DNA of 64,000 nt from an uncultured Planctomycetia bacterium. GTDB taxonomy: Bacteria; Omnitrophota; Gorgyraeia; Gorgyraeales; Gorgyraeaceae. The stretch lies in the NCBI GenBank assembly GCA_964566255.1, contig CAZMID010000002.1:30923-94922 (forward strand). Direction: 5' to 3'. This document shows, piece by piece, positions 1 through 64,000 of the stretch (positions within the stretch are counted from its first letter, which is position 1; each line of letters starts with the position of its first letter). A program made the position numbers and the translations under genes. Under the pieces are notes generated by a model. It had not been told where the DNA came from, did no database searches, and saw only the letters and a list, made by a program, of their open reading frames with translations.

Positions 1-1
1 T

Positions 2-727
2 ACAAGATTAATCGAACGAAATACCACAGTTCCTACAAAAAAGAGTCAGATCTTTTCAACAGCAGCTGATAATCAAACTGCAGTTACTGTAAGGGTTCTG
101 CAGGGTGAGCGTCAGATGGCGAATGATAATACTGAATTAGGCAGATTTGATTTAGTAGGTATTCCTCCAGCACCTAGAGGCATACCTCAGATAGAGGTTA
201 CCTTTGATATTGATAGAGACGGTATCGTACATGTAGGTGCAAAAGATATGGGCACTGGAAAGGAGCAAACCATAAAGATCACTGCTCCTAAAAAATTATC
301 AAAGGAAGAGATAGACAAGATGGTTAAGGAAGCAGAAAAATTCTCCGAAGAGGATAAAAAGAAGAAAGAAGAAGTAGAAGTAAAAAATCAGGCAGAGACA
401 TTAGTGTATTCTGTTGAAAAATCCTTAAAGGACTTTGGAGATAAAGTTAGTCAGGATGAGAAACTTAACATCGAAAGAAAACTTAATGATCTGAAAGAGT
501 TACTTAAGGGTAATGATACAGAAAAGATAAAAAAAGGCATGGAAGAACTTTCCAAAGCTGCCCATAAATTAGCTGAAGAGGTATATAAGGCTGCTCAAAC
601 AAAGACTCAACAGCAAGGACAAGCTAGTACAGGACCACAAGGTCCACAACCTGGTGCGGGTGAGTCTAAAGAACCAAAGGAAAAGCCAGGAGACGATGTA
701 ATAGACGCTGAATTTAAAGAAAAATAA
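2..727 (+). CDS. dnaK: Molecular chaperone DnaK, C-terminal part; the 5' end lies upstream of the window
   Basis: The reading frame is open from the first base (…[82 protein letters not shown]…). This is the canonical Hsp70 substrate-binding and lid region. It is followed by an EEVD-like acidic, Lys-rich tail and sits immediately upstream of dnaJ. Confidence 0.92.
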
Positions 728-729
728 TA

Positions 730-1881
730 ATGTCAACCAAAAGAGATTATTACGAAATCCTGGGTATCAAAAAAGGCTCAAGCGTTGATGAAATAAAAAA
801 GGCCTATAGGAGCCTTGCACTTAAATATCATCCTGATAGAGTCTCTGGGGATAAAAAAGCATCTGAAGAAAAATTCAAAGAGATCTCAGAAGCATATGCT
901 GTCTTATCTGATCCTCAAAAAAAGAGTCAGTATGATCAGTTTGGACATGCTGGTATAGATTCGCGCTATAGCTATGAAGATATTTTTAAAGGTGCAGACT
1001 TTAGTAGCATCTTTGAGGATTTAGGAGTTGGCGGCGGAGGGATATTTGGAGATATCTTTGAAGGTATATTTGGCGGAGGGTTTTCTTCAGGTAGAAGGAA
1101 TTCTCTTCGAGGAAGGGATTTACAATATGAATTTGAAATCTCTTTTGAAGAAGCAGCCTTTGGTGTTAAAAAGACTGTAACTATCCCTCGTCACGAAATC
1201 TGCGACACATGTAAGGGAGATGGTGCAAGACCTGGGACAAAAAAGACTACTTGCTCTACATGTAATGGCAAAGGTCGTATCATGCAGTCAGCAGGATTTT
1301 TCAGCATTCAGCAAACATGCCCTAAATGTAGAGGCGAAGGCACTATTATAAAAAATCCTTGTGTAAAATGCGTTGGTACAGGCAAAATTAAAGTTACAAA
1401 AAAGATTGAGGTAAGTATTCCTGCAGGAGTAGATACTGGATCTCGTCTTCGTATGCAGCAAGAAGGAGAAGCAGGTACAAAAGGAGGTCCAAGAGGAGAT
1501 CTTTATATTTATGTACACGTAAAAGATCATGATATCTTTGAAAGACATGGTTATGATATAGTATGTGATGTGCCTATTAGCTTTCCTGTGGCTACTTTAG
1601 GTGGAGAAGTAGAAATCCCAACCTTAAACGGCAAAGTTACAATGAAGATTCCTGAAGGGACACAGACTGGAAAGATCTTTAGGCTTCAAGGTAAAGGCAT
1701 AAAAAGATTAAGAGGTTATGGTATTGGGGACGAGCTTGTAAGAGTGGTCGTGGAGACCCCGACGCGGCTTAATTCACAACAGAAACGTATCTTAAAAGAG
1801 TTTATGAAGTCTTGTGACGATAAAGTAAGTCCTTTAGCTAAATCATTTACAGAGAAAGCAAAAAAGATATTTAAGAGGTAA
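730..1881 (+). CDS. dnaJ: Co-chaperone DnaJ (J domain, G/F-rich linker, four CxxCxGxG zinc-finger repeats)
   Basis: N-terminal J domain with HPD (YHPDR). Gly/Phe-rich linker. Four repeats: [32 protein letters not shown]. Lies 2 nt after the dnaK stop. Confidence 0.95.
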
Positions 1882-1886
1882 TAGAT

Positions 1887-2159
1887 ATGCCGACTTACGA
1901 ATATGAATGCCAAAAATGTAAAAAGGTATTTGATGTATTTCAGAAGATGACTGATAAGCATCTTTCTATATGCCCTGATAAAGAATGCAAAGGTAATGTA
2001 AAAAGACTGATAAGTAAAGGTGCAGGATTTATTTTTAAAGGAAATGGTTTTTACGCTACTGACTATAGGAGCGATAATTATAAAAAAAGAGAAAAAGAAG
2101 ATAAATCTACACCGTGTCAGGGTTGTGATAAAAAAGAAGACTGTAAACTTGACAAATAA
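1887..2159 (+). CDS. FmdB-family putative regulatory zinc-ribbon protein
   Basis: The N-terminus MPTYEYECQKCKKVFDV…SICPDKEC is the FmdB/zinc-ribbon signature (CxxC…CxxC). The protein is small and Lys-rich. Confidence 0.6.
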   Translation: MPTYEYECQKCKKVFDVFQKMTDKHLSICPDKECKGNVKRLISKGAGFIFKGNGFYATDYRSDNYKKREKEDKSTPCQGCDKKEDCKLDK

Positions 2160-2175
2160 TTTTTTGAAGTACTGG

Positions 2176-2514
2176 ATGCCTTTATATGTATATGCAGGGC
2201 TTATATTTTATCTATCTAGTTTATCAAAGCCATTGCCAGAAGTAGGTATTCCTTTTTTTGATAAGTTTACTCATATTTTGGAATATGGTTTTTTTGGATT
2301 TTTAGCATCGCGGGCGTTTAAAAATTCTCCCAAGAAGAGATTCTTTGAGAATTTTAGAATACTTGCGATTTTAGTTTCGATAATATATGGGATCTCAGAC
2401 GAGTTTCATCAGGGATTTATTTCAGGGCGAGAATCCAGCGTGTTTGATATGTTAGCCGATGGGATCGGCGGAATATTGGGGGCATTTATTTATGGCAGAT
2501 ATCATTCCATTTAA
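2176..2514 (+). CDS. VanZ-like family membrane protein
   Basis: Hydrophobic segments plus the conserved VanZ-like DEFHQ motif (…SDEFHQGFISGRESSVFDMLADGIGGILG). I moved the start to the ATG at 2176 so that it does not overlap the upstream FmdB-like gene. Confidence 0.5.
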   Translation: MPLYVYAGLIFYLSSLSKPLPEVGIPFFDKFTHILEYGFFGFLASRAFKNSPKKRFFENFRILAILVSIIYGISDEFHQGFISGRESSVFDMLADGIGGILGAFIYGRYHSI

Positions 2515-3712
2515 AGGCACACTTTATAATTCTCAAGAAATCAAAGACCTATCAAAAGTAACCGCACCTCCTTACGATGTAATTTCTCCATCTCAGCAAA
2601 ATGAGCTGTATAACACCAATCCTTATAACATAATACGTATTTTATTAGGCAAAGATTCTTCTAGTGATAATGAAAAAGAAAATAAATATACCCGTGCTGC
2701 AAGTTCTTTAAAAGACTGGCAGGAAAAAGGTATTTTAGAAAAAGATAAAGAAGAATCTATCTATATCTATTCACAAGAATTTACTGTTGAAGGTCAGGTA
2801 AGGAAAAGACTTGGTTTTATGGCACTTTTAAAATTAGAGGATTTTTACAAAGAGAAATCCACTATTTATCCTCACGAAAATACACTCACTGCCCCAAAAG
2901 AAGACAGAACTTGCCTTATAAATTCAATCAAGGCAAATCTAGGCCCTATATTTGCGCTTTTTGCAGATGAAGATAAATCTGTTGATGCTATATTAATAGA
3001 AGAGTCAAAGAAATCCCCTTTAATAGACATAGTAGATTACCAAGGTATCAGGAATAAGTTTTGGAGAGTGTCTAGTAAAGATAAAATAGAATGTATCGTC
3101 AATATGATGAAGAAAGAAAAGCTTTTTATTGCAGATGGTCATCACAGATATGAAGTAGGCCTTGCATTTAGTAAGACTCAAAAAGATCCTAAATATGGAT
3201 ATATACTTACGTATTTTACAGACCTTTATGCTGATGGAATAGTTATATTTCCTGTACATAGACTTATTAGAGGAGTAAATAAAGATATATTAGATAATTT
3301 AGAGAAGGATTTACTAAAAGATTTTACTGCAAGAGAGATAACTTCCAAGGAAGATGTTAAGAAGTTTCTTTCTGGTGCAAATACCTCAGAAAAAAGGTTT
3401 GTTATTTATAAAAAAGATAATAAATTTATAGGATTAGGTTTAAAAGATAGCGATTCTTTAGATGTAACTTTACTTCATGATTTAATAATAAAACCTCTGG
3501 AAGAAAAAAGTAAGATTTCAATAGATTTTACCAAGGATATGGATTATGCTATTAAAGAAGTAGATAATGGTAAATTTTCATTATCTATTATATTAAATCC
3601 TACAAAGGTCACTCAGGTTCGAGATGTGGCATTTTCAAAAAAGAGGATGCCACAAAAATCAACATATTTTTATCCAAAGGTTTTAACAGGCCTTGTAATG
3701 AATGTTTTTTAG
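2492..3712 (+). CDS. DUF1015 domain protein
   Basis: The start MADIIPFKGTLYN, the PPYDVISP motif and …IADGHHRYE are characteristic of DUF1015. The start is chosen at the internal Met that matches the family N-terminus. Confidence 0.55.
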   Translation: MADIIPFKGTLYNSQEIKDLSKVTAPPYDVISPSQQNELYNTNPYNIIRILLGKDSSSDNEKENKYTRAASSLKDWQEKGILEKDKEESIYIYSQEFTVEGQVRKRLGFMALLKLEDFYKEKSTIYPHENTLTAPKEDRTCLINSIKANLGPIFALFADEDKSVDAILIEESKKSPLIDIVDYQGIRNKFWRVSSKDKIECIVNMMKKEKLFIADGHHRYEVGLAFSKTQKDPKYGYILTYFTDLYADGIVIFPVHRLIRGVNKDILDNLEKDLLKDFTAREITSKEDVKKFLSGANTSEKRFVIYKKDNKFIGLGLKDSDSLDVTLLHDLIIKPLEEKSKISIDFTKDMDYAIKEVDNGKFSLSIILNPTKVTQVRDVAFSKKRMPQKSTYFYPKVLTGLVMNVF

Positions 3713-3720
3713 ATAACCTT

Positions 3721-4563
3721 ATGGCTATATTCGGTAAACCAAAATATACAGCGGTAAAGGTATCAAAGCGCAAGGGTGTTCCTGACGGTAGTTGGCTTAA
3801 ATGCGAGGGATGCTCTGAGATGATTTACAAAAAGACCTTGGATGAGAATCTCAAGGTATGTCCTAAATGTAACTATCATTTTGTGCTTGGTGCTTATGAA
3901 CGCATATCTATGTTTTTAGATGAGGGTAGTTTTGAAGAATTTGAAAAGGGTATGAAACCAAAGGATATATTAAAGTTTAAAGGTGTTAAAAGTTATACAG
4001 AGAAGATAGAAAAAGATACCTTGATTACCGGCATGGAAGAAGCAGCTGTTATTGGAAAAGGCAGCGTTAATGACAAAGAGGTTGCATTTGCAATAACTGA
4101 TTCGCGTTTTATAATGGGTACTATGGGTTATGTAGTAGGGGAAAAGATCGCAATTATTACAGAATTTGCTACTAAGAAAAAACTCCCTCTTATTATTATC
4201 TCAGGTTCTGGGGGAGGCGCAAGGATGTATGAAGGGATGATCTCTCTTATGCAGATGGCAAAGACCTCCGCAGCCCTTGCAAAACACAATGAAAAGAGAG
4301 GACTATATATTTCAATACTTACAAATCCTACAATGGCAGGGGTATTGGCAAGTTTTGCATCTTTAGGGGATGTAATTATTGCTGAGCCAAAAGCACTCAT
4401 TGGTTTTACTGGCCCCAGGGTCATAGAACAGACAATACGGCAAAAACTACCTGAAGGATTTCAGCGTTCGGAATTCCTTCTGGAACATGGCCTTGTAGAT
4501 ATGGTAGTAGGTCGGAAGAATCTAAAAGATACTGTTTCTCAGATAATAGATTATTTGAGTTAG
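3721..4563 (+). CDS. accD: Acetyl-CoA carboxylase carboxyltransferase subunit beta
   Basis: N-terminal zinc ribbon CEGCSEMIYKK…CPKCNYHF. Carboxyltransferase core with GSGGGARMYEG and oxyanion-hole-region motifs. Confidence 0.88.
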   Translation: MAIFGKPKYTAVKVSKRKGVPDGSWLKCEGCSEMIYKKTLDENLKVCPKCNYHFVLGAYERISMFLDEGSFEEFEKGMKPKDILKFKGVKSYTEKIEKDTLITGMEEAAVIGKGSVNDKEVAFAITDSRFIMGTMGYVVGEKIAIITEFATKKKLPLIIISGSGGGARMYEGMISLMQMAKTSAALAKHNEKRGLYISILTNPTMAGVLASFASLGDVIIAEPKALIGFTGPRVIEQTIRQKLPEGFQRSEFLLEHGLVDMVVGRKNLKDTVSQIIDYLS

Positions 4564-4569
4564 AATCAG

Positions 4570-4598
4570 TTGACTTTGAAGGTAAAATTAGCTATAAT
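4570..4598 (+). promoter_or_regulatory. Near-consensus σ70-type promoter (TTGACT-N17-TATAAT) upstream of the ABC ATPase gene
   Basis: ttgact at 4570-4575, a 17-nt spacer, then tataat at 4593-4598. The element lies in the 80-nt gap after accD. An RBS-like aggaaagg precedes the ATG at 4644. Confidence 0.55.
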
Positions 4599-4643
4599 TC
4601 TCTGATACGCTTTTTGCATATATATAGATAGGAAAGGTAATAT

Positions 4644-5747
4644 ATGGCACAAGTAAGCCTTAGGAATGTGACAAAAATCTTCCCTGGTAATGTAGAGGCG
4701 GTTAAAGACGTAAGCCTTGGAATAGATAATAGAGAGTTTGTAGTATTAGTAGGCCCATCAGGATGCGGTAAGTCTAGTACCTTAAGGATGATAGCAGGAC
4801 TTGAGCAGGTTACAAAGGGAGAAGTCTGGATAAGCAATAAGATGGTTAATGATGTACCTGCTAAGGATAGAGACATTGCAATGGTATTTCAAAACTATGC
4901 TCTTTATCCACATATGACTGTTTATGAAAATATGTCATTTGCGTTGAGATTACGTAGATTTTCCAAATCTGAGATTGATTCCCGCGTTAAAGATGCAGCA
5001 GAACTTCTAGGCATAAAGAAACTCTTAAATAGGCGACCAAGAGAGCTTTCCGGGGGTCAGCGTCAGAGAGTAGCTGTTGGTAGAGCCATCGTAAGAAAAC
5101 CAAAGGTGTTTTTATTTGATGAACCATTGAGTAATTTGGATGCAAAGATGCGCGTCCAGATGAGGACAGAATTAAATAAGTTACACATTAGACTTCAATC
5201 TACCATGATTTATGTTACCCATGATCAGACAGAGGCAATGACAATGGGTAATCGTATTGTAGTAATGAAAGAAGGAATCATACAGCAGGTAGCAGATCCC
5301 ATCACACTTTACGATAAGCCTATAAATAAATTCGTAGCAGGTTTTATTGGATCCCCACCTATGAATTTTATAAATGGTAATATTCTCAAAAAAGACAATG
5401 ATTTTTTCTTTTCCATGAATGGTATCAAGGTAAAGATAGTAGAAGATATGTATGATAAAATTTCTCCATATAATGGTAAGGAAGTTGTTTTTGGTATAAG
5501 ACCCGAAGATATATATGACAAACTTTTTATATCAGAGGCTTCTGTAGATAATACTGTGAAGGCTGTTGTTGAAATAGTAGAACCTATGGGTGCAGAGGTA
5601 TTTTTATATATCAAGGCAGCAGGAAATTCTTTTATCGCAAGGGTCGGTGGCCACGATAAACCCGAAGTAGGCCAGGATATGGACCTTGTTCTTGATATGA
5701 GCAATGCCCACTTTTTTAATAAGGATACCGAAGAAACGATTGTTTAA
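4644..5747 (+). CDS. ABC transporter ATP-binding protein, MalK/UgpC/MsmK type (sugar importer ATPase with a C-terminal TOBE-like domain)
   Basis: Walker A GPSGCGKSS, signature LSGGQRQR, Walker B FLFDEPLSNLD, H-loop VTHDQ. The C-terminal roughly 130 aa are typical of MalK-type regulatory domains. No permease or binding protein is adjacent. Confidence 0.85.
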   Translation: MAQVSLRNVTKIFPGNVEAVKDVSLGIDNREFVVLVGPSGCGKSSTLRMIAGLEQVTKGEVWISNKMVNDVPAKDRDIAMVFQNYALYPHMTVYENMSFALRLRRFSKSEIDSRVKDAAELLGIKKLLNRRPRELSGGQRQRVAVGRAIVRKPKVFLFDEPLSNLDAKMRVQMRTELNKLHIRLQSTMIYVTHDQTEAMTMGNRIVVMKEGIIQQVADPITLYDKPINKFVAGFIGSPPMNFINGNILKKDNDFFFSMNGIKVKIVEDMYDKISPYNGKEVVFGIRPEDIYDKLFISEASVDNTVKAVVEIVEPMGAEVFLYIKAAGNSFIARVGGHDKPEVGQDMDLVLDMSNAHFFNKDTEETIV

Positions 5748-5783
5748 GCGATGACATCATCTACTTTATGTGGATGATTCTCC

Positions 5784-7178
5784 ATGCAAATAGAAAGCAC
5801 CAGCAAAGTAAAAATTGGGATGTTTTGCGGGGTCAGTTTTCTTTTAATCTCCTTTCTCACATTTAGGACTAACCTTCCAAAGATACCGACGATATTTCTT
5901 TATAATCTTATTATAATACTTAGTATGCAAAGCCTTGGTTTTTATAGAGGACTCTTTTTTTTAGGCGCTTCTATATTCTTTGCAATACTTATCTCTCTTG
6001 CAGCTAATTTTATTTATGCGTGGAATATACCGATGTTTCTTGTAGCATTTTTTATAGTGAACGATCGTTTAAAGAAAAGTGATTATTATGACCACATCAT
6101 TAAAAGGAGGATAGAAGAGCTTAGTGAAAATAGAAATCTCCTTACAAATGAATATGCAAGACACAAAAGAGATGGAAACTTTTTAGCAAAGAAAGAAACT
6201 AGGTATAAATCTTTACAGGATATTACTTCTATTTTGAGTTCCACTCTTTCGTTGGATAAAGTAACCGAATTGATTTTAGATAGTGCCCTTCAGGTAATTG
6301 GAAAGTCAGAAGGGTTGATTTTATTTTTAGTTGATACAGAGAAACAAGAGCTGAACCTGGCTACAACAAGGATGGAAAAGGATTTTAATAAAGTAAAGGC
6401 TAAAAAAGGCGATTTATTAGATGAGTGGGTTTTCAAACAACGACAAGGACTCCTTGTAGAAGATATAAAAAAGGATTTTAGGTTTAGCGGTGAGAAAATG
6501 AAAGAGTACCCAAGGCCTTTTCGTTCAGTTATATCATGTCCTTTAATGGAAGAACGAAAGGTTATAGGGATACTGAGGCTGGAGCATTCAAAACCTTATA
6601 ATTATACATCAGAAGACTTGAGGCTTTTGGATATTTTATGTGATTTAGGAGCTGCGAGTTTAGCAAATGCTAAATTCTATAAACAGACGCTTGAACTTGC
6701 GATTACAGATGGGCTTACAGGATTATATTTACGTAGATATTTTCTTGATAGGTTAAAAGAAGAGCTTACAAGGTCTTTACGGGATGATGTAGAAACTTCA
6801 CTCTTAATGATAGATATTGATAATTTCAAGAATTACAATGATACATATGGTCATACAGCAGGCGATCTAGTGCTCAAATATCTTTCAAAGGTTCTCCAAG
6901 GCTTTACAGAGACAGGTGTGGTTGCACGTTATGGCGGCGAGGAATTTGCAATACTTTTACCAGAGACTTCAAAAAGGGAAGCCAAAAAGATAGCAGATGA
7001 AATCAGAAAAGACATCAAAAAGGAACCAATAAAGCTCCGCAGGACAAAGACAAATGTTACGGTTTCCATAGGTGTAGCTACTTTTCCAGATGATGCAAAG
7101 GTCTATGATGAACTTATTTTAAGAGCAGATGAAAAATTATATAAAGCTAAAAGGGAAGGGAAGGATAAGGTAGTATAA
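5784..7178 (+). CDS. Membrane-anchored GAF-like/GGDEF diguanylate cyclase
   Basis: Several N-terminal hydrophobic helices, then a GAF-like region, then a GGDEF domain with an RYGGEEF active-site motif and the upstream DxLTGL. Confidence 0.78.
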   Translation: MQIESTSKVKIGMFCGVSFLLISFLTFRTNLPKIPTIFLYNLIIILSMQSLGFYRGLFFLGASIFFAILISLAANFIYAWNIPMFLVAFFIVNDRLKKSDYYDHIIKRRIEELSENRNLLTNEYARHKRDGNFLAKKETRYKSLQDITSILSSTLSLDKVTELILDSALQVIGKSEGLILFLVDTEKQELNLATTRMEKDFNKVKAKKGDLLDEWVFKQRQGLLVEDIKKDFRFSGEKMKEYPRPFRSVISCPLMEERKVIGILRLEHSKPYNYTSEDLRLLDILCDLGAASLANAKFYKQTLELAITDGLTGLYLRRYFLDRLKEELTRSLRDDVETSLLMIDIDNFKNYNDTYGHTAGDLVLKYLSKVLQGFTETGVVARYGGEEFAILLPETSKREAKKIADEIRKDIKKEPIKLRRTKTNVTVSIGVATFPDDAKVYDELILRADEKLYKAKREGKDKVV

Positions 7179-7191
7179 ACGGATTAATAAA

Positions 7192-8478
7192 ATGAGAGTT
7201 TTAATTTATTTTATAATTTCAATGGCAGTTTTATTTTTAAGCTATAGAGTCAGCTTAAAAAGATCTATTATTTTCTCTATATTAGTTAGTATCTTTATTT
7301 TAATAATCCAACCAAAGTTATTTTCTTATGGAACGATAGTATATCTACTTTTTATAAATGCTCTACCTATTACTGCAGAGATATTTAAAAAAGATTTTGA
7401 TGAATATAAACGTATTATGCGTACTAGATTTGAGGAAGGCAAGAAACGATATGAAGATTCACAGGTAGATGATAAGCGGCAGATAGAAGTAAATCTAGAA
7501 AAAGAAAAGGCATTACATCATGTTTTATCTTTATACGAGATCTCAAAAGACATGTCAAGCTGCCTTACACTTGAAGACATATTGAATATATTTTCAGTCA
7601 CGTTAAAAAAGTCTTTTAGATTTAAACATTCTCGTTTTATACAATTAAAAGAATCAGGTGATTCTATAGAAGCCATTTATCATATTGAAGTAGGTTGTAG
7701 GCTCGGGAAAGTGACTCCCGAAGAATTTGATGACGAGCTTACAAAGCTTATTCTTGAAAAGAAAAAGATAATTTCATTTTCACTTCAGGAAAGCCCAAAG
7801 TCTTTAAGAAAGTTGACCATGATAAAGGATTTTGAAACATTGGTGGCTATACCAGTTTTTGTTGAATCCAGGATAGCCGGTATTTTATATATTGAGGCTG
7901 TACCAAGGAAGTATTTTGAAAACTTTATAATCTTGACAAGTCAATTTGCAATACAGTTTCAGAAGGTAGTTTTATATAGAAAAGTGCAAGAAATGTCTAT
8001 TACGGATTCTCTAACAGAGGTTTCTACAAGAAGGCATTTTCTGGATAGATTTTCAGAGGAAATACGCCGATCCATGCGTCATAAGTCAAATCTTACACTT
8101 TTAATGTTAGATCTGGATCATTTTAAAGAGACTAACGATACATTTGGTCATCTTGTTGGGGATGCTGTCTTAAAGGAAGTGGCAGTTATTTTAAAATCAA
8201 ACCTTAGAGAAATAGATATTATTGGTAGATATGGCGGAGAGGAATTTGCAATAGTACTTGCTGGGACTGGAAAAGAAGAAGCCCATCAGGCTGCAGAACG
8301 TATCAGGGAAAGCATAGAAGCAACAGTTTTTAAGGCATATGATGAGGTTGTCTCTACCACCGTTAGCATAGGAGTGAGTGTGTTTCCTGATAAGGGAGTT
8401 GATGTAGAAAGCTTAATTGAAGCTAGTGACAGGGCCCTTTATAAAGCCAAGGAAACAGGACGTAATAAAGTTTGTTAA
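7192..8478 (+). CDS. Membrane-anchored GGDEF diguanylate cyclase (second, tandem copy)
   Basis: N-terminal TM helices, then DSLTEV…RYGGEEF. Same architecture as the upstream gene. Confidence 0.75.
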   Translation: MRVLIYFIISMAVLFLSYRVSLKRSIIFSILVSIFILIIQPKLFSYGTIVYLLFINALPITAEIFKKDFDEYKRIMRTRFEEGKKRYEDSQVDDKRQIEVNLEKEKALHHVLSLYEISKDMSSCLTLEDILNIFSVTLKKSFRFKHSRFIQLKESGDSIEAIYHIEVGCRLGKVTPEEFDDELTKLILEKKKIISFSLQESPKSLRKLTMIKDFETLVAIPVFVESRIAGILYIEAVPRKYFENFIILTSQFAIQFQKVVLYRKVQEMSITDSLTEVSTRRHFLDRFSEEIRRSMRHKSNLTLLMLDLDHFKETNDTFGHLVGDAVLKEVAVILKSNLREIDIIGRYGGEEFAIVLAGTGKEEAHQAAERIRESIEATVFKAYDEVVSTTVSIGVSVFPDKGVDVESLIEASDRALYKAKETGRNKVC

Positions 8479-8507
8479 TCCCACCTAATTATAATCAAAA
8501 AAACTAG

Positions 8508-8536
8508 TTGCATTGCCCCATTTATTGCGGTATTAT
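8508..8536 (+). promoter_or_regulatory. σ70-type promoter candidate (TTGCAT-N17-TATTAT) upstream of the ROK gene
   Basis: ttgcat at 8508-8513, a 17-nt spacer, then tattat at 8531-8536. It lies in the 73-nt gap before the ATG at 8552. Confidence 0.45.
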
Positions 8537-8551
8537 ATATAGCCTATATAT

Positions 8552-9460
8552 ATGTCTAATAAGCTTAGAGTAGGAATAGATATGGGAGCCACACGCATAA
8601 AGATGGCGCTTGTGGATAGTAAAGGAAGCCTTTCTTTTAGGCGCCAGATAAATACGCCTCTAGATGCAGAAAGGTCTTATCTTATAGATTCTATAATTAA
8701 TAATGTTAAGGAAATCATAGATGAATCTGGAGTTAAAAAGAAGGATATTCTTGGCGTTGGTATAGGTGTACCTGGACCTGTAGATTCAAAAAAGGGAGTT
8801 ATTTACTATTTTCCAAACATAAAAGGATGGGAAAATACTCCACTTAAAGCAATATTAGAGAGGAAGTTAGGCATAAAAGTAGCCTTGGATAATGATGTAA
8901 ATGCAATGACTCTTGGCGAATACAGGTTTGGTGCAGGAAAAGGCACTAAGAATTTAATCTGTCTTACGCTTGGTACAGGTGTTGGCGGAGGTCTTATTAT
9001 AAATGGAGATATTTATAGAGGATCTACTATGTGTGCAGGAGAGATAGGTCATGTGCCTATAAATGAAAAAGGCCCTAGGTGTAATTGTAGAGGCATTGCT
9101 TGTATAGAGAGCTATATAGGTAATAGATATACCCTAAGAAGAGCTAGAAAGATTTTTGGAAAAAGTATAACACTCGAACGCTTAAGTATGCTTGGAAAGA
9201 AGGGTAATAAAAAAGCACTAAATATATGGCAGGATGTTGGTAAAAAGTTAGCTATAGCTCTTACAGGAGCTATTAATTTATTGAATCCAGACATGGTTAT
9301 TATTGGTGGCGGAGTAAGTAATGCAGGGAACCTGATATTAGGCCCCTTAAAGAATGAAATCAAGCTTCGTGCAATGAGGGATCAGGCATTACATGTGAGG
9401 ATTACTCGGGCAAGACTTGGAGATAATGCTGGTATAATAGGTGCTTCACTTTTAATTTAG
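8552..9460 (+). CDS. ROK-family sugar kinase or transcriptional regulator (glucokinase-like)
   Basis: ROK N-terminal motif VGIDMGATRIKMALVD. It also has the ROK Zn-binding Cys cluster (CAGEIGH…CNCRGIAC) and the characteristic GxGxGG. Confidence 0.75.
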   Translation: MSNKLRVGIDMGATRIKMALVDSKGSLSFRRQINTPLDAERSYLIDSIINNVKEIIDESGVKKKDILGVGIGVPGPVDSKKGVIYYFPNIKGWENTPLKAILERKLGIKVALDNDVNAMTLGEYRFGAGKGTKNLICLTLGTGVGGGLIINGDIYRGSTMCAGEIGHVPINEKGPRCNCRGIACIESYIGNRYTLRRARKIFGKSITLERLSMLGKKGNKKALNIWQDVGKKLAIALTGAINLLNPDMVIIGGGVSNAGNLILGPLKNEIKLRAMRDQALHVRITRARLGDNAGIIGASLLI

Positions 9461-9461
9461 T

Positions 9462-11549
9462 ATGAAATATAGAATTTATATATTTTTTCTTTTTATCTTT
9501 TTATTGTGTAATATTTTATATGCACAGGAATCTGCAGGGCCAGTTGAGGTCAATGGAGACGAGGTAGAGTATTTTCCAAGAGAAAAAAAGATACTAGGCG
9601 TAGGTGATATATCTATTGAATATGAGGATGCTAAGCTTACTTGCGAAAGAATAGAAGTATTTACAGATACAAAAGATGCAGAAGCAGAAGGTAATGTGGT
9701 TTTAAAGACTCCCTCAGCTGAATTAGAAGGAGAAAAGATAAAATATAATTTTGAAACTAAAAAAGGAGAGATTTTTAAAGTAAGAGTAACGTCAGCTGAA
9801 TGGCATATAGGTGGAGAAAAGGCAAAACTTTTTTCAGATGGCTCTGTACAGGTAGAAGACGGATATATAACAAGTTGCAACAAGGATAGACCTCATTACA
9901 GGATAGGTTCAAAAAAAGTATTGATATATCCAGATAATAAAGTTGTGGCAAAAAATGTTGTGCTTAAGACAGGAGCCGTTCCTCTTATGTATTTACCAAG
10001 GTATGATTATTCTTTGGATACAGACTGGCCTACTATAAACATGATACCTGGTAAAAAAAAGAAATGGGGTGCGTTTGCGCTCACAAGTTATAGATTTGAT
10101 ATAGATAAAGATAAAAAACTGAATCTCAGGATAGATGAAAGACAGAAGTGGGGATTAGGAGAAGGACTTGATTATAAGTATTTCTCCAGTGATTTTGGAG
10201 AAGGGCTTTTAAAGACCTATTATACTCATCAGCGAGATAGAGACAGGAATGAGTCTTTTAAGTCAGAAGAAGAAAGATATAGACTGCAGTTGAGGCATCG
10301 TGTAGATCTAAGTGAAAGTACTTCTGCTCTTTTAGAATGTCATAAGCAAAGTGATGTAGATATGGTAAAGGATTTCTTTTATAGAGAAGAATATGATAGA
10401 GAGTCATCACCAGAAAGTTATCTATATCTATTAGATAGTCAGCCAGAATATTCCTTGAGTGCTTTGACACGCAAAAGAGTGAATCATTTTCAAACTATTA
10501 CAGAACGTTTACCCGAAGTGAGGTTTGATTTAAAAGAGCAGAAATTATCAAAACTTCCTTTTTATTTTAAGACGGATACTATGTTTTCCAATCTGAATAA
10601 TAAAGCACTAGACGCTTCTAGTGAAGATGATCATCTGATTAGATTTGATACGTATAATAAATTAACTAGCCCCATGAATCTTTTTGGTTTTTTGAGTGCT
10701 TCCCCCTTTGTTGGTATGAGGGATACATTTTATAGCAGAAATTTAAATAGCGATGAAAGTGAATTGAGATCTAATTTTTACTCAGGCATTGACCTTAGCG
10801 CAAAATTTTTCAAGACACACGATGTTCAAGGTAGCTTTTTAGGAGTAAACTTTAATAAATTACATCATATTATTACACCGACTGTAGAATATGAATATAT
10901 CCATGAGCCATCCACGACATTTGGTAAATTTTTCCAATTTGATGATATTGATAGCATTGAGAGAAAAAGTAGCTTTACCTTAGGCCTTGAGAATAGACTT
11001 AAGACAAAGAGGTTAGTCGACGGTAAGTTAACATCGTTTGATCTTGGATATTTTTTGTTAACAGGTGATTATCTTTATAAACCTGAAAATGGTAGTCAAC
11101 TTTCGAATATAGCGGGGGATTTGCAACTTACACCTTTTGAATGGCTTGAGATAAGCTCTGATACGCAGTATGATCCTGCTACAAGAGATTTTCAAAGTTG
11201 TAATGCAGAGTTGTATATAGACAAAGACTATTGGAGGTTGGGATTTGCTTCAAGATATTGGCAGGATACAGAACACGAGCTTACATCAGAATTATTCTAT
11301 AAGGTTAATGACGAATGGTCGTTCAGATTATTTGGAAGGTATGATTTAAAAGAGGTTGAAAGCGATGGTAATAAGATAATTAATCGATTCAGCGGAAAAG
11401 AAATATCTATTATGAAAGATTTACACTGTTGGATAGCTGAGGCGAGTTTGGATATAGATAGAGATGGTGGTACGACTTTCTGGTTGGCTCTAAGACTGAA
11501 GGCATCACCTAAAGTCCCGTTTGATTTTAAAGATTATTATGCATTTTAG
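9462..11549 (+). CDS. lptD: LptD/OstA-like outer-membrane LPS-assembly protein
   Basis: Signal peptide, then an OstA/LptA-like N-terminal β-jellyroll (VEVNGDEVEYFPREKKILGVGDISIEYEDAKLTCERIEV…GNVVLK), then a long β-barrel-type C-terminal region ending in …YYAF (C-terminal Phe). The assignment rests on motifs only. Confidence 0.55.
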   Translation: MKYRIYIFFLFIFLLCNILYAQESAGPVEVNGDEVEYFPREKKILGVGDISIEYEDAKLTCERIEVFTDTKDAEAEGNVVLKTPSAELEGEKIKYNFETKKGEIFKVRVTSAEWHIGGEKAKLFSDGSVQVEDGYITSCNKDRPHYRIGSKKVLIYPDNKVVAKNVVLKTGAVPLMYLPRYDYSLDTDWPTINMIPGKKKKWGAFALTSYRFDIDKDKKLNLRIDERQKWGLGEGLDYKYFSSDFGEGLLKTYYTHQRDRDRNESFKSEEERYRLQLRHRVDLSESTSALLECHKQSDVDMVKDFFYREEYDRESSPESYLYLLDSQPEYSLSALTRKRVNHFQTITERLPEVRFDLKEQKLSKLPFYFKTDTMFSNLNNKALDASSEDDHLIRFDTYNKLTSPMNLFGFLSASPFVGMRDTFYSRNLNSDESELRSNFYSGIDLSAKFFKTHDVQGSFLGVNFNKLHHIITPTVEYEYIHEPSTTFGKFFQFDDIDSIERKSSFTLGLENRLKTKRLVDGKLTSFDLGYFLLTGDYLYKPENGSQLSNIAGDLQLTPFEWLEISSDTQYDPATRDFQSCNAELYIDKDYWRLGFASRYWQDTEHELTSELFYKVNDEWSFRLFGRYDLKEVESDGNKIINRFSGKEISIMKDLHCWIAEASLDIDRDGGTTFWLALRLKASPKVPFDFKDYYAF

Positions 11550-11558
11550 GGAGATATC

Positions 11559-12848
11559 ATGAATGTTTGCATAATTGGCGCAGGTTATGTAGGTTTAGTT
11601 ACGGGAGCATGTTTTTCTGAGCTGGGGCATAAGGTTATCTGTGTTGATAATGACAAAAAAAAGATAGAGATGCTAAAGAAGCTGAAAGTCCCTTTTTATG
11701 AAAATGGCCTTGAAGATATGATAAAAAGAAATGTAAAAGAGAATAGGCTTTCTTTTTCATCCAGCATAAAGGAAGGCGTAAAGAAATCTCTTATTATTTT
11801 TATATGCGTTGGTACACCTCCCATGCCCAATGGAGAAGCAGATCTTTCTTCAGTAGAACATGTTGCAGGACAGGTCGCAAAAGATATGTCTAGTTATCGG
11901 CTTATAGTTGAAAAAAGCACTGTTCCGGTTGAAACAGGCAGATGGATAGAGCATACAGTAAAGCTGAATATTAAGAAAAAGGTAAAATTTGATGTAGCAT
12001 CTAATCCTGAATTTTTAAGGGAAGGTTCGGCAATAGAGGATTTTTTGCATGCTGATAGAATTGTAATAGGCGTTGAATCAAATAAAGCAAAAAAGATGCT
12101 TCTGGAATTATACAGAAATATTGATACAGAATTTGTAGTAACTGATATAAAAAGTGCAGAGCTCATAAAGCATGCTTCAAATTCGTTTCTTGCAACAAAG
12201 GTTTCTTTTATAAATTCAGTTGCTAATATATGTGAGCGGACAGGCGCAGATATTGCTAAAGTAGCACATGGATTAGGGCTTGATGGGAGGATAGGGAAGG
12301 ATTTTTTAAAGAGTGGCATAGGATATGGCGGATTTTGTTTTCCGAAAGATTTAGACGCCTTTATACATATATCTGGCAAGTTAGGTTATGACTTTTCGAT
12401 TCTAAAGGCGGTAAGAAAGGTGAATGAAGAACAAAAGGCCTTATTTGTAAGAAAGGTTGAGGAAGCATTATGGGTTATAAAGGGGAAAACTATAGGGATT
12501 TTAGGTCTGTCTTTTAAGCCAAATACTGACGATATGAGATTTGCACCCTCGATAGATATAATAAATTCTTTAAAGAAAGATGGTGCTAAAATAAAGGCAT
12601 ACGATCCTCAGGCAATGGAAAATGCAAAATCTATTTTAAAAGGAGTTACTTTTTGTAAAGGTGTATATGATACAGCTAAAAATAGTGATACCCTTCTTAT
12701 ATTAACAGAGTGGCATGAATTTGAGGTTATAGATCTTGGACGCATAAAGAAACTTCTTAATAAACCTTTGATTATAGATGGAAGAAATATCTTTGATCCA
12801 GAAAAGATGAAAAAGCTTGGATTCAAGTATATTTCTATAGGGAGATAG
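11559..12848 (+). CDS. ugd: UDP-glucose 6-dehydrogenase (nucleotide-sugar dehydrogenase family)
   Basis: N-terminal Rossmann motif MNVCIIGAGYVGLVTGACFSELGHKV. Catalytic Cys region GGFCFPKD. Length and domain order match the UDP-glucose/GDP-mannose dehydrogenase family. Confidence 0.82.
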   Translation: MNVCIIGAGYVGLVTGACFSELGHKVICVDNDKKKIEMLKKLKVPFYENGLEDMIKRNVKENRLSFSSSIKEGVKKSLIIFICVGTPPMPNGEADLSSVEHVAGQVAKDMSSYRLIVEKSTVPVETGRWIEHTVKLNIKKKVKFDVASNPEFLREGSAIEDFLHADRIVIGVESNKAKKMLLELYRNIDTEFVVTDIKSAELIKHASNSFLATKVSFINSVANICERTGADIAKVAHGLGLDGRIGKDFLKSGIGYGGFCFPKDLDAFIHISGKLGYDFSILKAVRKVNEEQKALFVRKVEEALWVIKGKTIGILGLSFKPNTDDMRFAPSIDIINSLKKDGAKIKAYDPQAMENAKSILKGVTFCKGVYDTAKNSDTLLILTEWHEFEVIDLGRIKKLLNKPLIIDGRNIFDPEKMKKLGFKYISIGR

Positions 12849-12852
12849 GAAT

Positions 12853-13314
12853 ATGATAAAACATGTTCAGGTAAAAAAACTAAAGCTGATTCCTGACGAT
12901 CGTGGAAGATTGATGGAGATTCTTCGTTCAGACGAAAAGATGTTTCAGAATTTTGGCCAGGTATATATGACAACTGCATATCCTGGTATAGTAAAGGCAT
13001 GGCATTATCATAAAAAACAAGATGATTTTTTTACCTGCATATCTGGAACTATGCAACTTGCACTTTATGATGCCCGAGAGGGTTCAACTACGCATAAAGA
13101 GGTAAATGGTTTTATTATTAATCTTGAGAATCCTATTTTAGTAAGGATTCCGAAAGGTGTATATCATGGTTTTAAGTGTGTCGGGAACAAGGAAGCAGTG
13201 GTAATAAATGTTCCTACATTAGCATATAATCACACTGAACCCGACGAGTATCGTGTAGATGCATTTACTAATGATATACCGTATGACTGGAAGAAGGAGT
13301 ATAAAACACAATGA
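12853..13314 (+). CDS. RmlC-like cupin (dTDP-4-dehydrorhamnose 3,5-epimerase family or related 3,4-ketoisomerase)
   Basis: DDRGRLMEI…WHYHKKQDD and the C-terminal YRVDAFTNDIPYDW align with the RmlC motifs DERGFF…HYQ and RGIKWDDPDLNISWP. The gene is overlapped by rmlA-like and rmlB genes. Confidence 0.55.
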   Translation: MIKHVQVKKLKLIPDDRGRLMEILRSDEKMFQNFGQVYMTTAYPGIVKAWHYHKKQDDFFTCISGTMQLALYDAREGSTTHKEVNGFIINLENPILVRIPKGVYHGFKCVGNKEAVVINVPTLAYNHTEPDEYRVDAFTNDIPYDWKKEYKTQ

Positions 13315-14036
13315 AAGGTATTATATTAGCAGGTGGATTAGGAAAAAGACTCGAACCTTTGACTAGGATAACAAATAAACATCTTTTACCTGTTTATAAT
13401 AAGCCAATGATATTTTATCCTATTCAGACTCTTGTAGATGCTGGCATAGAGGATATTCTTATTGTTACTGGTGGAAGTCATGCAGGTGGGTTTCTTCGAC
13501 TTTTAGGAAATGGCAGCGAGTTTGGCTTAAAACATATAAATTATACTTATCAAAAAGGAGAAGGCGGGATTGCAGAGGCTTTAGGCTTAGCAGAGCATTT
13601 TGCAGATAATGATAAAACAGTTGTTGTTCTTGGAGATAATATTATTGAAAAATCTATTAAAGAATATGTAGACGATTTTATAAAACAGCCAAAAGGTGCA
13701 AAGGTTTTACTTAAAGAAGTAGATGATCCTGAAAGATTTGGAGTAGCAGAGGTAGAGGGCGATAAGATTTTAAAAATAGTAGAAAAACCAAAGGTACCCA
13801 AGTCAAAATATGCTGTTACGGGGATTTATATGTATGATGGAAGAGTTTTTGACATAATAAAGACATTAAAGCCATCTGATAGAGGAGAGCTTGAAATTAC
13901 GGATGTAAATAATGATTATATATCTAAAAGAGAAATGAGCTTTTCTGTATTAGATGGTTGGTGGTCGGATTGTGGTACTCATGAATCATTATTAAATGCA
14001 AGTAATCTTGTTGAAGAAAAGGAGCATTCCAAATGA
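13311..14036 (+). CDS. Sugar-1-phosphate nucleotidyltransferase, RmlA-like short form (glucose-1-phosphate thymidylyltransferase-like)
   Basis: MKGIILAGGLGKRLEPLTRITNKHLLPVYNKPMIFYPIQTL closely matches the RmlA N-terminus (GGSGTRLYPIT…KQLLPIYDKPMIYYPL). Confidence 0.72.
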   Translation: MKGIILAGGLGKRLEPLTRITNKHLLPVYNKPMIFYPIQTLVDAGIEDILIVTGGSHAGGFLRLLGNGSEFGLKHINYTYQKGEGGIAEALGLAEHFADNDKTVVVLGDNIIEKSIKEYVDDFIKQPKGAKVLLKEVDDPERFGVAEVEGDKILKIVEKPKVPKSKYAVTGIYMYDGRVFDIIKTLKPSDRGELEITDVNNDYISKREMSFSVLDGWWSDCGTHESLLNASNLVEEKEHSK

Positions 14037-14986
14037 AGCTTCTTATTACAGGTGGTTGTGGTTTTATAGGCTCTAATTTTGCGCGGTATATTCTGGATAA
14101 ATATTCAAACTATAAAATCATAAACCTCGACAAGCTTACCTACTGTGGCTGTCTGGAGAATCTAAAAGATATCGAGAACAACGAACATTATACTTTTGTG
14201 AAGGGTGATATTTGTGACGGAAAACTCGTTAATACTCTTACAAAGGAATGCGATGTAATAATTAATTTTGCTGCAGAAAGTCATGTAGACAGATCTATCG
14301 AAAACGCAGCTTCTTTTATATCTACTAATGTTGAAGGTGTGCGCGTTCTTTTAGATGCAGCAAAGAAAAATAAAGTTAGAAGAATTATTCAGATAAGTAC
14401 AGACGAAGTATATGGAAGCACACAAAAGGGCTCTTTTAGAGAGGATAGCCTACTTCATCCAAATAGTCCGTATGCAGCTTCTAAGGCGGGAGGAGATCAT
14501 TTAGCATTGGCATATTATACTACTTTTAAAGCCCCTGTTATTATTACAAGAAGCAGTAATAATTTTGGGCCATATCAGTTTCCAGAAAAGGTTATACCTC
14601 TTTTTATTACAAATCTGTTGGAGAATAAAAGAATACCCCTTTACGGAGATGGTTTAAATGTTCGCGATTGGTTGTATGTAATGGATAATTGCAGTGCCAT
14701 AGATGTTGTTTTACATGAAGGTAAAATAGGAGAAATTTATAATATAGGTGGAAGTTATGAAATACCGAATATAGAACTTACACATATAATATTGAATCTC
14801 TTAGGTAAGGACGATAAAATGATAGAATATGTCCCTGATAGATTGGGTCACGATAGAAGATATTCTTTAGATTCTAAAAAGATAATGCAACTAGGTTGGA
14901 GCCCAAGTGAAAGTTTCGATAAAGCGATAGAGAAAACTATAGGATGGTATAAAAACAATAAATCATGGTGGAAAGGAATTAAATGA
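14033..14986 (+). CDS. rmlB: dTDP-glucose 4,6-dehydratase
   Basis: MKLLITGGCGFIGSNF…, a YxxxK catalytic motif (YAASK) and extended-SDR dehydratase features. It is adjacent to the rmlA-like and rmlC-like genes. Confidence 0.85.
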   Translation: MKLLITGGCGFIGSNFARYILDKYSNYKIINLDKLTYCGCLENLKDIENNEHYTFVKGDICDGKLVNTLTKECDVIINFAAESHVDRSIENAASFISTNVEGVRVLLDAAKKNKVRRIIQISTDEVYGSTQKGSFREDSLLHPNSPYAASKAGGDHLALAYYTTFKAPVIITRSSNNFGPYQFPEKVIPLFITNLLENKRIPLYGDGLNVRDWLYVMDNCSAIDVVLHEGKIGEIYNIGGSYEIPNIELTHIILNLLGKDDKMIEYVPDRLGHDRRYSLDSKKIMQLGWSPSESFDKAIEKTIGWYKNNKSWWKGIK

Positions 14987-16287
14987 TAAATCAGTTGAAA
15001 TCGAAAATAGAAAATAAAGAGTCTAAAATTGGCATAATAGGTCTTGGTTATGTAGGACTTCCTTTGGCAGTAGAATTTTCAAAGGTAGGTTTTAGCGTAA
15101 CAGGATTTGATATTAATAAAAATAGAATTTTTCAGATAAACGGAGGATCTTCATATATCCTTGATGTATTATCAAAGGATGTAAAAGATTTGGTGTCATC
15201 CAATAGATTAATAGCTACAAACGACAAAGACTTATTGAAAGGAATGGATATTATTGTAATATGCGTTCCCACACCTCTTCGTAAAACTAAAGAACCAGAT
15301 ATATCATTTATTCTTTCAGCAGCAGAAGATATTGTCGCTAACTTGAGAAAAGGACAGCTTGTAGTCCTCGAGAGTACAACCTATCCAGGTACGACAGATG
15401 AGGTAATACTTTCTAAGTTAGGAGCAGATAGCTTGAAGGTTGGAAAAGATTTTTTCCTGGCTTTTTCTCCTGAAAGAGTAGATCCAGGAAACCCAAAATA
15501 TAAAACAAAAGACATTCCAAAGGTAGTAGGAGGAGTTACTAGTAACTGTACTGAGCTTACTAAACTTTTATATTCTCAGATAATAGAAAAAGTAATTCCT
15601 GTTTCGAGTACTCGTTCTGCGGAAATGGTAAAACTTCTAGAGAATACTTTTAGAAGTGTAAATATAGGTCTTATAAATGAGATAGCCCTTATGTGCAATA
15701 AGATGAATCTTGATATATGGGAAATTATAGACGCTGCTAAGACAAAGCCGTTTGGTTTTATGCCGTTTTATCCTGGACCAGGGCTCGGTGGACATTGCCT
15801 TCCATCTGATCCTATTTATCTTTCCTGGAAAGCAAGGACGCATGGCTTTGAGGCGAGACTGGTAGAACTTGCGGCAGAGGTAAATTCATATATGCCTCAT
15901 TATGTAGTTGATAGAATAGTAGAAACTTTAAATGAACAAAAGAAGGCGCTTAAGGATTCAAAAATTCTTGCCATAGGGGTTACGTATAAAAAAGATATTA
16001 ACGATATGAGAGAATCTCCTGCGCTTACAATAATCAATTCGCTTATTGAAAAAGAAGCACATGTTCAATACCACGATCCCTTGGTATCAAGGTTTAAGGT
16101 AGATGGTTTAAAGTTAGATTCTGTAAAATTGACAAAAGAAAATATTTCATCAAGCGACTGTGTTGTAATTGTGACCGATCATTCAACTTTAGACTATAAA
16201 TTAATAGTGGAAAATGCGAATTTGATACTTGATACGCGCAATGTTTTAACTGCTTTTAAAGGCAATAAAAATATAATAACTTTATAA
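14983..16287 (+). CDS. UDP-N-acetyl-D-hexosamine 6-dehydrogenase (WbpA/TviB/WecC-type nucleotide-sugar dehydrogenase)
   Basis: N-terminal KIGIIGLGYVGLPLAVEF and catalytic GPGLGGHCLPSDP. It is 434 aa and paired with a C4-epimerase gene, as in TviB/TviC and WbpO/WbpP. Confidence 0.72.
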   Translation: MINQLKSKIENKESKIGIIGLGYVGLPLAVEFSKVGFSVTGFDINKNRIFQINGGSSYILDVLSKDVKDLVSSNRLIATNDKDLLKGMDIIVICVPTPLRKTKEPDISFILSAAEDIVANLRKGQLVVLESTTYPGTTDEVILSKLGADSLKVGKDFFLAFSPERVDPGNPKYKTKDIPKVVGGVTSNCTELTKLLYSQIIEKVIPVSSTRSAEMVKLLENTFRSVNIGLINEIALMCNKMNLDIWEIIDAAKTKPFGFMPFYPGPGLGGHCLPSDPIYLSWKARTHGFEARLVELAAEVNSYMPHYVVDRIVETLNEQKKALKDSKILAIGVTYKKDINDMRESPALTIINSLIEKEAHVQYHDPLVSRFKVDGLKLDSVKLTKENISSSDCVVIVTDHSTLDYKLIVENANLILDTRNVLTAFKGNKNIITL

Positions 16288-16300
16288 AGGAAGACATGTC

Positions 16301-17263
16301 ATGAAATTTTTAGTTACAGGCGGTGCAGGTTTTATAGGTTCGCATATAGTCGATGCCCTTGTAAGAAATGGTGACAAGGTAAAGGTTATCGACGATTTTA
16401 GTTCAGGCAGGCGTGAAAACTTAGAAAGTATAATACATAAAATAGAGCTTTTTAAGGGAGACATAAGAGATGTAGATTTAGTTTTTAAAATTATGCAGGA
16501 TGTAGATTATGTTTTACACCAGGCAGCATTGAGGAGTGTTCCTAAATCTCTTGTCAAACCAGAGCTTTATAATGATGTGAATATAAATGGGACATTAAAT
16601 ATTTTAAATTCGGCAAAAGATAATAAGGTAAAACGCGTAGTTTTTGCCTCTTCAAGTTCTGTTTATGGGAATGTAGACAAATTACCCGAAAAGGAAGATT
16701 TTTATCCACAGCCTATCTCTCCGTATGCGCTTACTAAATTAGCTGGTGAATATTATTGTAGGATTTTTAGCGAGATTTACCACCTTGAAACAGCAAGCCT
16801 TAGGTATTTTAATGTTTTTGGACCTAGACAAAACCTAGATAATGAGTATGCTGTTGTAATCCCTAAGTTTATAACGTGCATGCTTAAAGGCGAATCACCT
16901 CCGGTTCATGGAGATGGAAAGCAGACCCGTGATTTTACTTATGTAGAAAATATAGTTCAAGGTAATATAAAAGCTGCTTCCGCATCTAGCATAGAGAAAA
17001 GTGAAGTTTTTAATATTGCTTGTGGTAAGGCCTATAGCATTTTAGACATAGTTAAATATGTAAATAAAATTCTTAATAAAGAAATAAAACCTGAATTTAC
17101 TTCACAGCGCTTAGGAGATGTGAGATATACTTTGGCAGATATTGAAAAAGCAAGAAAGCTTATTAAGTTCGATCCTAAGATTAATTTTGAAGAGGGACTT
17201 GTGAGGACTGTAGAATATTTTAAAACTGAGATTGAAAAGACAATAACGGAGAAGACAAGATGA
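16301..17263 (+). CDS. NAD-dependent UDP-sugar 4-epimerase (TviC/WbpP-like)
   Basis: MKFLVTGGAGFIGSH… and a YALTK catalytic YxxxK. 320 aa. Immediately downstream of the UDP-HexNAc dehydrogenase. Confidence 0.72.
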   Translation: MKFLVTGGAGFIGSHIVDALVRNGDKVKVIDDFSSGRRENLESIIHKIELFKGDIRDVDLVFKIMQDVDYVLHQAALRSVPKSLVKPELYNDVNINGTLNILNSAKDNKVKRVVFASSSSVYGNVDKLPEKEDFYPQPISPYALTKLAGEYYCRIFSEIYHLETASLRYFNVFGPRQNLDNEYAVVIPKFITCMLKGESPPVHGDGKQTRDFTYVENIVQGNIKAASASSIEKSEVFNIACGKAYSILDIVKYVNKILNKEIKPEFTSQRLGDVRYTLADIEKARKLIKFDPKINFEEGLVRTVEYFKTEIEKTITEKTR

Positions 17264-18258
17264 AAAGAGCCTTAATAACAGGTATTACAGGTCAAGATGG
17301 AGCATATTTGTCGAAATTGCTATTAGAAAAAGGCTATGAAGTGCATGGAATTGTCAGGCGTGTGGCACTCGAAGACCCTGAACACCGGTTGTGGCGCATA
17401 AGACCTATTTTAAAAAGAATAGTTCTGCATGCCGGTTCTTTAGAAAGCTACGCTAGCTTATTTAATATTGTAGAAAAAGTAAAACCGGATGAATGCTATC
17501 ATCTTGCAGCGCAGAGTTTTGTGAGTTATTCTTTTGAAGATGAATTTTCTACTATCAATACTAATATTAATGGTACTCATTATATGCTGTCATCAGTAAA
17601 ACATAAGGCCCCAAAATGCAAGTTTTATTTTGCTGGTAGTTCAGAAATGTTCGGACTAGTTAGAGAAAGTCCACAGAATGAAAATACTCCGTTTTATCCT
17701 CGTTCCACTTATGGGATTTCCAAGGTGGCTGGTTTTGAGCTGACTCGTAATTATCGTGAGGCTTATAATATGTTTGCCTGCAGTGGAATACTTTTTAATC
17801 ACGAGTCTCCTATGAGAGGTTATGAATTTGTTTCCCGAAAGATAACCAGTGGAGTAGCCAAGATAAAAGCCGGTATTAGGAAAGAATTAAAGCTTGGAAA
17901 TCTTGAAGCAAGGAGGGACTGGGGATTTGCTGGGGATTACGTAGAAGCGATGCATGTTATGCTTCAGCAGGATGTCCCAGATGATTATGTTATTGCTACA
18001 GGTGAGACGCATACAGTTAAAGAATTCGTTGAAGCAGCTTTTAAACATGTTGGGCTTAATTGGAAGGATTATGTTATTATAGATAATAATCTATACAGGC
18101 CTTCCGAAGTGCATGAACTTAGAGGAGATTTTAGAAAGGCTAATGAGATACTAGGATGGCATCCAACAGTCAAATTCGAAAATTTAATTAAGATGATGAT
18201 AGAGGAAGATCTAAGGGCTCTAGATGTGCATTCTTCATCGAAAGAGATAGCGTCCTAA
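17260..18258 (+). CDS. gmd: GDP-mannose 4,6-dehydratase
   Basis: MKRALITGITGQDGAYLSKLLLEKGYEVHGIVRR is almost identical in pattern to the E. coli Gmd N-terminus. The remainder is full length. Confidence 0.9.
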   Translation: MKRALITGITGQDGAYLSKLLLEKGYEVHGIVRRVALEDPEHRLWRIRPILKRIVLHAGSLESYASLFNIVEKVKPDECYHLAAQSFVSYSFEDEFSTINTNINGTHYMLSSVKHKAPKCKFYFAGSSEMFGLVRESPQNENTPFYPRSTYGISKVAGFELTRNYREAYNMFACSGILFNHESPMRGYEFVSRKITSGVAKIKAGIRKELKLGNLEARRDWGFAGDYVEAMHVMLQQDVPDDYVIATGETHTVKEFVEAAFKHVGLNWKDYVIIDNNLYRPSEVHELRGDFRKANEILGWHPTVKFENLIKMMIEEDLRALDVHSSSKEIAS

Positions 18259-18291
18259 TTACCAAAAAGTATATATTTTTGATATTACTAA

Positions 18292-18390
18292 GATTTCCAA
18301 GGTGCTAATTGGAAGCCTATCTTAACTCCTGAGAATGGCCTTGAGAAGTTAATAGAGTTAGTAGAAGCTGACATTGAATATTCCATATAG
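18292..18390 (+). pseudogene. 33-codon remnant resembling the C-terminus of GDP-mannose 4,6-dehydratase/NAD-epimerases (no start codon)
   Basis: In-frame translation gives DFQGANWKPILTPENGLEKLIELVEADIEYSI*. This resembles the Gmd C-terminal consensus …GWKPEVSFEELVREMVEADLE…. It starts directly after a TAA and ends in TAG. It lies in the 258-nt gap downstream of the intact gmd. Confidence 0.3.
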
Positions 18391-18441
18391 CTGCTATATT
18401 CCTTCCTAGGTATTAATTTAATACTAGCATATAAAATTATA

Positions 18442-18470
18442 TTGACCTTTCCTTTTATTTCTTTTATAAT
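18442..18470 (+). promoter_or_regulatory. Consensus σ70-type promoter (TTGACC-N17-TATAAT) upstream of uxs
   Basis: ttgacc at 18442-18447, a 17-nt spacer, then tataat at 18465-18470. The region is AT-rich. GGAGG sits 5 nt before the GTG start at 18517. Confidence 0.5.
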
Positions 18471-18516
18471 TATAGAACGTCCCTACCTAATATATTGTAT
18501 ATAATATGGAGGATAT

Positions 18517-19452
18517 GTGGTCAAGAGAGCATTAATAACAGGCGGAGCAGGTTTTCTCGGTTCTCACCTTTGTGATCAGTTCATAAAAGAAGATTATAAG
18601 GTTATCTGTTTGGATAGCCTTATAACAGGTAACATGTCAAATATTCATCATCTTAATAAAAATCCAAAATTTCAATTTATAAAACACGATGTCTCAAACT
18701 ATATAAATATTGATGGAGACATAGATATTGTTTTACATTTTGCATCTCCTGCAAGCCCTATAGATTATCTAAATTATCCAATAGAAACTCTCAAGGTTGG
18801 TTCCTTGGGTACTCATAATGCGCTTGGCCTTGCGAAGAAAAAAAAGGCCAAGTTTTTACTTGCCTCCACCTCAGAAATCTATGGAGATCCAGAGGTACAT
18901 CCTCAGCCAGAGACATATTATGGGCATGTAAATTGTATTGGTCCACGTAGTGTTTATGATGAGGCAAAGCGCTTTGCAGAGGCAATAACCATGGCTTACC
19001 ATAAGGCCTGCGGCCTTAGTACATATATAGTACGTATATTTAATACATATGGCGCCCGGATGAGAAAAGAAGATGGTAGAGCCATACCTAATTTTATAGG
19101 TCAGGCATTAAAAAATGAACCTATAACAGTTTATGGTAAGGGGGCTCAAACCAGGAGTTTTTGCTATGTAACTGATCTTATAGAAGGAATTTATTTATTG
19201 AGCGAGTCTAATGTTCATGAACCTATAAATCTTGGCAATACAGATGAGATAAAAATCCTTGACCTAGCTAAGAAGATCATCGAGCTTACCAAGACTAAAA
19301 GCAAGATAATTTATAAGGGTCTTCCAAAAGATGATCCAAGATTAAGACAACCTGATATAACAAATGCGAGAAAACTTCTTAACTGGAAGCCAAAAGTTGA
19401 CCTAGGGCAAGGATTGAAAGAGACTATAACGTGGTTCGCCGAATTGGGATAA
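18517..19452 (+). CDS. uxs: UDP-glucuronate decarboxylase (UDP-xylose synthase)
   Basis: [42 protein letters not shown] matches the UXS signature ([17 protein letters not shown]…GHVNPIGPR…YDEGKR). The GTG start is taken from the ORF track. Confidence 0.82.
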
Positions 19453-20993
19453 TAATAGCATGTATTGTTTTTTTTACGCCACTAGTTCTACAGGCAAATC
19501 CCTCAGTGGATGTTCCTGCAAGGCACTGGAGTTACGATGCAATAGAGAAATTAGCTATATTGGGCCTTGCTGATATCGCGGATATAGGTGTGCGACCAGC
19601 CTCCCGTATAAAGATGGCGTATATAGTAAAAAGCGCCATTGAAAAAACACATGATTATAAAGTGGATTTTGAGTGGCATGAACAGGAGTACTTAGAGGAA
19701 ATTCTATATAATCTTATAGAAGAATTTAGGGAAGAGCTTGTTACGATAGGAGTTGATGTTGTTGCACTGAGGAATGGTAAGCCTAAAAGATACTTTTTCA
19801 GTGTTCCAGAATTGAATGTTGAAAAGACCTACGCCAAACTTGATAAAGACAGAGTGCTCTTTGAAAATAAAGATGGATGGAATTTAAGAGATGGCTTTAA
19901 TGTCCGTGTTAAACTAACGAATTGGGCAAAGATAGATGATGCTTTTGCTATATCGCTTACCCCGGGTATTAGATATTCATCAGAAGACATGGACATAGAT
20001 TTTGAAAATGCCCATATAAGATTTGCTCACCCAGGCTATAATATGGAACTCGCAGTAGGGCGGAGCGCAATGTGGTGGGGGCCAGGATTTAATGGGAGCT
20101 TACTTTTGACTGACAATGCCTTTCCGCTTGATACGGTGAGATTTAATAATATCTATCCTTTTAGATTGCCATGGACCCTCAGAAAACTTGGTAGGTTTAA
20201 TGCTCAAATTTTTATATCAAGGCTTGAAGAGAAGCGTAGTATTCCTCATGCATGGCTATGTGGCTGGAGAGTAGATTATGTGCCACAGGACTTTTTGAAG
20301 ATTGGTTTTAGTCATATGCTGATGTTTGGGGGTAAAGGTGTTAAAAGACTAGGTTTTTCTAATTTCTGGAGCTCAGCCTCTTTAGTATTTAGTGCGGCTG
20401 GAGGAGGGACTGAGACCGAAAATCATATAATATCAGGAGATGCACAGTTATTTATAAGACGCATAGATAGATACTTACCGATAGCTACAGGTGCAAAGCT
20501 TTATACAGAATGGGGTGCAGAGGATGAAGCTGGCAATGTTCCAAAGGACATAGCTTTTATAACAGGAATATATTTTACAGATGTATTTAAGGTTACAGGT
20601 TTTGATAGTAAAATAGAATTTGCAAAATTTGACGAGAACTGGTATACGCATTTTAGATATGGCTCAGGTTATACACGAAGAGGTAATCTAATAGGACACA
20701 GCGTTGGTGGGGATTCAGAGAGTATTGCAACAACATTGATATTCAGTTTTCCTAATAAGTATGAAACGGACATAGCTTTCGAACACCGTCGTCAAGGTCT
20801 TCACGAAGCCAATATTGAGACCATAAGCGAGTTTAAGATGGGATTTAGCGTAAAAGATCCCCTAAATATATACAATATAGAGAACATTGATATAGATGTA
20901 TTTTATGAGTTTGAAGATATTAAGAATTATAATAATACTACAGAGAAGGCAGAAAATCACATTTTCGGTATAGAGGCAACAAGAAAATTCTAA
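19431..20993 (+). CDS. Outer-membrane β-barrel protein, possibly Wzi-like capsule-assembly protein
   Basis: Signal-peptide-like N-terminus. An N-terminal helical segment is followed by alternating amphipathic β-strand pattern. C-terminal …ATRKF ends in Phe, an OMP signature. It sits between the nucleotide-sugar genes and the wza-like gene. Confidence 0.4.
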
Positions 20994-21003
20994 GGAGGAA
21001 GTC

Positions 21004-23904
21004 ATGTTAAAGAAAAACTTTAATATTCATTTGTTTTTATCAATTGTATTTCTGTTGACCACAGTTTTTCCACCATCTTTATTTTCTTACCAAGAAAGTC
21101 CTTATGGTACTGGTTATAGTTCAGATAGTGGCTGGGTAGATGAATCACTTGATTACAGGCCAGTGACTTACAAAAAGGTACGTTGTTCACGCTGCGGCAT
21201 GGAATTTTATTATGTTCCAGGGAAGGAATGTCCTCATTCTCATTGGATACATTATGAGATTCCCAGAGAGGATTTATCAGAAGATTCTACTTCGGATTTT
21301 GAGAAAGAGACCCAATATAACACGGAATTAGACAAAGATAAAAAGAAGGGGGCGTTGTCTAATTTACTCAGACAGAAAAAAGAGGGCGATGATAAAATCA
21401 CCAGAAAGATTAAGAGGCGTTTGCACAAGAGAGAAGGTGAAAACAGAGATTTTTCCATTTTTGAATCAGAGGACTCTAAGTCTAAGCAGGAGCGTCGTTA
21501 TGAACTTCGCCAGAAACTGACCTGTCCATACGATGGGCATGAGTTTTTTCCTGAAGGTGACTTAGTAGAAGATGTAAAATTGCTACAAAAGGATCCTCCT
21601 ATTGAACAACCATCTGCTATAGAATCAAGTTTTACAAGGTCTATTCCTTTTGGAGTTTCAAAAGAATTAAAACAGTTTGGATATGATTTATTTAAAATCT
21701 TTGGAGACAGCTCTAGGAAAGAGAAAGAGCAATCTATAGCTACAGGAGAAGCCGGGGGTGCCTTAACTACATTAGGTATATTAAAAGATGCACTTTCCCC
21801 TGGTAGAGGTTCTGAAGGTGTTAAAATTGGTTCTAATATAGCAGTTGTGGCTGTTGAACCTGATTATATTATTGGTCCAGGAGATACAATGGTTGTTAAT
21901 ATATGGGGGAGTGTTCAGCAGAATTTTCCTATAGAGGTTGATGGGGAAGGTAAGATTATGCTTCCAAAAGCAGGACCCCTTTATGTCTGGGGTTTAAGAT
22001 TCAAAGATGCCGAAACTAAAATTAGAGAACAACTTGATAAATATTTCGCAAATTTAGAAATAGGTGTTTCAATGGGTAAGTTGCGCAACGTCAAGGTTTA
22101 TATATTAGGAGAGGTTAAAAAACCAGGTTTCTATAGTATGAAGTCGCGCTCAACCATTTTTCAAGCCTTATATGCAGCAGGTGGACCTACCAAGATGGGT
22201 TCTTTAAGAAAGATTAAGCTTATACAGGCAGACGGGAGAGAACAAACAATAGATGCATATTCTTTTCTTTTGGGGGGGAGTAGGAAGGAGTATTTTCAAA
22301 TTCAGTCAGGCGATACCATATTTGTCCCTCCAGTAGGTGATGTGGTCGCTATTGCTGGAAATGTAAAACGACCTGCGATATATGAAACAAAGAGCAAAAT
22401 ACCTTTGAGTGACTTATTGAGTTTTGCAGGAGGTATGATGCCTACAGCAGATTTTCAACATATTCAGATAGAACGCGTTAGAAATAATGAAAGACGAGTA
22501 ATGCTAGATATAGAATTAGAGCCTTCAGAACTAGGAGGGTTTTCATTAGATGGTATCGATTTGCAGAATGGTGACATGGTGATTGTTTCACCTATAGTAA
22601 GGTTGAAACATGATTTTGTATCTATACTTGGGAATGTTGAACGGCCAGGTGATTATGCTTTAACAAAAGATATGAAAGTAGATGATCTTATAAAGATGGC
22701 AAAGGGATTTTTGCCTGGAACCTATTTATCTAGGGCAGAGATAAGTAGAGTTACCAAGGATAGGACACGCCAAACTATCCCGGTAAATTTAGATAAGCTG
22801 AGAACTGGAGTAAAAGAAGAAAATATACTCTTGAATGAATGGGATATTTTGTTTATATATTCTCATGCAGAAGTTAATCCACCTTCATTTGTGGAGATAG
22901 ATGGGGCAGTTAACAAACCAGGTAAATATGAACTTACGCCTGCCATGAAAGTTTCAGATCTTATTTTCAAAGCAGGAGGCGTTAGGCCAGGAGATGTTAT
23001 AGAAGAGGCAGAGTTGTTTCATATTATGCCAGGAGAATCACCCGTTATTAGAAAGATTGCAGTAAAGAGACTGTTCGATGCTAAGGTTTCTGTTGATAAA
23101 GATATCATACTTCGTGCAGGAGATACACTCTTTGTAAAATCAGAACCAAAGCTTACTGAGAGAAGGACAGTTGTTATTGAAGGTGAAGTAAAATATCCAG
23201 GAAAGTATTCTATTAAAGAAGGAGAAACAATCAGTTCTCTTATTGAGCGTGCTGGAGGATTTACAGAAGAAGCATTTTTAGAAGGATCTGTATTCACCCG
23301 AGAATCCATAAAGAAAGCTCAGGAAAAGATGAGACAGCGTTTTATTGTAAGGGAAACTAGGGCCCTTCTTGAAGAGCAGCAGTCGGTTTTACTGAGGAGA
23401 GGATCTGATGTAGATATAGCCCAGGTAGCTGAATCTGTAAAGATGAGAAGCGAGATGTTAGATTTTATCAGATCAGCTGAAATAGAGGGTCGTATGGTAA
23501 TACGACTTACAGATATCGCAGAATTAAGAGGATCTAACTGTGACATTTTGCTAGAAGATAAGGATGCTATTATTGTACCGCAAATACCCTCATCTGTTGC
23601 AGTAATAGGAAGTGTAAATAATCCAACATCTGTTCCCTTTGAAAAGAATAAGAGTATTGAATATTATATTCATAAGACAGGTGGCCTGACAAAGCATGCA
23701 GACAAAAGCGGCATATATGTTATGCGGGCCAATGGTGAGGCAGTTAGCAAGTTTATGATGTCTAAAAAAGTTGAACGAGGCGATACAGTAATTATTCCGC
23801 AGGAATTTAGATATTGGACACCACCAGGACAGCTTTTGCGTGATACTGTAGAAATTCTATCTCGCATTATCGTTGGTATTGGTATAATTGCTGCTTTAGA
23901 CTAG
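21004..23904 (+). CDS. Polysaccharide export protein, Wza/KpsD family, with multiple SLBB repeats and a long N-terminal extension
   Basis: Signal peptide. Poly_export-like core (GPGDTMVVNIWGSVQQNFPIEVDGEGKIMLPKAGPLYVWGL…). Several downstream soluble-ligand-binding β-grasp repeats (…GDTIFVP…, …GDMVIVSP…, …GDTLFVKS…, …GDTVIIPQ…). It is 966 aa. Confidence 0.7.
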   Translation: MLKKNFNIHLFLSIVFLLTTVFPPSLFSYQESPYGTGYSSDSGWVDESLDYRPVTYKKVRCSRCGMEFYYVPGKECPHSHWIHYEIPREDLSEDSTSDFEKETQYNTELDKDKKKGALSNLLRQKKEGDDKITRKIKRRLHKREGENRDFSIFESEDSKSKQERRYELRQKLTCPYDGHEFFPEGDLVEDVKLLQKDPPIEQPSAIESSFTRSIPFGVSKELKQFGYDLFKIFGDSSRKEKEQSIATGEAGGALTTLGILKDALSPGRGSEGVKIGSNIAVVAVEPDYIIGPGDTMVVNIWGSVQQNFPIEVDGEGKIMLPKAGPLYVWGLRFKDAETKIREQLDKYFANLEIGVSMGKLRNVKVYILGEVKKPGFYSMKSRSTIFQALYAAGGPTKMGSLRKIKLIQADGREQTIDAYSFLLGGSRKEYFQIQSGDTIFVPPVGDVVAIAGNVKRPAIYETKSKIPLSDLLSFAGGMMPTADFQHIQIERVRNNERRVMLDIELEPSELGGFSLDGIDLQNGDMVIVSPIVRLKHDFVSILGNVERPGDYALTKDMKVDDLIKMAKGFLPGTYLSRAEISRVTKDRTRQTIPVNLDKLRTGVKEENILLNEWDILFIYSHAEVNPPSFVEIDGAVNKPGKYELTPAMKVSDLIFKAGGVRPGDVIEEAELFHIMPGESPVIRKIAVKRLFDAKVSVDKDIILRAGDTLFVKSEPKLTERRTVVIEGEVKYPGKYSIKEGETISSLIERAGGFTEEAFLEGSVFTRESIKKAQEKMRQRFIVRETRALLEEQQSVLLRRGSDVDIAQVAESVKMRSEMLDFIRSAEIEGRMVIRLTDIAELRGSNCDILLEDKDAIIVPQIPSSVAVIGSVNNPTSVPFEKNKSIEYYIHKTGGLTKHADKSGIYVMRANGEAVSKFMMSKKVERGDTVIIPQEFRYWTPPGQLLRDTVEILSRIIVGIGIIAALD

Positions 23905-23920
23905 AACAAAGGAGAATCCC

Positions 23921-24526
23921 ATGAGTTACGAATTTAGCATTCTGTATTGCATTAATCTTTACAAAAAATACTGGAAACCTCTAGTATTGATAGTTATTCT
24001 TTCTGTCTTTTTAGCAGCCTTTTCCTCATTACGAAAACCACCAACATATGCTTCGACAATTAGGCTCCTAATGAAGACAGGTAATGAACCTGTAGCTTCT
24101 CGGTTAGATAATCTGTTGGGTATTTCAACGGCAAACTCCCTTGATATTATTACTGCTATAGTTACAAGTAGGCGCATGGCACAGGATATTAACGAAAGAT
24201 TTAAACTTGGAGAAAACCCAAAGCTTTGGTGGAGGGTTCATACATATAGAGTAATGGCTGGGATGGGGATAGAGATAAGAGGTCCTGATCCTCGCTTTGC
24301 ACAGAAAGTTGCAGAGTTTACCATAGAGAATATTGACAAAATAAATTCTGAATTAAAAATTACAACCGATGATCCAATGGTGAAAATATTGGATCCAGCT
24401 ACCTATGGAGTTCGACAATCGAGAGGCACCCTAAGAAAAATGATTGTTGCTGGAATGTTTTCATTTTTAGCCTTTACCTTGTGCCTCTTTTTCTTGGATT
24501 ACTTTAAAAAAATGAAGATATCATAA
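23921..24526 (+). CDS. Short Wzz/PCP-like chain-length-determinant-type membrane protein
   Basis: N-terminal LYKKYWKPLVLIVILSVFLAAFSSLRKPPTYASTIRLLMK matches the Wzz N-terminal motif. A second TM helix lies at the C-terminus. There is no kinase domain. Confidence 0.4.
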   Translation: MSYEFSILYCINLYKKYWKPLVLIVILSVFLAAFSSLRKPPTYASTIRLLMKTGNEPVASRLDNLLGISTANSLDIITAIVTSRRMAQDINERFKLGENPKLWWRVHTYRVMAGMGIEIRGPDPRFAQKVAEFTIENIDKINSELKITTDDPMVKILDPATYGVRQSRGTLRKMIVAGMFSFLAFTLCLFFLDYFKKMKIS

Positions 24527-24532
24527 AAAGAT

Positions 24533-25261
24533 ATGAAGGTAACCTTACTTGTACCAACTTTAAACGAGATAGAAGGCATGAAGAAGATAATGCCTAGAAT
24601 AAAGAATGACTGGGTCGATCAGATTATTATTGTTGATGGAAATTCTACTGATGGTACATTTGAATATGCCAAGGGAAATGGATATTTTGTTTTTAGGCAA
24701 AAGGAAAAGGGAATACGACATGCGTATATTGAAGCCTTGAAATATATAGAAGGAGATGTAGTAATTACCTTTAGCCCAGATGGAAACTCGATCCCTGAAC
24801 TTATCCTGCCGCTGGTGGAAAAGATGAAAGAGGGCTATGATATGGTGATAGCTTCTCGCTATGCCAAAGGCGCAAAGAGTTATGATGATGACAGGGTTAC
24901 TGCTTTTGGAAATTTCATGTTTACTTCACTTATAAATCTCTTTTACAGGGCAAACTATACAGATGCAATGGTAATGTTTCGTGCATGGAAAAAAGATATT
25001 TTTTATGCACTAGATTTAGATAAGGAACGTAGTTACTCTTTAGAAGAAAAAATTTTTCGTACTAAAATAGGTATTGAGCCACTGCTGTCTATCAGGGCTG
25101 CCAAAAGAGGATTAAAATGCGCAGACATCCCAGGGGATGAACCATCTCGAATAGGCGGAGAGAGAAAATTACAGGTTTTTAAATGGGGTAGTGCCTATCT
25201 TTTTGAAGTTTTTAGGGAGTTATTTTTTGGTCTTAAAAGAAACAAAGGAGTCAAGCGATGA
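24533..25261 (+). CDS. GT2 glycosyltransferase, Dpm1/ArnC-like polyprenyl-phosphate sugar synthase (paralog 1 of 3)
   Basis: TLNEIEGM…IIIVDGNSTDGT…SPDGNS…ASRY is a GT-A fold with a DxD-like DGN. It is about 55% identical by eye to the ORFs at 37899 and 58396. Confidence 0.75.
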   Translation: MKVTLLVPTLNEIEGMKKIMPRIKNDWVDQIIIVDGNSTDGTFEYAKGNGYFVFRQKEKGIRHAYIEALKYIEGDVVITFSPDGNSIPELILPLVEKMKEGYDMVIASRYAKGAKSYDDDRVTAFGNFMFTSLINLFYRANYTDAMVMFRAWKKDIFYALDLDKERSYSLEEKIFRTKIGIEPLLSIRAAKRGLKCADIPGDEPSRIGGERKLQVFKWGSAYLFEVFRELFFGLKRNKGVKR

Positions 25262-26190
25262 AAATATTAGTTACAGGGGCAGCGGGTTATATAGGATCAG
25301 TTTTAACACCAAAACTATTGCAAAAAGGTCATAAGGTTATTGCTGTAGATAATTTTATGTATGGCCAAACCTCTTTATTAGATTCTTGTCATTATGATAA
25401 TCTGACTATTGTCCGCGGAGATGCTCGCGATAAAAAGTTAGTCACGAAACATCTCAGAGAGGTCGATGCTATCTTTCCTTTAGCTTGCCTTACAGGTGCA
25501 CCACTTTGTTCTAAGGATCCCTTTAATGCTAAGGCTGTCAATTTTGATGCGGTTAAGATGATTTTAGATTTACGCAGCAGAGGTCAAATAATAATCTTCC
25601 CTACTACAAACAGTGGTTATGGTATCGGGCAGAAGGGAGTCCATTGTACAGAGAGAACACCCTTAAATCCCGTTTCTTTTTATGGAAAACTAAAGGTAGA
25701 CCTAGAAAAAATGATTCTGGATTCCAAGAGTTGCATCACCTTAAGACTTGCTACTGCTTTTGGCATTAGCCCACGCATGAGGCTTGATCTCCTTGTCAAT
25801 GATTTTATTTATCGAGCTGTTATGGACCGGTATCTCGTTCTTTTTCAGGCACATTTTAAGAGGAATTACATACATGTGCAGGATGTTGCAAGGGCGTTTA
25901 TACATTCTTTAGAAAATTTTGATAGTATGAAAAACGAACCATACAATGTAGGTTTGAGTGATGCCAATTTAAGTAAATGGGAGCTATGTGAAGAGATAAA
26001 AAAACACCTTCCAGAATTTTATTTCACTGAATCTCAAATAGGAGAAGATCCTGATAAAAGGGATTATGTCGTAAGCAATGAGAAGATTGAAAAGACACGC
26101 TTTAAACCTGATGTGTCTCTTCAAATAGGTATTAGAGAGTTAATAAAGGGATATCAAATTATAAGAAGGAATCAGTTTTCCAATATTTAG
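25258..26190 (+). CDS. NAD-dependent epimerase/dehydratase family protein
   Basis: N-terminal ILVTGAAGYIGSVL Rossmann motif and an extended SDR fold. Confidence 0.7.
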   Translation: MKILVTGAAGYIGSVLTPKLLQKGHKVIAVDNFMYGQTSLLDSCHYDNLTIVRGDARDKKLVTKHLREVDAIFPLACLTGAPLCSKDPFNAKAVNFDAVKMILDLRSRGQIIIFPTTNSGYGIGQKGVHCTERTPLNPVSFYGKLKVDLEKMILDSKSCITLRLATAFGISPRMRLDLLVNDFIYRAVMDRYLVLFQAHFKRNYIHVQDVARAFIHSLENFDSMKNEPYNVGLSDANLSKWELCEEIKKHLPEFYFTESQIGEDPDKRDYVVSNEKIEKTRFKPDVSLQIGIRELIKGYQIIRRNQFSNI

Positions 26191-26195
26191 GTTTT

Positions 26196-27953
26196 ATGGC
26201 AGGAGTAAAAGAATTTTATAAAAGGGATAAAAGCCTCTTAATCATTTTTATGATTATGGTAGCTTATTATATACAGCATCTAGTAAGCTTTCGCTTAGGT
26301 ATAAATTTTGAAGAGTGCCGTGATCCAAATGCCTACCTTTTGGCTATGGAAGGCCATTTACCGTATCGAGATTTCGCCTGGTTTTATGGACCTTTTTCTT
26401 TCTTTGTCTATCCATTTATTATGAAGATCTTTGGTGTAAATTTGCTTGTTTTGAGACTTAGCTATATAATACTCGCTTCTTTTACTATACCCCTTGCTTA
26501 TTTTTTGGCTAGAAGGATACTACCTTATTTTTGGGCAGGAGTGGCTAGTTTTTTATCGATCGTCTTTTTTGATACACCTTATTATGCATTTAATCATATT
26601 TTCACTGTACTAGGAGGATTGGCGTGTTTGTTGATGGTTTGTAGATTTATAGAAAGAAATGAACAGATTTCCAATCTTTTTTGGGCAGGCATTTTTGCTG
26701 GTGTAGTAGTATTGACAAAACCTTTATTGTCAGGGCTTGTCTTATTTATAGCTGTTTCTTTATATCTATTGCTTTTCAGAGAATTAGGAGAATTAAAGAA
26801 GAGATTTAAGAATTATATGATCTTTGCTATAAGCATGTTCTTTTTGATTTTGCTGTATCTTTTGTACCTCTATTTCCAGACTACGCTTAAAGGTTTAACC
26901 ATAGCTTATCCATTTTTAGGTAGGGATTCACTGGTAGCTATTGAGAATATGCATGGGAATACAAAATTTTGGCCTTTGTTTTTGATGTTGGTCGAAAGGC
27001 TCAAAGGCATAATTCCAATAGCCGAGATTGTGAGCATATCCTCATTTAACGAGCTCAAAGGGCTTATGGTTGATTTTTTTGATGACTTTATTTTTCTCTT
27101 GCCTTTTATGGCATCTGGCCTAATCTTTTTAGTTTACATTGTTTCTAAATCCAACAAGATTACCCCATGGCTTAAGGAGAAAGTTCTTCTGGATAAAAAG
27201 TTCTTATTAATGTTTATCATTTTCTCTATTTTTATTTCTCTGGAAGGTATAAAGGTAGGCCACAGGTATAACAGGGCATATACCATGCAGGTTCCTTTCA
27301 TTCTCACCGTCTACATACTCTATTTTATAAAAAGCATTTGTTCTCGCAGGCGTATACTTACGGCAATTTTCGTAACATTATTTTTGTTTTATCTTAGTTT
27401 TTTGCATTTTTTTCGTTATCCGTACTCAATGATTAGAAAATACACTGAGCCTTTGAATCTTGATCGCGCTAGAATATTTCTTACGCTTCCAGAGAAGGAA
27501 TTATATCAATCCCTGGTGAGTCATCTTTCGGCTAATTTCAAAAAAGAAGACAGGATGGCTGTTATAGGTTATTCAGGCTGTTATTCTCAATTTAGTTTCT
27601 TAACTAAACAAAGAAATGTTTTTGAAGATCATGAATTTATATTTGCAAAGCTTAAATCTTTACTAAATACTTCATATAAAAGAGAGGAAGTAAAACCACA
27701 ATTGGCTTCTTTCGAAGATAGGATAATATCTAGAATGGAGAGAGAAAAACCCAAGATCATTTTGATTATAGTCAAAGATTCCTTACAGGATCAAAGGTTG
27801 AAAGATTACAAATTTTTATCCTCAAGGATAAAATCTTATATAAAAAGGAACTATTTATTTGATAAGGTATTTGGGCCGGCAGATATTCATGGACTTGGAG
27901 GCAGGATAGGCTGGATTAACCTATACAAATTAAAAGGAGCGTCACGATCATGA
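26196..27953 (+). CDS. Polytopic membrane protein, GT-C-like (ArnT/PMT-type glycosyltransferase or polymerase candidate)
   Basis: At least 11 predicted hydrophobic helices. An acidic first loop (…EECRDPNAYLLAMEG…) resembles the GT-C DE loop. There is a C-terminal soluble region. Confidence 0.35.
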   Translation: MAGVKEFYKRDKSLLIIFMIMVAYYIQHLVSFRLGINFEECRDPNAYLLAMEGHLPYRDFAWFYGPFSFFVYPFIMKIFGVNLLVLRLSYIILASFTIPLAYFLARRILPYFWAGVASFLSIVFFDTPYYAFNHIFTVLGGLACLLMVCRFIERNEQISNLFWAGIFAGVVVLTKPLLSGLVLFIAVSLYLLLFRELGELKKRFKNYMIFAISMFFLILLYLLYLYFQTTLKGLTIAYPFLGRDSLVAIENMHGNTKFWPLFLMLVERLKGIIPIAEIVSISSFNELKGLMVDFFDDFIFLLPFMASGLIFLVYIVSKSNKITPWLKEKVLLDKKFLLMFIIFSIFISLEGIKVGHRYNRAYTMQVPFILTVYILYFIKSICSRRRILTAIFVTLFLFYLSFLHFFRYPYSMIRKYTEPLNLDRARIFLTLPEKELYQSLVSHLSANFKKEDRMAVIGYSGCYSQFSFLTKQRNVFEDHEFIFAKLKSLLNTSYKREEVKPQLASFEDRIISRMEREKPKIILIIVKDSLQDQRLKDYKFLSSRIKSYIKRNYLFDKVFGPADIHGLGGRIGWINLYKLKGASRS

Positions 27954-28954
27954 TTATAAACAGAACCCCATTTCGTATTTCTTTTTTTGGTGGAGGAACA
28001 GATTATCCGGTCTGGTATAGAGAAAATGGCGGGGCAGTATTGGCTACAACGATAAACAAATATTGTTACCTGAATTGTCGATATTTACCGCCTTTTTTTG
28101 AACATAGATCCCGGGTTACCTATTCCAAAATAGAACTTATTAAGGATAAAGATGAAATTGTACATCCTTCTGTCAGAGAGTGTCTGCGATTTATGGAGAT
28201 AGACAGAGGCATAGAGATTCATCACGATGGAGATCTTCCTGCAAGGACAGGTGTGGGTTCAAGTTCTGCTTTTACTGTTGGATTGCTCCATTCACTTTAT
28301 GCATTAAAGGGAAGCATGCCTACTAAAAGGCAGTTGGCACTTGACGCCATCCATATCGAGCAACAAAGAATAGAGGAAAATGTTGGATCTCAGGATCAGG
28401 TACAGGTTGCCTTCGGCGGTTTTAATTTGATAAAATTTGGAGGAAAAGATCATATTAACGTTATGCCAATGACAATAAGTCATCAGAGATTGGAGCTTTT
28501 TCAAGATCACCTGATGCTTTTCTTTACAGGATTTTCTCGGACAGCTTCAGAGATTGCTGCAGAACAGATCAAGGTAACGCCCTATAAGAAAAAAGAATTA
28601 GGTCAGATGCATGAGATGGTAGGTGTTGCCTTGGAGATTCTTAACAGTAATGCTGATTTATTGGATTTTGGGAAGCTTATGCATGAAAATTGGCAGATTA
28701 AACGTAGTCTTTCCAATAAGATATCTACTTCTATAATTGACGAGATGTATTCTGCTGCTATTGAGGCTGGTGCTTTAGGTGGAAAGTTATTAGGCGCTGG
28801 CGGTGGTGGTTTTATGCTGATTTTTGCTAAGCCAGAGATCCAACCAAAAATAAAGGAAAAATTGAAAAAACTTTTATATGTACCTTTTAGATTTGAAGAT
28901 TCAGGAAGTCAGATTATATTTTATAGCCCGGATAATTCTTTTATAAGGGTATGA
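27950..28954 (+). CDS. GHMP-family sugar kinase, HddA-like (D-glycero-D-manno-heptose 7-phosphate kinase)
   Basis: MIINRTPFRISFFGGGTDYPVWYRENGGAVLATTINKY matches the HddA N-terminus. The GHMP motif PARTGVGSSSAF and C-terminal GAGGGGF are present. Confidence 0.68.
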   Translation: MIINRTPFRISFFGGGTDYPVWYRENGGAVLATTINKYCYLNCRYLPPFFEHRSRVTYSKIELIKDKDEIVHPSVRECLRFMEIDRGIEIHHDGDLPARTGVGSSSAFTVGLLHSLYALKGSMPTKRQLALDAIHIEQQRIEENVGSQDQVQVAFGGFNLIKFGGKDHINVMPMTISHQRLELFQDHLMLFFTGFSRTASEIAAEQIKVTPYKKKELGQMHEMVGVALEILNSNADLLDFGKLMHENWQIKRSLSNKISTSIIDEMYSAAIEAGALGGKLLGAGGGGFMLIFAKPEIQPKIKEKLKKLLYVPFRFEDSGSQIIFYSPDNSFIRV

Positions 28955-29679
28955 AGAGTAACATTGAGGTAAAAGATGTGGATGTAGTTATACTTTGCGG
29001 AGGTAAAGGAGAACGCTTAAAGTCTGTTATTAATGATTGCCCAAAGCCTATGGCTGATATTAATGGCAGTCCTTTTTTGGATATTCTTATTGATTATGTG
29101 GCAAGTTTTGGATTTAGACGTTTTATATTATGTACAGGTTTTATGGGCGGGACGATCAAACGATATTATCAAAAGAGAAAGGATCCTTTAGAGGTATTGT
29201 TTTCAGAAGAGAAAGAGGCTTTAGGTACGGCTGGAGCAATAAAAAATGCAGAAACCATTATAAGAAGCAATCCTTTCCTGGTGCTTAACGGTGATTCATT
29301 TTGTCGGATTGATTTAAAGGAATTTATTGATTTTTATTTTGCTAAAAAAGCAATGTTTTCTGTAGTTCTGGTTAAAGGTGCAAAAGGATCTCGTAAACAG
29401 TGTGGTGTAGTTAAGATAGGAGCATTGCAGCAGGTTATTAGATTTGACGAGAAGGTGGAGATAGTTGGTAGTAGTTTTTTTAATGCCGGAATTTATCTTT
29501 TTGAAAGAAGTATTTTTTCCATGATCCCAAGCAATAAAAATTTCTCTTTTGAATATGATTTGTTTCCTAAAATTATTGATAGACCTTTTTATGGATTCGT
29601 CAGTGAAGAAGAGATGGTAGACATTGGGACTCCTCAAAGATATATGAAAGCAAAGAAATATTTTGAAGGAATAAGATGA
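28951..29679 (+). CDS. Sugar-phosphate nucleotidyltransferase, HddC-like (heptose 1-phosphate guanylyltransferase candidate)
   Basis: VVILCGGKGERLKSV…PKPMADINGSPFL is an NTP-transferase motif. It is translationally coupled to the HddA-like kinase. Confidence 0.62.
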   Translation: MKSNIEVKDVDVVILCGGKGERLKSVINDCPKPMADINGSPFLDILIDYVASFGFRRFILCTGFMGGTIKRYYQKRKDPLEVLFSEEKEALGTAGAIKNAETIIRSNPFLVLNGDSFCRIDLKEFIDFYFAKKAMFSVVLVKGAKGSRKQCGVVKIGALQQVIRFDEKVEIVGSSFFNAGIYLFERSIFSMIPSNKNFSFEYDLFPKIIDRPFYGFVSEEEMVDIGTPQRYMKAKKYFEGIR

Positions 29680-30803
29680 AGACATCAAATAAACTTTTAA
29701 GGTGGGTTAGGACTATTAACTATCCGTCTTATGTAATATTTTTTGTAACAGCGAAATGTAATGCTAACTGCAAGATGTGTTTCTATAAAGACAACATGGC
29801 CAAAGCTTATCAAAAAGAGGAGGAACTGTCTGTAGAAGAATATGAAAAGATTAGTAAACGCATAAAACTAATAAATATATTAGGTATTTCTGGCGGTGAA
29901 CCATTTTTGAGAAAAGATCTGGCTGATATTGTGAAAGTTATTTATAAAAATTGCTCTCCTTTAGTGGTGGATCTTCCTACAAACGGATATTACGTGAAAG
30001 ATATTTTAAGGCAATCTGAGGAAATAGCCAAGTATTGTAAGGATATGGTTGTAGATGTGCAGCTTTCTATGGATGGGCCAGAAGAAATACACAATGAAAT
30101 ACGAGGCCTTAAGGATGGATTCAGCAGAGTAAGAGAGACTTATAAGGGTTTGATTGCATTGAGAAAAAAATATAACAATTTAAAAGTGAAGGCCTGTGTC
30201 GTATATTCTCATTACAATCAGGACTCTATTGAAGAGTTATTTGATATCCTCGGTAGGGATTTTAAGGATTTGGATAGAGTTGTATTTTCTGTAGTACATG
30301 GAAGCGTGAGTAATACTGAGGCATTTTCTTTTGATTGGAATAGATATTTTAAGATTTGCGATAGAATCCGGCATGGTTCAACTGTTAAAAGTATTGGAGA
30401 TTTTCATTCTATTTTTACCATTGCTTTAAGAATGGTTAAAAATGATTTCTTGAAAGAAGTATTAAGGACGAAGGACATGTATAGAAAGTGTGGCACAGGA
30501 AAAAGGGTGATTGTCGTTAATGAAACAGGAGCGGTTTTTCCTTGTGAGCCGCTTTGGCATTCGATAGGAGAATTAAGAAATAATAATTATGATATGGGGC
30601 AGATTTTGAATTCAAAGGAGATAAAGAATTTTTATAGAAAGATTGTTAAAGAAAAATGTAACTGTCATTGGGGACTGCCGTTATCAAACACACTGATTTA
30701 TAAACCAAGATATTATCCAAAGATATTGTTTGAGATGTTTAGGGTTATCAAAAGAAGCTTTGCGAAAGAGACAATACCTTATCAGAGTAAATTATGTCAA
30801 TAA
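29676..30803 (+). CDS. Radical SAM enzyme with C-terminal Cys-rich (SPASM/twitch-like) extension
   Basis: Has the CNANCKMC (Cx3Cx2C) cluster motif and the GGEPFLRKD SAM-binding motif. The C-terminus carries extra cysteines (…CGTGKRVIVVNETGAVFPCEPL…CNCHWG). Confidence 0.72.
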   Translation: MKTSNKLLRWVRTINYPSYVIFFVTAKCNANCKMCFYKDNMAKAYQKEEELSVEEYEKISKRIKLINILGISGGEPFLRKDLADIVKVIYKNCSPLVVDLPTNGYYVKDILRQSEEIAKYCKDMVVDVQLSMDGPEEIHNEIRGLKDGFSRVRETYKGLIALRKKYNNLKVKACVVYSHYNQDSIEELFDILGRDFKDLDRVVFSVVHGSVSNTEAFSFDWNRYFKICDRIRHGSTVKSIGDFHSIFTIALRMVKNDFLKEVLRTKDMYRKCGTGKRVIVVNETGAVFPCEPLWHSIGELRNNNYDMGQILNSKEIKNFYRKIVKEKCNCHWGLPLSNTLIYKPRYYPKILFEMFRVIKRSFAKETIPYQSKLCQ

Positions 30804-31651
30804 AATTAGATTTACATATTCATTCTAAATCGCGGGGAAGAGTTTTTATAAATGCTGAGCAATTGAGAGGGTCTTTGAAACGGAATAAACTGGACGGCGT
30901 AGCAATAACTAATTTTTTTGATATTTCCCATGCACTCTGGCTCAAAGAAAAGGTTAAAGAATATATTATTATAGTCGGCCAGGAGATATGGACAAAGGAT
31001 GGCCATATAGTGGCATTGGGCATCAAGAAGAGGATTGCTGATTTTCAAACTATCCAGGAAACCACCAACTGTATACATGAACAGGGTGGGATCGCTGTAG
31101 CTGTTCACCCCTTTTTATCTTTGGGAATAGGTAAGAAGGCAATGTTATTTCCTTCCATTGATGCAGTGGAGGTCTATAACGGGGTTATGGGAAATTTTGT
31201 TATTCCTAATTATTTAGCAGAAAGAATGGCTAAAAAAATGGGAATATCACAACTTGCTTCTACAGATACGACTGATCCAAAATTGATTGGCCGCAGTTAT
31301 ACTGAAATTATGACCAAAGATCCCAAATTGATACTGAAGAGTATTTGTTCAGGGGATGTTAGATTGTTTAAAAGGGCATTGCCATTTCCATTTATATTTG
31401 TTTTTAAGGGTATTTTTAAGTTCCAAGATGTAGAACCGTGTTCAACTCATGGTGTCCCTTGTTTTGTATGTGCAAAATCAATGACTGTAAGGTTGTTTAA
31501 AGAGAAATTCAAATGTTTCGATTGCGGCAAAATAGTATTTTCGCATATAGCCTGTTCTAACGGCCATTATATTTGTGTTCCGTGTATGATAAAAAGAGGC
31601 ACTGACATAAAAGACACTTATAGTATTGAGGAAAATATCCATGCGGCATAA
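30794..31651 (+). CDS. PHP-domain metal-dependent phosphoesterase with Cys-rich C-terminal tail
   Basis: N-terminal LDLHIHSKSRG is the PHP HxH motif. Later conserved His and Asp residues are present. The last roughly 70 aa have seven Cys (CSTHGVPCFVCAKS…CFDCGK…CSNGHYICVPC), suggesting a zinc ribbon. Confidence 0.6.
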   Translation: MSIKLDLHIHSKSRGRVFINAEQLRGSLKRNKLDGVAITNFFDISHALWLKEKVKEYIIIVGQEIWTKDGHIVALGIKKRIADFQTIQETTNCIHEQGGIAVAVHPFLSLGIGKKAMLFPSIDAVEVYNGVMGNFVIPNYLAERMAKKMGISQLASTDTTDPKLIGRSYTEIMTKDPKLILKSICSGDVRLFKRALPFPFIFVFKGIFKFQDVEPCSTHGVPCFVCAKSMTVRLFKEKFKCFDCGKIVFSHIACSNGHYICVPCMIKRGTDIKDTYSIEENIHAA

Positions 31652-32747
31652 AGTTAGTATAGGTAGATATCAGGATTTTGAGAAGATTTTGACTGATATC
31701 GGAGGAATAGAGAGGTTTGTAAAAAAGGGCGATAGGGTTTTTATAAAACCTAATATCTGTGTTCCCAAATCTTATGAGACCGGGACTACAACGAATCCAT
31801 ATTTGATTGAAAGATTAATAAGGTTGCTTAAAGATATAACTGGAAATATCCAGATAGGGGATGGTCCTATCCCTGCGTTCGGAAGATTATTTTCTGTGAA
31901 CCACCCTTTGATTTATGATATTGCAAAAAAATATGATATTGATGTAATCGATCTTAATTATGCAGATAAAAAAATAGTAGGATCTTTTGCTATCTCAGCA
32001 CCGCTTTTAGAGGCAGATGTTATAATAAATATGCCTGTCTTGAAGACACATGTGAGGGCAGGGATTTCGTGTTCTCTTAAAAATATGATGGGTGCTGTAC
32101 CTCTTCGCTTGAAACACGAGATGCATAAACATGGCCTTGATAATAGAATAGTCGAGCTTGCTAAGACCATAAGGCCACATCTAAATATCGTTGATGCTGT
32201 TATATGCCAAGAAGGGGATGGTCCTACTAATGGAACACCAAAGAAATTGGGTTTGGTTATTGCAGGTGATAATCAGGTTGCAGTGGATGGTTTGTGTTGT
32301 AAAATTATGGGAATAAATCCCCAAGGCATTCTACATCTCAAATGGGCAGAGAAGGAAAAGATAGGCCTTATTCGTAATTCAGAATATATTGGGTTTAAGT
32401 CTGAATTTATCTCCAAGTTTAAAATGCCCTCTATGTACAGGAATAGACTTATGCGACTTGCTATGCAAATAGCAGAAGGACCTATTATAAAATTATTTGA
32501 AAAAAATAATGGAATTTTGATAAATAAAGAAAAATGCATTAAATGCGGATTATGCGTAAAGGCCTGTCCTGTTAGTGCCATTAGCATGAACGCAGGAGAT
32601 TATCCTATTATAGATGATAAAAAGTGTATTTTATGTCTATGTTGCCATGAGGCGTGTTTAAATAATGCTATAGCGATTAAGAAAAAAGGAATTTCAGGAT
32701 CTGGGATAATAAAAGAAACACATAAAAAGGAGAAGGTTTATGCTTAA
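31641..32747 (+). CDS. DUF362 domain protein with C-terminal 2x[4Fe-4S] ferredoxin domain
   Basis: The DUF362-type N-terminus (…KGDRVFIKPNI…) is followed by CIKCGLCVKACP and CILCLCCHEACLNNA ferredoxin motifs. The start is placed at the Met preceded by GAGGAAAAT. The ORF track offers an upstream Met at 31626. Confidence 0.62.
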   Translation: MRHKVSIGRYQDFEKILTDIGGIERFVKKGDRVFIKPNICVPKSYETGTTTNPYLIERLIRLLKDITGNIQIGDGPIPAFGRLFSVNHPLIYDIAKKYDIDVIDLNYADKKIVGSFAISAPLLEADVIINMPVLKTHVRAGISCSLKNMMGAVPLRLKHEMHKHGLDNRIVELAKTIRPHLNIVDAVICQEGDGPTNGTPKKLGLVIAGDNQVAVDGLCCKIMGINPQGILHLKWAEKEKIGLIRNSEYIGFKSEFISKFKMPSMYRNRLMRLAMQIAEGPIIKLFEKNNGILINKEKCIKCGLCVKACPVSAISMNAGDYPIIDDKKCILCLCCHEACLNNAIAIKKKGISGSGIIKETHKKEKVYA

Positions 32748-33786
32748 AAAGTTTTTAAATAATATTTTAGAATCAATTAGAAAGATGCGATTATATGCTC
32801 GAGTCGGGCTTACGAGCATGACTCCTTTAAAGGCATACGTGATGTTGCGTTATTGGATCTTAACCAACATTTTTAAAAAGGAGATTCCCTGGGTTATAGA
32901 GCTTTCAGTTACTTATAGGTGTCAGTGTAGGTGCGAACACTGTTCAGTATCAAATTATATTTCTGAAGCCGGTGAAAAAAAAGAGCTGACGAAAGATCAA
33001 ATAGAAGATGTTTTACAGCAGGCTGTTAAGATGGGAATACCCAAGGTAGATTATTTTGGAGGCGAGCCTTTATTACGAAAGGATATTGTTGATTTAGTTA
33101 AAATTGGCGCTAGGAAAGGTCTGTATATGTCAATAACTACCAATGGTTGGCTTTTAACACAAGACATGGCAAAAAAATTAAAGAAGGCAGGGATAAGCTG
33201 TATGAATATCAGCATAGATTCTACGTCTAAAGAAGAACATGACAGGCTTAGGGTGTTACCCGGACTTTATAAAAGGGCAGTGGATGCCATTAGATATTGC
33301 CATAAAGAGCGGATTTCTTGTGTTGTTTCTACATATGTAACTCGTGATAGGATAGTAAATTTTGGTGTAGGTGAATTAGATAATAGTGATTTGACTAAAA
33401 TTCTTTCCTTGTCAAGGGAGCTCAAGGCTTCTGGAGTAAGGGTATTATTTCCTATAATTTCAGGTGAATGGGTAAGTGAAGACAAAAAGGAATTTACTCA
33501 GGAAGAAGTAAGGCGTGTTATTGATGGTATTGACAGTTCTTTTGCTTTTATTGAAGGGGCATATTCAGTAAAGAATGGAAGGAAGATTTGTCAATCTTTA
33601 CAGGGAAAGATGTTTAATATCTCACCTTATGGTGAAGTACAACTTTGCATTGCCTTTACTGATGTTTTTGGGAATGTTAAGGATGCCTCTCTGAAGGATT
33701 TATTAAAGGGGATGTATACTCACCCCACATATATTAGAAACAAAGATTCATATTGTTGTAGTACTACTGGTTTAAAGAGATGTTAA
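32740..33786 (+). CDS. Radical SAM enzyme (twitch/SPASM-like C-terminus)
   Basis: Has the CQCRCEHC cluster motif (Cx3Cx2C counted from the first Cys) and DYFGGEPLLRKD. The C-terminus carries Cys (…CQSLQGKMFNISPYGEVQLCIAF…CCS). Confidence 0.72.
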   Translation: MLKKFLNNILESIRKMRLYARVGLTSMTPLKAYVMLRYWILTNIFKKEIPWVIELSVTYRCQCRCEHCSVSNYISEAGEKKELTKDQIEDVLQQAVKMGIPKVDYFGGEPLLRKDIVDLVKIGARKGLYMSITTNGWLLTQDMAKKLKKAGISCMNISIDSTSKEEHDRLRVLPGLYKRAVDAIRYCHKERISCVVSTYVTRDRIVNFGVGELDNSDLTKILSLSRELKASGVRVLFPIISGEWVSEDKKEFTQEEVRRVIDGIDSSFAFIEGAYSVKNGRKICQSLQGKMFNISPYGEVQLCIAFTDVFGNVKDASLKDLLKGMYTHPTYIRNKDSYCCSTTGLKRC

Positions 33787-33804
33787 AAGGTATAGGATAA
33801 AGTA

Positions 33805-35328
33805 ATGAACATTACGTTGATTCGTCCTCCAGCATATAGTACAGGATTGATGGGCGCTCAATTGGTGCCTTTTCTTGGAATTGCCTATATTGGTGCTGTT
33901 GCAAAAAAAGCAGGGCATAATGTTGATATTATAGATATGTGTGGAGAGGATATTGCTCGCACAGAGATTATACAGGATAGATATGTAGCTTATGGCATGT
34001 CTTTTGCTTCACTTGATAAACGGCTTAAGACTTCAGAGGTAATCGGTTTTACCTGTATGTTTTCCCAGGACTGGGTATTTCATAAGGCATTGATTGAATA
34101 TGTGCATAGGCTTTCTCCTGATAGTGTCTTCATTGCAGGAGGAGAACATATATCAGCTTTACCAGAGTATTGTTTAGACGATTGTCCCGAGTTAGATATC
34201 TGTGTAGTCGGTGAAGGAGAGGATGTATTTACACATCTTATCAGTACGCTTGAAGAAAAAGGTAGACTTTCTAATGTCCCAAGTCTTGTTTATCGTGACT
34301 GCAAAAATGGTGTTTATCACAGTACAAAAAGGTCTAATCGGATTAAAGATATAGATAGGATTCCTTTACCCATATGGGATCTTACCCCGATGGAAAATTA
34401 TCTCTCAAGGGAGTTAAATTATCATATACAGCGCGGTCGCACTATCCCAATGGTTGCAACTAGAGGATGCCCTTATAACTGTACTTTTTGTTCCAGTTTT
34501 AATATGTGGGGCAGACTTTGGATTCCGCGTAATCCTCGACTGGTCGTAGATGAAATGGAGTATTATATTGATAAGTATAAGGCAGACAATTTTGTTTTTT
34601 CAGAACTCACTACTATAGTAAGGAGAAAAGAGATTGTAGATTTGTGTAATGAAATTATAAATCGTAGAATTAATGTTACATGGCAACTTCCAACCTTGAG
34701 GACAGAGGATGTAGATTACGATATATTGAAACTTATGTATCAGGCAGGTTGTAGAGATTTAGATTTTGCTATAGAGTCAGGATCAAGGAAAGTGTTACTT
34801 AGTGTAAATAAGAGTAATAATCCGAATAAGATATTTTCTTTAGCTGGAGATGCAGTAGACCTGGGAATGAATCTGAGCACTAATATAGTTGTGGGCTTGC
34901 CACAAGAAAGATTTAGAGATTTTTTTAAAACTTATTGGCTGGTTGTAAAACTGGCAATTAGGGGCTCACAGGAATTAAACGTGTTTCCGTTTGTCCCTTA
35001 TCCAGGCTCAGAATTGTTTAAAGATTTTCTTAGAGATAAAAGGATTTCATTAAATGATGATTATTTTTTGAATCTCTTTGGTTATGGAAATTTGAGCAAG
35101 GCAATATCGTGGTCAGAACATTTTGGGCCAAGGACATTAAACTTCATGAGGCTTTTTTTATTGGTTAATTTTTATGGATTGATGTTGATTGCGCATCCGC
35201 GGCGCATTCTACAACTCATTAGTAATACTGTACGTGGCAGAGCCACTACAAAATTAGAAAATGTACTAAAGAAGGTATTTAAAAATGTCAATGTCTATGT
35301 TTCCAGTAGAGCAGGAAATACAGAATAA
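33805..35328 (+). CDS. B12-binding-domain radical SAM enzyme
   Basis: N-terminal Rossmann-like cobalamin-binding-domain pattern, then TRGCPYNCTFCSS (Cx3Cx2C). Confidence 0.75.
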   Translation: MNITLIRPPAYSTGLMGAQLVPFLGIAYIGAVAKKAGHNVDIIDMCGEDIARTEIIQDRYVAYGMSFASLDKRLKTSEVIGFTCMFSQDWVFHKALIEYVHRLSPDSVFIAGGEHISALPEYCLDDCPELDICVVGEGEDVFTHLISTLEEKGRLSNVPSLVYRDCKNGVYHSTKRSNRIKDIDRIPLPIWDLTPMENYLSRELNYHIQRGRTIPMVATRGCPYNCTFCSSFNMWGRLWIPRNPRLVVDEMEYYIDKYKADNFVFSELTTIVRRKEIVDLCNEIINRRINVTWQLPTLRTEDVDYDILKLMYQAGCRDLDFAIESGSRKVLLSVNKSNNPNKIFSLAGDAVDLGMNLSTNIVVGLPQERFRDFFKTYWLVVKLAIRGSQELNVFPFVPYPGSELFKDFLRDKRISLNDDYFLNLFGYGNLSKAISWSEHFGPRTLNFMRLFLLVNFYGLMLIAHPRRILQLISNTVRGRATTKLENVLKKVFKNVNVYVSSRAGNTE

Positions 35329-36145
35329 AATATTTAAATTAAGGAAAAAGGCGAATTGGATTAGAAGCCAAGTTTTAGAGATGATTGCCTTAGCCGGTAA
35401 AGGACATATTGGGGGAGCCTTTTCTTGTGCAGACATTCTGACCACTCTTTATTATGGCGGAGTGCTTCGTTTTGACATTTCTGATAAGGCCTGTGATAAA
35501 AGGGATAGATTTATTTTAAGCAAAGGACATTCAGGTACAACTTTATATGCAATACTGGCAGATCTTGGTTATTTCCCTCTTTCTGAATTACGTAATTATC
35601 AGAAGGAAGGGAGTATGCTGGGAGGGCATCCTGATAGGAAGATACCAGGCATAGAGGCTGATACAGGTTCTCTTGGACATGGCCTTGGTATTGGCGCAGG
35701 ATTAGCTTTAAGTGCGAAGATGAACAAAAAAGATTTCAAGACAGTTGTTTTGCTTGGTGATGGTGAGTGTTGCGAAGGTTCAGTCTGGGAAGCAGCTATG
35801 TTTTCAAGTCACCATAAGCTAAATAATCTTATTGGAATCGTGGACAAGAATGGGCTTTGTGTTACGGATTTTATTAAGGACTGCGTTGATATGGATCCAT
35901 TAAGCGAAAAATGGAAGGCCTTTGGTTGGGATGTAGCTATTATTAATGGTCATTCTTTTGAAGAGCTTCTATCAGTTTTTAAGGATTTGCATTCCCGTAA
36001 ATCAGATAGACCACTAATGATAATAGCAGAGACTGTGAAAGGTAAAGGTGTTTCTTTCATGGAGGGGAAGTGTAAGTGGCACCACAGTGTGCCAAAGGGC
36101 GAAGAACTTGAAACTGCAAGAAGAGAACTTAACGTGAATCTATAA
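35285..36145 (+). CDS. Transketolase, N-terminal (thiamine-diphosphate-binding) subunit
   Basis: GHIGGAFSCADILTTLYYG, the GDG…EG TPP motif (LGDGECCEGSVWEA), and the 286-aa length of split-transketolase A subunits. Confidence 0.85.
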   Translation: MSMSMFPVEQEIQNKIFKLRKKANWIRSQVLEMIALAGKGHIGGAFSCADILTTLYYGGVLRFDISDKACDKRDRFILSKGHSGTTLYAILADLGYFPLSELRNYQKEGSMLGGHPDRKIPGIEADTGSLGHGLGIGAGLALSAKMNKKDFKTVVLLGDGECCEGSVWEAAMFSSHHKLNNLIGIVDKNGLCVTDFIKDCVDMDPLSEKWKAFGWDVAIINGHSFEELLSVFKDLHSRKSDRPLMIIAETVKGKGVSFMEGKCKWHHSVPKGEELETARRELNVNL

Positions 36146-36156
36146 GGGGATTTGAA

Positions 36157-37098
36157 TTGAAGATTTCAACCGTTGATATGAGAGATGCTTTTTTTGATGA
36201 ATTGTATAAGATTGCCAAGGATGATCCACAAGTCGTTTTTCTTACTGCTGATATGGGAGCCCATAGCCTAGTCAGATTCAAAAAGGATCTTAAAAATCAA
36301 TATATTAATGTTGGGGTGGCTGAGCAAAATATGGTCAGCATATCTGCGGGTTTATCTTTGGGAGGTAAGAAAGTTTTTATATATACTATTATTCCATTTG
36401 CAACTTTGCGTTGTTATGAGCAGATCAAGATTGACCTCTGTTGCATGAATTTGCCAGTAACTATTATAGGGGCTGGTCCAGGATTTTGTTATGGAAGCGA
36501 TGGTCCTACTCATCATGCTACGCAGGATATTGCTGTTATGAGGACATTACCTGAGATGAGTATATTAAATCCGTCGGATTCCCTGATGTCTCAAGCGAGT
36601 GCAAGGATTGCATATACAAATTCATCCCCGACTTATGTGAGGATTGACAAAGGGATGCTTCCCTTGATTTATGATGAGATAAAAACTGATTTTTCAGAAG
36701 GCATTACTGAAGTCAGGCGTGGCAACGATCTAGCTATCATTTCTACTGGAATCATGGTGTGTAAGGCCTTGGAGGTAGCTGAGAGTTTACTTACTCATTC
36801 TATATCAGCCAGTGTAATTGATATATATAAAATTAAACCTTTGAATAAGAAGTTACTTTTAGAGTTTATTGATAAATCAAATCGCATTGTGACTCTGGAA
36901 GAAAATATTATTACAGGTGGAATAGGCAGCGCGGTAGGTGAAGTCTTAAATGATAATAGTAAAAAGATTCCTTTGAAACGTATAGCAATCTCTGATGAGC
37001 ACTGTTTTAAATCTGGCAGCAGGGAAGATTTGCAGGCATTTTATAATTTGGATAGAGATGGTATTACGGACACTATTTTAGAGTGGATAAGGAGGTAA
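36157..37098 (+). CDS. Transketolase, C-terminal (pyrimidine-binding and C-terminal domain) subunit
   Basis: VGVAEQNMVSISAGLSLGGK… is typical of split-transketolase B subunits. It is adjacent to the A subunit. Confidence 0.85.
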   Translation: MKISTVDMRDAFFDELYKIAKDDPQVVFLTADMGAHSLVRFKKDLKNQYINVGVAEQNMVSISAGLSLGGKKVFIYTIIPFATLRCYEQIKIDLCCMNLPVTIIGAGPGFCYGSDGPTHHATQDIAVMRTLPEMSILNPSDSLMSQASARIAYTNSSPTYVRIDKGMLPLIYDEIKTDFSEGITEVRRGNDLAIISTGIMVCKALEVAESLLTHSISASVIDIYKIKPLNKKLLLEFIDKSNRIVTLEENIITGGIGSAVGEVLNDNSKKIPLKRIAISDEHCFKSGSREDLQAFYNLDRDGITDTILEWIRR

Positions 37099-37099
37099 C

Positions 37100-37885
37100 A
37101 TGGAATTCAATATTAGAGATAAATATGCCCTCGTTACAGGAGGCACCCACGGTATTGGTCGTAGTATAGCATTGGCATTAGCGGATGAAGGATGTAATGT
37201 TGCTGTTTGTTCGCGCAATATTGAACGAGTAGAAAAAACTACAGAAGAGCTAAAAGCAAAGGGAGTAAACTGTCTTGGAATACAGGCAGATGTTATGATA
37301 GAAAGCGACATTAAAAAGGTTATGAATAAGGTTATAGATACATGGGGAACAATTCATATCTTAATAAATAATGTTGGTGGTGGTGGTAGATGGGGTAAGG
37401 AGAATGTAGAGGAGACTGAGGAGAGGGTATGGATGGAGGTGTATAATAAAAATGCGATTGCAACAATGCGCTTTACAAATCTTGCTATTCCCTATATGCG
37501 CAAACAAAGATGGGGTAGGGTGATAACTATAACTTCGATATTTGGAAGAGAGGGAGGCTCAAGACCCTGGTTTAGCATGGCAAAGACAGCTCAAAGCAGT
37601 CTTATGAAGGCCCTTGCTATGAAACCTTATTTAACTAGCGATGGTATTACATTCAATAGTGTTGCCCCTGGCGCCATAATGATACCTGATACTGGATGGG
37701 AAAAGGCGCTCAAGGAAAAACCTGATGATGTACAGGAATTTGTTAAGAGAGAGCTTCCATTAGGTCGTTTTGGCACCTCTGAAGAAATAGCCAGCCTTGT
37801 AGTTTTTATATGTTCTGAGAAAGCGTCATTACTTAACGGTGCCTCTATACCTGTAGATGGGGGTCAAAGTAGGAGTATCCTTTGA
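37100..37885 (+). CDS. SDR-family oxidoreductase (classical short-chain dehydrogenase/reductase)
   Basis: TGGTHGIGRSIA Rossmann motif and NNVG. The region is compatible with the catalytic Ser-Tyr-Lys triad. Confidence 0.78.
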   Translation: MEFNIRDKYALVTGGTHGIGRSIALALADEGCNVAVCSRNIERVEKTTEELKAKGVNCLGIQADVMIESDIKKVMNKVIDTWGTIHILINNVGGGGRWGKENVEETEERVWMEVYNKNAIATMRFTNLAIPYMRKQRWGRVITITSIFGREGGSRPWFSMAKTAQSSLMKALAMKPYLTSDGITFNSVAPGAIMIPDTGWEKALKEKPDDVQEFVKRELPLGRFGTSEEIASLVVFICSEKASLLNGASIPVDGGQSRSIL

Positions 37886-37898
37886 AAGGTAGATTCTA

Positions 37899-38570
37899 AT
37901 GAAGATATCTCTTGTTATTTTTACACTGAATGAAATAGATGGAATGAGGGTTATCATGCCGCGTATTAAAAAAGAGTGGTATGACCAATTGATTATTGTT
38001 GACGGTGGGTCGACAGATGGTACTGTTGAGTATGCAAAGGAACACGGTTACTTTATATTTGTACAAAACAGGAAAGGGGCCGGTGCAGCATTTAGAGAGG
38101 CAGTAGAAAAGGCAACAGGAGACATAGTTATTATATTGAGCCCTGATGGAAATTCTGTTCCTGAGAGGATACCTGATTTAATTGAAAAGATGAAGGAAGG
38201 ATATGATATAGTAATTGCTTCAAGATATACTAAAGGCGCAAAAAGCTATGATGATGATTTGGTAACTGCTTTTGGAAACTGGATGTTTACAAAGCTGATA
38301 AACTTGCTTTTTCGTTCCAAGATTACAGATTCATTGGTTATGTATCGAGCCTTTAGAAGGAGTGTAGTGGACGAACTCAAGATAAATACAGAAACCGTAT
38401 CGTGGGGTTCACAACTTCTGACAAGGGCAATTAGAAAAGGATTTAGAATTGGAGAAATTCCTGGCGATGAACCTCCTCGTATAGGTGGTGTAAGGAAGAT
38501 GCACCCACTGAAAAATGGAATATCCGAATTTTTGATGATTATTAGAGAATTTCTTACACGGAGGCAGTAA
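37899..38570 (+). CDS. GT2 glycosyltransferase, Dpm1/ArnC-like (paralog 2 of 3)
   Basis: FTLNEIDGMRVIMPRIKKEWYDQLIIVDGGSTDGT…SPDGNS…ASRYTKGAKSYDDD is near-collinear with the ORFs at 24533 and 58396. Confidence 0.75.
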   Translation: MKISLVIFTLNEIDGMRVIMPRIKKEWYDQLIIVDGGSTDGTVEYAKEHGYFIFVQNRKGAGAAFREAVEKATGDIVIILSPDGNSVPERIPDLIEKMKEGYDIVIASRYTKGAKSYDDDLVTAFGNWMFTKLINLLFRSKITDSLVMYRAFRRSVVDELKINTETVSWGSQLLTRAIRKGFRIGEIPGDEPPRIGGVRKMHPLKNGISEFLMIIREFLTRRQ

Positions 38571-39541
38571 TGTCATTTTTTAAAGATAAAAAGATCCTTG
38601 TTACAGGTGCAACAGGTTTTGTGGGCAGGAATCTGATTGACAAATTGTTGCAGTTAGATTCGACAATAAGGGCCACTATCCATAGGAGAGATCCTCTTAT
38701 TAATGATAATAGACTTGAGTATATAAAGGTAGATTTGACTAGGATGGAAGATTGCCAGAAGGTTGTTAAGGGGATGGACTATGTGTTTCATTGTGCTGGG
38801 AGTACTTCCGGGGCCTTTACTATTGAGAAGACCCCACTTGTACATGTGACACCAAATATAGTAATGAATTCACAGCTCTTGGAGGCTGCTTATTTTGCAA
38901 GGGTTAAAAAGTTTTCATGGATCGGTAGTTCCACAGGCTATCCTCCTTCAGGCAATAGACTAGTTAAGGAAGAAGAGATGATGGAGGGGGAGCCTTATGA
39001 TAAATATTTCTATGTAGGTTGGATGAAGAGATATACTGAAGTCCTTTGTCGTACATATTCGGAAAGATTAAAGAATCCCATGACGACAGTTGTATTGCGA
39101 CCTACGAATATTTACGGTGAATATGATGATTTTGAGTTTGAGACCTCCCATGTCTTTGCAGCCTTAATCAGGAGGATAGTAGAAAGGTGTAACCCTATTG
39201 AAGTATGGGGGACAGGAGAAGATGTAAGAGATTTAATTTATATCGGGGACTTTATTGAGGCCCTGCTTTTGGCGATGAAAAAAATCGATTCCTATAATCC
39301 TATAAATATTGGTTCAGGCAAAGGTTATAGCATTAAGGAGCTTCTTAGGATGATGTTAGAGATAGACGGTTACAGGGATGCCAAGGTCGTTTTTGATTCT
39401 TCTAAGCCAACAACGATTCCTGTGAGATTGATAGACACTACTAAAGCCAAGGCTCTATTAGGGTTTAGGGCAAAGACCGGGCTAGAAGAAGGAATTAAAA
39501 ATACTTTCAAATGGTATAGGGAAAACAGATTAAGGAAGTAG
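38570..39541 (+). CDS. NAD-dependent epimerase/dehydratase family protein
   Basis: ILVTGATGFVGRNL Rossmann motif. Extended SDR, 323 aa. Confidence 0.7.
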   Translation: MSFFKDKKILVTGATGFVGRNLIDKLLQLDSTIRATIHRRDPLINDNRLEYIKVDLTRMEDCQKVVKGMDYVFHCAGSTSGAFTIEKTPLVHVTPNIVMNSQLLEAAYFARVKKFSWIGSSTGYPPSGNRLVKEEEMMEGEPYDKYFYVGWMKRYTEVLCRTYSERLKNPMTTVVLRPTNIYGEYDDFEFETSHVFAALIRRIVERCNPIEVWGTGEDVRDLIYIGDFIEALLLAMKKIDSYNPINIGSGKGYSIKELLRMMLEIDGYRDAKVVFDSSKPTTIPVRLIDTTKAKALLGFRAKTGLEEGIKNTFKWYRENRLRK

Positions 39542-39542
39542 A

Positions 39543-41099
39543 ATGAAATATAGCTTAGCCACTAATAAAGATGTAGATGTGATATTGATTTACCCAAAGA
39601 CTGGTATTGATTTAGGTGCAACAGTTGCGCCGCCACACGCCCTTTTGACTATAGCAGCCCCATTGCATAAGAAAGGGTATAAAGTAAAGATAATTGACCA
39701 GAGGACAGATGTTGCATGGGATAGGCAATTGATAGAGTTTTTAGAGAAGAATCCTATCTGTGTCGGGATTTCCTGCATGACTGGTACTCAGATCTACTTT
39801 GCTCTTGAGGCTGCAAAGGTAGTAAGGAAGTTTACAAATGGAAAGGTTCCTATTGTTTGGGGAGGACCGCATCCTTCTATACTTTCCGAACAAACCTTGC
39901 AGAATGAATATGTTGATGCTGTATGCGTTGGTGAGGGGGATATAACTTTTAGAGAATTGGTGGAGGCATTTGCTTCAAAGAGGTCCTTGAGTGATATTAG
40001 AGGAATTGCTTTTAAAGATGGTAATAAGACAGTTATTACACCTTCACGGCCGTTACTTGACGTAGAAGAGCTTTTGCCTGTTCCTTGGGAACTTGTTGAT
40101 GTTGAAAAGTATATTCATAGGGATTTTTATATTAAAGGAGTTAGGCGTAGTTTAGATGTGGGTCAGACTTCTCGCGGTTGCCCTTTTCAATGCGGATTTT
40201 GCTGTAGTGCTTCTTTGAGGCAGAGAAAATGGAGGGCCATGTCAGTTGAAAAGTCTTTAGAGGTAATTATTAAACCGGTAAAGAGATTTAATCTTGAGAG
40301 TATATGGATAAGAGATGATGAGTTCTATATTGATCGAAATAGAGCTTATAAAATATGTGAAGGGATAATAAAATCTGGTTTAAAAATAAGATGGTATACA
40401 TCAGGTACACGTGTAGATGTTTTTAATAGATCAAAAGATGAAGAGATTCTTATGTTGAAGAGAAGTGGAGCCGATACTCTGAAATTCGGTGCTGAATCTG
40501 GCTCAAATAGGATTTTAGAATTAATGAAAAAGGGTATACGGTGGGAGGATACGATAGAGGCTAATTTAAGGGCAAAAAGGTTTGGGATAATTCCAGTTTT
40601 TGCTTTGATGGTCGGTTTTCCAACAGAGACATTTGAAGAGATAAATAAGACTATTGATATTTTCGTAAGGCTCAAGAAAGATAATCCTAAGGCCCAATTT
40701 GAGGTTATTTCTCCTTATACTGCATTTGCAGGAACGCCATTATATGAAGTGGCTTTGAAGATGGGGTTAAGGCCACCACAGACTTTAGAAGGGTGGATAG
40801 GATGGCTTTGCGATGAGTATGATATAGAAGGAAGAAAGATTCCCTGGTTTAGTTATTCTGAGAGAAAGAAAATAGGAAACGTTGCTTATATGAGCATACT
40901 TGCCAACAGTATTCAGAATGCCATAAGTGGGGTCCAGAACAATTTTATGCGAGTTATTTTAAAAACAATCTTTGGTCCAGTTAGCAGTTTTGAGAGGTTT
41001 AGATTGAAGAGAAAATGGTATGGTTTTGCCCCTGAACTGGATCTTGCCAGATTTTTACGTAAGAGGCTTTTTTATCGTAGCTATAAAAGTATAACATAA
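39543..41099 (+). CDS. B12-binding-domain radical SAM enzyme
   Basis: N-terminal B12-binding-like domain (…VWGGPHPS…), then TSRGCPFQCGFCCS. Confidence 0.75.
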   Translation: MKYSLATNKDVDVILIYPKTGIDLGATVAPPHALLTIAAPLHKKGYKVKIIDQRTDVAWDRQLIEFLEKNPICVGISCMTGTQIYFALEAAKVVRKFTNGKVPIVWGGPHPSILSEQTLQNEYVDAVCVGEGDITFRELVEAFASKRSLSDIRGIAFKDGNKTVITPSRPLLDVEELLPVPWELVDVEKYIHRDFYIKGVRRSLDVGQTSRGCPFQCGFCCSASLRQRKWRAMSVEKSLEVIIKPVKRFNLESIWIRDDEFYIDRNRAYKICEGIIKSGLKIRWYTSGTRVDVFNRSKDEEILMLKRSGADTLKFGAESGSNRILELMKKGIRWEDTIEANLRAKRFGIIPVFALMVGFPTETFEEINKTIDIFVRLKKDNPKAQFEVISPYTAFAGTPLYEVALKMGLRPPQTLEGWIGWLCDEYDIEGRKIPWFSYSERKKIGNVAYMSILANSIQNAISGVQNNFMRVILKTIFGPVSSFERFRLKRKWYGFAPELDLARFLRKRLFYRSYKSIT

Positions 41100-41114
41100 A
41101 AGGAGTGTCTTCTC

Positions 41115-42566
41115 ATGAAAGATAAAATGATATTGGCAACTGTAAATTCCAAGAAAGAGGTTTATGCTGGCACAGCTAATGAATTTTCAGCTATTGCACC
41201 GAATGTCCAGATGGGACTATTGGGTGCATACATAAAGTCAAAGGATATAGATGTTGAGATAATCGATTCAGAGGTAGAAGGAGTATTGATTAACGGGTTA
41301 CTCGACGTAGTAGAGAGAGAAAAGCCATTGCTTTTAGGTATTGTTTGTACAGGTGCTAATCCATCATCTTCAACAATGATTATGGCAGGGATAGTTGATT
41401 TTTTTCAAGAGTTCAATAAAAGATCTCCTGGGGTAAAGACTTTTATCTGGGGGCCTCACCCTACGGTATTACCTGAAAGGACCTTAAGAGAAACAGATGC
41501 AGATTTTGTTATTAGGGGGGAGGGATATCAGACGATAGTAGAATTATTCAATACACTACGTACCGACCCTAGCAATGTGGACAAAATAGCAGGCCTTTCT
41601 TATTTACGTAATGCTAGATATACCGAGAACAAAGATGTACCATTAATAAAAGATCTAGATATATTACCTATGATCGATTGGGATGCAATGCATCCATCTA
41701 AATATAGAGCCCATAATTGGCATTGCTTTGGAGATGTGAATAACAGGACCCCATATGCGATCGTCTGGACAAGTTTTGGATGTCCATACAAATGCAACTT
41801 TTGCTGTATTAATAATTTATTTGGGAAAAGGACACAGCGTTTTAGAAGCATTGATAGTGTGATTCGCGAAATAAGCATATTAGTAGAAAAACATAACATA
41901 AGACACTTAAAAATATTAGATGAGCTTTTTGTTACCCACCCTAAGAGGATAGAAGAATTCTGCGATAAACTCGAAGAGAAAAATTATGATTTGCATATGT
42001 GGTCTTTTGCAAGGGCGGATACTATAAATAGACATTTGCTTAAAAGGCTAAAGAAGGTAGGGATGGACTGGATATCTTATGGTTTTGAATCTACTAATCC
42101 CAAGATACTAAAAGATATAAGCAAAGGATACAGCTGTAATTTTGATGAGGTAATAAAGATGACGCAGGATGAAGGTATCTATATATGTGCTGATGTTATG
42201 TTTGGCATGTGGGAAGATGATATGGATACGCTGAAATCAACTTACGATTTTTTAGTAAAGCATAATTTTGAATGGGTAAATATGTATCCTGTATTTGCCT
42301 ATCCTGGCACAGAGCTGTATGAAAGGATTGAGGAACCAAAGTCTTGGAAGGTCTATGCGCTTTATGGTTATGAATGTATACCAGCAGGCACAAAATATCT
42401 TAGCCCTAAAGAAGTGCTTAAATTTCGTGATGAGGCATTTGTCAAATATCATAATAGAGAAGAGTATCTTAAGATGATGGAAAATAAATTTGGTTCAGAA
42501 ACCAAAGAACATATAGTCAGAATGTTAAAGATATCACTTAGAAGAAGATTGCTAGAAGAAAAATAA
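41115..42566 (+). CDS. B12-binding-domain radical SAM enzyme (paralog of the ORFs at 55563 and 56914)
   Basis: …IWGPHPT…, KYRAHNWHCFG and TSFGCPYKCNFCCI. It shares a long collinear motif block with the two downstream paralogs. Confidence 0.75.
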   Translation: MKDKMILATVNSKKEVYAGTANEFSAIAPNVQMGLLGAYIKSKDIDVEIIDSEVEGVLINGLLDVVEREKPLLLGIVCTGANPSSSTMIMAGIVDFFQEFNKRSPGVKTFIWGPHPTVLPERTLRETDADFVIRGEGYQTIVELFNTLRTDPSNVDKIAGLSYLRNARYTENKDVPLIKDLDILPMIDWDAMHPSKYRAHNWHCFGDVNNRTPYAIVWTSFGCPYKCNFCCINNLFGKRTQRFRSIDSVIREISILVEKHNIRHLKILDELFVTHPKRIEEFCDKLEEKNYDLHMWSFARADTINRHLLKRLKKVGMDWISYGFESTNPKILKDISKGYSCNFDEVIKMTQDEGIYICADVMFGMWEDDMDTLKSTYDFLVKHNFEWVNMYPVFAYPGTELYERIEEPKSWKVYALYGYECIPAGTKYLSPKEVLKFRDEAFVKYHNREEYLKMMENKFGSETKEHIVRMLKISLRRRLLEEK

Positions 42567-42570
42567 AACT

Positions 42571-43506
42571 ATGAAGAAAAAATCAAAAATATTCATTACG
42601 GGACATAATAGTATGCTGGGTTCTGCTCTATTCAATCGGTTAAAAGAAGGAGGATTCAGTAACTTAGTCGCGAAGGATTCATCAGAACTTAATCTTACGA
42701 ATCAGAGGGCCGTTGATTCATTTTTCAAAAAAGAAAAGCCCGAATATTGCTTTTTAGCTCCAATAAAAGAAGGCGGGATACTTTTAAATATGATGCATCC
42801 TGCTGAATTAGTTTATCAGAACATTGCCACACTAAGTAATGTTGTTCATTCTGCATGGGAGGCAGGGGTTAAGAAGCTTTTATTTTTTGCCAGCTCCTGT
42901 GTTTATTCTAAGGACTGCCCTCAACCTATGAAGGAAGAATATTTATTGACAGGTCCATTAGAGCCGACCAATGAGGCGTATGCAATTGCTAAGATTGCAG
43001 GGATTAAAATGTGCCAGGCATACAATGCTCAATTTGGTACACGGTTTCTTTCTGTGATACCTGCTACTGTTTTTGGACCAGAAGATAATTTCGATTTTAA
43101 GACTTCTCATGTGATATCTGCATTGATTAGGAAATTTCACGAGGGCAAGATAAAAAATGAGCCTGTTGTTAATATCTGGGGGACAGGGAAACCTCGCAGG
43201 GAATTTATATATGTGGACGATTTGGTAGATGCAAGTCTGTTCTTTATGCAGGAAGATAATCCTGTAGAACTTATTAATATGGGTAGTGGTATGGATGTAT
43301 CTATACAAGAGCTGGCTGAGTTGATAAAAGGACTTACTGGTTTTAAAGGTAAGATAGAATTTGATACTACTAAACCCGATGGTGTCTTAAGAAAGTTGCT
43401 TGATAGTCATCGTTTAAATTCTTTAGGTTGGAGACCGAAGGTCGGACTTCAAAAAGGATTGAAGAATACTTATCAGTGGTATACAAATAAAAAGGTTAAA
43501 AGGTAA
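42571..43506 (+). CDS. fcl: GDP-L-fucose synthase (GDP-4-keto-6-deoxy-D-mannose 3,5-epimerase/4-reductase)
   Basis: [40 protein letters not shown] and [11 protein letters not shown] match E. coli Fcl motifs ([38 protein letters not shown]). Confidence 0.85.
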   Translation: [311 protein letters not shown]

Positions 43507-43516
43507 AATTCTAAAA

Positions 43517-44530
43517 ATGGTGAAAAAAAATAACCCAATTCAGTTTGATTCAAGTGTGAGCGATATCCAGGCTAAGGTATTGATTGAGCTTTACAGGATA
43601 ATGCTGAGAATAAGAAGACTCCAGCTTAAAATAGAAGATGAATACCCGAAGGACGAGATGAAAACTCCTGTACATCTCTGTTTGGGACAAGAGGCAATAC
43701 CTGCAGGTATTTGTATTAATTTGAATAAAGAAGATTATGTTTTTAGTAACTACCGAGGCCATGGTCATTATCTTGCTAAGGGTGGTGATTTAAAGGCGCT
43801 TATTTCAGAGTTATATTGCAGGGAAACTGGTTGTTCTCATGGGCGTGGCGGTTCAATGCATTTGATAGATACCTCTGTAGGATTATTAGGTTCTTCTTCT
43901 ATTGTGGCTGGCGGTATACCTATTGCTACAGGATGTGGTCTTGCATCTTTATTGCAGAAAGATAATCGTATAGCAGTTGTATTCTTTGGAGATGGGGCAG
44001 TAGATGAAGGCGTATTATATGAGAGTATCAATTTTGCAGTGCTTAAGAAGCTCCCTGTCATATATGCCTGTGAAAATAATTTTTATGCAGTGTGTTCCCC
44101 ACAAAGACATAGGCAGCCCCTTGATAATATATATAGACGTTTTGAAGGATGCGGTATAAATAGTTATAAGGTTGATGGCAACAATGTTATTGATGTCTAT
44201 CGCATAGCAAATAAAGTCATTAGTGATGCCCGTAACAAAAAAGGCCCTTCATTGATAGAGTTTAGGACATATCGTTGGAGGGGGCATTCTGGAGGCGAAT
44301 CCGATATAGATTTAGGCTATAGATCTCAGGAAGAATTAGATGAATGGATGAAAAAGTGCCCTGTTAAAAATTTTGAGAGTTTCTTACTTAATAATCATTT
44401 AATTACGAATGAGGAGATTAAATCTATAGAGGGTGTTTTTGATAAGGAGATAGATGAGGCTTTTTTGTTTGCTAAAAATAGTCCTTTGGCAGATGAAAAA
44501 GATTTATTGAAATATCTTTATAGTACTTAA
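43517..44530 (+). CDS. Thiamine-diphosphate-dependent dehydrogenase E1 component, alpha subunit
   Basis: …VHLCLGQEA…, TPP-binding GDGA…NN (FFGDGAVDEGVLYESINFA…ACENNFYA), 337 aa. Confidence 0.8.
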   Translation: MVKKNNPIQFDSSVSDIQAKVLIELYRIMLRIRRLQLKIEDEYPKDEMKTPVHLCLGQEAIPAGICINLNKEDYVFSNYRGHGHYLAKGGDLKALISELYCRETGCSHGRGGSMHLIDTSVGLLGSSSIVAGGIPIATGCGLASLLQKDNRIAVVFFGDGAVDEGVLYESINFAVLKKLPVIYACENNFYAVCSPQRHRQPLDNIYRRFEGCGINSYKVDGNNVIDVYRIANKVISDARNKKGPSLIEFRTYRWRGHSGGESDIDLGYRSQEELDEWMKKCPVKNFESFLLNNHLITNEEIKSIEGVFDKEIDEAFLFAKNSPLADEKDLLKYLYST

Positions 44531-44549
44531 TAAGGATTGGAGTGAGGTT

Positions 44550-45605
44550 ATGAAAATCAGCTTTGATTGGGACAAGAAGAGTATAGAAAAAGAAGAACGG
44601 GGATTTGAACACAAATTAGGGGAGAAAGAAAGAAAGATTTCTTATGGCAATGCTTTATACGAAACATTTGATCAGTTGCTTTCGACGGACAAGCGTGTTT
44701 TTGTTATGGGGCAGGGAGTGGATGATCCTTTTGGCATGTTTGGTGCGACACTGGATCTCCATAAGAAATATGGATCGGATAGGGTATTTGATACTCCATT
44801 ATCCGAGGAGGGTTTAACAGGGATAGCAGTAGGTGCAGCCCTTGCAGGTATGCGACCAGTTTATATGCATAACCGTCCCGACTTTCTTTTGCTTGCAATG
44901 AATCAAATTGTTAATCATGCATCAAAATGGAGTTATATGTTTGGAGGTAAAATAAATGTGCCAATTGTTATATGGGCCTGCATAGGTCGTGGCTGGGGTT
45001 CAGGTGCTCAACATTCTCAGGCCTTACAGGGTTTGTTTATGCATATTCCTGGCATAAAACTTGTTATGCCGAGCACCCCTTATGACGCCAAAGGCCTATT
45101 AACTTCAAGTGTTCTTGATAATAATCCTGTGGTAATTTTGGAACATCGCTGGCTATTTAAGCATACAGGACATGTCCCTGAAAAGTTATATACCATACCT
45201 TTTGGTAAGGGCATAATTAGAAAAAAAGGAGATAAAGTTACTATTGTTGGTGCCTCTTATATGGTTATAGAAGCAGTAAGGGCAGCAGAGGAGCTTCAGG
45301 AAAAAGGTATTGATGTAGAGGTTATAGACCTTCGGACATTAAAACCTTTAGATGAAGAGATAATTTTAAATTCAGTCAAAAAAACTGGCAGATTACTTAT
45401 CGTGGATATGGGCTGGAAGACAAGCGGCATAAGTGCGGAAATTGCAGCAATGCTGTCAGAAAAAGGATTTCAATATCTAAAGAAACCAATTAAGCGGGTT
45501 ACTTGTCCAGATATACCAACGCCCGCGGGTTATACATTAGAGAAAAAGTTTTATCCTGGGCCTGCTGAAATAGTAGAGGCTGTAATGGAGTTAATGAAGC
45601 GATGA
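44550..45605 (+). CDS. 2-oxoacid dehydrogenase E1 component, beta subunit (transketolase-like pyrimidine-binding and C-terminal domains)
   Basis: …GQGVDDPFGMFGATLDLHKKYG…RVFDTPLSEEG… is typical of E1β. 351 aa. Adjacent to E1α. Confidence 0.8.
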   Translation: MKISFDWDKKSIEKEERGFEHKLGEKERKISYGNALYETFDQLLSTDKRVFVMGQGVDDPFGMFGATLDLHKKYGSDRVFDTPLSEEGLTGIAVGAALAGMRPVYMHNRPDFLLLAMNQIVNHASKWSYMFGGKINVPIVIWACIGRGWGSGAQHSQALQGLFMHIPGIKLVMPSTPYDAKGLLTSSVLDNNPVVILEHRWLFKHTGHVPEKLYTIPFGKGIIRKKGDKVTIVGASYMVIEAVRAAEELQEKGIDVEVIDLRTLKPLDEEIILNSVKKTGRLLIVDMGWKTSGISAEIAAMLSEKGFQYLKKPIKRVTCPDIPTPAGYTLEKKFYPGPAEIVEAVMELMKR

Positions 45606-46828
45606 ACGAGAGGCAAGATAAAATGACTAAGAAATTAAAAGTTCCTTTTGGGGCACTTACTATAACTGATACTTCCAAGAGACTTATTAAAGAAATACTT
45701 GATTCTAATAGGGTTTCAAGTGGCAAGTATGTAAGGGAATTAGAGAAGCGTTTTGCTGAGTTGACAGGAACCAAAGAGGCAGTTGCAGTTAGTTCTGGAA
45801 CAGATGCTGATGCCTTGGCCTTGGCAGTGCTTTATGATGTTGGCGCAAAAAGAGGTGATGAGGTTATTGTGCCAGCCTTGTCTTTTGTGGCAACTGGAAA
45901 TGCAGTCTTACAGGCAGGTTTTAAGCCTGTTTTTGTAGATATTGAGAAAGAAACGTTGAATATAGATCCGTCGAAGATCGAAAATGTCGTAACAAAAAAG
46001 ACAAAGGCCATAATACCGGTTCATCTTATGGGCAAACCTGCTGATATGGACGCGATAAATGGGATAGCAAAACAGCATAATCTATATGTCATTGAAGATG
46101 CTGCTGAGGCCCATGGGACAGTTTATAAAGGCAGGAATGTTGGGACCTTAGGTGATATGGCTGCATATAGTCTGTACGTAGCTCATATGATATCAACCAT
46201 TGAAGGTGGAATAGTTACAACCAATAATTCAGAATTTACAGAGATTTTGAGATCTCTGAGGTCGCATGGCAGGGCATGTAAATGCAAAGAATGTGTTTTA
46301 AACGTTGGCTTCGGTGTTTGCAATAAGAGATTTACCAAAGGTATGGATGTAAGGTTTATATTTGAACGCATAGGTTTTTCAACTAAGATGAACGAATTAG
46401 AAGCAGCCATTGGATTGGGAAGCATAGAGATCTATTCGCAAATTTTGAAGAAAAGACGCGAAAATCTTTTATACCTTATGGATAAATTTAGCGAATTCGA
46501 AGAGTACCTTTATACTGTTAAAGAAGGGCCTGATGAAGAAATCGGCCCCCACGCCTTTCCTATAATACTTAGAGAGGATGTCAAGTTTAACCGTGATAAA
46601 CTCAGCCGTTTTTTGGAAGAACACTGGATTGATTCACGCAGCCTTTTCTTATCAATGCCTACTCAATGTCCTGGTTTTAAGTATCTAGGACATCGCTTAG
46701 GTGAATTTCCTAATGCTGAGTATATGGGTGAAATGGGGCTACATATAGGTATCCATCAAGATGTGGGCAAAGAGGAAATGGATTATGTCATTAGCGTTAT
46801 AAGAGATTTTTGTAGAAACATCGGTTGA
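45602..46828 (+). CDS. DegT/DnrJ/EryC1/StrS-family PLP-dependent sugar aminotransferase (with a Cys-rich insertion)
   Basis: …SGKYVRELEKRFAELTG…, AYSLYVAHMISTIEGG and LRSHG match the fold. A roughly 12-aa insertion carries four Cys (RACKCKECVLNVGFGVC) before the conserved …GFSTKMNELEAA segment. Confidence 0.8.
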   Translation: MNERQDKMTKKLKVPFGALTITDTSKRLIKEILDSNRVSSGKYVRELEKRFAELTGTKEAVAVSSGTDADALALAVLYDVGAKRGDEVIVPALSFVATGNAVLQAGFKPVFVDIEKETLNIDPSKIENVVTKKTKAIIPVHLMGKPADMDAINGIAKQHNLYVIEDAAEAHGTVYKGRNVGTLGDMAAYSLYVAHMISTIEGGIVTTNNSEFTEILRSLRSHGRACKCKECVLNVGFGVCNKRFTKGMDVRFIFERIGFSTKMNELEAAIGLGSIEIYSQILKKRRENLLYLMDKFSEFEEYLYTVKEGPDEEIGPHAFPIILREDVKFNRDKLSRFLEEHWIDSRSLFLSMPTQCPGFKYLGHRLGEFPNAEYMGEMGLHIGIHQDVGKEEMDYVISVIRDFCRNIG

Positions 46829-48300
46829 ATGGTATAAAAAGAAGCCTGTTGGGAGAAAAAATGCACGAGATATTAAATGATGTCAACCTGTTGAAAAAAT
46901 ATGATGTATACGCGTATGACTATACAGACTATCCTCACAAGAGTTATTGGAGTGAGGATTTAGGCGATAAGGATTATCGCAATACATTGAAGAGTATCTT
47001 TTTGGACAAAAACCATGCGCCGGCATTATTTTACATCCACGTCCCTTTTTGTAAAAAACTTTGTTACTATTGTATTTGCCATAAGGAGATAGCGCCTAGC
47101 TATGACAAGGTGTTGAAGTATTTTGAGAATTATCTTTATGTCGAGATTGATATGCTTCGGCGTTTATTCGAAGAAAATTCGCTAAGGCCGAATTTCAAGG
47201 AGATATATATTGGAGGTGGGACGCCTACATTATTAGAAGAAAAAGAGTTTGATAGATTAATGGCTTTAGTAGGTTCTTTTTGTGATATTAAGAATATGAA
47301 TAGGTTTTGCATAGAGATTGATCCGCGCGTATGTTCTGTTGAAAGATTAAAGTATTATGCTAAGAAGGGTGTGACTACGATCTCCATTGGGGTTCAGGAT
47401 TTAGATATTAATGTACAGAGGGCTATCAATAGGACTCAATCGCCTGAGATGATTGAAAAATTACTTTCCCCAGAAATACGCAAGACATTCAGTAGTATAA
47501 ATTTTGATTTACTCATAGGACTACCTAATCAAACGAGAACTTCTATCAGAAAAACAATGGAAAAAGTTATATCTATGGCCCCGGATCGTATTTCCATGAC
47601 ATACTTTCATTATGCACCAAAATTCTATCCACACATGAAGAAGCTGAAAGAAAGAGGTCTTTTACCAGATTCCGTAGAAAAAAAGCATATTTTTGCAGAA
47701 GGTCTTGATGCTATTACTAAGAATGGCTATGTTCGAACAGGATTTGAACATTTTGCTAAGCCTGGTGACGTTGTGGCTGAAGCAGTCAGGATGAATAAGG
47801 CCAATTATACATCCTTAGGGGCAGTGAGCGGAGACTGTTGTAGTGTTGTGGCTGTAGGGCGTTCAGGCCATGGTATGCTCGGTGACAGTTATCTATTTCA
47901 GAATCACTATGAACAAGAGCAGTATGGAATAGCTTTATCACGGGGTAAATTTCCTATATATCGGGGGCACAAAATGAGTGCAGATGATGTATTGAGGCGG
48001 GATATTATTAAAGGATTGCGCACATATTTCGTCATTAATATCCCTGAGGTTGAAAATCGGATTAATACTCATTTCAGTGAGTATTTTAGTGCAGAACTTG
48101 ACGTTCTGAATGAGTTTATAAAGGATGGCCTTGCGGTATTGACAAGAGAAGAGCTAAAGATTACAGAGAGGGGTAAGCATTTTTCAGGACTTATTGCTAG
48201 TATTTTTGATAAATATCAAAAATCTCCTAGATGTAACAAAGAGGTTGCTTCTGAAGCAATGTCGCATCAGTCAGGAGAACAAGTTAGTGGAGGTTGTTAG
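46825..48300 (+). CDS. HemN-like radical SAM enzyme (oxygen-independent coproporphyrinogen oxidase family or class C radical SAM methyltransferase-like)
   Basis: YIHVPFCKKLCYYC has the HemN-type Cx3CxYC pattern (CKKLCYYC). It is followed by a GGGTP-like SAM motif (IYIGGGTPTLL) and a HemN_C-like C-terminal region. Confidence 0.72.
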   Translation: MNGIKRSLLGEKMHEILNDVNLLKKYDVYAYDYTDYPHKSYWSEDLGDKDYRNTLKSIFLDKNHAPALFYIHVPFCKKLCYYCICHKEIAPSYDKVLKYFENYLYVEIDMLRRLFEENSLRPNFKEIYIGGGTPTLLEEKEFDRLMALVGSFCDIKNMNRFCIEIDPRVCSVERLKYYAKKGVTTISIGVQDLDINVQRAINRTQSPEMIEKLLSPEIRKTFSSINFDLLIGLPNQTRTSIRKTMEKVISMAPDRISMTYFHYAPKFYPHMKKLKERGLLPDSVEKKHIFAEGLDAITKNGYVRTGFEHFAKPGDVVAEAVRMNKANYTSLGAVSGDCCSVVAVGRSGHGMLGDSYLFQNHYEQEQYGIALSRGKFPIYRGHKMSADDVLRRDIIKGLRTYFVINIPEVENRINTHFSEYFSAELDVLNEFIKDGLAVLTREELKITERGKHFSGLIASIFDKYQKSPRCNKEVASEAMSHQSGEQVSGGC

Positions 48301-48303
48301 TTA

Positions 48304-50139
48304 ATGGCAGATTCTGAGAAGATTTTCAAGGAATTGAAAGAAAAATTATTTCCTAAAGGCTGTAAGAGGATACTTTTTGTTGTTCCTCCAGAGTCTCCTG
48401 AAGCCCAGTTTGATATAGATCTTGTGCTTCGAAAACGTTACCCGTGTTTTCCTCCTTATGGCTCTGGTATGCTTAGTCGACAGTTGAAGGATCGTGGTTA
48501 TGAGACAAATATCATTGATTTGAATTTTCTTATGCTTCAGGCAGTTCATAAGGATTCAGCAAACTTTAATTATCAGATTTGGCAGCAACAGTTAACCCAG
48601 GAGATTAATAGGTTTCGTCCAGACTTTATTGGTCTAAGTGTGATGTTTTCGTTTGCTCATGACTCAATGATTAAGGTATGTAAATATATCAAAAAAAGAC
48701 ATTCGGGAATTCCTATAATAGTTGGTGGAATTTACGTCTCTAACGATATCGAGCGTATCCTACGAGAATGTCAGGAAATTGATTTTGGAATGTCTTTTGA
48801 GGCAGATGTTAGCTTCCCCGATCTTATTGATGCCATTAATGAGAAGCTCCCAGTTGACAAAATTGCTCAATTGAGTGTTCTTCGTAACGGTGAATGTATT
48901 ACATGGAAGAATCGTACAGTACCCGATATCAACAGTCTAAATGTACAGCCGGACTATTTAGATCTGCCTATAGGTGAATATTCAAGATACGGAGCTCTTG
49001 GCAACTATAATTTTCTACTAGATGATAAGAAGGCCACTTCAGTGCAAGGTAATCGGGGGTGTCATGCTCGGTGCAGTTTTTGCTCTGCAAAAGAGTATCA
49101 TGGGGGTGGTGTAAGAAGTCGCAATGTTACTGCGGTTGTAGATGAGATTCAGTTTTTATATGAAACTTATGGGATTAGTCATTTCACATGGCTTGATGAT
49201 GATTTGCTCTTTAATGAGAAACGTGTCATAACGTTATTCACTGAGATTATAAAGCGCAATATTAAAATTACCTGGGATGCATCAAATGGGCTTATTGCCT
49301 CAGCCATTACACCTGAGATTATGACACTGGCTTATGAGTCTGGATGCATTGGGGTACATCTTGGGATTGAGTCAGGGAATGAGCAGATTCTTAGGTCTAT
49401 TCGTAAACCCAGCGGGAGGAGACATTTCTATCGCGCCAAAGAACAACTAGATAGGTACCCGCAGATCTTTGTAAAAGGGTATCTCATTATTGGTTTTCCA
49501 AATGAGACATTAGGTCAGATAATGGATACAGTTAAAATGGCATGTGAACTGGAGTTTCATTGGTATCCTTTACAATTCCTTTCTTTGTTACCCCGCACTG
49601 ATATTACAATGAACGCTGTTAAGCAGGGTTTGATTGGGAAAGATGATGTTTCATCTCAGTATCATGGTGAGACAGCTGGTTCAAAGAGTGCTAGTGGCGG
49701 CTCCCTGCGGCAGAGAGAGATTGAAGAAAAACTAGAGGCAAAAGAGTTTAAAAATATATTTGAAGAAAAAAGTATGGACTATGTACCTACGCTAGAGGAG
49801 TTGCGTGATATATGGTTTGTAGCTGATTATAAGATTAATTATGAAAAATTGTTGCACGTGAATGATCCAATCAAACTTAGCAACATTAGAAAGATGCTTA
49901 TGGAGATCGCGGATAAATATACATTTGAAAACAGTCTGGGTAATTTGTTCATGGCAGTTTTAGAACAAAAACTTGGTCAAAAAGAAGAAGGCATGCGCAG
50001 ACTCCTTCTCGCAGAACAATATCTCAGTGAATCTAAGTATTGGCAGAAAAGATATGAAGTATTAGGAATATATAACGTTGTTGATGCAGTAAAGAGAGGT
50101 TGTTTTTTAGCAAAATATGATAAAAGTTGCATTCGTTGA
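48304..50139 (+). CDS. B12-binding-domain radical SAM enzyme with about 150-aa C-terminal helical extension
   Basis: …PIIVGGIYVS…, then GNRGCHARCSFCSA. The C-terminal region is helical and TPR-like (…LGQKEEGMRRLLLAEQYLSESKYWQKRYEVLGIY…). Confidence 0.72.
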   Translation: MADSEKIFKELKEKLFPKGCKRILFVVPPESPEAQFDIDLVLRKRYPCFPPYGSGMLSRQLKDRGYETNIIDLNFLMLQAVHKDSANFNYQIWQQQLTQEINRFRPDFIGLSVMFSFAHDSMIKVCKYIKKRHSGIPIIVGGIYVSNDIERILRECQEIDFGMSFEADVSFPDLIDAINEKLPVDKIAQLSVLRNGECITWKNRTVPDINSLNVQPDYLDLPIGEYSRYGALGNYNFLLDDKKATSVQGNRGCHARCSFCSAKEYHGGGVRSRNVTAVVDEIQFLYETYGISHFTWLDDDLLFNEKRVITLFTEIIKRNIKITWDASNGLIASAITPEIMTLAYESGCIGVHLGIESGNEQILRSIRKPSGRRHFYRAKEQLDRYPQIFVKGYLIIGFPNETLGQIMDTVKMACELEFHWYPLQFLSLLPRTDITMNAVKQGLIGKDDVSSQYHGETAGSKSASGGSLRQREIEEKLEAKEFKNIFEEKSMDYVPTLEELRDIWFVADYKINYEKLLHVNDPIKLSNIRKMLMEIADKYTFENSLGNLFMAVLEQKLGQKEEGMRRLLLAEQYLSESKYWQKRYEVLGIYNVVDAVKRGCFLAKYDKSCIR

Positions 50140-51553
50140 TCTAATTAAAGAACTTCATGACCGGCATGGCATTTATTCACTGTCAAGTGCCATGAAGCAA
50201 CATGGTGTTGAGGTTTATTTTGTCGGGGAAAGAACTTATAAAAGGGCACTACGCAGAGTAAAAGAAATCAGACCAGATTTTTTACTCTATTCTTCTTTTT
50301 CCTCAACTATGTCAGTTTATACTGAGTTTGACAAAATGTCCAAAGAGTTTGTTAAGGCAAGATCCCTAATAGGAGGGCCTGGGCCGACATTTGATTGGAA
50401 GAGCATAGAGAATTCTTCTATTGATAGTGCATGTGTTGGTGAAGGAGAATTTGCATTAGTGGATTTTATTAAGAGTAACTTTCATACTACAAAAAATATA
50501 TTTAGAAGAGAAGAGCTTGCACCTTCTGGATTTTATCCTCTTGTAGAGTTGGATAGATTACCTTTTCCTGACAGGGATGTGGTTTATAGAGAAGATTCTA
50601 TACTTAGAAATCAACCATCTAAACAGTTTCTTTCTGGTAGAGGATGTCCTTATCAGTGTACATATTGTTTTAATCATAAGTTTAGAGATATTTTTAAAGG
50701 TCTTGGTCCATCTGTAAGAAAGAAGAGTCTTGGATATTTATTTGATGAGATACGCTATGTAAAGAAAAGATATCCGCTTTCAAGTATTGTATTTAACGAT
50801 GATACTTTCATTTTAGATAGAAAGTGGTTTGTAGAGTTTTGCGAGCGGTTTCCAAAAGAAATTGGTCTGACGTACACTTGTAATATAAGGCCTAATTTGA
50901 TTGACGAAGAAGTAGTCAGGTTATTAAAAGACAGTAATTGCACAGGTGTAAACTGGAGCATAGAGTCAGGAGATGATTACTTAAGAAATGAGGTACTTAA
51001 AAGAAATATAACTATTGAGCAGATATTGAATACATCGGAACTTTTAAGAAAGTATAAGATTTCGTATAGAATTGGAAATATTATTGGTTTGCCTGGAGAA
51101 AATTTTGAACAAATGCTTAAAACATTAAAGTTAAATATAAAGGCCAGACCTTCTATGGCATTTAGTGGCATTTTTGTCCCTTTTCCTGGTTTGGCTTTAA
51201 CAGAATATGCGATTTCCCACGGTTATTATAAGCCAGACACAAAGCGAGGTTTACCAGATGGCCGTACAAGATGCCTCATGAATGTAAGTCAAAATGAGAA
51301 TCTAAAGATTCAAAAACTATTCTGTTTATTTCCATTATTTGTGAAATATCCAGTTTTATTTGATAGAGATGCCTTGCGGAAAACGTTGTTTTCTATACCT
51401 TTATGTATATTAAAAATATTATTTACGTTTTATTATGGCTTTCACATGATGAAACTTCATATTCCAAAGGTATCTTTCTTCCAGAAATGTCAAATAGCCA
51501 TGAGATTTATTATAAATTTATATATATCGAATAAAAGGTATAGAAGGAAATAA
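50117..51553 (+). CDS. B12-binding-domain radical SAM enzyme
   Basis: N-terminal B12-binding-like fold (…LIGGPGPTF…VGEGE…), then SGRGCPYQCTYCFN. Confidence 0.72.
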   Translation: MIKVAFVDLIKELHDRHGIYSLSSAMKQHGVEVYFVGERTYKRALRRVKEIRPDFLLYSSFSSTMSVYTEFDKMSKEFVKARSLIGGPGPTFDWKSIENSSIDSACVGEGEFALVDFIKSNFHTTKNIFRREELAPSGFYPLVELDRLPFPDRDVVYREDSILRNQPSKQFLSGRGCPYQCTYCFNHKFRDIFKGLGPSVRKKSLGYLFDEIRYVKKRYPLSSIVFNDDTFILDRKWFVEFCERFPKEIGLTYTCNIRPNLIDEEVVRLLKDSNCTGVNWSIESGDDYLRNEVLKRNITIEQILNTSELLRKYKISYRIGNIIGLPGENFEQMLKTLKLNIKARPSMAFSGIFVPFPGLALTEYAISHGYYKPDTKRGLPDGRTRCLMNVSQNENLKIQKLFCLFPLFVKYPVLFDRDALRKTLFSIPLCILKILFTFYYGFHMMKLHIPKVSFFQKCQIAMRFIINLYISNKRYRRK

Positions 51554-51567
51554 AAAAGGGGATTATC

Positions 51568-52752
51568 ATGAAAAGACTATCGAAGATTACAGATGGATTG
51601 ATTGGCCAACCTATGTTTAAACTTCTTGTAAAAGTAAAGGAGATGGAAGAAAGAGGCGCTAGGATCTTTCATTTTGAAATAGGGGATTCGGATTTTAGGG
51701 CGCATCAACATATTGTAGAAGCAACCAAAAAGGCGCTCGATAATGATAAAACTCATTATGTTTCATCAATAGGTATATCAGAATTAAGAGAGGCTATTTG
51801 CGATTCTACAGAAGAGACATTGGGTTTTAGACCAGATCTAGACCAGGTGGTTGTTATGCCGGCCAATGGTATTATTGATTTTGTAATGCGCTGTGTTGCT
51901 GAACCAGGTGACGAGGTTCTGTATCCTGACCCAGGGTTTTCTACATATCTAGCTGTAACTAATTATACAGGCATTAAAAAGGTCGGGATCCCTGTAAGGG
52001 AAGAAAATAGATTCCACATGGAACCAGAAGAAATAAGAAGACGGATAACTGATAAAACGCGACTTCTAATTATTAACTCTCCACAAAACCCAACAGGTGC
52101 TGTGATGAGCAAAAAAGATGTAGAAGAAATCGCCTTAATAGCCCAAGAGAATGATATCTATATTTTGAGTGATGAGATATATTCAAAGGTTATTTATGGG
52201 AAGACACATTATTCACCCAGTTTTCTAGATAGATGTTTAGACAGGACTATTATTTTAAATGGGTTTGCAAAAAATTATTCAATGCCTGGATGGAGATTAG
52301 GTTATGCGATAGGTCCAAAAGAGGTTATCAAAAAGATGGGCATCCTTTTTCAGACAATTTATTCTTGCACACCTCCTTTTATTCAATATGGAGGGATTGC
52401 AGCACTAAGAGGAGATCAGAGAGCTATCGGAGAAAGGATACAGAAATATAAAGCACTAAGAGATCTAATTGTTAAGGGGTTAAATGAGATTCCTGGGGTA
52501 TCTTGCATGGTTCCAGAGGGTGCTTGTTATGTTTTTCCGAATATAAAAGGGACTGGGATGGACAGTGTTCAGTTTGCTGATTTTGTACTGGAGAAGGCAG
52601 GAGTAGCCCTTTTACCTGGAACGTGTTTTGGTGAGTATGGTGAGGGACATGTAAGACTTTGTTACACGAGACATCCAGAAGTTATTAAAGAGGCATGCGA
52701 AAAAATGAAAAAGGCATTCATGGAGAAGAAAAATGAAGTCTGTATTCATTAA
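51568..52752 (+). CDS. Class I/II PLP-dependent aminotransferase (aspartate aminotransferase-like fold type I)
   Basis: Length and motifs (…IINSPQNPTGAV…, …NGFAKNYSMPGWRLGYAIG…) match the pattern with the conserved PLP-binding Lys. The C-terminal HVRL is present. Confidence 0.8.
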   Translation: MKRLSKITDGLIGQPMFKLLVKVKEMEERGARIFHFEIGDSDFRAHQHIVEATKKALDNDKTHYVSSIGISELREAICDSTEETLGFRPDLDQVVVMPANGIIDFVMRCVAEPGDEVLYPDPGFSTYLAVTNYTGIKKVGIPVREENRFHMEPEEIRRRITDKTRLLIINSPQNPTGAVMSKKDVEEIALIAQENDIYILSDEIYSKVIYGKTHYSPSFLDRCLDRTIILNGFAKNYSMPGWRLGYAIGPKEVIKKMGILFQTIYSCTPPFIQYGGIAALRGDQRAIGERIQKYKALRDLIVKGLNEIPGVSCMVPEGACYVFPNIKGTGMDSVQFADFVLEKAGVALLPGTCFGEYGEGHVRLCYTRHPEVIKEACEKMKKAFMEKKNEVCIH

Positions 52753-53887
52753 TGATATTACATTGAGAGATGGGGAACAGGCTGCAGGAGTTAATTTTTT
52801 CCCTGAGGAAAAATTAAAGATTGCCGAAAGCTTGGTTAAATTGGGCGTCCCTATAATTGAAGCTGGGTTTCCAATAGCTTCAGACCAGGACGCTAAAGGC
52901 GTGGAGCTGGTTGCTAAAGAATTCGGAAAAGATATTATCATTAGCGCTATGTGTAGAGCTGTATTTAAAGATATAGAAGTAGCGAGTAAATCATTAGGAG
53001 ATGCCCCTAAAAGAAGGATACAGGTTGTTATGGGTACCTCCGACATACATTTAAAGCATAAGTTTAACATATCAAGAGAAAAGGCCTTAGATATCTCAGT
53101 AGAGTCGGTTAGATATGCTTGTAAGTTTTCTAACGATATAGAGTTTGCGGCCGAAGATTCTACAAGAAGCGATCTAAGCTATCTTATAGAGGTGTGCAAG
53201 GCTTGTGTTGCAGCAGGTGCAAAGACAATAGAACTTCCTGATACTGTTGGATATGCTACACCAGAAGAATATTTCAATATGGTAGCTTCAGTTGTAAAAT
53301 CCCTTCCTTCAGAAGTGATTGTTTCTACGCACTGTCATAATGATCTTGGTATGGCAACAGCAAATACACTCGCAGGCATTCAGGCAGGTGCCAAGCAGGC
53401 AGAAGTTACCATAAATGGAATTGGAGAAAGAGTTGGGAATGCATCTTCAGAAGAGGTCATTATGGCTTTAAGGGCGAGGAGAGATTTTTATAAGATCGAT
53501 GTAGACTATGTCAATGCCAAAGAGATTATGAAGTTGAGTAAGTTGATTGAGGAACTTTCCCAGATAAAGATCGCTCATAATAAGGCTGTTGTTGGAAAAG
53601 GGGCATTTTTACATGAATCAGGCATACATCAAGATGGGCTTATAAAGTCACCTCAGACGTATCAACTTTTAAACCCAGGAGACATTGGTCTAGAGGGGTA
53701 TGAGTTAGTTATAGGAAAACTCTCAGGGAAGAATGCCTTAAAAGAGAGGATGAATATTATTGGGATTGGGTTAGGCGATAAAGATATGGCAGATTTTTCT
53801 AGGTTTTTTAAAGATCATGTTGCAAAAAAGAAATTTATTACAGATGATGATATATCAAATCTATACAAGAGATGGAAAAACAGCTAG
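52733..53887 (+). CDS. HMGL-like DRE-TIM metallolyase (2-isopropylmalate/homocitrate/citramalate synthase family) lacking a LeuA regulatory domain
   Basis: INDITLRDGEQAAGVNF… matches the (L)RDGEQ motif, and …HCHNDLGMATANTLAGIQAGA… matches HxH. It is 384 aa, catalytic TIM barrel plus a short subdomain. Confidence 0.75.
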   Translation: MKSVFINDITLRDGEQAAGVNFFPEEKLKIAESLVKLGVPIIEAGFPIASDQDAKGVELVAKEFGKDIIISAMCRAVFKDIEVASKSLGDAPKRRIQVVMGTSDIHLKHKFNISREKALDISVESVRYACKFSNDIEFAAEDSTRSDLSYLIEVCKACVAAGAKTIELPDTVGYATPEEYFNMVASVVKSLPSEVIVSTHCHNDLGMATANTLAGIQAGAKQAEVTINGIGERVGNASSEEVIMALRARRDFYKIDVDYVNAKEIMKLSKLIEELSQIKIAHNKAVVGKGAFLHESGIHQDGLIKSPQTYQLLNPGDIGLEGYELVIGKLSGKNALKERMNIIGIGLGDKDMADFSRFFKDHVAKKKFITDDDISNLYKRWKNS

Positions 53888-54693
53888 TAGAAATATTTAA
53901 AAAAATGTGTTTGATCCGCTATTTTGAGCTCCAGGTTATTGAGCCCAGAAAGAATGGTCTTACGCCTGGCCCTGTTTATTTGTCAGTAGGACAGGAGGCT
54001 ATTTCTAGCGCAATTTCAATGCTTACAAAAGGATATTCAGTTTTTGCACAGCATCGCTGTCACTCAGTGTATTTAGCATATGGTGGAGATCCTGGACGTC
54101 TTGTAGACGAGTTGTTTGGTCGAAGTTCAGGGTGTTGTGGGGGTAAGGGTGGCTCACCGTGCATACAAGATTTAAATATTCCTATGTATGGGCATCATGG
54201 GTTAATAGGAGAGAATATACCTTTGGCGACTGGTTATGCATTGGCTACGGGAAAACCTACAGTTGCCTATTTTGGCGATGCAGCATCTGAAGAAGATTAT
54301 GCATTGACTTCATTTGGTTTTGCTACAACTCATAAATTACCTATTTTATATGTTTGCGAAGATAACGATTTATCCATTTTAACTCCTATTAAGGACAGAA
54401 GAGATTGGAATGTTCATGATGTGACCACAGCTATGGGATTAAAGACCGAAGTGATTGTAGATGATCCTAAAGTAATCCTGGATACTGTTGGGGGGCTGAT
54501 TGAAAAGCTTCCTGCATTTGTCAATATTCAGACCACCAGGCACCTTTGGCATGAAGGGGGAGGGATCGATGGTCCTCCTGTGAGAGATAGAATAGCTGAG
54601 ATGAGAAAAATAATACCCGATGCATCAAAAATAGAAGATGAAATAAAAACATATGTTGAGGAACTATGGCAAAGACAGTCGCAGAAACTATAA
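53872..54693 (+). CDS. Thiamine-diphosphate-dependent E1 alpha-like subunit (short form)
   Basis: …CLIRYFELQV…PVYLSVGQEAI… matches the E1α N-terminal motif. TPP-binding is YFGDAASEEDYALTSFGFA…CEDND. It is 273 aa. Confidence 0.68.
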   Translation: MEKQLVEIFKKMCLIRYFELQVIEPRKNGLTPGPVYLSVGQEAISSAISMLTKGYSVFAQHRCHSVYLAYGGDPGRLVDELFGRSSGCCGGKGGSPCIQDLNIPMYGHHGLIGENIPLATGYALATGKPTVAYFGDAASEEDYALTSFGFATTHKLPILYVCEDNDLSILTPIKDRRDWNVHDVTTAMGLKTEVIVDDPKVILDTVGGLIEKLPAFVNIQTTRHLWHEGGGIDGPPVRDRIAEMRKIIPDASKIEDEIKTYVEELWQRQSQKL

Positions 54694-55553
54694 AAGAAGT
54701 TACTCGCAGGCATTTAGAGGAAAACAAAGGTTTATTGTTCGGGCAGTCCATAACAGCTGTTGGATGGGTAAATAATACAGTGCCTGACTGTAGAAATATT
54801 GTTGAATTTCCTATGTCTGATGTGTCCAATATGGGGATAGCTTGTGGTGCAGCAATTAGTGGGCGGCGACCTATTATTGTTATTCGTTTTCAGGATTTTA
54901 TGTGGCTCAATAGCAGTACCTTGGTAAATTATGCTGCCAAGTCCAAGGATATTATGGGCATACCGACGCCAATATTTGTAAGGGCTTTGGCCTTGGATAA
55001 TGCAGGCTGTGTCCATTCAGGTGTCCTCCACGGTATATTTATGCATATGCCGGGTTTCAGGGTTTGTTCTCCTATGACACCAAAAGAATATGAGGAAGCC
55101 TGGGATGATTTTATGGCTCATGACGATCCAATGATTGTTAGCGAACATAGAAAGAGTTTCAATAATACTGAGGAGTTTGCAAATACAAACAATAAAGCAG
55201 ATGTAACATTGATTTCGATATCATCGGCACGTTTTAATGTGATTAAGGCTGCATCTATACTTGAGAAAGAAGGAATTAGATGTAATCTTGCTCATGTTAT
55301 GTGGCTTAAACCTTTCAAAAAGGATCATATCTTGGAGGCGTTGAACAATAGCAAAAGAGGTTTGGTAATAGATGCTGGTTTTGAAATATGCGGGGCTTCT
55401 CAATCTATAGCTTATGAACTTATGTTGGAGACTGGTAAGCCTGTGAAGGCTTTAGGATTAGAAGATCGTTCAGTAGGTGTGGGTCTTGAATCCCGAAACC
55501 CAACACCATCTGCTGAAAGAATAGTTGCAGGAGTCAAAGATTTTTTACAATAG
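54666..55553 (+). CDS. E1 beta-like / transketolase pyrimidine-binding subunit (short form)
   Basis: Its position after the E1α-like gene, the fold-compatible pattern (…GIACGAAISGRRPII…) and 295 aa support the call. The assignment is weaker than for the pair at 43517 and 44550. Confidence 0.6.
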   Translation: MAKTVAETIKEVTRRHLEENKGLLFGQSITAVGWVNNTVPDCRNIVEFPMSDVSNMGIACGAAISGRRPIIVIRFQDFMWLNSSTLVNYAAKSKDIMGIPTPIFVRALALDNAGCVHSGVLHGIFMHMPGFRVCSPMTPKEYEEAWDDFMAHDDPMIVSEHRKSFNNTEEFANTNNKADVTLISISSARFNVIKAASILEKEGIRCNLAHVMWLKPFKKDHILEALNNSKRGLVIDAGFEICGASQSIAYELMLETGKPVKALGLEDRSVGVGLESRNPTPSAERIVAGVKDFLQ

Positions 55554-55562
55554 AGGTAACTC

Positions 55563-56930
55563 GTGTTAGATATTTTATTAGTAAATCCTAGTAATCGACT
55601 TTCTCAATTTGGTGGGGTTTCCAAATATGCTACTATCGCTCAGCCATTAGGAATAACTATGCTTGCTGCTTACATAAGAAAGCATAGCTTTTCTGTTGAG
55701 ATCCTTGATGCAGAGGTTTTAGATCTTATCCCTGAGAGGGTTATAGACGAGATCGTGCGCCGCAACCCAAGATTTGTAGGTATCACTGCTTTTACGACAA
55801 AGATGACAGCAGCTAATAGAATATTTACTCTTTTAAAAGAAAAGGCACCTTATATAAAAACTATTATTGGAGGACATCATCCCTCTGCAATACCTGAAGA
55901 GACATTAAAAGAGTCAAATGTCGATTTTGTTGTTAAAGGTGAAGGGTACAAATCTATAGTAGATATACTTAGTGGGAGGAAAGACCCAATTCAAACAGCA
56001 GAACTGATGAAGGATATAAATGAACTTCCTCTTCCTGCGTGGGATTTGTTGCCTATGGATAAATATAGAGCTCATCACTGGCATACATGGGGTATTGGTC
56101 AGGCGAATTCATGTGCCTTGATCTATACATCTCTCGGATGCCCTTTTCAATGTAAATTCTGCAGTGTTTCTGTAGTCTATGGCAAGAGGATTTATAGAAA
56201 AAAGAGCCCTGAGCGCGTAATCCAGGATTTTGACGTGCTTTATAATAAGTATCACATTAAGCATATTGAGATTATAGACGATACATTTACCTTGGATAGG
56301 ACTCATGTAGAAAAGATATGTGACCTTTTGATTGAACGGAAGTACAATTTTAATATGTGGGCATTTTCAAGGACAGACACCACAGATCCTTATCTTATGG
56401 AGAAGATGAAAAAGGCAGGTATTAATTGGGTTTTTATGGGGATAGAAGCTGGTAATAGTAAAGTTTTGGATTCTGTGCTCAAAAAACAAAATTTGGAACA
56501 GATCCGTAATGCTATTGATATTGCGCATAAAGCTGGAATGAATGTCGGCACAAATTACATATTTGGCCTTCCTGATGACAGCTTTGAGACTATGCAGGAT
56601 ACACTTGATTTAGCATTGGAGCTTAATACAGAATGGAGTAATTTTTTTATAGCCATGCCTTATCCAGGGACAGAGATGTATGGTAAATCCAGAGCTGAAG
56701 ATTTACCTCAAGAATGGGAACAATATGGCTTCTTTGCACCGAATGCAAGGACATTACCTACGAGATATGTAAGTGGTGAGGATGTGGTGAGATTTAGAGA
56801 TAAGGCATTCCAGACTTTTTTTTCAAATCGGAATTATCAGGATATGATAGAAAAAAAGTTTGGCATGAAAAAATATATACAAGATATGCTGAAAAAGAAA
56901 ATCGGAAGGGATTATGAAACAAAGAGATAA
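55563..56930 (+). CDS. B12-binding-domain radical SAM enzyme (paralog of the ORFs at 41115 and 56914)
   Basis: GTG start. …IIGGHHPS…, KYRAHHWHTWG, TSLGCPFQCKFCSV. Confidence 0.74.
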   Translation: MLDILLVNPSNRLSQFGGVSKYATIAQPLGITMLAAYIRKHSFSVEILDAEVLDLIPERVIDEIVRRNPRFVGITAFTTKMTAANRIFTLLKEKAPYIKTIIGGHHPSAIPEETLKESNVDFVVKGEGYKSIVDILSGRKDPIQTAELMKDINELPLPAWDLLPMDKYRAHHWHTWGIGQANSCALIYTSLGCPFQCKFCSVSVVYGKRIYRKKSPERVIQDFDVLYNKYHIKHIEIIDDTFTLDRTHVEKICDLLIERKYNFNMWAFSRTDTTDPYLMEKMKKAGINWVFMGIEAGNSKVLDSVLKKQNLEQIRNAIDIAHKAGMNVGTNYIFGLPDDSFETMQDTLDLALELNTEWSNFFIAMPYPGTEMYGKSRAEDLPQEWEQYGFFAPNARTLPTRYVSGEDVVRFRDKAFQTFFSNRNYQDMIEKKFGMKKYIQDMLKKKIGRDYETKR

Positions 56931-58362
56931 TTTACTGATATTAAAGCCAGGCGCACAAGAGGAACTCTATCAAAAATTGAGTGAATCTTTATCAGGACTT
57001 GAGCCATCGTTATGGTCAGCATTGCTTGCTGCGTTCATAAGGGAGAAAGGCTTCAAGGTTAATATAGTAGATGCCGAAGTAGAATATGAAAGGTTGATAC
57101 CTGTTGTAACAGCCGAAATGCCAAAATTGGTTGCTATTGTAGCCTCTGGAACAAATCCTTCAGCATCTACAATGAATATGGTAGGCGTAAGAAATTTAGT
57201 CCAGGATATAAAAAGAGTGAATAAGGATTTACCTATTATATTAATAGGTCTTCATCCATCAGCATTACCCAGGCAGACTTTATTAGAAGAACCTGTGGAC
57301 ATGGTATGTGAGGGAGAGGGATTTTATACGTTATTGGATTTACTTTCAGATGTTGATTATAAAGATATTAAGGGTTTATGGTATAGAAAAGGAAAAGAGA
57401 TTCTTTCTAATCCTAGAGCTGAATTGGTTGACCCCAATGAACTACCTATGCCGGCATGGGAACTGATGTCTATGCATAAATATAGAGCTCATAATTGGCA
57501 TTGTTTTGGTCATACAGACGAAAGAAGTCCTTACGGAGTTATCTATACAAGCCTGGGTTGTCCTTTCAATTGTTCGTTCTGTTGCATAAATGCTATTTTT
57601 GGAGTACACAAAATACGATATAGAAACCCTAAGAAGGTCGTAGAGGAAATAGATTATCTTGTGAAGAACTATAATATTAAAAATTTTAAGATTATTGATG
57701 AAATGTTTGATTTAAATGATAACCATGTGATTGAGCTTTGCGATCTTCTTATAGAGAGGGACTATGGTTTAAACATATGGGCTTATACTAGAGTCGATAC
57801 AATGAATGAGAAGAAATTGAAAAGAATGAAACAGGCTGGGATAAATTGGCTGGGCATAGGTTTTGAGTCTGGTAATAGAGGAATTCGAGATACCGCTACT
57901 AAGGGTAGATTTGATAATGAGAAAATGAGACAGGCTGTAAAGATGATAAGAGATGCAGATATATATCTGGGTGGGAATTTTATCTTTGGCCTTCCCGGTG
58001 ATTCCCTTGAAACCATGCAGCAGACCTTAGATTTAGCAAAGGAATTTAATTGTGAATATGCAAATTTCTATGTTGCTATGGCTTATCCCGGATCCAAACT
58101 TTATGAAGAAGCCGTGGCTAAAAATCTTCCTTTGCCTGATTCATGGCTTGGTTATTCACAGTTTAGTTACGAGACACAACCTTTACCGACAGAATCTCTA
58201 TCTCCTTCTGAAATCCTGCGTTTCAGGGATAAGGCCTTTAATGAATTCTATAGCAGCAAATCCTATCAGGATATGATTTTGAAGAAATTTGGAGAAGAGA
58301 CACTTCAGCATGTAAAAGATATGCTTAAACATAGATTAAAAAGGCAATTATTGAGTGATTAG
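56914..58362 (+). CDS. B12-binding-domain radical SAM enzyme (paralog of the ORFs at 41115 and 55563)
   Basis: …LIGLHPS…, KYRAHNWHCFG, TSLGCPFNCSFCCI. It overlaps the upstream paralog by 17 nt. Confidence 0.75.
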   Translation: MKQRDNLLILKPGAQEELYQKLSESLSGLEPSLWSALLAAFIREKGFKVNIVDAEVEYERLIPVVTAEMPKLVAIVASGTNPSASTMNMVGVRNLVQDIKRVNKDLPIILIGLHPSALPRQTLLEEPVDMVCEGEGFYTLLDLLSDVDYKDIKGLWYRKGKEILSNPRAELVDPNELPMPAWELMSMHKYRAHNWHCFGHTDERSPYGVIYTSLGCPFNCSFCCINAIFGVHKIRYRNPKKVVEEIDYLVKNYNIKNFKIIDEMFDLNDNHVIELCDLLIERDYGLNIWAYTRVDTMNEKKLKRMKQAGINWLGIGFESGNRGIRDTATKGRFDNEKMRQAVKMIRDADIYLGGNFIFGLPGDSLETMQQTLDLAKEFNCEYANFYVAMAYPGSKLYEEAVAKNLPLPDSWLGYSQFSYETQPLPTESLSPSEILRFRDKAFNEFYSSKSYQDMILKKFGEETLQHVKDMLKHRLKRQLLSD

Positions 58363-58395
58363 AATATATAAATCAATTAAAAAGAAAGGTAGAAT

Positions 58396-59100
58396 ATGAA
58401 AGTAGCATTGTTGATCTTAACGCTTAACGAAATCGAGGCAGTAACTCAAGTTATGCCTAGAGTCAAGAGGGAATGGGTTGATGAAATTATTTTTGTGGAT
58501 GGGAATTCTACTGATGGGACGATAGACTATATAAAGGAGCACAATTACGGTTTATTGTTAGAAAAAAAACCTGGGGCACGAGAGGCCATGGTAGAAGCCA
58601 TCAATAATATGGAGAGTGACGTAGTCATTACTTTTAGTCCAGATGGTAATTGTATTCCCGAAGTTATTCCTAAATTGATTAAAAAGATGCAAGAAGGTTA
58701 TGATATGGTTATTGCCTCGCGCTACGCAGAGGGAGCAAAGAGTTACGATGATACGCGTATAACTGCTTTTGGGAATTGGATGTTCACAACGCTAATAAAT
58801 ATTTTATATGGAGCTAAATATAGCGATACTATGGGTGTTTATCGCATATTTAAAAAGAATCTTATAAAAGATTTAGATTTAGACAAGGATATTACATATA
58901 CAACCCCTGAAAAATTATTCAGGACAAAACTGGGATGGGATCCTATATTGTCTGTTCGGGCAGCTAAAAGAAAATTAAAGGTTTCCTATGTTCCTGCTGA
59001 TGAACCTTTGAGGATTGGTGGCAAACCGAAACTGCAGGTATTAAAATGGGGAGCTGGATATTTATTTCAAGTTATAAGAGAAAGATTTTTGTGGCGTTAG
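58396..59100 (+). CDS. GT2 glycosyltransferase, Dpm1/ArnC-like (paralog 3 of 3)
   Basis: LTLNEIEAVTQVMPRVKREWVDEIIFVDGNSTDGT…SPDGNC…ASRYAEGAKSYDD is collinear with the ORFs at 24533 and 37899, through to the C-terminal …RIGG…KLQV.KWG motif. Confidence 0.75.
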   Translation: MKVALLILTLNEIEAVTQVMPRVKREWVDEIIFVDGNSTDGTIDYIKEHNYGLLLEKKPGAREAMVEAINNMESDVVITFSPDGNCIPEVIPKLIKKMQEGYDMVIASRYAEGAKSYDDTRITAFGNWMFTTLINILYGAKYSDTMGVYRIFKKNLIKDLDLDKDITYTTPEKLFRTKLGWDPILSVRAAKRKLKVSYVPADEPLRIGGKPKLQVLKWGAGYLFQVIRERFLWR

Positions 59101-59135
59101 GGTTGACATATATAGGCATGAGGAGGCAATAAGAG

Positions 59136-61454
59136 ATGTTTTTTAGTTCGACCAAAGATTTGGAGAAAAAAATAGTAAACCTTTTTTACTTTTGTGTATA
59201 TTTCTTCATATCTTTGGTATTTTTAGCCATTCTTTATCGACCAATAACAAGAAGTTTATTTAGCCAAGACCTGTGGTGGTTTAATCCTTCTATAGCTCAA
59301 TTTACCGAAGGCCTGTCCTTTGGTAAACTCCTGTTTTTTCTTTTTGACGTTAGACCTTTATGGTATGGATATGCATTGCTTAAGGTATACGATTTTCTTA
59401 TGTTAACGTTGTTTGGTCCTCAAGTTAAATATTTTGTTTTCTTTTCACTAATAATTCACGCTACTTCTTCATATTTACTTTTTTGCGTTTCCAGAAAAAT
59501 TGGCCAGGGTTTTCGAGTAAGTGTTCTTTCCGCATTGATGTATTTGACAGCTTTTAGCCATTTTCACGCCTACATATGGCCGATGGCCTTCCAACATCTT
59601 GTGGTTATTTTTTCCACTTTATTGGTCTTTAATTTTTATTTAAAGACAGATCAGCTTATTGATAGAGGAGCTTCTTTTCGAGCGTATTGGTGGCTAACTC
59701 TGGGGACAGGTTTTTTACTTTCCTTTTGCCGAGCAAATATCTTATTGCTGCCCATAGTTATATTGGTACATATCTTATTCTGTTCAAGGGATGACAAAGA
59801 TAGGTTTAAAAAATATAGCATATGGTTACCTCTTTTTGTAATCTATTTGGGTTATCCTCTAGTTACCTTGACCTATACAGGCGACCCTAAGCTTAGTATG
59901 TTTTTTGAGAAGATAGATATTTCGGCGAAATATTCTGTTCTATTTATATCAGGGATATTTTTACTGTTTTTATTTAGGGGTATATTACAATTTTGGCAGA
60001 ACTATAAAATTAGCAGGGTATCAAAGCGGGTTTTGATAGCAATAGCGCTTATTTCTGTTTTTTTGTTGGTATCAGGTGTAAGAGATATAGGTCTTTTGAC
60101 ATCTATGAAGAATTTACTGTTGCCATATAATCTTATGGTGCCGTTTGTTGGCTTCCTAATGTCTTTTCTTCATCCGATTCAAAACGCCCTATTAATTAAT
60201 TCATCTTCTGTGTATCATTTTATTCCGCCGCAGGTGGATGTATTTAGTTTTATTTTGAGTTTGTTATTAGTTGCCATATTCATAAAGATCTGTGTAGATA
60301 AAAATAGGGGGCTTGTTATATTTTTAGCCTGGTATCTTGTCAGTTTTCTATATTTAAATTTGAGGACTCCTATTGCGTCACGGCATTTTATATATATCTC
60401 TCCGGTTGTTTGCATAATCTTTTGCTCTGTTTTGATATATATATATGATTTCTTTGTTGAAAAAACTAGAATAAAGGCAATACATAAGGAGTTCCTGCTC
60501 TTATTGATATTTGTTGCTCTTTTTATTCCAAATATGCTGGCAATAAGGTTTGAGATCTTTAGGGGTAGAATTGCGAATAACTTTTTAATATATGATTATG
60601 TAAGAATGGTAAATATTATCAAGGAGGATTTAACAAAAAGCACTGATATTAAGACCTTAAATCCAGAAAGGCTCTATATCAATAATGTGAAACCAATGCC
60701 TTATGAATTGTGGTATAAGGATGTATGGTCTGATGTTGATCATCCACCTGATCCTTTGAAATATGATAATTTTCGTTATGTTTTAGCTCAAATCTTTGGT
60801 AGTAATTCTATGCTAGGTACCAATATCAACCAGATTCCAGTTAAGGGTGAGGATTATATGCTTTATTTCGCAGACAAAGAAAGGATAAATAATACTAAAG
60901 GTCAGAATATAGAGCCATTTTTTTACTTTTTTCAAGAGGCAGTAAAAAATATGGAGCTTAAGCATTACAAGGTAGCAGATGATTTATTTAAAAGGGCTGT
61001 ACGACAAAGACCTTTTTTACTAAATTATATTCTCTCAAAATATAGACTAGAAGATTTAAAATGGATTACTAATGATCGTCAGATGCGTTCATGGGTTAAC
61101 AAGATAGCCTTAGGTTATCATAGAGGAGGAGAGACCCCTCGAAAGATTACCTATATCAGCACTATTATGAATAAGGAGCTCGACAGTTATATTGAATGCC
61201 TATTTTATCTTTCTTACTTGAGGTACCTATCTAGCGAGACTAAGGCGAGCAAGTATTGGCTTTATCAAATAGGCTTTATCGAAAGGGATTATGAAAAGAT
61301 ATACCATCATTTAAGTCAGGTACATACAATTAAATCCGATAAAGAGATATTATCTTTTTTAAAAAGTTTTGATAGTTCTTCGTTATATAAAGCACGGGAC
61401 TGTCTTACTTATTATGAGTTGGAGAGGTTCCTTTTTAAAATGATGCTTAATTAG
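59136..61454 (+). CDS. Large polytopic membrane protein with about 300-aa C-terminal soluble helical domain (GT-C-like transferase or polymerase candidate)
   Basis: At least 12 hydrophobic helices over about 450 aa. The C-terminal Lys- and Tyr-rich helical domain is TPR-like. There are no recognisable catalytic motifs beyond the topology. Confidence 0.35.
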   Translation: MFFSSTKDLEKKIVNLFYFCVYFFISLVFLAILYRPITRSLFSQDLWWFNPSIAQFTEGLSFGKLLFFLFDVRPLWYGYALLKVYDFLMLTLFGPQVKYFVFFSLIIHATSSYLLFCVSRKIGQGFRVSVLSALMYLTAFSHFHAYIWPMAFQHLVVIFSTLLVFNFYLKTDQLIDRGASFRAYWWLTLGTGFLLSFCRANILLLPIVILVHILFCSRDDKDRFKKYSIWLPLFVIYLGYPLVTLTYTGDPKLSMFFEKIDISAKYSVLFISGIFLLFLFRGILQFWQNYKISRVSKRVLIAIALISVFLLVSGVRDIGLLTSMKNLLLPYNLMVPFVGFLMSFLHPIQNALLINSSSVYHFIPPQVDVFSFILSLLLVAIFIKICVDKNRGLVIFLAWYLVSFLYLNLRTPIASRHFIYISPVVCIIFCSVLIYIYDFFVEKTRIKAIHKEFLLLLIFVALFIPNMLAIRFEIFRGRIANNFLIYDYVRMVNIIKEDLTKSTDIKTLNPERLYINNVKPMPYELWYKDVWSDVDHPPDPLKYDNFRYVLAQIFGSNSMLGTNINQIPVKGEDYMLYFADKERINNTKGQNIEPFFYFFQEAVKNMELKHYKVADDLFKRAVRQRPFLLNYILSKYRLEDLKWITNDRQMRSWVNKIALGYHRGGETPRKITYISTIMNKELDSYIECLFYLSYLRYLSSETKASKYWLYQIGFIERDYEKIYHHLSQVHTIKSDKEILSFLKSFDSSSLYKARDCLTYYELERFLFKMMLN

Positions 61455-61481
61455 GAATAAGATTAGAATATAAAGGAGGGT

Positions 61482-63008
61482 ATGTTGAAAACTTCTTCAA
61501 AGATTTTTTATACTTATTTTTGCGTAATTTTTATTGTGACTTTTTTATCCTATTACCCTTCGTTATTCTTATTTTTTGCAGGACTTGATATAGCCAAGTA
61601 TTTTCTAGAAACGCAGAAGAGCAATCTTCGTGAATTAATGACAAACTATCTTTCTTGGAGCGTAGTAGCTGAATATTCCAGAGGAGATACATACTCATTT
61701 AGACCCCTAGGTATTATGCTTTTGGGTTTAGAGAGGTATTTTTTTGGTGCTCGATATATTTTATGGCAAATACTTCATATTATAATGCATCTAGGTGTTG
61801 TGTTGTGCTTGTATAGGCTTTTACTTAGGATTCAGCGGCATATATTTGCATGGCTTTTATGTTTTCTTTTTTCTGTTTATGCTATCTTTGCGCGCGTTAT
61901 AACATGGGCAAACTTTGGTAACTATTTTCTTTTTCTGACACTTGTTTTAACAGCACTTTATCACTTATATAAGTATACCTTTGAAAGAGAGAAGGCAAGG
62001 TATAGTTTATTTTGGGTATCTTTGAGTATGTTATTAGGCTGCTTTCTTTATGAGACAGGAGTTGTTTATTGTCTGTTGTTTGTTACATATCTGGCAATAT
62101 TAAGTTTTCAAGAGAAATCGTCGCGTAAAAAGAGAGACTATGCTTACTTGATTATTTTAATACCTGCATCTGTGTTTTTATTAGCATATTCTCTTAATCT
62201 CTACCTTGGAAGAAGCTGGTTGATGGCATTTGAAGCAAAGAGGATCCTTAGTTTTCAGAATGTTTTGGAAACAATAACTACAATACCAAAGATATTTTTG
62301 TTGTGGGTCGGAAGGGGATTTTTTCTTGATTATACAGGAGGTAGGTTTACTTCTTCTGTATTTACTTTGTTAATAAGATATGGGATGTTGATTTTCTCTA
62401 TCCTTTATATATCTGTAGCACTGGGTGCCTCAAGAAGCTCTTTGAAGAAGAATTGGTTATTTATGACTTTAGTTTTTAGTATGATGATAGTTCATGTGGC
62501 TGTTAATTGTTTTGCTCGCATGGGGACGCACGGCATAGATTATATGTTAGCCACAAAGCATACTAATTATATGTTTTGGGCATTTCTTATTACTTTTGTA
62601 TATTCAGCAGTAGATTTTGAAAAGCTGAAGACCTACAGTAGAAAGATATATTATGTCGGTACAATAGGATTATTTATGTTTATATTGTTTAATGTAGTCG
62701 CAACATATGGTATCAATAGAATTATTGCAGCTGAGCAGAAACCTGTACGACTGTATACAGATCAGCTTTATAGGTTTATAGAAGAGCATCGTAGAGAGGA
62801 GGATTTTTCTTTTGCTGTAGCTTCATCTATCCCGTGGACTTACACTCTTACACAGGGATACATTGACCCCAAAGGAGAAATGGTTAAAGGAGTAGATAGA
62901 GAATTTCCTGTCCATGAGATCTATTTCGGGGAATATTATAGTAAAAAGAGGCCCAAATATGTATTAAGGTATGACCTTGAAAAAAATGAAATCAAAGTGA
63001 GAAAATGA
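61482..63008 (+). CDS. Polytopic membrane protein (ArnT/PMT-like GT-C candidate)
   Basis: About 11-13 hydrophobic helices. A short periplasmic-type C-terminal domain. AAGGAGG RBS 6 nt upstream of the ATG. Confidence 0.35.
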   Translation: MLKTSSKIFYTYFCVIFIVTFLSYYPSLFLFFAGLDIAKYFLETQKSNLRELMTNYLSWSVVAEYSRGDTYSFRPLGIMLLGLERYFFGARYILWQILHIIMHLGVVLCLYRLLLRIQRHIFAWLLCFLFSVYAIFARVITWANFGNYFLFLTLVLTALYHLYKYTFEREKARYSLFWVSLSMLLGCFLYETGVVYCLLFVTYLAILSFQEKSSRKKRDYAYLIILIPASVFLLAYSLNLYLGRSWLMAFEAKRILSFQNVLETITTIPKIFLLWVGRGFFLDYTGGRFTSSVFTLLIRYGMLIFSILYISVALGASRSSLKKNWLFMTLVFSMMIVHVAVNCFARMGTHGIDYMLATKHTNYMFWAFLITFVYSAVDFEKLKTYSRKIYYVGTIGLFMFILFNVVATYGINRIIAAEQKPVRLYTDQLYRFIEEHRREEDFSFAVASSIPWTYTLTQGYIDPKGEMVKGVDREFPVHEIYFGEYYSKKRPKYVLRYDLEKNEIKVRK

Positions 63009-63040
63009 AAACTTGAGGAAAATTTACAGAAAGGAGAGTC

Positions 63041-64000
63041 ATGAAGTTTACAATCGGATTTGAAAAGAGGGATTTAAAGAAGCTGCATGAATATTGGGAT
63101 GATATAATCGCTACACAAAAATGGTCTGAAGGTAAATATACAAAGATGTTTGAGGAAAAATGGAGTGAATACAACCAATTAGATGCTGTTAGTTTTTCAA
63201 GCTGGGGAGGGGCAGCATTGGCCTGTTTGGAATTTTTTGAAGTGAAAGGAAAGGTTGTTCTGTGTCCTTCAAATACCTTTATGGCTACTCCTTTGAGTAT
63301 TGTAAAGGCCGGAGGGAAGGTTGAATTTGTCGATTGCAATAAGGACGATTTATGCTTATCCTTAGAAGACCTGAAGATCAAAATCGAAAAGTATAAACCT
63401 GTTGCTTTGTGGGTTGTACATATAGGAGGACATATTGCTTTCCAGATAAAAGAGATATCAAAACTTTGTAAGGAGAAAGGGATTATTCTTTTGGAGGATT
63501 GCGCTCACGCGCATGGGGCTTCGTGGAATAAAGAAAAACCCGGCGTTTGGGGTGATGCCGGCATTTATTCTTTCTATGCCACCAAGACTATATCAACAGG
63601 TGAAGGAGGGATGCTTGTTACACGAAATAAAGATTTAATCGAGTTCTCAAAGAAATATAGAAATTATGGGAAGTTTGAACACAAGGTGGAAGGACTTAAT
63701 TACCGCATAAGTGAATTTGCGGCAGCTATAGGTTATGCTCAAGTAGATAGATTGGATGATATAGTTGGCTGGAAAAACGAATATGCAGAGAAGTATCTAG
63801 ATTCAATCTTTAAAAACCGGATTAAATTTCCTGATGGAATGAGATCAGGTTATTATAAATATATAGTTTTTGATCCTATTGAGAAGTCGACAGGGAAGGT
63901 ATATGACCAACCTTGTCATAAAATAATGGGTAAAAATGGTAATTTACCAAATACTGAATGGATAGCGCAAAATCATTGGTGTGCGCCATTATATTACAAA
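63041..64000 (+). CDS. DegT/DnrJ/EryC1/StrS-family aminotransferase, 3' end beyond the window
   Basis: This is not in the ORF track because no stop codon occurs before the window end. It starts at the ATG at 63041 with AAGGAGAG 5 nt upstream. Translation gives MKFTIGFEKRDLKKLHEYWDDIIATQKWSEGKYTKMFEEKW…LEDCAHAHGASW…YSFYATKTISTGEGGMLVT, which is the canonical DegT fold including the PLP Lys region. Confidence 0.75.
   Translation, partial: MKFTIGFEKRDLKKLHEYWDDIIATQKWSEGKYTKMFEEKWSEYNQLDAVSFSSWGGAALACLEFFEVKGKVVLCPSNTFMATPLSIVKAGGKVEFVDCNKDDLCLSLEDLKIKIEKYKPVALWVVHIGGHIAFQIKEISKLCKEKGIILLEDCAHAHGASWNKEKPGVWGDAGIYSFYATKTISTGEGGMLVTRNKDLIEFSKKYRNYGKFEHKVEGLNYRISEFAAAIGYAQVDRLDDIVGWKNEYAEKYLDSIFKNRIKFPDGMRSGYYKYIVFDPIEKSTGKVYDQPCHKIMGKNGNLPNTEWIAQNHWCAPLYYK

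What the first reader, a model, noticed from the sequence alone, without database searches (positions are those of the whole stretch)
35285..55553. Three split thiamine-diphosphate enzyme pairs (transketolase N/C plus two E1α/β pairs) embedded in the glycan locus
Split transketolase subunits are the ORFs at 35285 and 36157. Two E1α/E1β pairs are the ORFs at 43517/44550 and 53872/54666. All are readable by TPP-binding GDG…N(N) motifs and subunit order. No E2 (lipoyl acyltransferase) or E3 is present, so these are not conventional 2-oxoacid dehydrogenase complexes. In sugar pathways, TPP enzymes transfer two-carbon (glycolaldehyde, hydroxyethyl or acetyl) units onto keto-sugars to make branched or chain-extended sugars. 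A transketolase could also supply sedoheptulose-7-P for the heptose branch. I read this as evidence that the glycan contains C-branched or higher-carbon sugars.
Basis: partly seen in the sequence, partly recalled or inferred. Interest (0 to 1): 0.72.

Follow-up and report, generated by a model that had tools for sequence, protein, structure and literature searches.

The report
Thiamine enzymes that probably branch sugars
A cell-surface sugar gene cluster from an uncultured bacterium holds three two-subunit thiamine-dependent enzymes that look like central-metabolism enzymes but most likely add short carbon branches to activated sugars, and the same gene sets recur in many bacterial and archaeal lineages where nobody has studied them.

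Summary
All six ORFs are thiamine-diphosphate (ThDP) enzyme subunits: a split transketolase (35285/36157), a PDH-like E1α/β pair (43517/44550) and a divergent, shorter E1α/β pair (53872/54666). No E2 or E3 gene lies in the 64-kb window or in 171 related loci.

They do not look like housekeeping enzymes. The transketolase C subunit has lost two of the four sugar-phosphate-binding residues. Its relatives with Gly at the phosphate-binding His sit beside nucleotide-sugar genes in 29 of 30 loci. Relatives that keep His or have Ser there do so in 2 of 14 (p = 5e-8).

Pair 2 is syntenic with a GDP-fucose-synthase-like gene and an RfbH-like gene in four phyla. Pair 3 belongs to a family found in at least 80 species of Bacteria and Archaea. 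That family nearly always lies with sugar kinase, nucleotidyltransferase, epimerase, RfbH-like and B12-radical-SAM genes, and an invariant Asp replaces its cofactor-activating Glu.

The best reading is yersiniose-like C-branching of NDP-keto sugars, or chain extension, using E1-type and transketolase-type carboligases. These types were previously tied to actinomycete antibiotics. I judge it a new variant of a known kind, of moderate to high interest.

The parts
35285..36145 (+). Split transketolase, N-terminal (PP-domain) subunit. The JGI gene call starts at 35297.
   Evidence: Pfam Transketolase_N 4e-42. It matches the C. hydrogenoformans split TK 6yak at 2e-74, and the catalytic His residues (H41, H82, H115, H265) and the GDG...N motif are kept. 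Homologues are 65-81% identical across Firestonebacteria, Omnitrophota, CPR and Dehalococcoidia.
36157..37098 (+). Split transketolase, Pyr plus C-terminal subunit, Gly-type subfamily. The JGI gene call starts at 36178.
   Evidence: Pfam Transket_pyr plus Transketolase_C. Mapped on human TK: R318 is kept as R9, S345 becomes H36, E366 is kept, H416 becomes G107, D424 is kept, and R474 becomes K165. Gly at the H416 position occurs in 145 of the 150 nearest cluster representatives.
37100..37885 (+). Classical SDR (FabG-like). Candidate reductase for the ketone of a hydroxyacetyl branch.
   Evidence: Pfam adh_short_C2 2e-48. It directly follows TK-C here and in L003 and L005. An aldo-keto reductase takes this place in L006.
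37899..38570 (+). Small GT2, polyprenyl-phosphate sugar synthase type.
   Evidence: NCBIfam: AglJ, dolichyl-P-hexose transferase, PpgS and ArnC-like matches, all below cut-off. No TM-like segment in a simple hydropathy scan.
38570..39541 (+). Extended SDR, weakly GDP-fucose-synthase-like.
   Evidence: Pfam Epimerase 9e-46. NCBIfam Fcl 166 bits against a cut-off of 500.
42571..43506 (+). GDP-L-fucose-synthase-like epimerase/reductase directly upstream of E1 pair 2.
   Evidence: NCBIfam GDPFucSynFcl 415 bits against a cut-off of 500. An epimerase-family gene lies directly upstream of E1a-E1b in L005 and L006, and one gene further upstream in L003, where a GHMP-kinase gene intervenes.
43517..44530 (+). 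[quoted passage not shown]
   Evidence: Pfam E1_dh 2e-67. NCBIfam PDH_E1_alph_y 319 bits, below the 394 cut-off. GDG...ENN motif and catalytic His257 present. The family is 60-78% identical in Omnitrophota and Chloroflexota, and includes a GmhB-E1a fusion, P0473.
44550..45605 (+). E1 beta, pair 2.
   Evidence: Pfam Transket_pyr plus Transketolase_C. The TPLSEEG motif keeps the cofactor-activating Glu, and AQHSQ keeps the catalytic His. Closest solved structure is Geobacillus PDH E1 beta, 3e-71.
45602..46828 (+). DegT-family PLP enzyme. Best match is RfbH, the NDP-4-keto-6-deoxyhexose 3-dehydrase.
   Evidence: Pfam DegT 3e-100. NCBIfam RfbH 278 bits against a cut-off of 423. It follows E1b in L170 as well and is present in 42 of 80 pair-3 loci.
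51568..52752 (+). Class I/II aminotransferase. Its ORF overlaps the next gene.
   Evidence: Pfam Aminotran_1_2 5e-63. Same position in L008, L009 and L014. Found in 10 of 80 pair-3 loci.
52733..53887 (+). Isopropylmalate/citramalate/homocitrate-synthase-like enzyme without the C-terminal regulatory domain.
   Evidence: Pfam HMGL-like 6e-81 plus HCS_D2. NCBIfam LeuA 474 bits over profile positions 5-382 of 516. The LRDGEQ and HCHND motifs are kept. Found in 15 of 80 pair-3 loci.
53872..54693 (+). E1 alpha-like, pair 3 (short, 273 aa).
   Evidence: Pfam E1_dh 1e-17. GDA...EDN keeps the Asp and Asn Mg ligands, and His227 aligns with human His263. A partner of this type is present in 78 of 80 loci that carry E1b3.
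54666..55553 (+). E1 beta-like, pair 3 (295 aa), with Asp52 in place of the cofactor-activating Glu.
   Evidence: Pfam. Alignment to human E1 beta pairs TPISE with FPMSD. Asp is invariant in 17 of 17 aligned family members. More than 1200 homologues. 93 relatives in species-representative genomes of Bacteria and Archaea.
55563..58362 (+). Two B12-binding radical SAM genes (55563-56930 and 56914-58362) directly downstream of pair 3.
   Evidence: Pfam B12-binding plus Radical_SAM. B12-rSAM genes follow E1b3 in L008, L009, L040 and L087 and occur in about 60 of 80 pair-3 loci.
33805..35328 (+). B12-binding radical SAM gene directly upstream of TK-N.
   Evidence: Pfam. Same position in the Firestonebacteria locus L003.
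39543..42566 (+). Two B12-binding radical SAM genes (39543-41099 and 41115-42566) between the TK module and the pair-2 module.
   Evidence: Pfam. Syntenic in L003.
46825..51553 (+). HemN-like radical SAM gene (46825-48300) and two B12-binding radical SAM genes (48304-50139 and 50117-51553).
   Evidence: Pfam.
24533..29679 (+). Sugar activation and delivery module: GT2 (polyprenyl-P type), extended SDR, GT-C (PMT_2), GHMP sugar kinase, NDP-sugar pyrophosphorylase.
   Evidence: Pfam and NCBIfam. The same five genes in the same order precede B12-rSAM, E1a, E1b and DegT in the Omnitrophota chromosome CP070837 (L170). GHMP-kinase and epim25258-like genes at 45% identity or more occur in 43 and 39 of 80 pair-3 loci.
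17260..18258 (+). GDP-mannose 4,6-dehydratase. Likely source of a GDP-4-keto-6-deoxy acceptor.
   Evidence: Pfam GDP_Man_Dehyd 8e-119.
58396..61454 (+). Third polyprenyl-P-type GT2 (58396-59100) and a 772-aa polytopic membrane protein (59136-61454). The latter is a candidate GT-C.
   Evidence: Pfam and NCBIfam. Ten TM-like segments. A 769-aa protein with no Pfam hit sits in the equivalent place in L170.

Best explanation
The three ThDP enzyme pairs are carboligases of nucleotide-sugar pathways. They serve a cell-surface glycan that is assembled through polyprenyl-phosphate carriers.

Proposed mechanism:
1. A sugar is activated by the GHMP kinase and the nucleotidyltransferase, or GDP-mannose is used. 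Extended-SDR enzymes (Gmd, the Fcl-like genes) convert it to an NDP-4-keto(-6-deoxy) sugar. The RfbH-like PLP enzyme may then 3-deoxygenate it.
2. Each E1 alpha/beta pair decarboxylates a 2-oxo acid. For pair 2 this is pyruvate. For pair 3 it may be a different 2-oxo acid, linked to the adjacent isopropylmalate-synthase-like enzyme and aminotransferase. The ThDP-bound acyl-anion equivalent is added to the sugar ketone. The product is a tertiary alcohol carrying an acyl branch, as in yersiniose, paulomycose or eurekanate.
3. The split transketolase transfers a glycolaldehyde (hydroxyacetyl) unit from a ketose or from hydroxypyruvate to an NDP-sugar carbonyl. The neighbouring SDR reduces the new ketone.
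4. The B12-radical-SAM enzymes then C-methylate the products.
5. The small GT2 enzymes load the finished sugars on polyprenyl phosphate for GT-C transferases.

Shown here: enzyme identities, the active-site inventory, absence of E2 and E3, and conserved gene neighbourhoods. Inferred: every substrate, every product and the order of steps.
For: Identity and intact catalytic machinery.

Not dehydrogenase complexes:
- No lipoyl, E2 or E3 domain in any ORF of 120 aa or more.
- AceF and Lpd tblastn find no E2, and only one weak Lpd-like fragment (L130), in the window plus 171 loci, 2.4 Mb in total.

Not a pentose-phosphate transketolase:
- TK-C keeps only one of the four phosphate-binding residues unchanged. 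The four positions read R, H, G, K against canonical R, S, H, R.
- Gly replaces the phosphate-binding His in 145 of the 150 nearest representatives.
- Gly-type loci carry nucleotide-sugar genes within 10 kb in 29 of 30 cases. His-type loci do so in 1 of 5 and Ser-type in 1 of 9. Fisher p = 5e-8.

Synteny:
- TK-N, TK-C, SDR, GT2, epimerase and B12-rSAM genes recur with an E1a-E1b pair in Firestonebacteria and Omnitrophota. In Dehalococcoidia, epimerase-E1a-E1b-TKN-TKC are contiguous.
- Pair-2 relatives lie in GT2-SDR-GT-C-kinase-NTP transferase-rSAM-E1a-E1b-DegT-Fcl order in Omnitrophota, and in GmhA-GmhB-E1a-E1b-epimerases-kinase order in Chloroflexota.
- A 513-aa GmhB-E1a fusion protein exists.
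- Pair 3: the E1a3 partner is present in 78 of 80 loci, Fcl-like in 62, B12-rSAM in about 60, GHMP kinase in 46 and RfbH-like in 42.

The gene upstream of E1a2 is GDP-fucose-synthase-like (415 bits) and a Gmd gene is in the window.

Precedent:
- E1 alpha/beta pairs attach pyruvate-derived C2 branches to NDP-keto deoxysugars. KbDH was shown in vitro; Plm8/9, AviB1/2 and the aldgamycin enzymes by genetics or feeding (PMC12247030, PMC4802897).
- Split-gene transketolases are proposed for hydroxyacetyl transfer in miharamycin and amipurimycin (PMC12247030).
- The RfbH-type plus ThDP enzyme logic matches yersiniose biosynthesis (PMC12247030).
Against: - No biochemical data exist for any member of these three families.
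- Pair 2 is sequence-wise very close to true PDH E1. E1b2 passes the NCBIfam subfamily cut-off for PDH E1 beta (330 against 321 bits).
- Pair 3 carries Asp for the near-universal catalytic Glu. That could mean lowered or different activity.
- The isopropylmalate-synthase-like enzyme keeps its 2-oxo-acid-binding motifs. Together with the class-I aminotransferase it points to amino-acid or 2-oxo-acid chemistry, which may not involve the sugar.
- The rest of the genome is unseen, so housekeeping copies cannot be confirmed.
- Context statistics rest on tblastn with this window's own proteins as markers, and on small control groups (5 and 9 loci).
Confidence: 0.62

Rival explanations
1. Housekeeping enzymes that happen to sit in the locus, or that feed it. 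The transketolase would make sedoheptulose-7-P for heptose synthesis, and the E1 pairs would be PDH or acetoin-dehydrogenase E1 components whose E2 and E3 are encoded elsewhere.
For: TK-N shares roughly half its residues with a bona fide split transketolase (6yak, 2e-74) and keeps all catalytic His residues. E1b2 passes the NCBIfam PDH E1 beta subfamily cut-off. The GHMP kinase and nucleotidyltransferase give their best, though weak, matches to HddA and HddC. The rest of the genome is not available.
Against: TK-C has lost the phosphate-binding His and Ser. That Gly-type signature tracks glycan loci in 29 of 30 cases, whereas canonical His-type split TKs do not (1 of 5). No GmhA or GmhB is in the window. 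No E2 or E3 lies near any of 172 sequences. The gene order with epimerases, DegT and rSAM genes is conserved across phyla that share little else. Three separate ThDP pairs in one operon-like array is hard to explain by chance.
Confidence: 0.08
2. At least pair 3, with the isopropylmalate-synthase-like enzyme, the class-I aminotransferase and B12-rSAM methylases, builds a non-sugar substituent. This would be an acyloin or a branched amino- or hydroxy-acid made from 2-oxo acids, which is only later attached to the glycan. The ThDP step would then not act on a sugar carbon.
For: The synthase keeps the LRDGEQ and HCHND motifs that bind a 2-oxo acid and metal. The aminotransferase is of the amino-acid type, not the sugar (DegT) type. 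The four ORFs overlap one another here and in L008. B12-rSAM enzymes are known to methylate amino-acid-derived carbons (general knowledge).
Against: The synthase and aminotransferase accompany pair 3 in only 15 and 10 of 80 loci. Sugar kinase, nucleotidyltransferase, Fcl-like, RfbH-like and epimerase genes accompany it in 34-62 of 80, including archaeal loci. So the invariant partners of pair 3 are nucleotide-sugar enzymes. No acyl- or aminoacyl-transferase that would attach such a substituent was recognised in the window.
Confidence: 0.15
3. The transketolase pair extends a sugar chain rather than branching it. It would add glycolaldehyde to an aldehyde carbon of an NDP-sugar (for example a C6 aldehyde) to give an octulose-type higher-carbon sugar, which the SDR then reduces.
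For: Aldehydes are the natural transketolase acceptors. No transketolase has been shown to accept a ketone (PMC12247030, section 2.3). Two UDP-glucose-dehydrogenase-family genes lie in the window. An SDR or aldo-keto reductase follows TK-C in L003, L005 and L006.
Against: No direct evidence either way. The only proposals in the literature for sugar-pathway split TKs are for ketone acceptors (PMC12247030). The conserved Asp that reads the acceptor C2-OH is kept in only 79 of 150 relatives, so acceptor geometry varies.
Confidence: 0.2

Closest known systems
[quoted passage not shown]
   Same: Adjacent E1 alpha and E1 beta genes with no E2 or E3. They are embedded among NDP-sugar dehydratase, epimerase, reductase and DegT genes. 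Expected chemistry: decarboxylation of pyruvate and addition of the C2 unit to a 3- or 4-keto deoxysugar.
   Different: The known examples are in actinomycete antibiotic clusters (PMC12247030, PMC4802897). These genes sit in cell-envelope glycan loci of uncultured diderm bacteria, CPR bacteria and archaea, next to B12-radical-SAM genes. Pair 3 is a shortened subfamily with Asp for the catalytic Glu, and in part of the family it is coupled to a 2-oxo-acid synthase and an aminotransferase. Sequence relationship to the characterised enzymes was not tested.
Split-gene transketolases proposed for hydroxyacetyl branching in miharamycin and amipurimycin biosynthesis
   Same: Separate TK-N and TK-C genes in a sugar-modifying cluster. 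The catalytic His residues that hold the donor C1-OH are kept, which is consistent with glycolaldehyde transfer.
   Different: According to the review, all 13 predicted examples come from Streptomycetes, and none has been characterised in vitro (PMC12247030). Here the subfamily is widespread (1754 cluster representatives at E < 1e-30, some of which will be canonical enzymes) and is marked by Gly at the phosphate-binding His. Whether the Streptomyces enzymes share that signature is unknown.
Yersiniose A pathway: CDP-glucose 4,6-dehydratase, E1(RfbH)/E3 3-deoxygenation, YerE ThDP-flavoenzyme, YerF reductase
   Same: The same logic of gene content: nucleotide-sugar activation, 4-keto formation, an RfbH-like 3-dehydrase, a ThDP carboligase, then a reductase. 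It is also a surface-polysaccharide context.
   Different: YerE belongs to the decarboxylase (acetolactate-synthase-like) superfamily and is a single polypeptide. Here the carboligase is of the two-subunit E1 type. The nucleotide is probably GDP, given the Gmd and Fcl-like genes. No E3-type reductase was identified.
Canonical split transketolase of Carboxydothermus hydrogenoformans (PDB 6yak/6yaj)
   Same: Closest solved structure for both subunits (2e-74 and 3e-51). Same alpha2beta2 architecture expected. Cofactor-binding and catalytic residues are conserved.
   Different: The C. hydrogenoformans enzyme keeps the canonical His and Arg at the phosphate-binding positions where the window protein has G107 and K165. 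At the canonical Ser position the window protein has H36. Canonical His-type relatives are not in glycan loci.
Pyruvate, branched-chain 2-oxo-acid and acetoin dehydrogenase E1 components
   Same: Fold, ThDP motif, catalytic His residues and alpha/beta gene order. The closest solved structures are human and Geobacillus PDH E1.
   Different: No E2 or E3 partner nearby in any locus. The neighbourhood is glycan biosynthesis. Pair 3 has Asp for Glu and shortened subunits.

Membership tests
Canonical (pentose-phosphate) transketolase | TK-N plus Pyr plus C domains, with the ThDP/Mg motif, the cofactor-activating Glu and the catalytic His residues | tested here: met
   Pfam. GDG...N, H41, H82, H115, H265 and the AEQN Glu are all present.
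Canonical (pentose-phosphate) transketolase | Sugar-phosphate binding tetrad: E. coli R358, S385, H461, R520, equal to human R318, S345, H416, R474 | tested here: not met
   The window protein has R9, H36, G107 and K165. Gly at the His position occurs in 145 of the 150 nearest representatives, whereas C. hydrogenoformans and human TK have His.
Canonical (pentose-phosphate) transketolase | Genomic context of central carbon metabolism, or no glycan association | tested here: not met
   29 of 30 Gly-type loci have nucleotide-sugar genes within 10 kb, against 1 of 5 His-type and 1 of 9 Ser-type loci.
2-oxo-acid dehydrogenase complex E1 (PDH, BCKDH, acetoin DH) | E1 alpha plus E1 beta with ThDP motif, activating Glu and catalytic His residues | tested here: met
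   Pair 2 meets all of these. Pair 3 meets them except that Glu is Asp52, invariant in 17 of 17 aligned family members.
2-oxo-acid dehydrogenase complex E1 (PDH, BCKDH, acetoin DH) | Works with a lipoyl-bearing E2 and an E3, usually encoded alongside | tested here: not met
   No such domain in the window. AceF and Lpd tblastn find no E2 and one weak Lpd-like fragment in 172 sequences. E2 and E3 genes elsewhere in the genome cannot be excluded.
E1-type (alpha-KADH2) sugar C-branching carboligases | E1 alpha/beta pair without E2 or E3, inside a cluster that makes an NDP-keto deoxysugar | tested here: met
   A Gmd gene, Fcl-like genes, an RfbH-like DegT gene and a kinase plus nucleotidyltransferase are in the window. 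The association is conserved across phyla.
E1-type (alpha-KADH2) sugar C-branching carboligases | Sequence clustering with characterised members (KbDH, Plm8/9, AviB1/2) | not tested
The closest solved structures are ordinary PDH E1.
E1-type (alpha-KADH2) sugar C-branching carboligases | Demonstrated 2-oxo-acid decarboxylation and addition to a keto sugar | not testable with these tools
   Needs enzyme assays.
Split-gene transketolases of sugar branching (miharamycin/amipurimycin type) | Separate TK-N and TK-C genes in a sugar-modifying cluster next to an oxidoreductase | tested here: met
   An SDR or aldo-keto reductase follows TK-C.
Split-gene transketolases of sugar branching (miharamycin/amipurimycin type) | [quoted passage not shown] | not testable with these tools
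   This is unproven even for the named family (PMC12247030, section 2.3).

The most novel reading that the evidence does not exclude
The window samples a widespread, uncharacterised sugar pathway shared by Bacteria and Archaea. In it, an E1-type ThDP enzyme that uses Asp instead of the near-universal Glu installs an acyl branch on an NDP-keto sugar. Several B12-radical-SAM enzymes then extend or decorate that branch by C-methylation, giving heavily alkylated higher-carbon sugars on cell surfaces. In parallel, the Gly-type split transketolases would be the first transketolases whose physiological substrate is a nucleotide sugar rather than a sugar phosphate. Unidentified residues such as the 174.09-Da sugar of the Kuenenia S-layer glycan could be products of this pathway.
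Probability: 0.25. Interest if true: 0.8.

Novelty: new variant of a known kind. Interest (0 to 1): 0.6.

Why it matters
According to the 2025 review I read (PMC12247030), ThDP-dependent C-branching of sugars has been assigned to YerE-type enzymes in lipopolysaccharides, and to E1-type or transketolase-type enzymes in actinomycete secondary metabolites.

If the reading here is right, the E1 and transketolase types are also common tools of cell-envelope glycan synthesis. They would operate in many uncultured phyla, in CPR and DPANN organisms, in anammox bacteria, in Pelagibacteraceae and in some gut Firmicutes.

That gives three practical gains:
- Sequence signatures to find these genes: Gly at the phosphate-binding His of TK-C, and the PM[SAT]DV motif in E1 beta.
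- Cultured carriers in which to test them.
- New candidate biocatalysts for making tertiary alcohols.

It also warns that "transketolase" and "pyruvate dehydrogenase E1" annotations in metagenome-based metabolic reconstructions can be wrong for these subfamilies.

Tried and rejected
- Housekeeping role for the transketolase and E1 pairs. I rejected it as the main explanation for the reasons given under the rival explanations. It is not excluded, because the rest of the genome is unseen.
- A heptose link for this window. GmhA and GmhB from L171 and L006 find nothing in the window, and occur in only 7 and 6 of the 80 pair-3 loci and in 4 and 6 of the 80 TK loci. HddA and HddC matches are far below cut-off. 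So heptose is a feature of some relatives only (L006, L171, fusion P0473).
- Coxiella O-antigen (virenose, dihydrohydroxystreptose) as a known LPS precedent for transketolase involvement. None of the listed papers that mention these sugars also mentions transketolase.
- Four literature searches for a description of this cassette. They returned only general precedent, nothing on these families in envelope glycans.
- Taxonomic assignment of the window. The exact-protein look-ups gave a JGI metagenome contig (3300009374) and an unnamed 111-kb NCBI contig.
- A phosphonate or other natural-product cluster, suggested by the synthase-like gene plus B12-rSAM genes. I set this aside. The ThDP enzymes are of E1 and TK type, not of the phosphonopyruvate-decarboxylase type. 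The locus also holds Wzi, Wza, GT-C and polyprenyl-P GT2 genes.
- Structure prediction was not used. It could not discriminate between the hypotheses.

Full report
**What is there.** The window is one long array of co-directional genes on the + strand, from 116 to 63008. It has about 36% G+C and a strong positive GC skew. The same sequence occurs on a JGI metagenome contig (3300009374, Ga0118720_1000442) and on an unnamed 111-kb NCBI contig. I could not obtain an organism name.

Pfam confirms the six ORFs of the finding:
- 35285 is Transketolase_N (4e-42).
- 36157 is Transket_pyr plus Transketolase_C.
- 43517 is E1_dh (2e-67).
- 44550 is Transket_pyr plus Transketolase_C.
- 53872 is a partial E1_dh match (1e-17).
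- 54666 is a weaker Transket_pyr plus Transketolase_C match.

The ThDP/Mg motifs are readable in all three alpha-type subunits.

**The surroundings.** This is a cell-envelope glycan locus of a diderm bacterium.
- Envelope and export: an LptD-like gene, Wzi and a 966-aa Wza.
- Nucleotide-sugar supply: two UDP-glucose-dehydrogenase-family genes, GDP-mannose 4,6-dehydratase and many extended-SDR epimerase, dehydratase or reductase genes.
- Activation: a GHMP sugar kinase plus a nucleotidyltransferase.
- Delivery: three small GT2 genes whose best matches are polyprenyl-phosphate sugar synthases (AglJ, dolichyl-P-hexose transferase, ArnC, PpgS). There is also a PMT_2-type GT-C and two further polytopic membrane proteins.
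- Radical SAM genes: seven B12-binding, two SPASM-type and one HemN-like, plus a DUF362-ferredoxin gene.

**Are these dehydrogenase complexes?** No ORF of 120 aa or more in the window has a lipoyl, E2-catalytic or E3 domain. I used E. coli AceF and Lpd as tblastn queries against the window plus 171 related loci, 2.4 Mb in total. They found no E2 homologue and only one weak Lpd-like fragment, in L130. A single query pair has limited reach. E2 and E3 genes elsewhere in the genome cannot be excluded.

**Is the transketolase a housekeeping enzyme?**

TK-N is close to the bona fide split transketolase of Carboxydothermus hydrogenoformans (6yak, 2e-74). It keeps the four catalytic His residues, including those that hold the C1-OH of the donor. 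That fits transfer of a glycolaldehyde unit.

TK-C is different. I mapped it on human transketolase, whose numbering I checked against D424, Q428 and R474. The cofactor-activating Glu and R318 are kept. S345 is His36, H416 is Gly107 and R474 is Lys165. So two of the four residues that bind the substrate phosphate are lost, and one is conservatively changed.

A full phmmer search of 1.84 billion cluster representatives gave 1754 matches at E < 1e-30. In the 150 nearest, Gly occupies the His position in 145. The C. hydrogenoformans and human enzymes have His there.

I then fetched 80 metagenome loci with this family and scored the 41 of at least 10 kb, plus three earlier loci, for neighbours:
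- Gly-type loci: nucleotide-sugar genes within 10 kb in 29 of 30. Of these 30, 27 have extended SDRs, 12 DegT, 11 an E1 alpha and 10 B12-rSAM genes.
- Loci with the canonical R-[ST]-H-D-H-R signature: 1 of 5.
- Ser-type loci: 1 of 9.
- Fisher p = 5e-8.

The control groups are small, and the markers are this window's own proteins. Even so, the separation is clean. The transketolase here belongs to a glycan-associated subfamily, not to the pentose-phosphate enzymes.

**Synteny of the transketolase and pair 2.**
- A Firestonebacteria MAG (L003) has almost the same order as the window: rSAM-SPASM, unknown, DUF362, rSAM, B12-rSAM, TK-N, TK-C, SDR, GT2, epimerase, two B12-rSAM, epimerase, kinase, E1a, E1b.
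- An Omnitrophota MAG (L005) has TK-N, TK-C, SDR, epimerase, B12-rSAM, GT2, epimerase, E1a, E1b.
- A Dehalococcoidia MAG (L006) has epimerase, E1a, E1b, TK-N, TK-C and an aldo-keto reductase. These lie beside an AglB/STT3 oligosaccharyltransferase gene and GmhA, GmhB and GHMP-kinase genes.
- E1a2 relatives are 60-78% identical in Omnitrophota and Chloroflexota.
- In the complete Omnitrophota chromosome CP070837 the order is GT2, SDR, PMT_2, GHMP kinase, nucleotidyltransferase, two B12-rSAM, E1a, E1b, DegT, Fcl-like, then a 769-aa protein. This matches two modules of the window.
- In a Chloroflexota MAG the pair sits between GmhA-GmhB and a run of epimerases and a GHMP kinase.
- One 513-aa protein fuses a GmhB-like phosphatase to E1 alpha. 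It comes from a single 1.8-kb contig, so this is weak evidence.

In the window, the gene directly upstream of E1a2 scores 415 bits on the GDP-L-fucose synthase model (cut-off 500). The gene directly downstream of E1b2 is a DegT-family enzyme whose best match is RfbH, the 3-dehydrase of 3,6-dideoxyhexose synthesis.

**Pair 3 is a separate family.**

E1a3 (273 aa) and E1b3 (295 aa) are shorter than canonical subunits. Relatives of pair 3 are only about 29% identical to pair 2. E1a3 keeps the Asp and Asn Mg ligands and the catalytic His. In E1b3 the Glu that activates ThDP in essentially all such enzymes (human E1 beta TPISE) is Asp52. This Asp is invariant in the 17 family members I aligned.

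The family has more than 1200 members at E < 1e-10. A scan of one genome per species found 93 relatives. They come from:
- Planctomycetota (including Brocadia), Omnitrophota and CPR lineages.
- Nitrospirota, Desulfuromonadales/Geobacteraceae (including cultured Geomonas limicola) and Elusimicrobiota.
- Verrucomicrobiota, Acidobacteriota, Pelagibacteraceae and Campylobacteraceae.
- Lachnospiraceae and Acutalibacter.
- Archaea: Pace-, Nano- and Woesearchaeota, and Methanosarcinales.

In the 80 loci kept, neighbours occur as follows:
- An E1a3-type partner: 78.
- Fcl-like genes: 62.
- B12-rSAM genes: about 60.
- A GHMP kinase: 46.
- RfbH-like DegT: 42.
- An epimerase like 25258: 39.
- A nucleotidyltransferase: 34.

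The isopropylmalate-synthase-like gene and the class-I aminotransferase overlap E1a3 in the window. They accompany the pair in only 15 and 10 loci, all among the closer relatives. The synthase keeps the LRDGEQ and HCHND motifs of 2-oxo-acid:acetyl-CoA condensing enzymes and lacks the regulatory domain.

**How it most likely works.**

The recurring gene set is: sugar kinase, nucleotidyltransferase, 4-keto-forming SDR, RfbH-like 3-dehydrase, ThDP enzyme, reductase/epimerase. This is the logic of yersiniose biosynthesis, with a two-subunit E1 in place of YerE.

The literature gives direct precedent:
- E1 alpha/beta pairs without E2 or E3 attach a pyruvate-derived C2 unit to C3 or C4 of NDP-keto deoxysugars. 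Examples are kibdelomycin (shown in vitro), aldgamycin, kosinostatin, paulomycin and avilamycin (PMC12247030; PMC4802897).
- Split-gene transketolases are proposed, but not proven, to transfer a hydroxyacetyl unit in miharamycin and amipurimycin synthesis. The 13 predicted examples are all from Streptomycetes (PMC12247030, section 2.3).
- An Actinoplanes exopolysaccharide cluster also carries a split transketolase next to DegT genes (PMC13390465).

I therefore read the three pairs as nucleotide-sugar carboligases.
- Pair 2 adds an acetyl-type branch, probably to a GDP-4-keto-6-deoxy sugar.
- Pair 3 does the same kind of reaction. Its donor may be a different 2-oxo acid in the sub-clade that carries the synthase and aminotransferase.
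- The transketolase adds a glycolaldehyde unit to a keto or aldehyde carbon of an NDP-sugar, and the SDR then reduces the product.
- The B12-rSAM enzymes are the obvious candidates for later C-methylation.
- The small GT2 and GT-C genes would deliver the products through polyprenyl phosphate.

All substrates and products are inferred. Confidence is about 0.6 overall. It is higher for "sugar-pathway carboligases" as a class and lower for any specific step.

**What remains open.**
- I could not compare these proteins with the characterised actinomycete enzymes.
- I could not see the rest of the genome.
- I could not establish a heptose link for this window. GmhA and GmhB are absent, and the HddA and HddC matches are weak.
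- The role of the synthase and aminotransferase is unexplained. It leaves room for a rival in which pair 3 builds a non-sugar substituent.
- Whether Asp52 supports normal ThDP activation is unknown.

**Novelty.** Four literature searches found no description of these cassettes in envelope glycans. The review I read assigns E1-type and transketolase-type sugar branching to secondary metabolites, and YerE-type branching to lipopolysaccharides.

The kind of enzyme is known. The new elements are:
- the setting in envelope glycan loci;
- the breadth across Bacteria and Archaea;
- the two sequence signatures (Gly-type TK-C, Asp-type E1 beta);
- the tight coupling with B12-rSAM genes.

I rate it a new variant of a known kind, with interest about 0.6.

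Noticed in passing
window 29676-58362: Ten radical-SAM genes lie in one glycan locus. Seven are B12-binding (33805, 39543, 41115, 48304, 50117, 55563, 56914), two are SPASM-type (29676, 32740) and one is HemN-like (46825). A DUF362-ferredoxin gene (31626) sits among them. Much of this set is syntenic in a Firestonebacteria MAG (L003). Their substrates are unknown. Iterative C-methylation of sugars or of their branches is the obvious guess.
   Followed up: partly
window 54666-55553 (Asp52); alignment A1: The E1 beta-like family of pair 3 has an invariant Asp (motif PM[SAT]DV) where ThDP enzymes almost universally have the Glu that activates the cofactor (human E1 beta TPISE). It is conserved in 17 of 17 aligned members from several phyla.
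   Followed up: partly
P0473 (JGI contig of 1827 bp); L171 9424-11017: A 513-aa protein fuses a GmhB-like heptose-bisphosphate phosphatase domain to an E1 alpha that is 62% identical to E1a2. In a Chloroflexota MAG the two genes are adjacent, 16 nt apart. The protein could be a true fusion or a sequencing or gene-calling artefact.
   Followed up: no
L039, L040, L043 (Candidatus Brocadia); PMC5088730: The S-layer O-glycan of the anammox bacterium Kuenenia stuttgartiensis contains an unidentified 174.09-Da residue, interpreted as a dimethyl-deoxyhexose. That mass (C8H14O4, 174.0892) is also that of a yersiniose-type 4-C-(1-hydroxyethyl)-3,6-dideoxyhexose residue. Brocadia genomes carry the pair-3 core cassette. 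Whether Kuenenia does was not checked.
   Followed up: no
window 24533-27953, 37899-38570, 58396-61454: There are three small, soluble GT2 genes of the polyprenyl-phosphate sugar synthase type. The first lies two genes upstream of a GT-C-like membrane protein (PMT_2, 13 TM-like segments) and the third lies directly upstream of one (a 772-aa protein, 10 TM-like segments). This suggests up to three separate lipid-linked sugar donors for periplasmic decoration, as in the ArnC/ArnT system.
   Followed up: partly
window 35285-37098 compared with homologues: The two transketolase subunits evolve at very different rates. TK-N homologues in other phyla are 65-81% identical, while the nearest TK-C cluster representatives are 34-61% identical. 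This fits a conserved cofactor and donor half and a diversifying acceptor half.
   Followed up: partly
window 51568-55553; L008 6840-10888: The aminotransferase, synthase-like, E1a3 and E1b3 ORFs overlap each other by 16-28 nt in the window. They overlap by similar lengths in a Planctomycetota chromosome, which suggests translational coupling of the four genes.
   Followed up: partly
window 19431-23904: A Wzi gene is followed by an unusually long Wza-type export protein (966 aa, six SLBB repeats).
   Followed up: no
window 5784-8478: Two adjacent diguanylate cyclase genes (GAF-GGDEF and GGDEF) lie upstream of the glycan locus, after dnaK/dnaJ and accD-like genes. They may regulate it through c-di-GMP.
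   Followed up: no
window about 63000-64000: An ORF running off the window's end reads like another DegT-family sugar aminotransferase (...YSFYATKTISTGEGGML...). The locus therefore continues beyond the window.
   Followed up: no
window 30794-31651 and 23921-24526: Two ORFs have little or no family assignment. The 285-aa ORF has only a weak CehA/McbA metallohydrolase-domain match, and a 275-aa ORF with no Pfam hit sits at the equivalent position in L003. The 201-aa ORF has no match and two TM-like segments.
   Followed up: no

Follow-up and report, generated by a model that had tools for sequence, protein, structure and literature searches.

Three open reading frames (ORFs) in the window, the 64,000-nt stretch of DNA analysed here, are paralogues of one enzyme type and anciently diverged members of three separate orthologue groups within one family. 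We call these groups clade C (41115..42566, 483 aa), clade B (55563..56930, 455 aa, GTG start) and clade A (56914..58362, 482 aa). The family is a large, uncurated and uncharacterised set of class-B enzymes, combining an N-terminal B12-binding Rossmann domain with a CxxxCxxC radical SAM barrel. With moderate confidence, we read its members as cobalamin-type radical SAM enzymes that would tailor GDP-heptose intermediates in a widely transferred gene cassette, most likely by methylating them.

Three paralogues of one enzyme type

All three ORFs lie on the forward strand at the coordinates originally predicted, and the count of seven B12-radical SAM (B12-rSAM) ORFs in the window was also correct, as all seven exceed the Pfam gathering scores of both PF02310 and PF04055. 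The respective scores are 40.7 and 58.8 bits for 41115, 91.5 and 84.4 bits for 55563, and 55.1 and 74.4 bits for 56914. In an all-versus-all BLASTP comparison, the three align over their full lengths at 38% (41115 versus 56914, E = 4e-126), 32% (41115 versus 55563, E = 6e-98) and 39% identity (55563 versus 56914, E = 8e-123), far beyond chance, and they are each other's best matches in the window; with the remaining B12-rSAM ORFs (33805, 39543, 48304 and 50117) they share only 21-31% identity (E = 1e-7 to 1e-40). The proposal of a single enzyme type holds. The C-terminal similarities had been described approximately correctly, the first motif reading DLHMWSFARADT, NFNMWAFSRTDT and GLNIWAYTRVDT in the three ORFs and the second NMYPVFAYPGTELYE, NFFIAMPYPGTEMYG and NFYVAMAYPGSKLYE.

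As predicted, 55563 and 56914 are adjacent and overlap by 17 nt (56914..56930), with a Shine-Dalgarno-like GGAAGGGA upstream of the ATG of 56914. The overlap is ordinary operon packing in the window, where 22 of 53 gene junctions overlap, 10 of these by at least 10 nt.

Ancient divergence

The mutual best matches, the overlapping tandem and a 33-nt stretch shared by 41115 and 56914 at 94% identity could be taken to indicate, as in the original prediction, that one enzyme was recently duplicated in this lineage, in tandem or to a distant site, and that the copies are now diverging. The wider family contradicts this, and we consider it scarcely tenable. Each ORF belongs to an orthologue clade of its own drawn from many phyla, comprising 117 sequences at 49-74% identity for clade C, 118 at 45-83% for clade B and 119 at 54-78% for clade A. 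For each there are thus 117 or more sequences from other phyla that are closer to it than its paralogues are, with top identities of 78% (A), 83% (B) and 74% (C) compared with 32-39% between the paralogues. The three homologue lists have zero sequences in common, and a neighbour-joining tree of 361 sequences resolves three clean clades, one per window ORF. At the DNA level, the three genes resemble each other only in patches of 33-116 nt, and the 33-nt patch is exactly the run of codons for the invariant KYRAHNWHCF, in a genome with an AT bias.

Parts of the arrangement recur in related and distant genomes. A Planctomycetota genome and another Omnitrophota genome (loci L007 and L177) also have the B→A tandem, and 41115 lies in a 12-gene module that is syntenic with Ca. 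Saelkia tenebricola.

Signature block

The collinear block, with its common KYRAH(N/H)WH, reads exactly as had been reported. On the forward strand it spans nt 41664..41804 of 41115 (aa 184-230, LPMIDWDAMHPSKYRAHNWHCFGDVNNRTPYAIVWTSFGCPYKCNFC; core KYRAHNWH at nt 41700-41723), nt 56025..56162 of 55563 (aa 155-200, LPLPAWDLLPMDKYRAHHWHTWGIGQANSCALIYTSLGCPFQCKFC; core at nt 56061-56084) and nt 57442..57582 of 56914 (aa 177-223, LPMPAWELMSMHKYRAHNWHCFGHTDERSPYGVIYTSLGCPFNCSFC; core at nt 57478-57501). In the clade B protein 55563, the NPS(A/S)STM loop is missing, as is the block's R.PY part. H193 and W195 are invariant (100%) throughout the three clades, with conservation of 85-100% at Y190, R191 and A192.

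The suggestion that this block is family-specific was borne out for its core and not for its flanks. Of 115 family ORFs, 108 carry the core (RAH.WH…R.PY, TS[L/F]GCP), as against none of 108 non-family B12-rSAMs. It is absent from 48304 and 50117 of the window, from an annotated BchE encoded between ppsR and bchJ, and from an annotated HpnJ adjoining hpnI; MgmA, OxsB and CysS have a gap at the block position in profile alignments. The flanks (LP.PAW.LL, KY, TS.GCP..C.FC) are also found in generic B12-rSAMs. Nor is the block peculiar to the three genes, as the family is found at 569 or more loci in GTDB species representatives. Judged from these sequences, the core is specific to a family wider than the three window genes. 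This family is marked by some 10 extra residues inserted into the linker from the Rossmann domain to strand β1 of the barrel, with the sequence (K)YRAH(N/H)W(H/Q)…R.PY..IYTS(L/F)GCP. As to the substrate-binding role originally suggested for the block, the core is invariant across clades with different partners, which would point to a moiety common to all clades (for example, the cofactor or a GDP handle) rather than to substrate discrimination.

None of the three ORFs reaches an NCBIfam cut-off. The top curated family is HpnJ (TIGR03471, hopanoid-associated B12-binding radical SAM protein; 148 bits for 41115 and 170 bits for 56914, cut-off 577.6), which shares the two-domain architecture and the LPF…PY..IYT.(R)GC stretch around the cluster motif; the annotated HpnJ has TGRGC in place of TS(L/F)GC. 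HpnJ acts on a glucosamine moiety, and the window contains no hopanoid genes. The second-best match is BchE (TIGR02026, anaerobic Mg-protoporphyrin monomethyl ester cyclase), again similar in architecture, with 135-160 bits against a cut-off of 481. Many family members are named BchE by JGI; the locus has no tetrapyrrole context, so this label is a mis-annotation for the family. Neither HpnJ nor BchE is a methylase, which counts against the methylation reading.

Fold and cofactor site

An AF2 model of 56914 (pLDDT 94.3) has AprD4, MgmA, TsrM, CysS, OxsB and TokK as its top Foldseek matches. The nearest solved structure is AprD4 (PDB 6FD2), the apramycin radical SAM 1,2-diol dehydratase, both in sequence (E = 8e-20; about 20% identity, over the radical SAM half only and with the block not aligned) and in fold (Foldseek E = 4e-27, TM 0.73). 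Two residues beyond the final cluster Cys lies the position matching TsrM E236, which sits between cobalamin and the cluster (PMC12931638); the family has a hydrophobic Ile or Val there, like the radical methylases.

Gene context

Clade A is the canonical family member of a GDP-heptose cassette that we followed through 80 genome loci, across Planctomycetota, Nitrospira, Dehalococcoidia, DPANN archaea and alphaproteobacteria, and through about 40 viral contigs. Its partners across the 80 genome loci are a GHMP kinase (58 loci), a ThDP pair (54), a DegT-type enzyme (53), the short-chain dehydrogenase SDR25258 (51), an Fcl-like enzyme (46) and a nucleotidyltransferase (38). The kinase is nearest to heptose kinases (3k85, 4n3o) and NCBIfam HddA, and the nucleotidyltransferase to NCBIfam HddC. 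SDR25258 matches PDB 6VO6 (E = 1e-120, about 60% identity), named by its depositors just 'putative sugar-nucleotide epimerase/dehydratase' and presumably Campylobacter jejuni Cj1427. Of 58 DegT-type ORFs, 49 have His in place of the Lys. SIS (GmhA-like) and HAD (GmhB-like) genes are present in L169-L172, and plasmids of Azospirillum and S. magneticus carry NUDIX and Fcl-like genes. No polyketide, NRPS or lipid-synthesis gene came out as conserved in the neighbour-gene Pfam tables and window-protein labelling of the 80 loci, which at most loci covered ORFs above 100-120 aa.

In the window, the corresponding genes are distributed over several forward-strand segments. Placed apart at 25258..29679 are SDR 25258, a PMT_2 GT-C gene (26196), the HddA-like GHMP kinase (27950) and the HddC-like nucleotidyltransferase (28951). 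The module conserved with Ca. Saelkia (33805..41099) encodes two non-family B12-rSAMs (33805, 39543), a transketolase split over 35285 and 36157, a short-chain SDR, an epimerase (38570) and a small GT2 (37899). Adjoining clade C at 42571..46828 are a GDP-L-fucose-synthase-like SDR (42571), PDH-E1α-like (43517) and E1β-like (44550) genes, and a DegT-family enzyme (45602) in which His replaces the Schiff-base Lys, as assigned by alignment to the E1 3-dehydrase 3bcx (His) versus the K variant 3bb8 and perosamine synthase; NCBIfam scores in this segment are 415 bits for Fcl, 319 bits for PDH_E1_alpha and 278 bits for RfbH.

By BLASTP and Pfam, 48304..51553 holds the two further non-family B12-rSAMs (48304, 50117). 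Upstream of the tandem, 51568..55553 encodes a class I/II aminotransferase (51568), an isopropylmalate/homocitrate-synthase-like HMGL protein (52733), and E1α-like (53872) and E1β-like (54666) subunits (Pfam, NCBIfam), in an order repeated in L004, L007 and L177; 55563 comes after these four genes, likewise in L007. Downstream, 58396..63008 contains a small GT2 (58396) followed by multi-pass membrane proteins of 772 and 508 aa with zero Pfam matches. The equivalent position in L004, L167 and S. magneticus pDMC1 is taken by a PMT_2 or 'phospholipid carrier-dependent glycosyltransferase' gene, and we infer a polyprenyl-phosphate-sugar synthase and transferase(s) here. The canonical clade A partners lie 10-30 kb away from 56914, which makes any assignment of paralogues to steps guesswork.

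Proposed pathway and alternatives

The gene content of the cassette predicts a pathway in which GDP-D-glycero-manno-heptose would be made by the HddA-like kinase and HddC-like transferase, oxidised at C4 by the 6VO6 homologue and relieved of its 3-OH by the His-type PMP dehydratase. The two-subunit ThDP enzyme would add or rearrange carbon, the Fcl-like SDR would reduce the product, and the small GT2 and GT-C-type membrane transferase would hand the sugar to a surface acceptor. In this scheme, the radical SAM enzyme most likely uses a 5'-deoxyadenosyl radical to take hydrogen from a GDP-heptose intermediate at an unactivated carbon, which would then receive a methyl group from methylcobalamin. 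The analysis shows the paralogy and its age, the block's specificity, the fold and the gene context; cobalamin use, which sequence does not reveal, is a prediction, as are substrate and reaction, and the chemistry is probably C-methylation. Our mechanistic model is that of GenK, GenD1 and Fom3, class-B radical SAM C-methylases that act on unactivated sp3 carbons of sugar or nucleotide-linked substrates (that of Fom3 is cytidylylated), although they are not close to the family in sequence (PhpK-family matches, 83-118 bits versus 600). The three clades have different conserved neighbours, so the original idea that the copies act on successive positions or substrates is plausible; the three family members, each in its own sub-module of this Omnitrophota-type genome, probably act on different intermediates or positions. 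A literature search found no biochemical data for any family member, and a 2026 review names an NDP-sugar substrate for no B12-rSAM (PMC12931638).

AprD4, the best structural match, itself acts on an aminosugar with a partner reductase. Despite a Rossmann-like domain, it binds no cobalamin (PMC12931638). The family could by analogy be cobalamin-independent dehydratases that take a hydroxyl off a vicinal diol of GDP-heptose, leaving a ketone for a neighbouring SDR to reduce, the part that AprD3 plays for AprD4; at 23 of the 80 loci an SDR does directly adjoin the clade A gene. That SDR, however, is the 6VO6 homologue, of C4-dehydrogenase type and not a ketoreductase partner, and the cassette already contains a PMP-type 3-dehydratase. 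The N-terminal domains exceed the PF02310 gathering score, the sequence match is confined to the radical SAM half, and the AprD4 model (NF033070) gives 49-91 bits against a cut-off of 500, below HpnJ and BchE. We regard such a dehydratase as unlikely.

A non-methylating reaction in the manner of HpnJ, OxsB or BchE, such as ring contraction, cyclisation or another C-C rearrangement giving a carbocyclic or bicyclic higher sugar, would agree with the top-scoring curated families, with the ..PY..IYT.. stretch shared with HpnJ and with a ThDP enzyme suggestive of carbon-skeleton building. It seems quite unlikely, given scores three- to fourfold under the family cut-offs, the missing RAH.WH core in both HpnJ and BchE, the hydrophobic stacking residue, and the fact that characterised B12-rSAMs are mostly methylases (PMC12931638). 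RiPP and lipid enzymes are numerous among B12-rSAMs, the matches to ApyD and ladderane-lipid models are weak ones, and SPASM radical SAMs occur in the window, all of which would fit a peptide, lipid or cofactor substrate with the glycan genes as mere neighbours; but six sugar genes are co-located at 38-58 of 80 loci, from Planctomycetota to DPANN archaea and on to viral contigs, and the neighbour tables offer no polyketide, NRPS or lipid-synthesis alternative at the ORF sizes covered. A non-sugar substrate is accordingly very improbable.

The GDP-heptose methylation that we favour would extend a known scheme. The C. jejuni GDP-heptose modification pathway comprises HddA, HddC, Cj1427, Cj1428 and an HS:5 C3-dehydratase (PMC10680097), matched in the cassette by the heptose-kinase-like GHMP kinase, the HddC-like transferase, the 6VO6-like SDR (60%), the Fcl-like reductase and the His-type dehydratase. 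To this the cassette adds radical SAM and ThDP enzymes; the text of the C. jejuni paper, searched for radical SAM alone, mentions such an enzyme zero times (PMC10680097).

The ThDP pair can be likened to YerE and to the E1α/β-like pair AviB1/AviB2, which branch 4-keto sugars in a ThDP-dependent manner. The substrates there are CDP or dTDP hexoses, and those pathways are not known to involve a B12-rSAM. In yersiniose and eurekanate biosynthesis, an E1α/β-like or split-transketolase pair stands beside a 3-dehydratase and a reductase, as it does in the cassette.

Three ancient paralogues in a glycan locus

The ORFs at 41115-42566, 55563-56930 and 56914-58362 (all on the + strand, and members of clades C, B and A below, respectively) are collinear over their full length, as the original prediction held, with 38% identity between 41115 and 56914 (E 4e-126), 32% between 41115 and 55563 (E 6e-98) and 39% between 55563 and 56914 (E 8e-123), against 21-31% (E 1e-7 to 1e-40) to the other four B12-binding radical SAM (B12-rSAM) ORFs of the window. 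The KYRAH(N/H)WH block between the B12 domain and the Fe-S motif, and the motifs of the C-terminal halves, also read essentially as first described. The CxxxCxxC cysteines (C223, C227 and C230 in 41115 numbering) are invariant in the alignment of the ORFs, PF04055 matches all three at 58.8-84.4 bits (gathering score 29.5), and PF02310 matches 41115, 55563 and 56914 at 40.7, 91.5 and 55.1 bits (gathering score 32.1).

The similarity had been attributed to recent duplication, a view that the wider comparison overturns. All of the 120 relatives retrieved per ORF are closer to that ORF than the paralogues are to one another (54-78% identity for 56914, 45-83% for 55563 and 49-74% for 41115), the three lists have no sequence in common, and in a neighbour-joining tree of 361 sequences each window gene falls in a clade of its own matches only (119, 118 and 117, respectively). 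The source labels of these relatives include Omnitrophota, Planctomycetota, Elusimicrobia, Deltaproteobacteria, Chloroflexi, KSB1, Pacearchaeota and Magnetofaba. As DNA, the three genes can be aligned in patches of just 33-116 nt, and the best of these (33 nt, 94%) is exactly the stretch of KYRAHNWHCF codons; as these are precisely the invariant codons, gene conversion is unnecessary as an origin of the patch.

The 17-nt overlap between 55563 and 56914 is real, but it is uninformative on duplication because overlaps are common in this operon (22 of 53 junctions, ten of them by at least 10 nt). Moreover, the tandem recurs with overlapping frames in distant genomes, on a Planctomycetota chromosome (L007) and on another Omnitrophota contig (L177; 59% and 58% identity, 13-nt overlap), and is a conserved pair rather than a fresh duplicate. 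Judged indirectly, clades A and B share a contig in several cases. Flanks of ±10 kb held two family members in just 2 of 79 genome loci, clade C lying 13 kb from clade B in the window. As a set, the three genes are an ordinary case of ancient paralogy within a glycan locus.

A sequence signature for a large family

In 56914 numbering, H193 and W195 are conserved at 100% across the three clades, Y190 at 88-100%, R191 at 85-97% and A192 at 95-99%, and position 194 is conserved as N or H. H196 is replaced by Q in 89% of clade B, and R204, P206 and Y207 are conserved solely in clades A and C. Every full-length B12-rSAM ORF from 169 loci (n=223) was scored against the clade HMMs, and the scores are bimodal, with 115 ORFs at 500 bits or above, 108 below 350 and none between 350 and 500; the strict motif Y[RK]AH[NH]W[HQ] occurs in 108 of the 115 high-scoring ORFs and in 0 of the 108 others. 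We define the family by a score of at least 500 bits, by co-location with GDP-heptose-type cassette genes (described below) and by a Y-[RK]-A-H-[NH]-W-[HQ] linker insertion 20-27 residues before GCP..C..C, where the family has TS(L/F), not TSR. All three window ORFs carry this insertion and score 737-874 bits, and the other four B12-rSAMs (33805, 39543, 48304 and 50117) score 84-179.

On the question of whether the block is generic to B12-rSAM proteins, the answer is divided: the flanks, DLD.LP.PA..LL…(K)Y and TSRGCP..C.FC, are all that generic B12-rSAMs have of it, whereas the RAH.WH core truly marks the family. Annotated BchE (between ppsR and bchJ) and annotated HpnJ (adjoining hpnI) do not contain the core, and profile alignments place a gap at the block in MgmA, OxsB and CysS; the TsrM linker is equally long but unrelated. 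Nor is the block special to these three genes, since a pattern scan located it in at least 569 loci among GTDB species representatives, and the majority of family representatives lie outside clades A-C. The motif is carried by 96 of the best 148 50%-identity representatives, the rest being mostly variants such as YRTSNWH and YRSHLWH. A scan of metagenomes with the clade C profile yielded at least two true clade C loci; most of its matches have the generic GCP.xCx.FC and were reused as other-B12-rSAM background.

Many of the top representatives, among them P0363, P0365, P0376-P0379, P0384-P0386, P0463 and P0496, are 640-2331 aa long or have matches split into two stretches several hundred residues apart, which suggests fusions or large insertions (perhaps inteins).

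The triplet points to a B12-type radical SAM family of very large size, sharply marked in sequence and covered by no curated model. No NCBIfam model reaches its cut-off for 41115, 55563 or 56914, and nine of ten diverse family representatives have no NCBIfam match at E ≤ 1e-40, the tenth matching HpnJ and BchE far below cut-off. Database sources routinely label the family BchE or YgiQ, the JGI names being 'anaerobic Mg-protoporphyrin IX monomethyl ester cyclase' (BchE) or 'YgiQ'. The BchE model (TIGR02026) scores 134.8, 142.6 and 160.0 bits for 41115, 55563 and 56914 but has a cut-off of 481.35, and the annotated window ORFs include no bch genes and offer no photosynthesis context.

Predicted structure and the role of the block

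Foldseek searches with the AlphaFold2 model of 56914 (60-sequence alignment; pLDDT 94.3, pTM 0.92) returned AprD4, MgmA/QCMT, TsrM, CysS, OxsB and TokK at TM scores of 0.66-0.74. The model is predicted to adopt the class I arrangement of TsrM, OxsB, TokK and MgmA, in which an N-terminal Rossmann domain sits over the radical SAM barrel (PMC12931638). Residues 187-207, the block, are modelled as mostly irregular, with short turns and one short helix (194-197), and would lead into beta-1 (207-215) and the cluster loop (216-223).

As clades with different partners all keep the core unchanged, it more likely contacts a shared moiety, either the cofactor or the GDP handle, than discriminates between substrates. 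H/Q196, R204-x-P-Y and an NPS(A/S)STM loop, which 55563 lacks, would be better candidates for specificity. In TsrM, E236 lies between cobalamin and the cluster, and radical methylases have a hydrophobic residue at that position (PMC12931638); the aligned residue is Val in clade B and Ile in the other two clades, the sole pointer, and a hint, to cobalamin use by the family.

A conserved GDP-heptose cassette

Gene context (±10 kb) was sampled in 80 genome loci, which were ranked by their similarity to 56914. The counts are lower bounds, as many contigs are incomplete: a GHMP kinase is present in 58 loci, a two-subunit ThDP enzyme (E1alpha/beta-like or split transketolase) in 54, a DegT-family enzyme in 53, a short-chain dehydrogenase (SDR) like ORF 25258 in 51, an Fcl-like SDR in 46 and a nucleotidyltransferase in 38. 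Heptose kinases (PDB 3k85 and 4n3o; NCBIfam HddA) are the nearest matches of the kinase, and HddC is that of the nucleotidyltransferase. ORF 25258-26190 (+) has full-length identity of ~60% (E 1e-120; next-best solved SDR E 2.5e-23) to PDB 6VO6/6VO8, which we take to be Campylobacter jejuni Cj1427, a GDP-D-glycero-manno-heptose C4-dehydrogenase. This GDP-heptose C4-dehydrogenase is recycled by 2-oxoglutarate. The role of Cj1427 has been described (PMC10680097).

The best alignment of ORF 45602-46828 (+), nominally a DegT aminotransferase, is to CDP-4-keto-6-deoxyglucose 3-dehydrase. It has His in place of the aminotransferase Schiff-base Lys (…YSLYVAHMISTIEGG…), as do 49 of 58 cassette DegT copies, and its Cys-rich stretch GRACKCKEC is aligned to GRDCYCAPGCDNTC in the 3-dehydrase E1 (3bcx). 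Rather than an aminotransferase, the enzyme is probably a PMP-dependent 3-dehydratase. Taken together, the identities of the kinase, transferase, 6VO6-like SDR and dehydratase mark the cassette as a predicted GDP-heptose → 4-keto → 3-deoxy route to which a ThDP enzyme and a radical SAM enzyme have been added. The ThDP enzyme, kinase and nucleotidyltransferase had also suggested a phosphonate/MEP-like pathway, against which the heptose-kinase, 6VO6-like and Fcl-like matches speak; Pfam annotation of the window ORFs contains no PEP mutase. In several loci the cassette comes with GmhA-like SIS and GmhB-like HAD genes, and it is usually followed by a small GT2 and a membrane protein of the PMT_2/GT-C type.

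Organization of the window

The window is a single long + strand gene array of ~36% GC. Housekeeping genes (the end of dnaK, and dnaJ) are followed by an LptD-like gene, UDP-sugar dehydrogenases, NDP-sugar epimerases and dehydratases, Wzi and a Wza-like exporter, and from ~24 kb to the window end by a surface-glycan super-locus. This locus contains seven B12-rSAM ORFs, a HemN-like protein and two radical SAMs of the SPASM type, together with three small GT2 paralogues, three ThDP enzymes of two subunits each and several large membrane proteins. Proteins identical to those of the window are also found on metagenome contigs and on one 111-kb NCBI contig; the closest relatives carry the label Candidatus Omnitrophota.

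The window has the full set of cassette genes, but split, dispersed and expanded. ORF 25258, a GT-C gene, the kinase and the nucleotidyltransferase lie at 25-30 kb. The clade C gene is the last of a 12-gene module syntenic with Candidatus Saelkia and is followed by an Fcl-like gene, E1alpha/beta and the dehydratase. Upstream of the clade B gene are an aminotransferase, an isopropylmalate-synthase-like gene and a second E1alpha/beta pair, in the same order as in L007; in L004 and L177, a B12-rSAM from outside the family takes the place of clade B. The clade A gene comes next, and then a GT2 and two membrane proteins.

The sub-module ahead of clade B (51568-55553, +; conserved in L004, L007 and L177) encodes an aminotransferase whose best NCBIfam match is GntC-like/aspartate aminotransferase, an isopropylmalate/homocitrate-synthase-like enzyme and a truncated-looking E1alpha (273 aa)/E1beta (295 aa) pair, and looks like a 2-oxoacid elongation feeding the ThDP step. 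The small GT2 paralogues (24533-25261, 37899-38570 and 58396-59100, all +) are 223-242 aa long with 47-61% mutual identity; large membrane proteins adjoin the first (26196, PMT_2) and the third (59136 and 61482, no Pfam match), and in Candidatus Saelkia (L167) the clade C gene, in a module with the second-type GT2, comes before a membrane protein of 765 aa. This arrangement suggests three parallel polyprenyl-phosphate-sugar/GT-C delivery modules.

The HemN-type protein (46825-48300, +) scores above the TIGR00538 cut-off (332.8 versus 324.95 bits), yet lies in the middle of the glycan locus with the dehydratase on one side and two B12-rSAMs on the other; instead of a coproporphyrinogen oxidase, it may be a radical SAM methylase of class C. 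Among the radical SAM genes, 30794-32747 (+) encodes a PHP-like protein (weak PHP_C match) and a fusion of a DUF362 protein with a 2x[4Fe-4S] ferredoxin domain, which could be a dedicated electron donor; the Saelkia module keeps the PHP gene and has no counterpart of the DUF362 gene.

Proposed chemistry and its alternatives

The analysis establishes the fold, motifs and gene context of the family; we infer its cobalamin use, substrate and reaction. Its enzymes would carry out class-B radical SAM chemistry on GDP-heptose intermediates, most likely a C-methylation. Of the two main rivals, an AprD4-like dehydration would draw on the nearest solved structure, AprD4, which has a related domain but is without cobalamin (PMC12931638); the AprD4 family model (NF033070) gives 49.5, 91.0 and 85.7 bits for 41115, 55563 and 56914, short of its cut-off of 500. 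The other, a rearrangement of the HpnJ/OxsB type, would fit the stronger matches to HpnJ (TIGR03471; 147.7, 146.5 and 169.8 bits in the same order), although these too fail to reach the cut-off (577.6), and the annotated window ORFs include no hopanoid genes (hpnI, hpnK or shc).

No B12-rSAM with a nucleotide sugar as its substrate is listed in a 2026 review (PMC12931638), and a full-text literature search found no paper on the YRAH.WH family or its cassette. Tentatively, and with rather more doubt than confidence, we propose that these are the first cobalamin-dependent radical SAM enzymes working directly on a nucleotide sugar; that together with the ThDP enzyme they would make an undescribed C-methylated or branched 3-deoxy-heptose (or higher sugar) for the surfaces of very diverse bacteria and archaea; that viral cassettes would make the same sugar; and that Omnitrophota would have expanded the system into multi-enzyme assembly lines, each locus combining three family members with four other B12-rSAMs. 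The interest lies in an uncharacterized family whose GDP-heptose gene context is conserved across many phyla and on viral contigs. One characterized member would give function to thousands of genes and could add nucleotide sugars as a new class of B12-radical SAM substrate.

Plasmid and viral carriers

The cassette also occurs on plasmids of two cultured organisms, Solidesulfovibrio magneticus RS-1 (pDMC1, L176) and Azospirillum lipoferum 4B (AZO_p6, L173), which offer practical experimental systems for the family. The complete set on pDMC1 (NC_012797.1, 22.5-35.4 kb) runs GT2, GT2, rSAM, NUDIX, kinase, E1alpha, E1beta, Fcl-like, DegT, SDR, nucleotidyltransferase and GT-C. NUDIX genes adjoin the family member on both plasmids, and we infer that they are Gmm-like.

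About 40 predicted viral contigs of up to 318 kb (IMG/VR, L179-L222; for example L180, L185, L194, L203, L212 and L213) carry a family member with 35-49% identity to ORF 56914, often beside 25258-like SDR, E1alpha/beta, GHMP kinase, DegT-type, Gmd and Fcl-like genes. It appears that viruses carry the sugar cassette, the contigs being viral by prediction. Viral 'bchE' auxiliary genes are treated in a 2026 virome paper (PMC13452462); some such calls may really be members of the sugar-cassette family, and a characterized member would correct 'bchE'-type auxiliary-gene calls in viromes. A further contig (L178, ENA ERZ27297438 k141_3008313, 99.6 kb) is phage-like over positions 1-21374, with HNH_3 and NUMOD3 homing-endonuclease genes and many tiny same-strand ORFs, and has in this region two family members, a GHMP kinase, a DegT gene and an epimerase; one B12-rSAM in the same region is split into separate B12-binding (222 aa) and Radical_SAM (283 aa) ORFs.

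Follow-up and report, generated by a model that had tools for sequence, protein, structure and literature searches.

A HemN-like radical SAM protein encoded in a surface-glycan locus of an Omnitrophota bacterium represents a separate branch of the HemN family with a probable role in sugar tailoring

A radical SAM gene in a glycan locus of a Candidatus Omnitrophota bacterium encodes a full-length protein of the HemN fold that is very probably not a heme enzyme but a glycan-tailoring enzyme coupled to B12-binding radical SAM proteins (B12-rSAMs). This reading rests on the loss of the motifs of coproporphyrinogen III dehydrogenase (HemN/CgdH), on the grouping of the protein and its relatives in a monophyletic clade of their own and on a context of sugar and B12-rSAM genes that recurs across phyla, and it bears out the non-heme, glycan-related role proposed in an earlier note on this DNA. 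More tentatively, we favour a two-SAM enzyme that tailors a sugar, with no porphyrin substrate, by chemistry of the class C type; taken as a whole this explanation has somewhat less than an even chance of being right.

The window (the whole stretch of DNA analysed, 64 kb) is a single-strand glycan locus, as had been recognized, with LptD, two Ugd, RmlA/C-like, GMD, Wzi and Wza genes as well as GT2s, a PMT_2 GT-C, a GHMP kinase and an NTP-transferase. It holds a single HemN-family gene, and no heme genes were found in it. The mechanical reading frame of the HemN-like gene overlaps the upstream stop by 4 nt, but this overlap, to which attention had been drawn before, is an artefact of placing the start at TTG. 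The likely true start, ATG 46861, is preceded by a GGGAGA Shine-Dalgarno sequence 5 nt upstream, agrees with the public gene call and with the N-termini of homologs, and separates the gene from the upstream stop (46826–46828) by 32 nt. The Cys motif and the IYIGGGTP motif from which a HemN-like enzyme had been recognized are both there (Table 1), and the Pfam domains (Radical_SAM, E = 2.7e-19, and HemN_C), the NCBIfam hemN model TIGR00538 (332.8 bits over the full length, marginally above the cut-off of 324.95) and the structure of E. coli HemN (1OLT, E = 5e-68, alignment of residues 6–455) all agree with this assignment. An AF2 model (pLDDT 93.1) gave 1OLT as the top Foldseek match at 32% identity with TM scores of 0.83/0.91, the second-best match reaching a TM of 0.35.

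Table 1. Features of the glycan locus (positions in the window)
Feature	Position	Strand	Remarks
HddA-like GHMP sugar kinase and HddC-like sugar-1-phosphate nucleotidyltransferase	27950..29679	+	sugar activation
GDP-fucose-synthase-like SDR (epimerase/reductase)	42571..43506	+	
ThDP-dependent E1 alpha (43517-44530) and E1 beta (44550-45605) pair	43517..45605	+	
DegT-family protein, His at PLP-Lys position	45602..46828	+	resembles E1 (RfbH/AscC)-type NDP-4-keto-6-deoxyhexose 3-dehydrase; public start 45623
HemN-like radical SAM gene	46861..48300	+	479 aa; mechanical ORF from TTG 46825
N-terminal 'trip-wire' motif AYDYTDYPHK	46912..46941	+	replaces CgdH GPRYTSYPTA
Cluster motif CKKLCYYCIC	47050..47079	+	CX3CX2CXC including the fourth Cys typical of HemN proper
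SAM-binding motif EIYIGGGTP	47200..47226	+	in HemN-like gene
YTSLGAVS (residues 316-323)	47806..47829	+	replaces CgdH RNFQGYTT
611-aa B12-binding radical SAM protein	48304..50139	+	3 nt downstream of HemN-like gene; conserved partner
478-aa B12-binding radical SAM protein	50117..51553	+	
Class I/II aminotransferase (51568-52752) and short isopropylmalate-synthase-like HMGL protein (52733-53887)	51568..53887	+	
Short E1 alpha/beta pair	53872..55553	+	homologs in 9/15 cellular clade loci
Two B12-binding radical SAM proteins (455 and 482 aa)	55563..58362	+	
Small GT2 resembling polyprenyl-phosphate hexose transferases	58396..59100	+	
Two polytopic membrane proteins, no family matches	59136..63008	+	772 aa, 10 TM-like segments; 508 aa, 8

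The TIGR00538 score, the identity and structural likeness to 1OLT and the name HemN that homologs bear in public records would all fit a genuine, if divergent, oxygen-independent coproporphyrinogen III dehydrogenase that lies in a glycan locus by chance. We regard this as very unlikely. GPRYTSYPTA and RNFQGYTT have both been reported as necessary for CgdH activity (PMC10320005) and both are absent, the protein sharing 4 of 10 residues at the first position (clade consensus x[D/M]Y[T/I][E/D]YPHK; conservation in canonical proteins P 91%, R 88%, T 96%, S 94% and T 87%) and 1 of 8 at the second (clade residues Y/W, N/T, S/A, L and G; canonical proteins R 97%, N 85%, F 97%, G 97% and Y 92%). On TIGR00538 the members of the clade score 327–414 bits as against 527–808 bits for canonical proteins, and in a neighbour-joining tree with E. 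coli HemW as outgroup the clade was monophyletic in 50 of 50 bootstraps and lay apart from 72 canonical sequences. The lack of heme genes in the window also speaks against a heme enzyme, as do the nature of some carriers, namely a CPR bacterium and phages (the clade as a whole is found in Omnitrophota, Elusimicrobia, Magnetospirillum, CPR bacteria, one Pelagibacter and phages), the presence of two HemN-like copies in some loci and the occurrence of canonical-type HemN in other Omnitrophota genomes (L038, L047 and L064, among the matches listed). The gene is thus a member of a separate branch of the HemN family, and this branch was not described in the literature searched (HemN, radical SAM or class C combined with polysaccharide, sugar, capsule, O-antigen or Omnitrophota). 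A sister group (L015–L018) likewise adjoins B12-rSAMs.

The neighbourhood of the clade genes was compared with that of canonical hemN genes within 10 kb on either set of loci. A B12-rSAM gene was present at all 15 cellular and all three phage clade loci (18/18) and at none of the 72 canonical loci, DegT-family genes and SDRs were each present at 11 of the 15 cellular loci (0/72 canonical in both cases) and the short E1 alpha and E1 beta genes at nine each (1/72 and 0/72 respectively), counts that are not fully independent as the clade loci come partly from related contigs. The short E1 alpha/beta homologs (E<=1e-15, at least 50% query coverage) were 41–62% identical at the loci examined. For 15 of the 22 tabulated clade gene copies the B12-rSAM gene lies no more than 60 nt away on the same strand. 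We suppose that the HemN-like gene and the adjacent B12-rSAM gene belong to one operon and that their products probably carry out consecutive steps in the tailoring of an unusual surface sugar. The subfamily of the partner differs by locus (611-, 455- or 507-type), which weakens a fixed two-step model. No enrichment came out of a scan of the locus for promoters and terminators; this fits a single long operon but is uninformative. A PDB sequence search with the partner B12-rSAMs gave remote matches only (MgmA and AprD4) that did not distinguish methylases from non-methylases.

The phage modules consist of a HemN-like gene, a B12-rSAM of the 455-aa type and two Methyltransf_24 proteins and have no ThDP enzyme; this setting, rich in methylation functions, counts in favour of the explanation preferred here. 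PHROGs held no family for either the HemN-like or the B12-rSAM phage proteins, and in the GenBank phage and PLSDB plasmid collections no homolog exceeded 33% identity and all were of canonical or HemW type, several of them being host contamination. A viral origin was not accepted for IMG/VR contigs L096–L100, which carry the full sugar cassette: no phage hallmark was found in L098, the one contig checked, and the ten flanking ORFs scanned there comprise eight from sugar- or small-molecule-metabolism families, one PD-(D/E)XK nuclease and one group-1 glycosyltransferase.

Residues expected for catalysis are retained. Invariant across the clade (E. coli numbering) are Y56, H58, C62, C66, C69, C71, GGG(S/T)P, E145, Q172, R184 and D209. 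At the site for the second SAM (SAM-II) the protein keeps the pi-stacking Y56, E145, D209 (equivalent to NocN D196) and the equivalent of S238; F310, Q311 and I329 are changed, and where NocN has R153 the protein has Thr, a position occupied by R/K in 76% of the clade. For the second SAM-binding signature, which had been suggested as a mark of class C methyltransferases, the picture is thus mixed. With some hesitation, at a little under even probability, we propose that the protein is a catalytically intact two-SAM radical SAM enzyme, descended from HemN (CgdH) and re-tooled for a non-porphyrin substrate.

As the B12-rSAM is the sole universal neighbour, and one of varying subfamily, it could be argued that the protein does not modify sugar at all but, by analogy with HemW, is a tetrapyrrole-handling helper of the B12-rSAMs beside it, for example in corrinoid delivery or conditioning. 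A single HemN-like gene accompanies anything from one to seven B12-rSAMs in a locus, the pair is retained even in the minimal phage modules, the sister group has the same neighbours, and HemN-family proteins bind tetrapyrroles, HemW being a heme chaperone (PMC10114771). We nevertheless consider a helper improbable, as the invariance of the SAM-I residues, the fourth Cys and the SAM-II contacts Y56, E145 and D209 argues for turnover chemistry, the HemW model (TIGR00539) gives 120.2 bits against a cut-off of 205.4 and no cobalamin-binding motif was identified in the protein. Moreover, most B12-rSAM pathways known to us do without such a helper.

The sugar itself can be predicted in outline. The earlier note described the upstream gene as a DegT aminotransferase and on this basis suggested an amino sugar, for example methylated, as substrate. 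Membership of the DegT family is confirmed by Pfam, but among solved structures the E1 sugar 3-dehydrase is the closest, and the PLP-binding Lys is replaced by His: SLYVAHMISTIEGG in the window aligns with SFYPAHHITMGEGG in E1, the column being set by the H220K variant (3BB8), and the same replacement is found in 10 of 11 DegT-family copies from the cassettes. Amino-sugar methylation was accordingly rejected, the dehydrase His making a 3,6-dideoxy-4-keto or branched sugar the likelier substrate, and from these sequences the cassette probably makes a branched 3,6-dideoxyhexose. Substrate and order of steps are inferred by us as follows. Activation to a nucleotide sugar would be followed by formation of the 4-keto-6-deoxy sugar and 3-deoxygenation by the His-type E1/ColD-like dehydrase; the ThDP-dependent E1 alpha/beta enzyme would then place an acyl branch on C-4, with reduction next. 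The cassettes contain E1 alpha/beta pairs and SDRs, which are co-conserved and whose carboligase and reductase roles are predicted. The product would be modified by the radical SAM enzymes and handed by the small GT2 to polyprenyl phosphate, from which membrane glycosyltransferases would transfer it; the two polytopic membrane proteins are possible candidates for transferases acting on the lipid-linked sugar.

In the reaction narrowly preferred for the HemN-like enzyme, cluster-bound SAM would give a 5'-dA radical, this would generate a methylene radical on the second SAM, and from the latter a C1 unit would pass to the keto or acyl-branched sugar, at a carbon that is sp2 or enolisable. C1 transfer specifically we put forward with some doubt. 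Sp2 carbons, the targets described for class C enzymes (PMC12871812), are scarce in sugars, which counts against it, as does the position of the known class C methylases, which group closer to HemW (PMC10114718) and of which NocN has no trip-wire (PMC12871812). The affinity to class C methyltransferases that had been envisaged was not borne out in the comparisons made: the best-matching model is hemN, the ChuW/HutW model gives 135.6 where its cut-off is 400, the HemW model is likewise far below threshold, and NocN matches the N-terminal half only (residues 49–260, 63 bits). By sequence the protein is closest to HemN proper and not to the known class C methylases.

At the same place in the sugar pathway the enzyme might instead retain chemistry of the HemN type, the SAM-II methylene radical relaying H abstraction from an sp3 C-H and the substrate radical being oxidised, so that the substrate would end up desaturated, as a ketone or, if it bears a carboxyalkyl branch (derived, for example, from a 2-oxo-acid donor), as an alkene after oxidative decarboxylation, and no carbon would be transferred. 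The carbons of the sugar and its branch are mainly sp3, the clade descends from HemN proper and keeps the fourth Cys and trip-wire that are absent in the methylase NocN, the up to seven B12-rSAMs per locus could perform sp3 methylations, and the ThDP enzymes, HMGL-like synthase and class I/II aminotransferase could provide carboxylated donors; exactly such a relay is used by HemN (PMC10114718; PMC10114771). We rate this alternative as somewhat unlikely: a ThDP enzyme, or any evident supply of a carboxylated branch, is missing from the phage modules and from some of the compact cassettes, and neither an auxiliary cluster nor an electron-acceptor partner was seen for the protein. E1 alpha/beta pairs, moreover, typically take pyruvate or branched-chain donors, which would leave no carboxylate.

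We see about even chances that the HemN-like protein and adjacent B12-rSAM constitute a mobile two-enzyme radical module, spread through the surface-glycan loci of distant lineages (Omnitrophota, Elusimicrobia, magnetotactic Alphaproteobacteria, CPR bacteria and a Pelagibacter) and through phages, that installs a carbon-skeleton modification of sugars without precedent in characterized pathways. In that case the protein would be the first sugar-acting enzyme of the HemN-proper lineage, and the phage copies would represent new radical chemistry for the remodelling of host-surface or virion glycans. The clade passes the curated hemN threshold and is thus named automatically as a heme enzyme despite its missing motifs, yet at the loci examined it occurs only in sugar/B12-rSAM cassettes. 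It offers a correction to the inference of heme pathways from metagenome-assembled genomes. HemN-like proteins are, to our knowledge, notoriously mis-annotated, and each newly characterized branch has brought new radical chemistry. The clade also provides a lead on phage-borne radical SAM modules and a testable entry to an unstudied family of branched deoxy-sugars, heavily C-modified, that uncultured bacteria would carry on their surfaces.

Among known systems, the pathways to acyl-branched 3,6-dideoxyhexoses (yersiniose with YerE/YerF, erwiniose with ErwE/ErwF, and caryophyllose) come closest to the predicted cassette, and the published route fits the proposed scheme (PMC9306805): a 3-dehydrase gives an NDP-4-keto-3,6-dideoxyhexose, a ThDP enzyme attaches an acyl branch derived from a 2-oxo acid, a reductase follows and an HMGL-type enzyme may provide the donor. 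The cassette differs in that its ThDP enzyme is a heterodimeric E1 alpha/beta, YerE and ErwE being of a different ThDP family, and in its additional enzymes, namely the HemN-like protein, between one and seven B12-rSAMs and frequently a PhyH dioxygenase, none of which figures in the part of PMC9306805 covered here. With E. coli HemN/CgdH (1OLT) the protein has in common the trip-wire N-terminus, the partial TIM barrel, HemN_C, the CX3CX2CXC motif with its fourth Cys, GGGTP, Y56, H58, E145, Q172, R184 and D209, whereas Y240/Y242/H244, I329, L159 and M378 give way to clade-specific residues (R387 and Y166, for example) and the genes alongside, unlike those of canonical HemN, are sugar and B12-rSAM genes and never heme genes. 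The class C methylases (NosN/NocN, TbtI, ChuW/HutW, Jaw5 and C10P) share with the clade the HemN-family fold, non-heme roles and a probable second SAM site in which the pi-stacking Tyr and the Asp bridging both SAMs are conserved, but they act on peptides, polyketides or heme, at aromatic or sp2 carbons, and not on sugars. HemW, finally, has the HemN-family radical SAM core and a role other than heme biosynthesis, but it has neither an N-terminal domain of this kind nor a fourth Cys, E. coli HemW carrying Phe at that position; the HemN-like protein has both.

The HemN-like radical SAM protein studied here (the target, 479 aa) has the fold of HemN and an intact radical SAM site, and its substrate pocket and trip-wire (the N-terminal element of HemN) are remodelled. 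The ORF reported in the earlier note is present, as are its two motifs (see the table), but its start almost certainly lies at the ATG at 46861, judging from a GGGAGA that precedes it by 5 nt, from the 479-aa public gene call and from the agreeing N-termini of homologues; with this start, the 4-nt overlap with the upstream gene that had been claimed becomes an artefact of a mechanical TTG start. Pfam places Radical_SAM and HemN_C domains in the protein, and the NCBIfam hemN model matches it end to end (332.8 bits, cut-off 324.95), other NCBIfam models being well under cut-off (STM4012 161, ChuW/HutW 136, HemW 120 and HemZ 115 bits). The alignment with E. coli HemN (1OLT) spans residues 6-455 (E=5e-68), that with the class C methylase NocN residues 49-260 only (63 bits). 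The sole close structural match to the AlphaFold2 model (pLDDT 93.1) is again 1OLT (TM 0.83/0.91, rmsd 2.2 Å; next TM 0.35).

Positions of the genes and motifs discussed, by window or contig
Feature	Sequence	Position
Two neighbouring GGDEF diguanylate cyclases	window	5784-8478
Sub-cassette with two rSAM-SPASM proteins	window	29676-33786
Split transketolase	window	35285-37098
Target ORF as first reported	window	46825-48300 (+)
Target gene from ATG	window	46861-48300 (+)
Motif CKKLCYYCIC	window	47050-47079
Motif EIYIGGGTP	window	47200-47226
Homologue of phage B12-radical SAM proteins	window	55563-56930
Membrane protein, 10 TM-like segments	window	59136-61454
Membrane protein, 8 TM-like segments	window	61482-63008
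DegT-family ORF running off the window end	window	63041-64000
Phage HemN-like gene and adjoining B12-radical SAM gene	L091	10001-11395
Phage HemN-like gene and adjoining B12-radical SAM gene	L094	10001-12838
HemN-like gene and adjoining B12-radical SAM gene	L095 (IMG/VR)	9971-12816
Two clade copies, Pelagibacter sp. Uisw_130	L013	5391-6809, 11723-13150
Two clade copies, GCA_964373055.1	L092	1993-3405, 5307-6713

The target and its relatives form a separate branch of the HemN family (the clade): 123 sequences were monophyletic in 50/50 bootstraps, apart from 72 canonical HemN (CgdH) sequences including E. coli HemN, in a tree built by neighbour joining only, rooted on E. coli HemW and with most characterised class C enzymes left out. 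Sequences share on average 46% identity inside the clade, 41% inside the canonical set and 32% from one group to the other. The 120 closest database proteins (39-62% identity to the target), where a source is named, are labelled HemN and come from Omnitrophota, Elusimicrobia, Magnetococcus and unclassified Alphaproteobacteria MAGs and from Magnetospirillum sp. UT-4. Species-representative genomes, among the matches listed, add clade members in at least four further assemblies (a CPR bacterium of the Yanofskybacteria, Pelagibacter, a Sedimentisphaerales MAG and a short contig binned as Pacearchaeota), and at least 76 HemN homologues beyond the clade members. Among 1.84 billion cluster representatives searched, 4,898 matched the HemN family at E≤1e-30, and no more than a dozen or so 50%-identity clusters bore the clade signature. 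The clade is a compact yet taxonomically scattered family. Two loci (L013 and L092) each hold two copies.

Besides the three cluster cysteines, the clade keeps (E. coli HemN numbering) Y56, H58, C71, GGG(S/T)P, E145, Q172, R184 and D209; on sequence, it thus has all that radical SAM turnover requires and probably most of the residues that hold the second SAM. The motifs that mark active CgdH in the heme literature, GPRYTSYPTA and RNFQGYTT (PMC10320005), are each conserved at 85-97% per residue in canonical sequences and are replaced in the target by AYDYTDYPHK and YTSLGAVS (clade consensus x[D/M]Y[T/I][E/D]YPHK and [Y/W][N/T][S/A]LG). Canonical Y240, Y242, A243, H244, I329, L159 and M378 also give way to clade-specific residues, with an Arg 99% conserved at the M378 position. 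On the hemN model canonical sequences score 527-808 bits, a small sister group (loci L015-L018) 436 and the clade 327-414, which is why clade members are automatically named HemN. A true heme role for the target is unlikely; neither heme genes nor a second HemN-family gene were found in the 64-kb window. The sister group, from assemblies of Desulfuromonadales, Phycisphaerales, Paracoccaceae and Woesearchaeota, retains canonical-like motifs (GPYYTSYP and RxFxGY, with R22 changed to Y), an intermediate signature that some twenty 50%-identity clusters share. It too adjoins B12-radical SAM genes, one to four large ones.

Gene context was compared within 10 kb for 15 cellular clade loci, three phage loci and 72 canonical hemN loci, some of them related contigs, so that the counts are not fully independent. 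Association with a B12-binding radical SAM protein is obligatory in the clade (15/15 cellular and 3/3 phage loci, 0/72 canonical). In most loci this gene abuts the HemN-like gene on the same strand, lying no more than 60 nt away for 15 of the 22 tabulated gene copies; in the window a 3-nt gap separates the target from a 611-aa protein of this type. In cellular genomes the clade is tied to a probable branched 3,6-dideoxy-sugar cassette, with DegT-family and epimerase-type SDR genes (11/15 each), short E1 alpha and E1 beta (9/15 each), PhyH dioxygenase (8/15) and GHMP kinase (7/15), all absent from the phage loci and, save one E1 alpha (1/72), from the canonical ones. The compact cassette of L098 reads methyltransferase, DJ-1, cupin, E1 alpha, E1 beta, RmlC-like, ColD-like, three SDRs, PhyH, HemN-like, B12-radical SAM and 4,6-dehydratase. 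This contig is one of five IMG/VR contigs labelled viral (L096-L100) that hold the whole cassette, with the 611-type protein encoded directly 3' of the HemN-like gene. Their viral status is doubtful: in L098, the one checked, no phage hallmark was found among ten flanking ORFs, of which eight belong to sugar- or small-molecule-metabolism families and the other two are a PD-(D/E)XK nuclease and a group-1 glycosyltransferase.

Clade members also occur in three contigs, at 48-51% identity to the target. Phage hallmarks are Mu-F and Acb1 in L091 and L094, Acb2/Tad1 in L091 and a head-maturation protease in L094, and L095 is viral by its IMG/VR label only. The adjoining B12-radical SAM protein is 47-49% identical to a window homologue, and neither of these two radical SAM proteins has a PHROG family. 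L091 and L094 additionally encode GT2-like, Methyltransf_24 and small radical SAM proteins. Beyond the pair, none of the three contigs has homologues of the window sugar-cassette proteins, and nucleotide-sugar genes were thus not found in them; the HemN-like/B12-radical SAM pair is therefore the portable core.

The upstream DegT-family gene was taken in the earlier note for an aminotransferase, which its sequence does not bear out: the best match is 3BCX, the Yersinia E1 3-dehydrase (E=1e-59), a His occupies the column marked as the PLP-lysine position by the H220K variant 3BB8, and a Cys-rich insert resembles the E1 iron-sulfur site, with the first E1 ligand not kept. The same His occurs in 10 of 11 DegT-family genes of clade cassettes, of E1 type or ColD type (SFYFGHHxTTIEGG). 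The ORF at the window end keeps the PLP lysine (SFYATKTISTGEGG) and, unlike the one at 45602, is a candidate genuine sugar aminotransferase.

The glycan locus proposed earlier holds up: starting near 9.4 kb, the window encodes surface-glycan functions. These include LptD, Wzi, a 966-aa Wza, a GDP-mannose 4,6-dehydratase, two UDP-sugar dehydrogenases and RmlA/RmlC-like proteins, together with a PMT_2 GT-C and three small GT2s resembling polyprenyl-phosphate hexose transferases. The locus also encodes seven B12-binding radical SAM proteins, two rSAM-SPASM proteins, many SDRs, an HddA-like kinase, an HddC-like nucleotidyltransferase, an isopropylmalate-synthase-like protein, two ThDP E1 alpha/beta pairs and a split transketolase. 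A scan of the window gave no enrichment of promoter-like or terminator-like sites and intergenic gaps are mostly <35 nt or negative, so the locus is consistent with one long operon. Over the whole window (1-64000) all real-looking ORFs of ≥150 aa lie on the + strand, with strongly positive GC skew (0.10-0.29) and 32-40% GC. DnaK and DnaJ lie at its start, and the DnaJ relatives bearing names (60-79% identity) are all Candidatus Omnitrophota. Of the diguanylate cyclases, which stand immediately 5' of the glycan locus, one carries a GAF domain. The other clade loci lack any equivalent of the sub-cassette, which also encodes a DUF362 plus 4Fe-4S ferredoxin protein and a metallohydrolase of CehA/McbA-like type. 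The transketolase, its N and C halves separate genes adjoining B12-radical SAM and SDR genes, could perform two-carbon transfer on a sugar. The two polytopic membrane proteins, without Pfam or NCBIfam match, come after a polyprenyl-phosphate-hexose-transferase-like GT2, as a 778-aa homologue in L092 comes after a GT2; they are possibly new GT-C-like transferases or polymerases.

The substrate of the target would be a sugar linked to a nucleotide or to polyprenyl. HemN uses the 5'-dA radical to form, on the second SAM, a methylene radical that takes a hydrogen from the substrate (PMC10114718, PMC10114771), and in class C methylases the same methylene radical adds to an sp2 carbon (PMC12871812); either course is possible for the target. 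Because the phage modules are rich in methyltransferases and have no ThDP enzymes, we slightly favour C1 transfer, which might be to a carbon of the 4-keto or acyl-branched sugar that is enolisable or sp2. HemN-type oxidation or decarboxylation is nearly as likely, given descent from HemN proper and an sp3-rich substrate. By analogy with HemW the target might instead be a corrinoid helper, a minority reading with which the varying B12-radical SAM partner agrees.

The literature searched contained no description of the clade, and a 2022 review of the HemN family mentions uncharacterised bacterial subclades, none sugar-linked (PMC10114718). The target lacks the CgdH motifs, a HemW model match and class C affinity, and we rate it a new functional variant inside a known enzyme family, of relevance to radical SAM enzymology, the glycobiology of uncultured bacteria and heme-pathway annotation. 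It shares the HemN fold and probably the initial radical steps of HemN. For the acyl-branched 3,6-dideoxyhexoses yersiniose, erwiniose and caryophyllose, one account describes a ThDP enzyme coupling a 2-oxo-acid donor with an NDP-4-keto-3,6-dideoxyhexose, followed by reduction (PMC9306805); the clade cassettes appear to follow the same logic, with radical SAM tailoring added to it.
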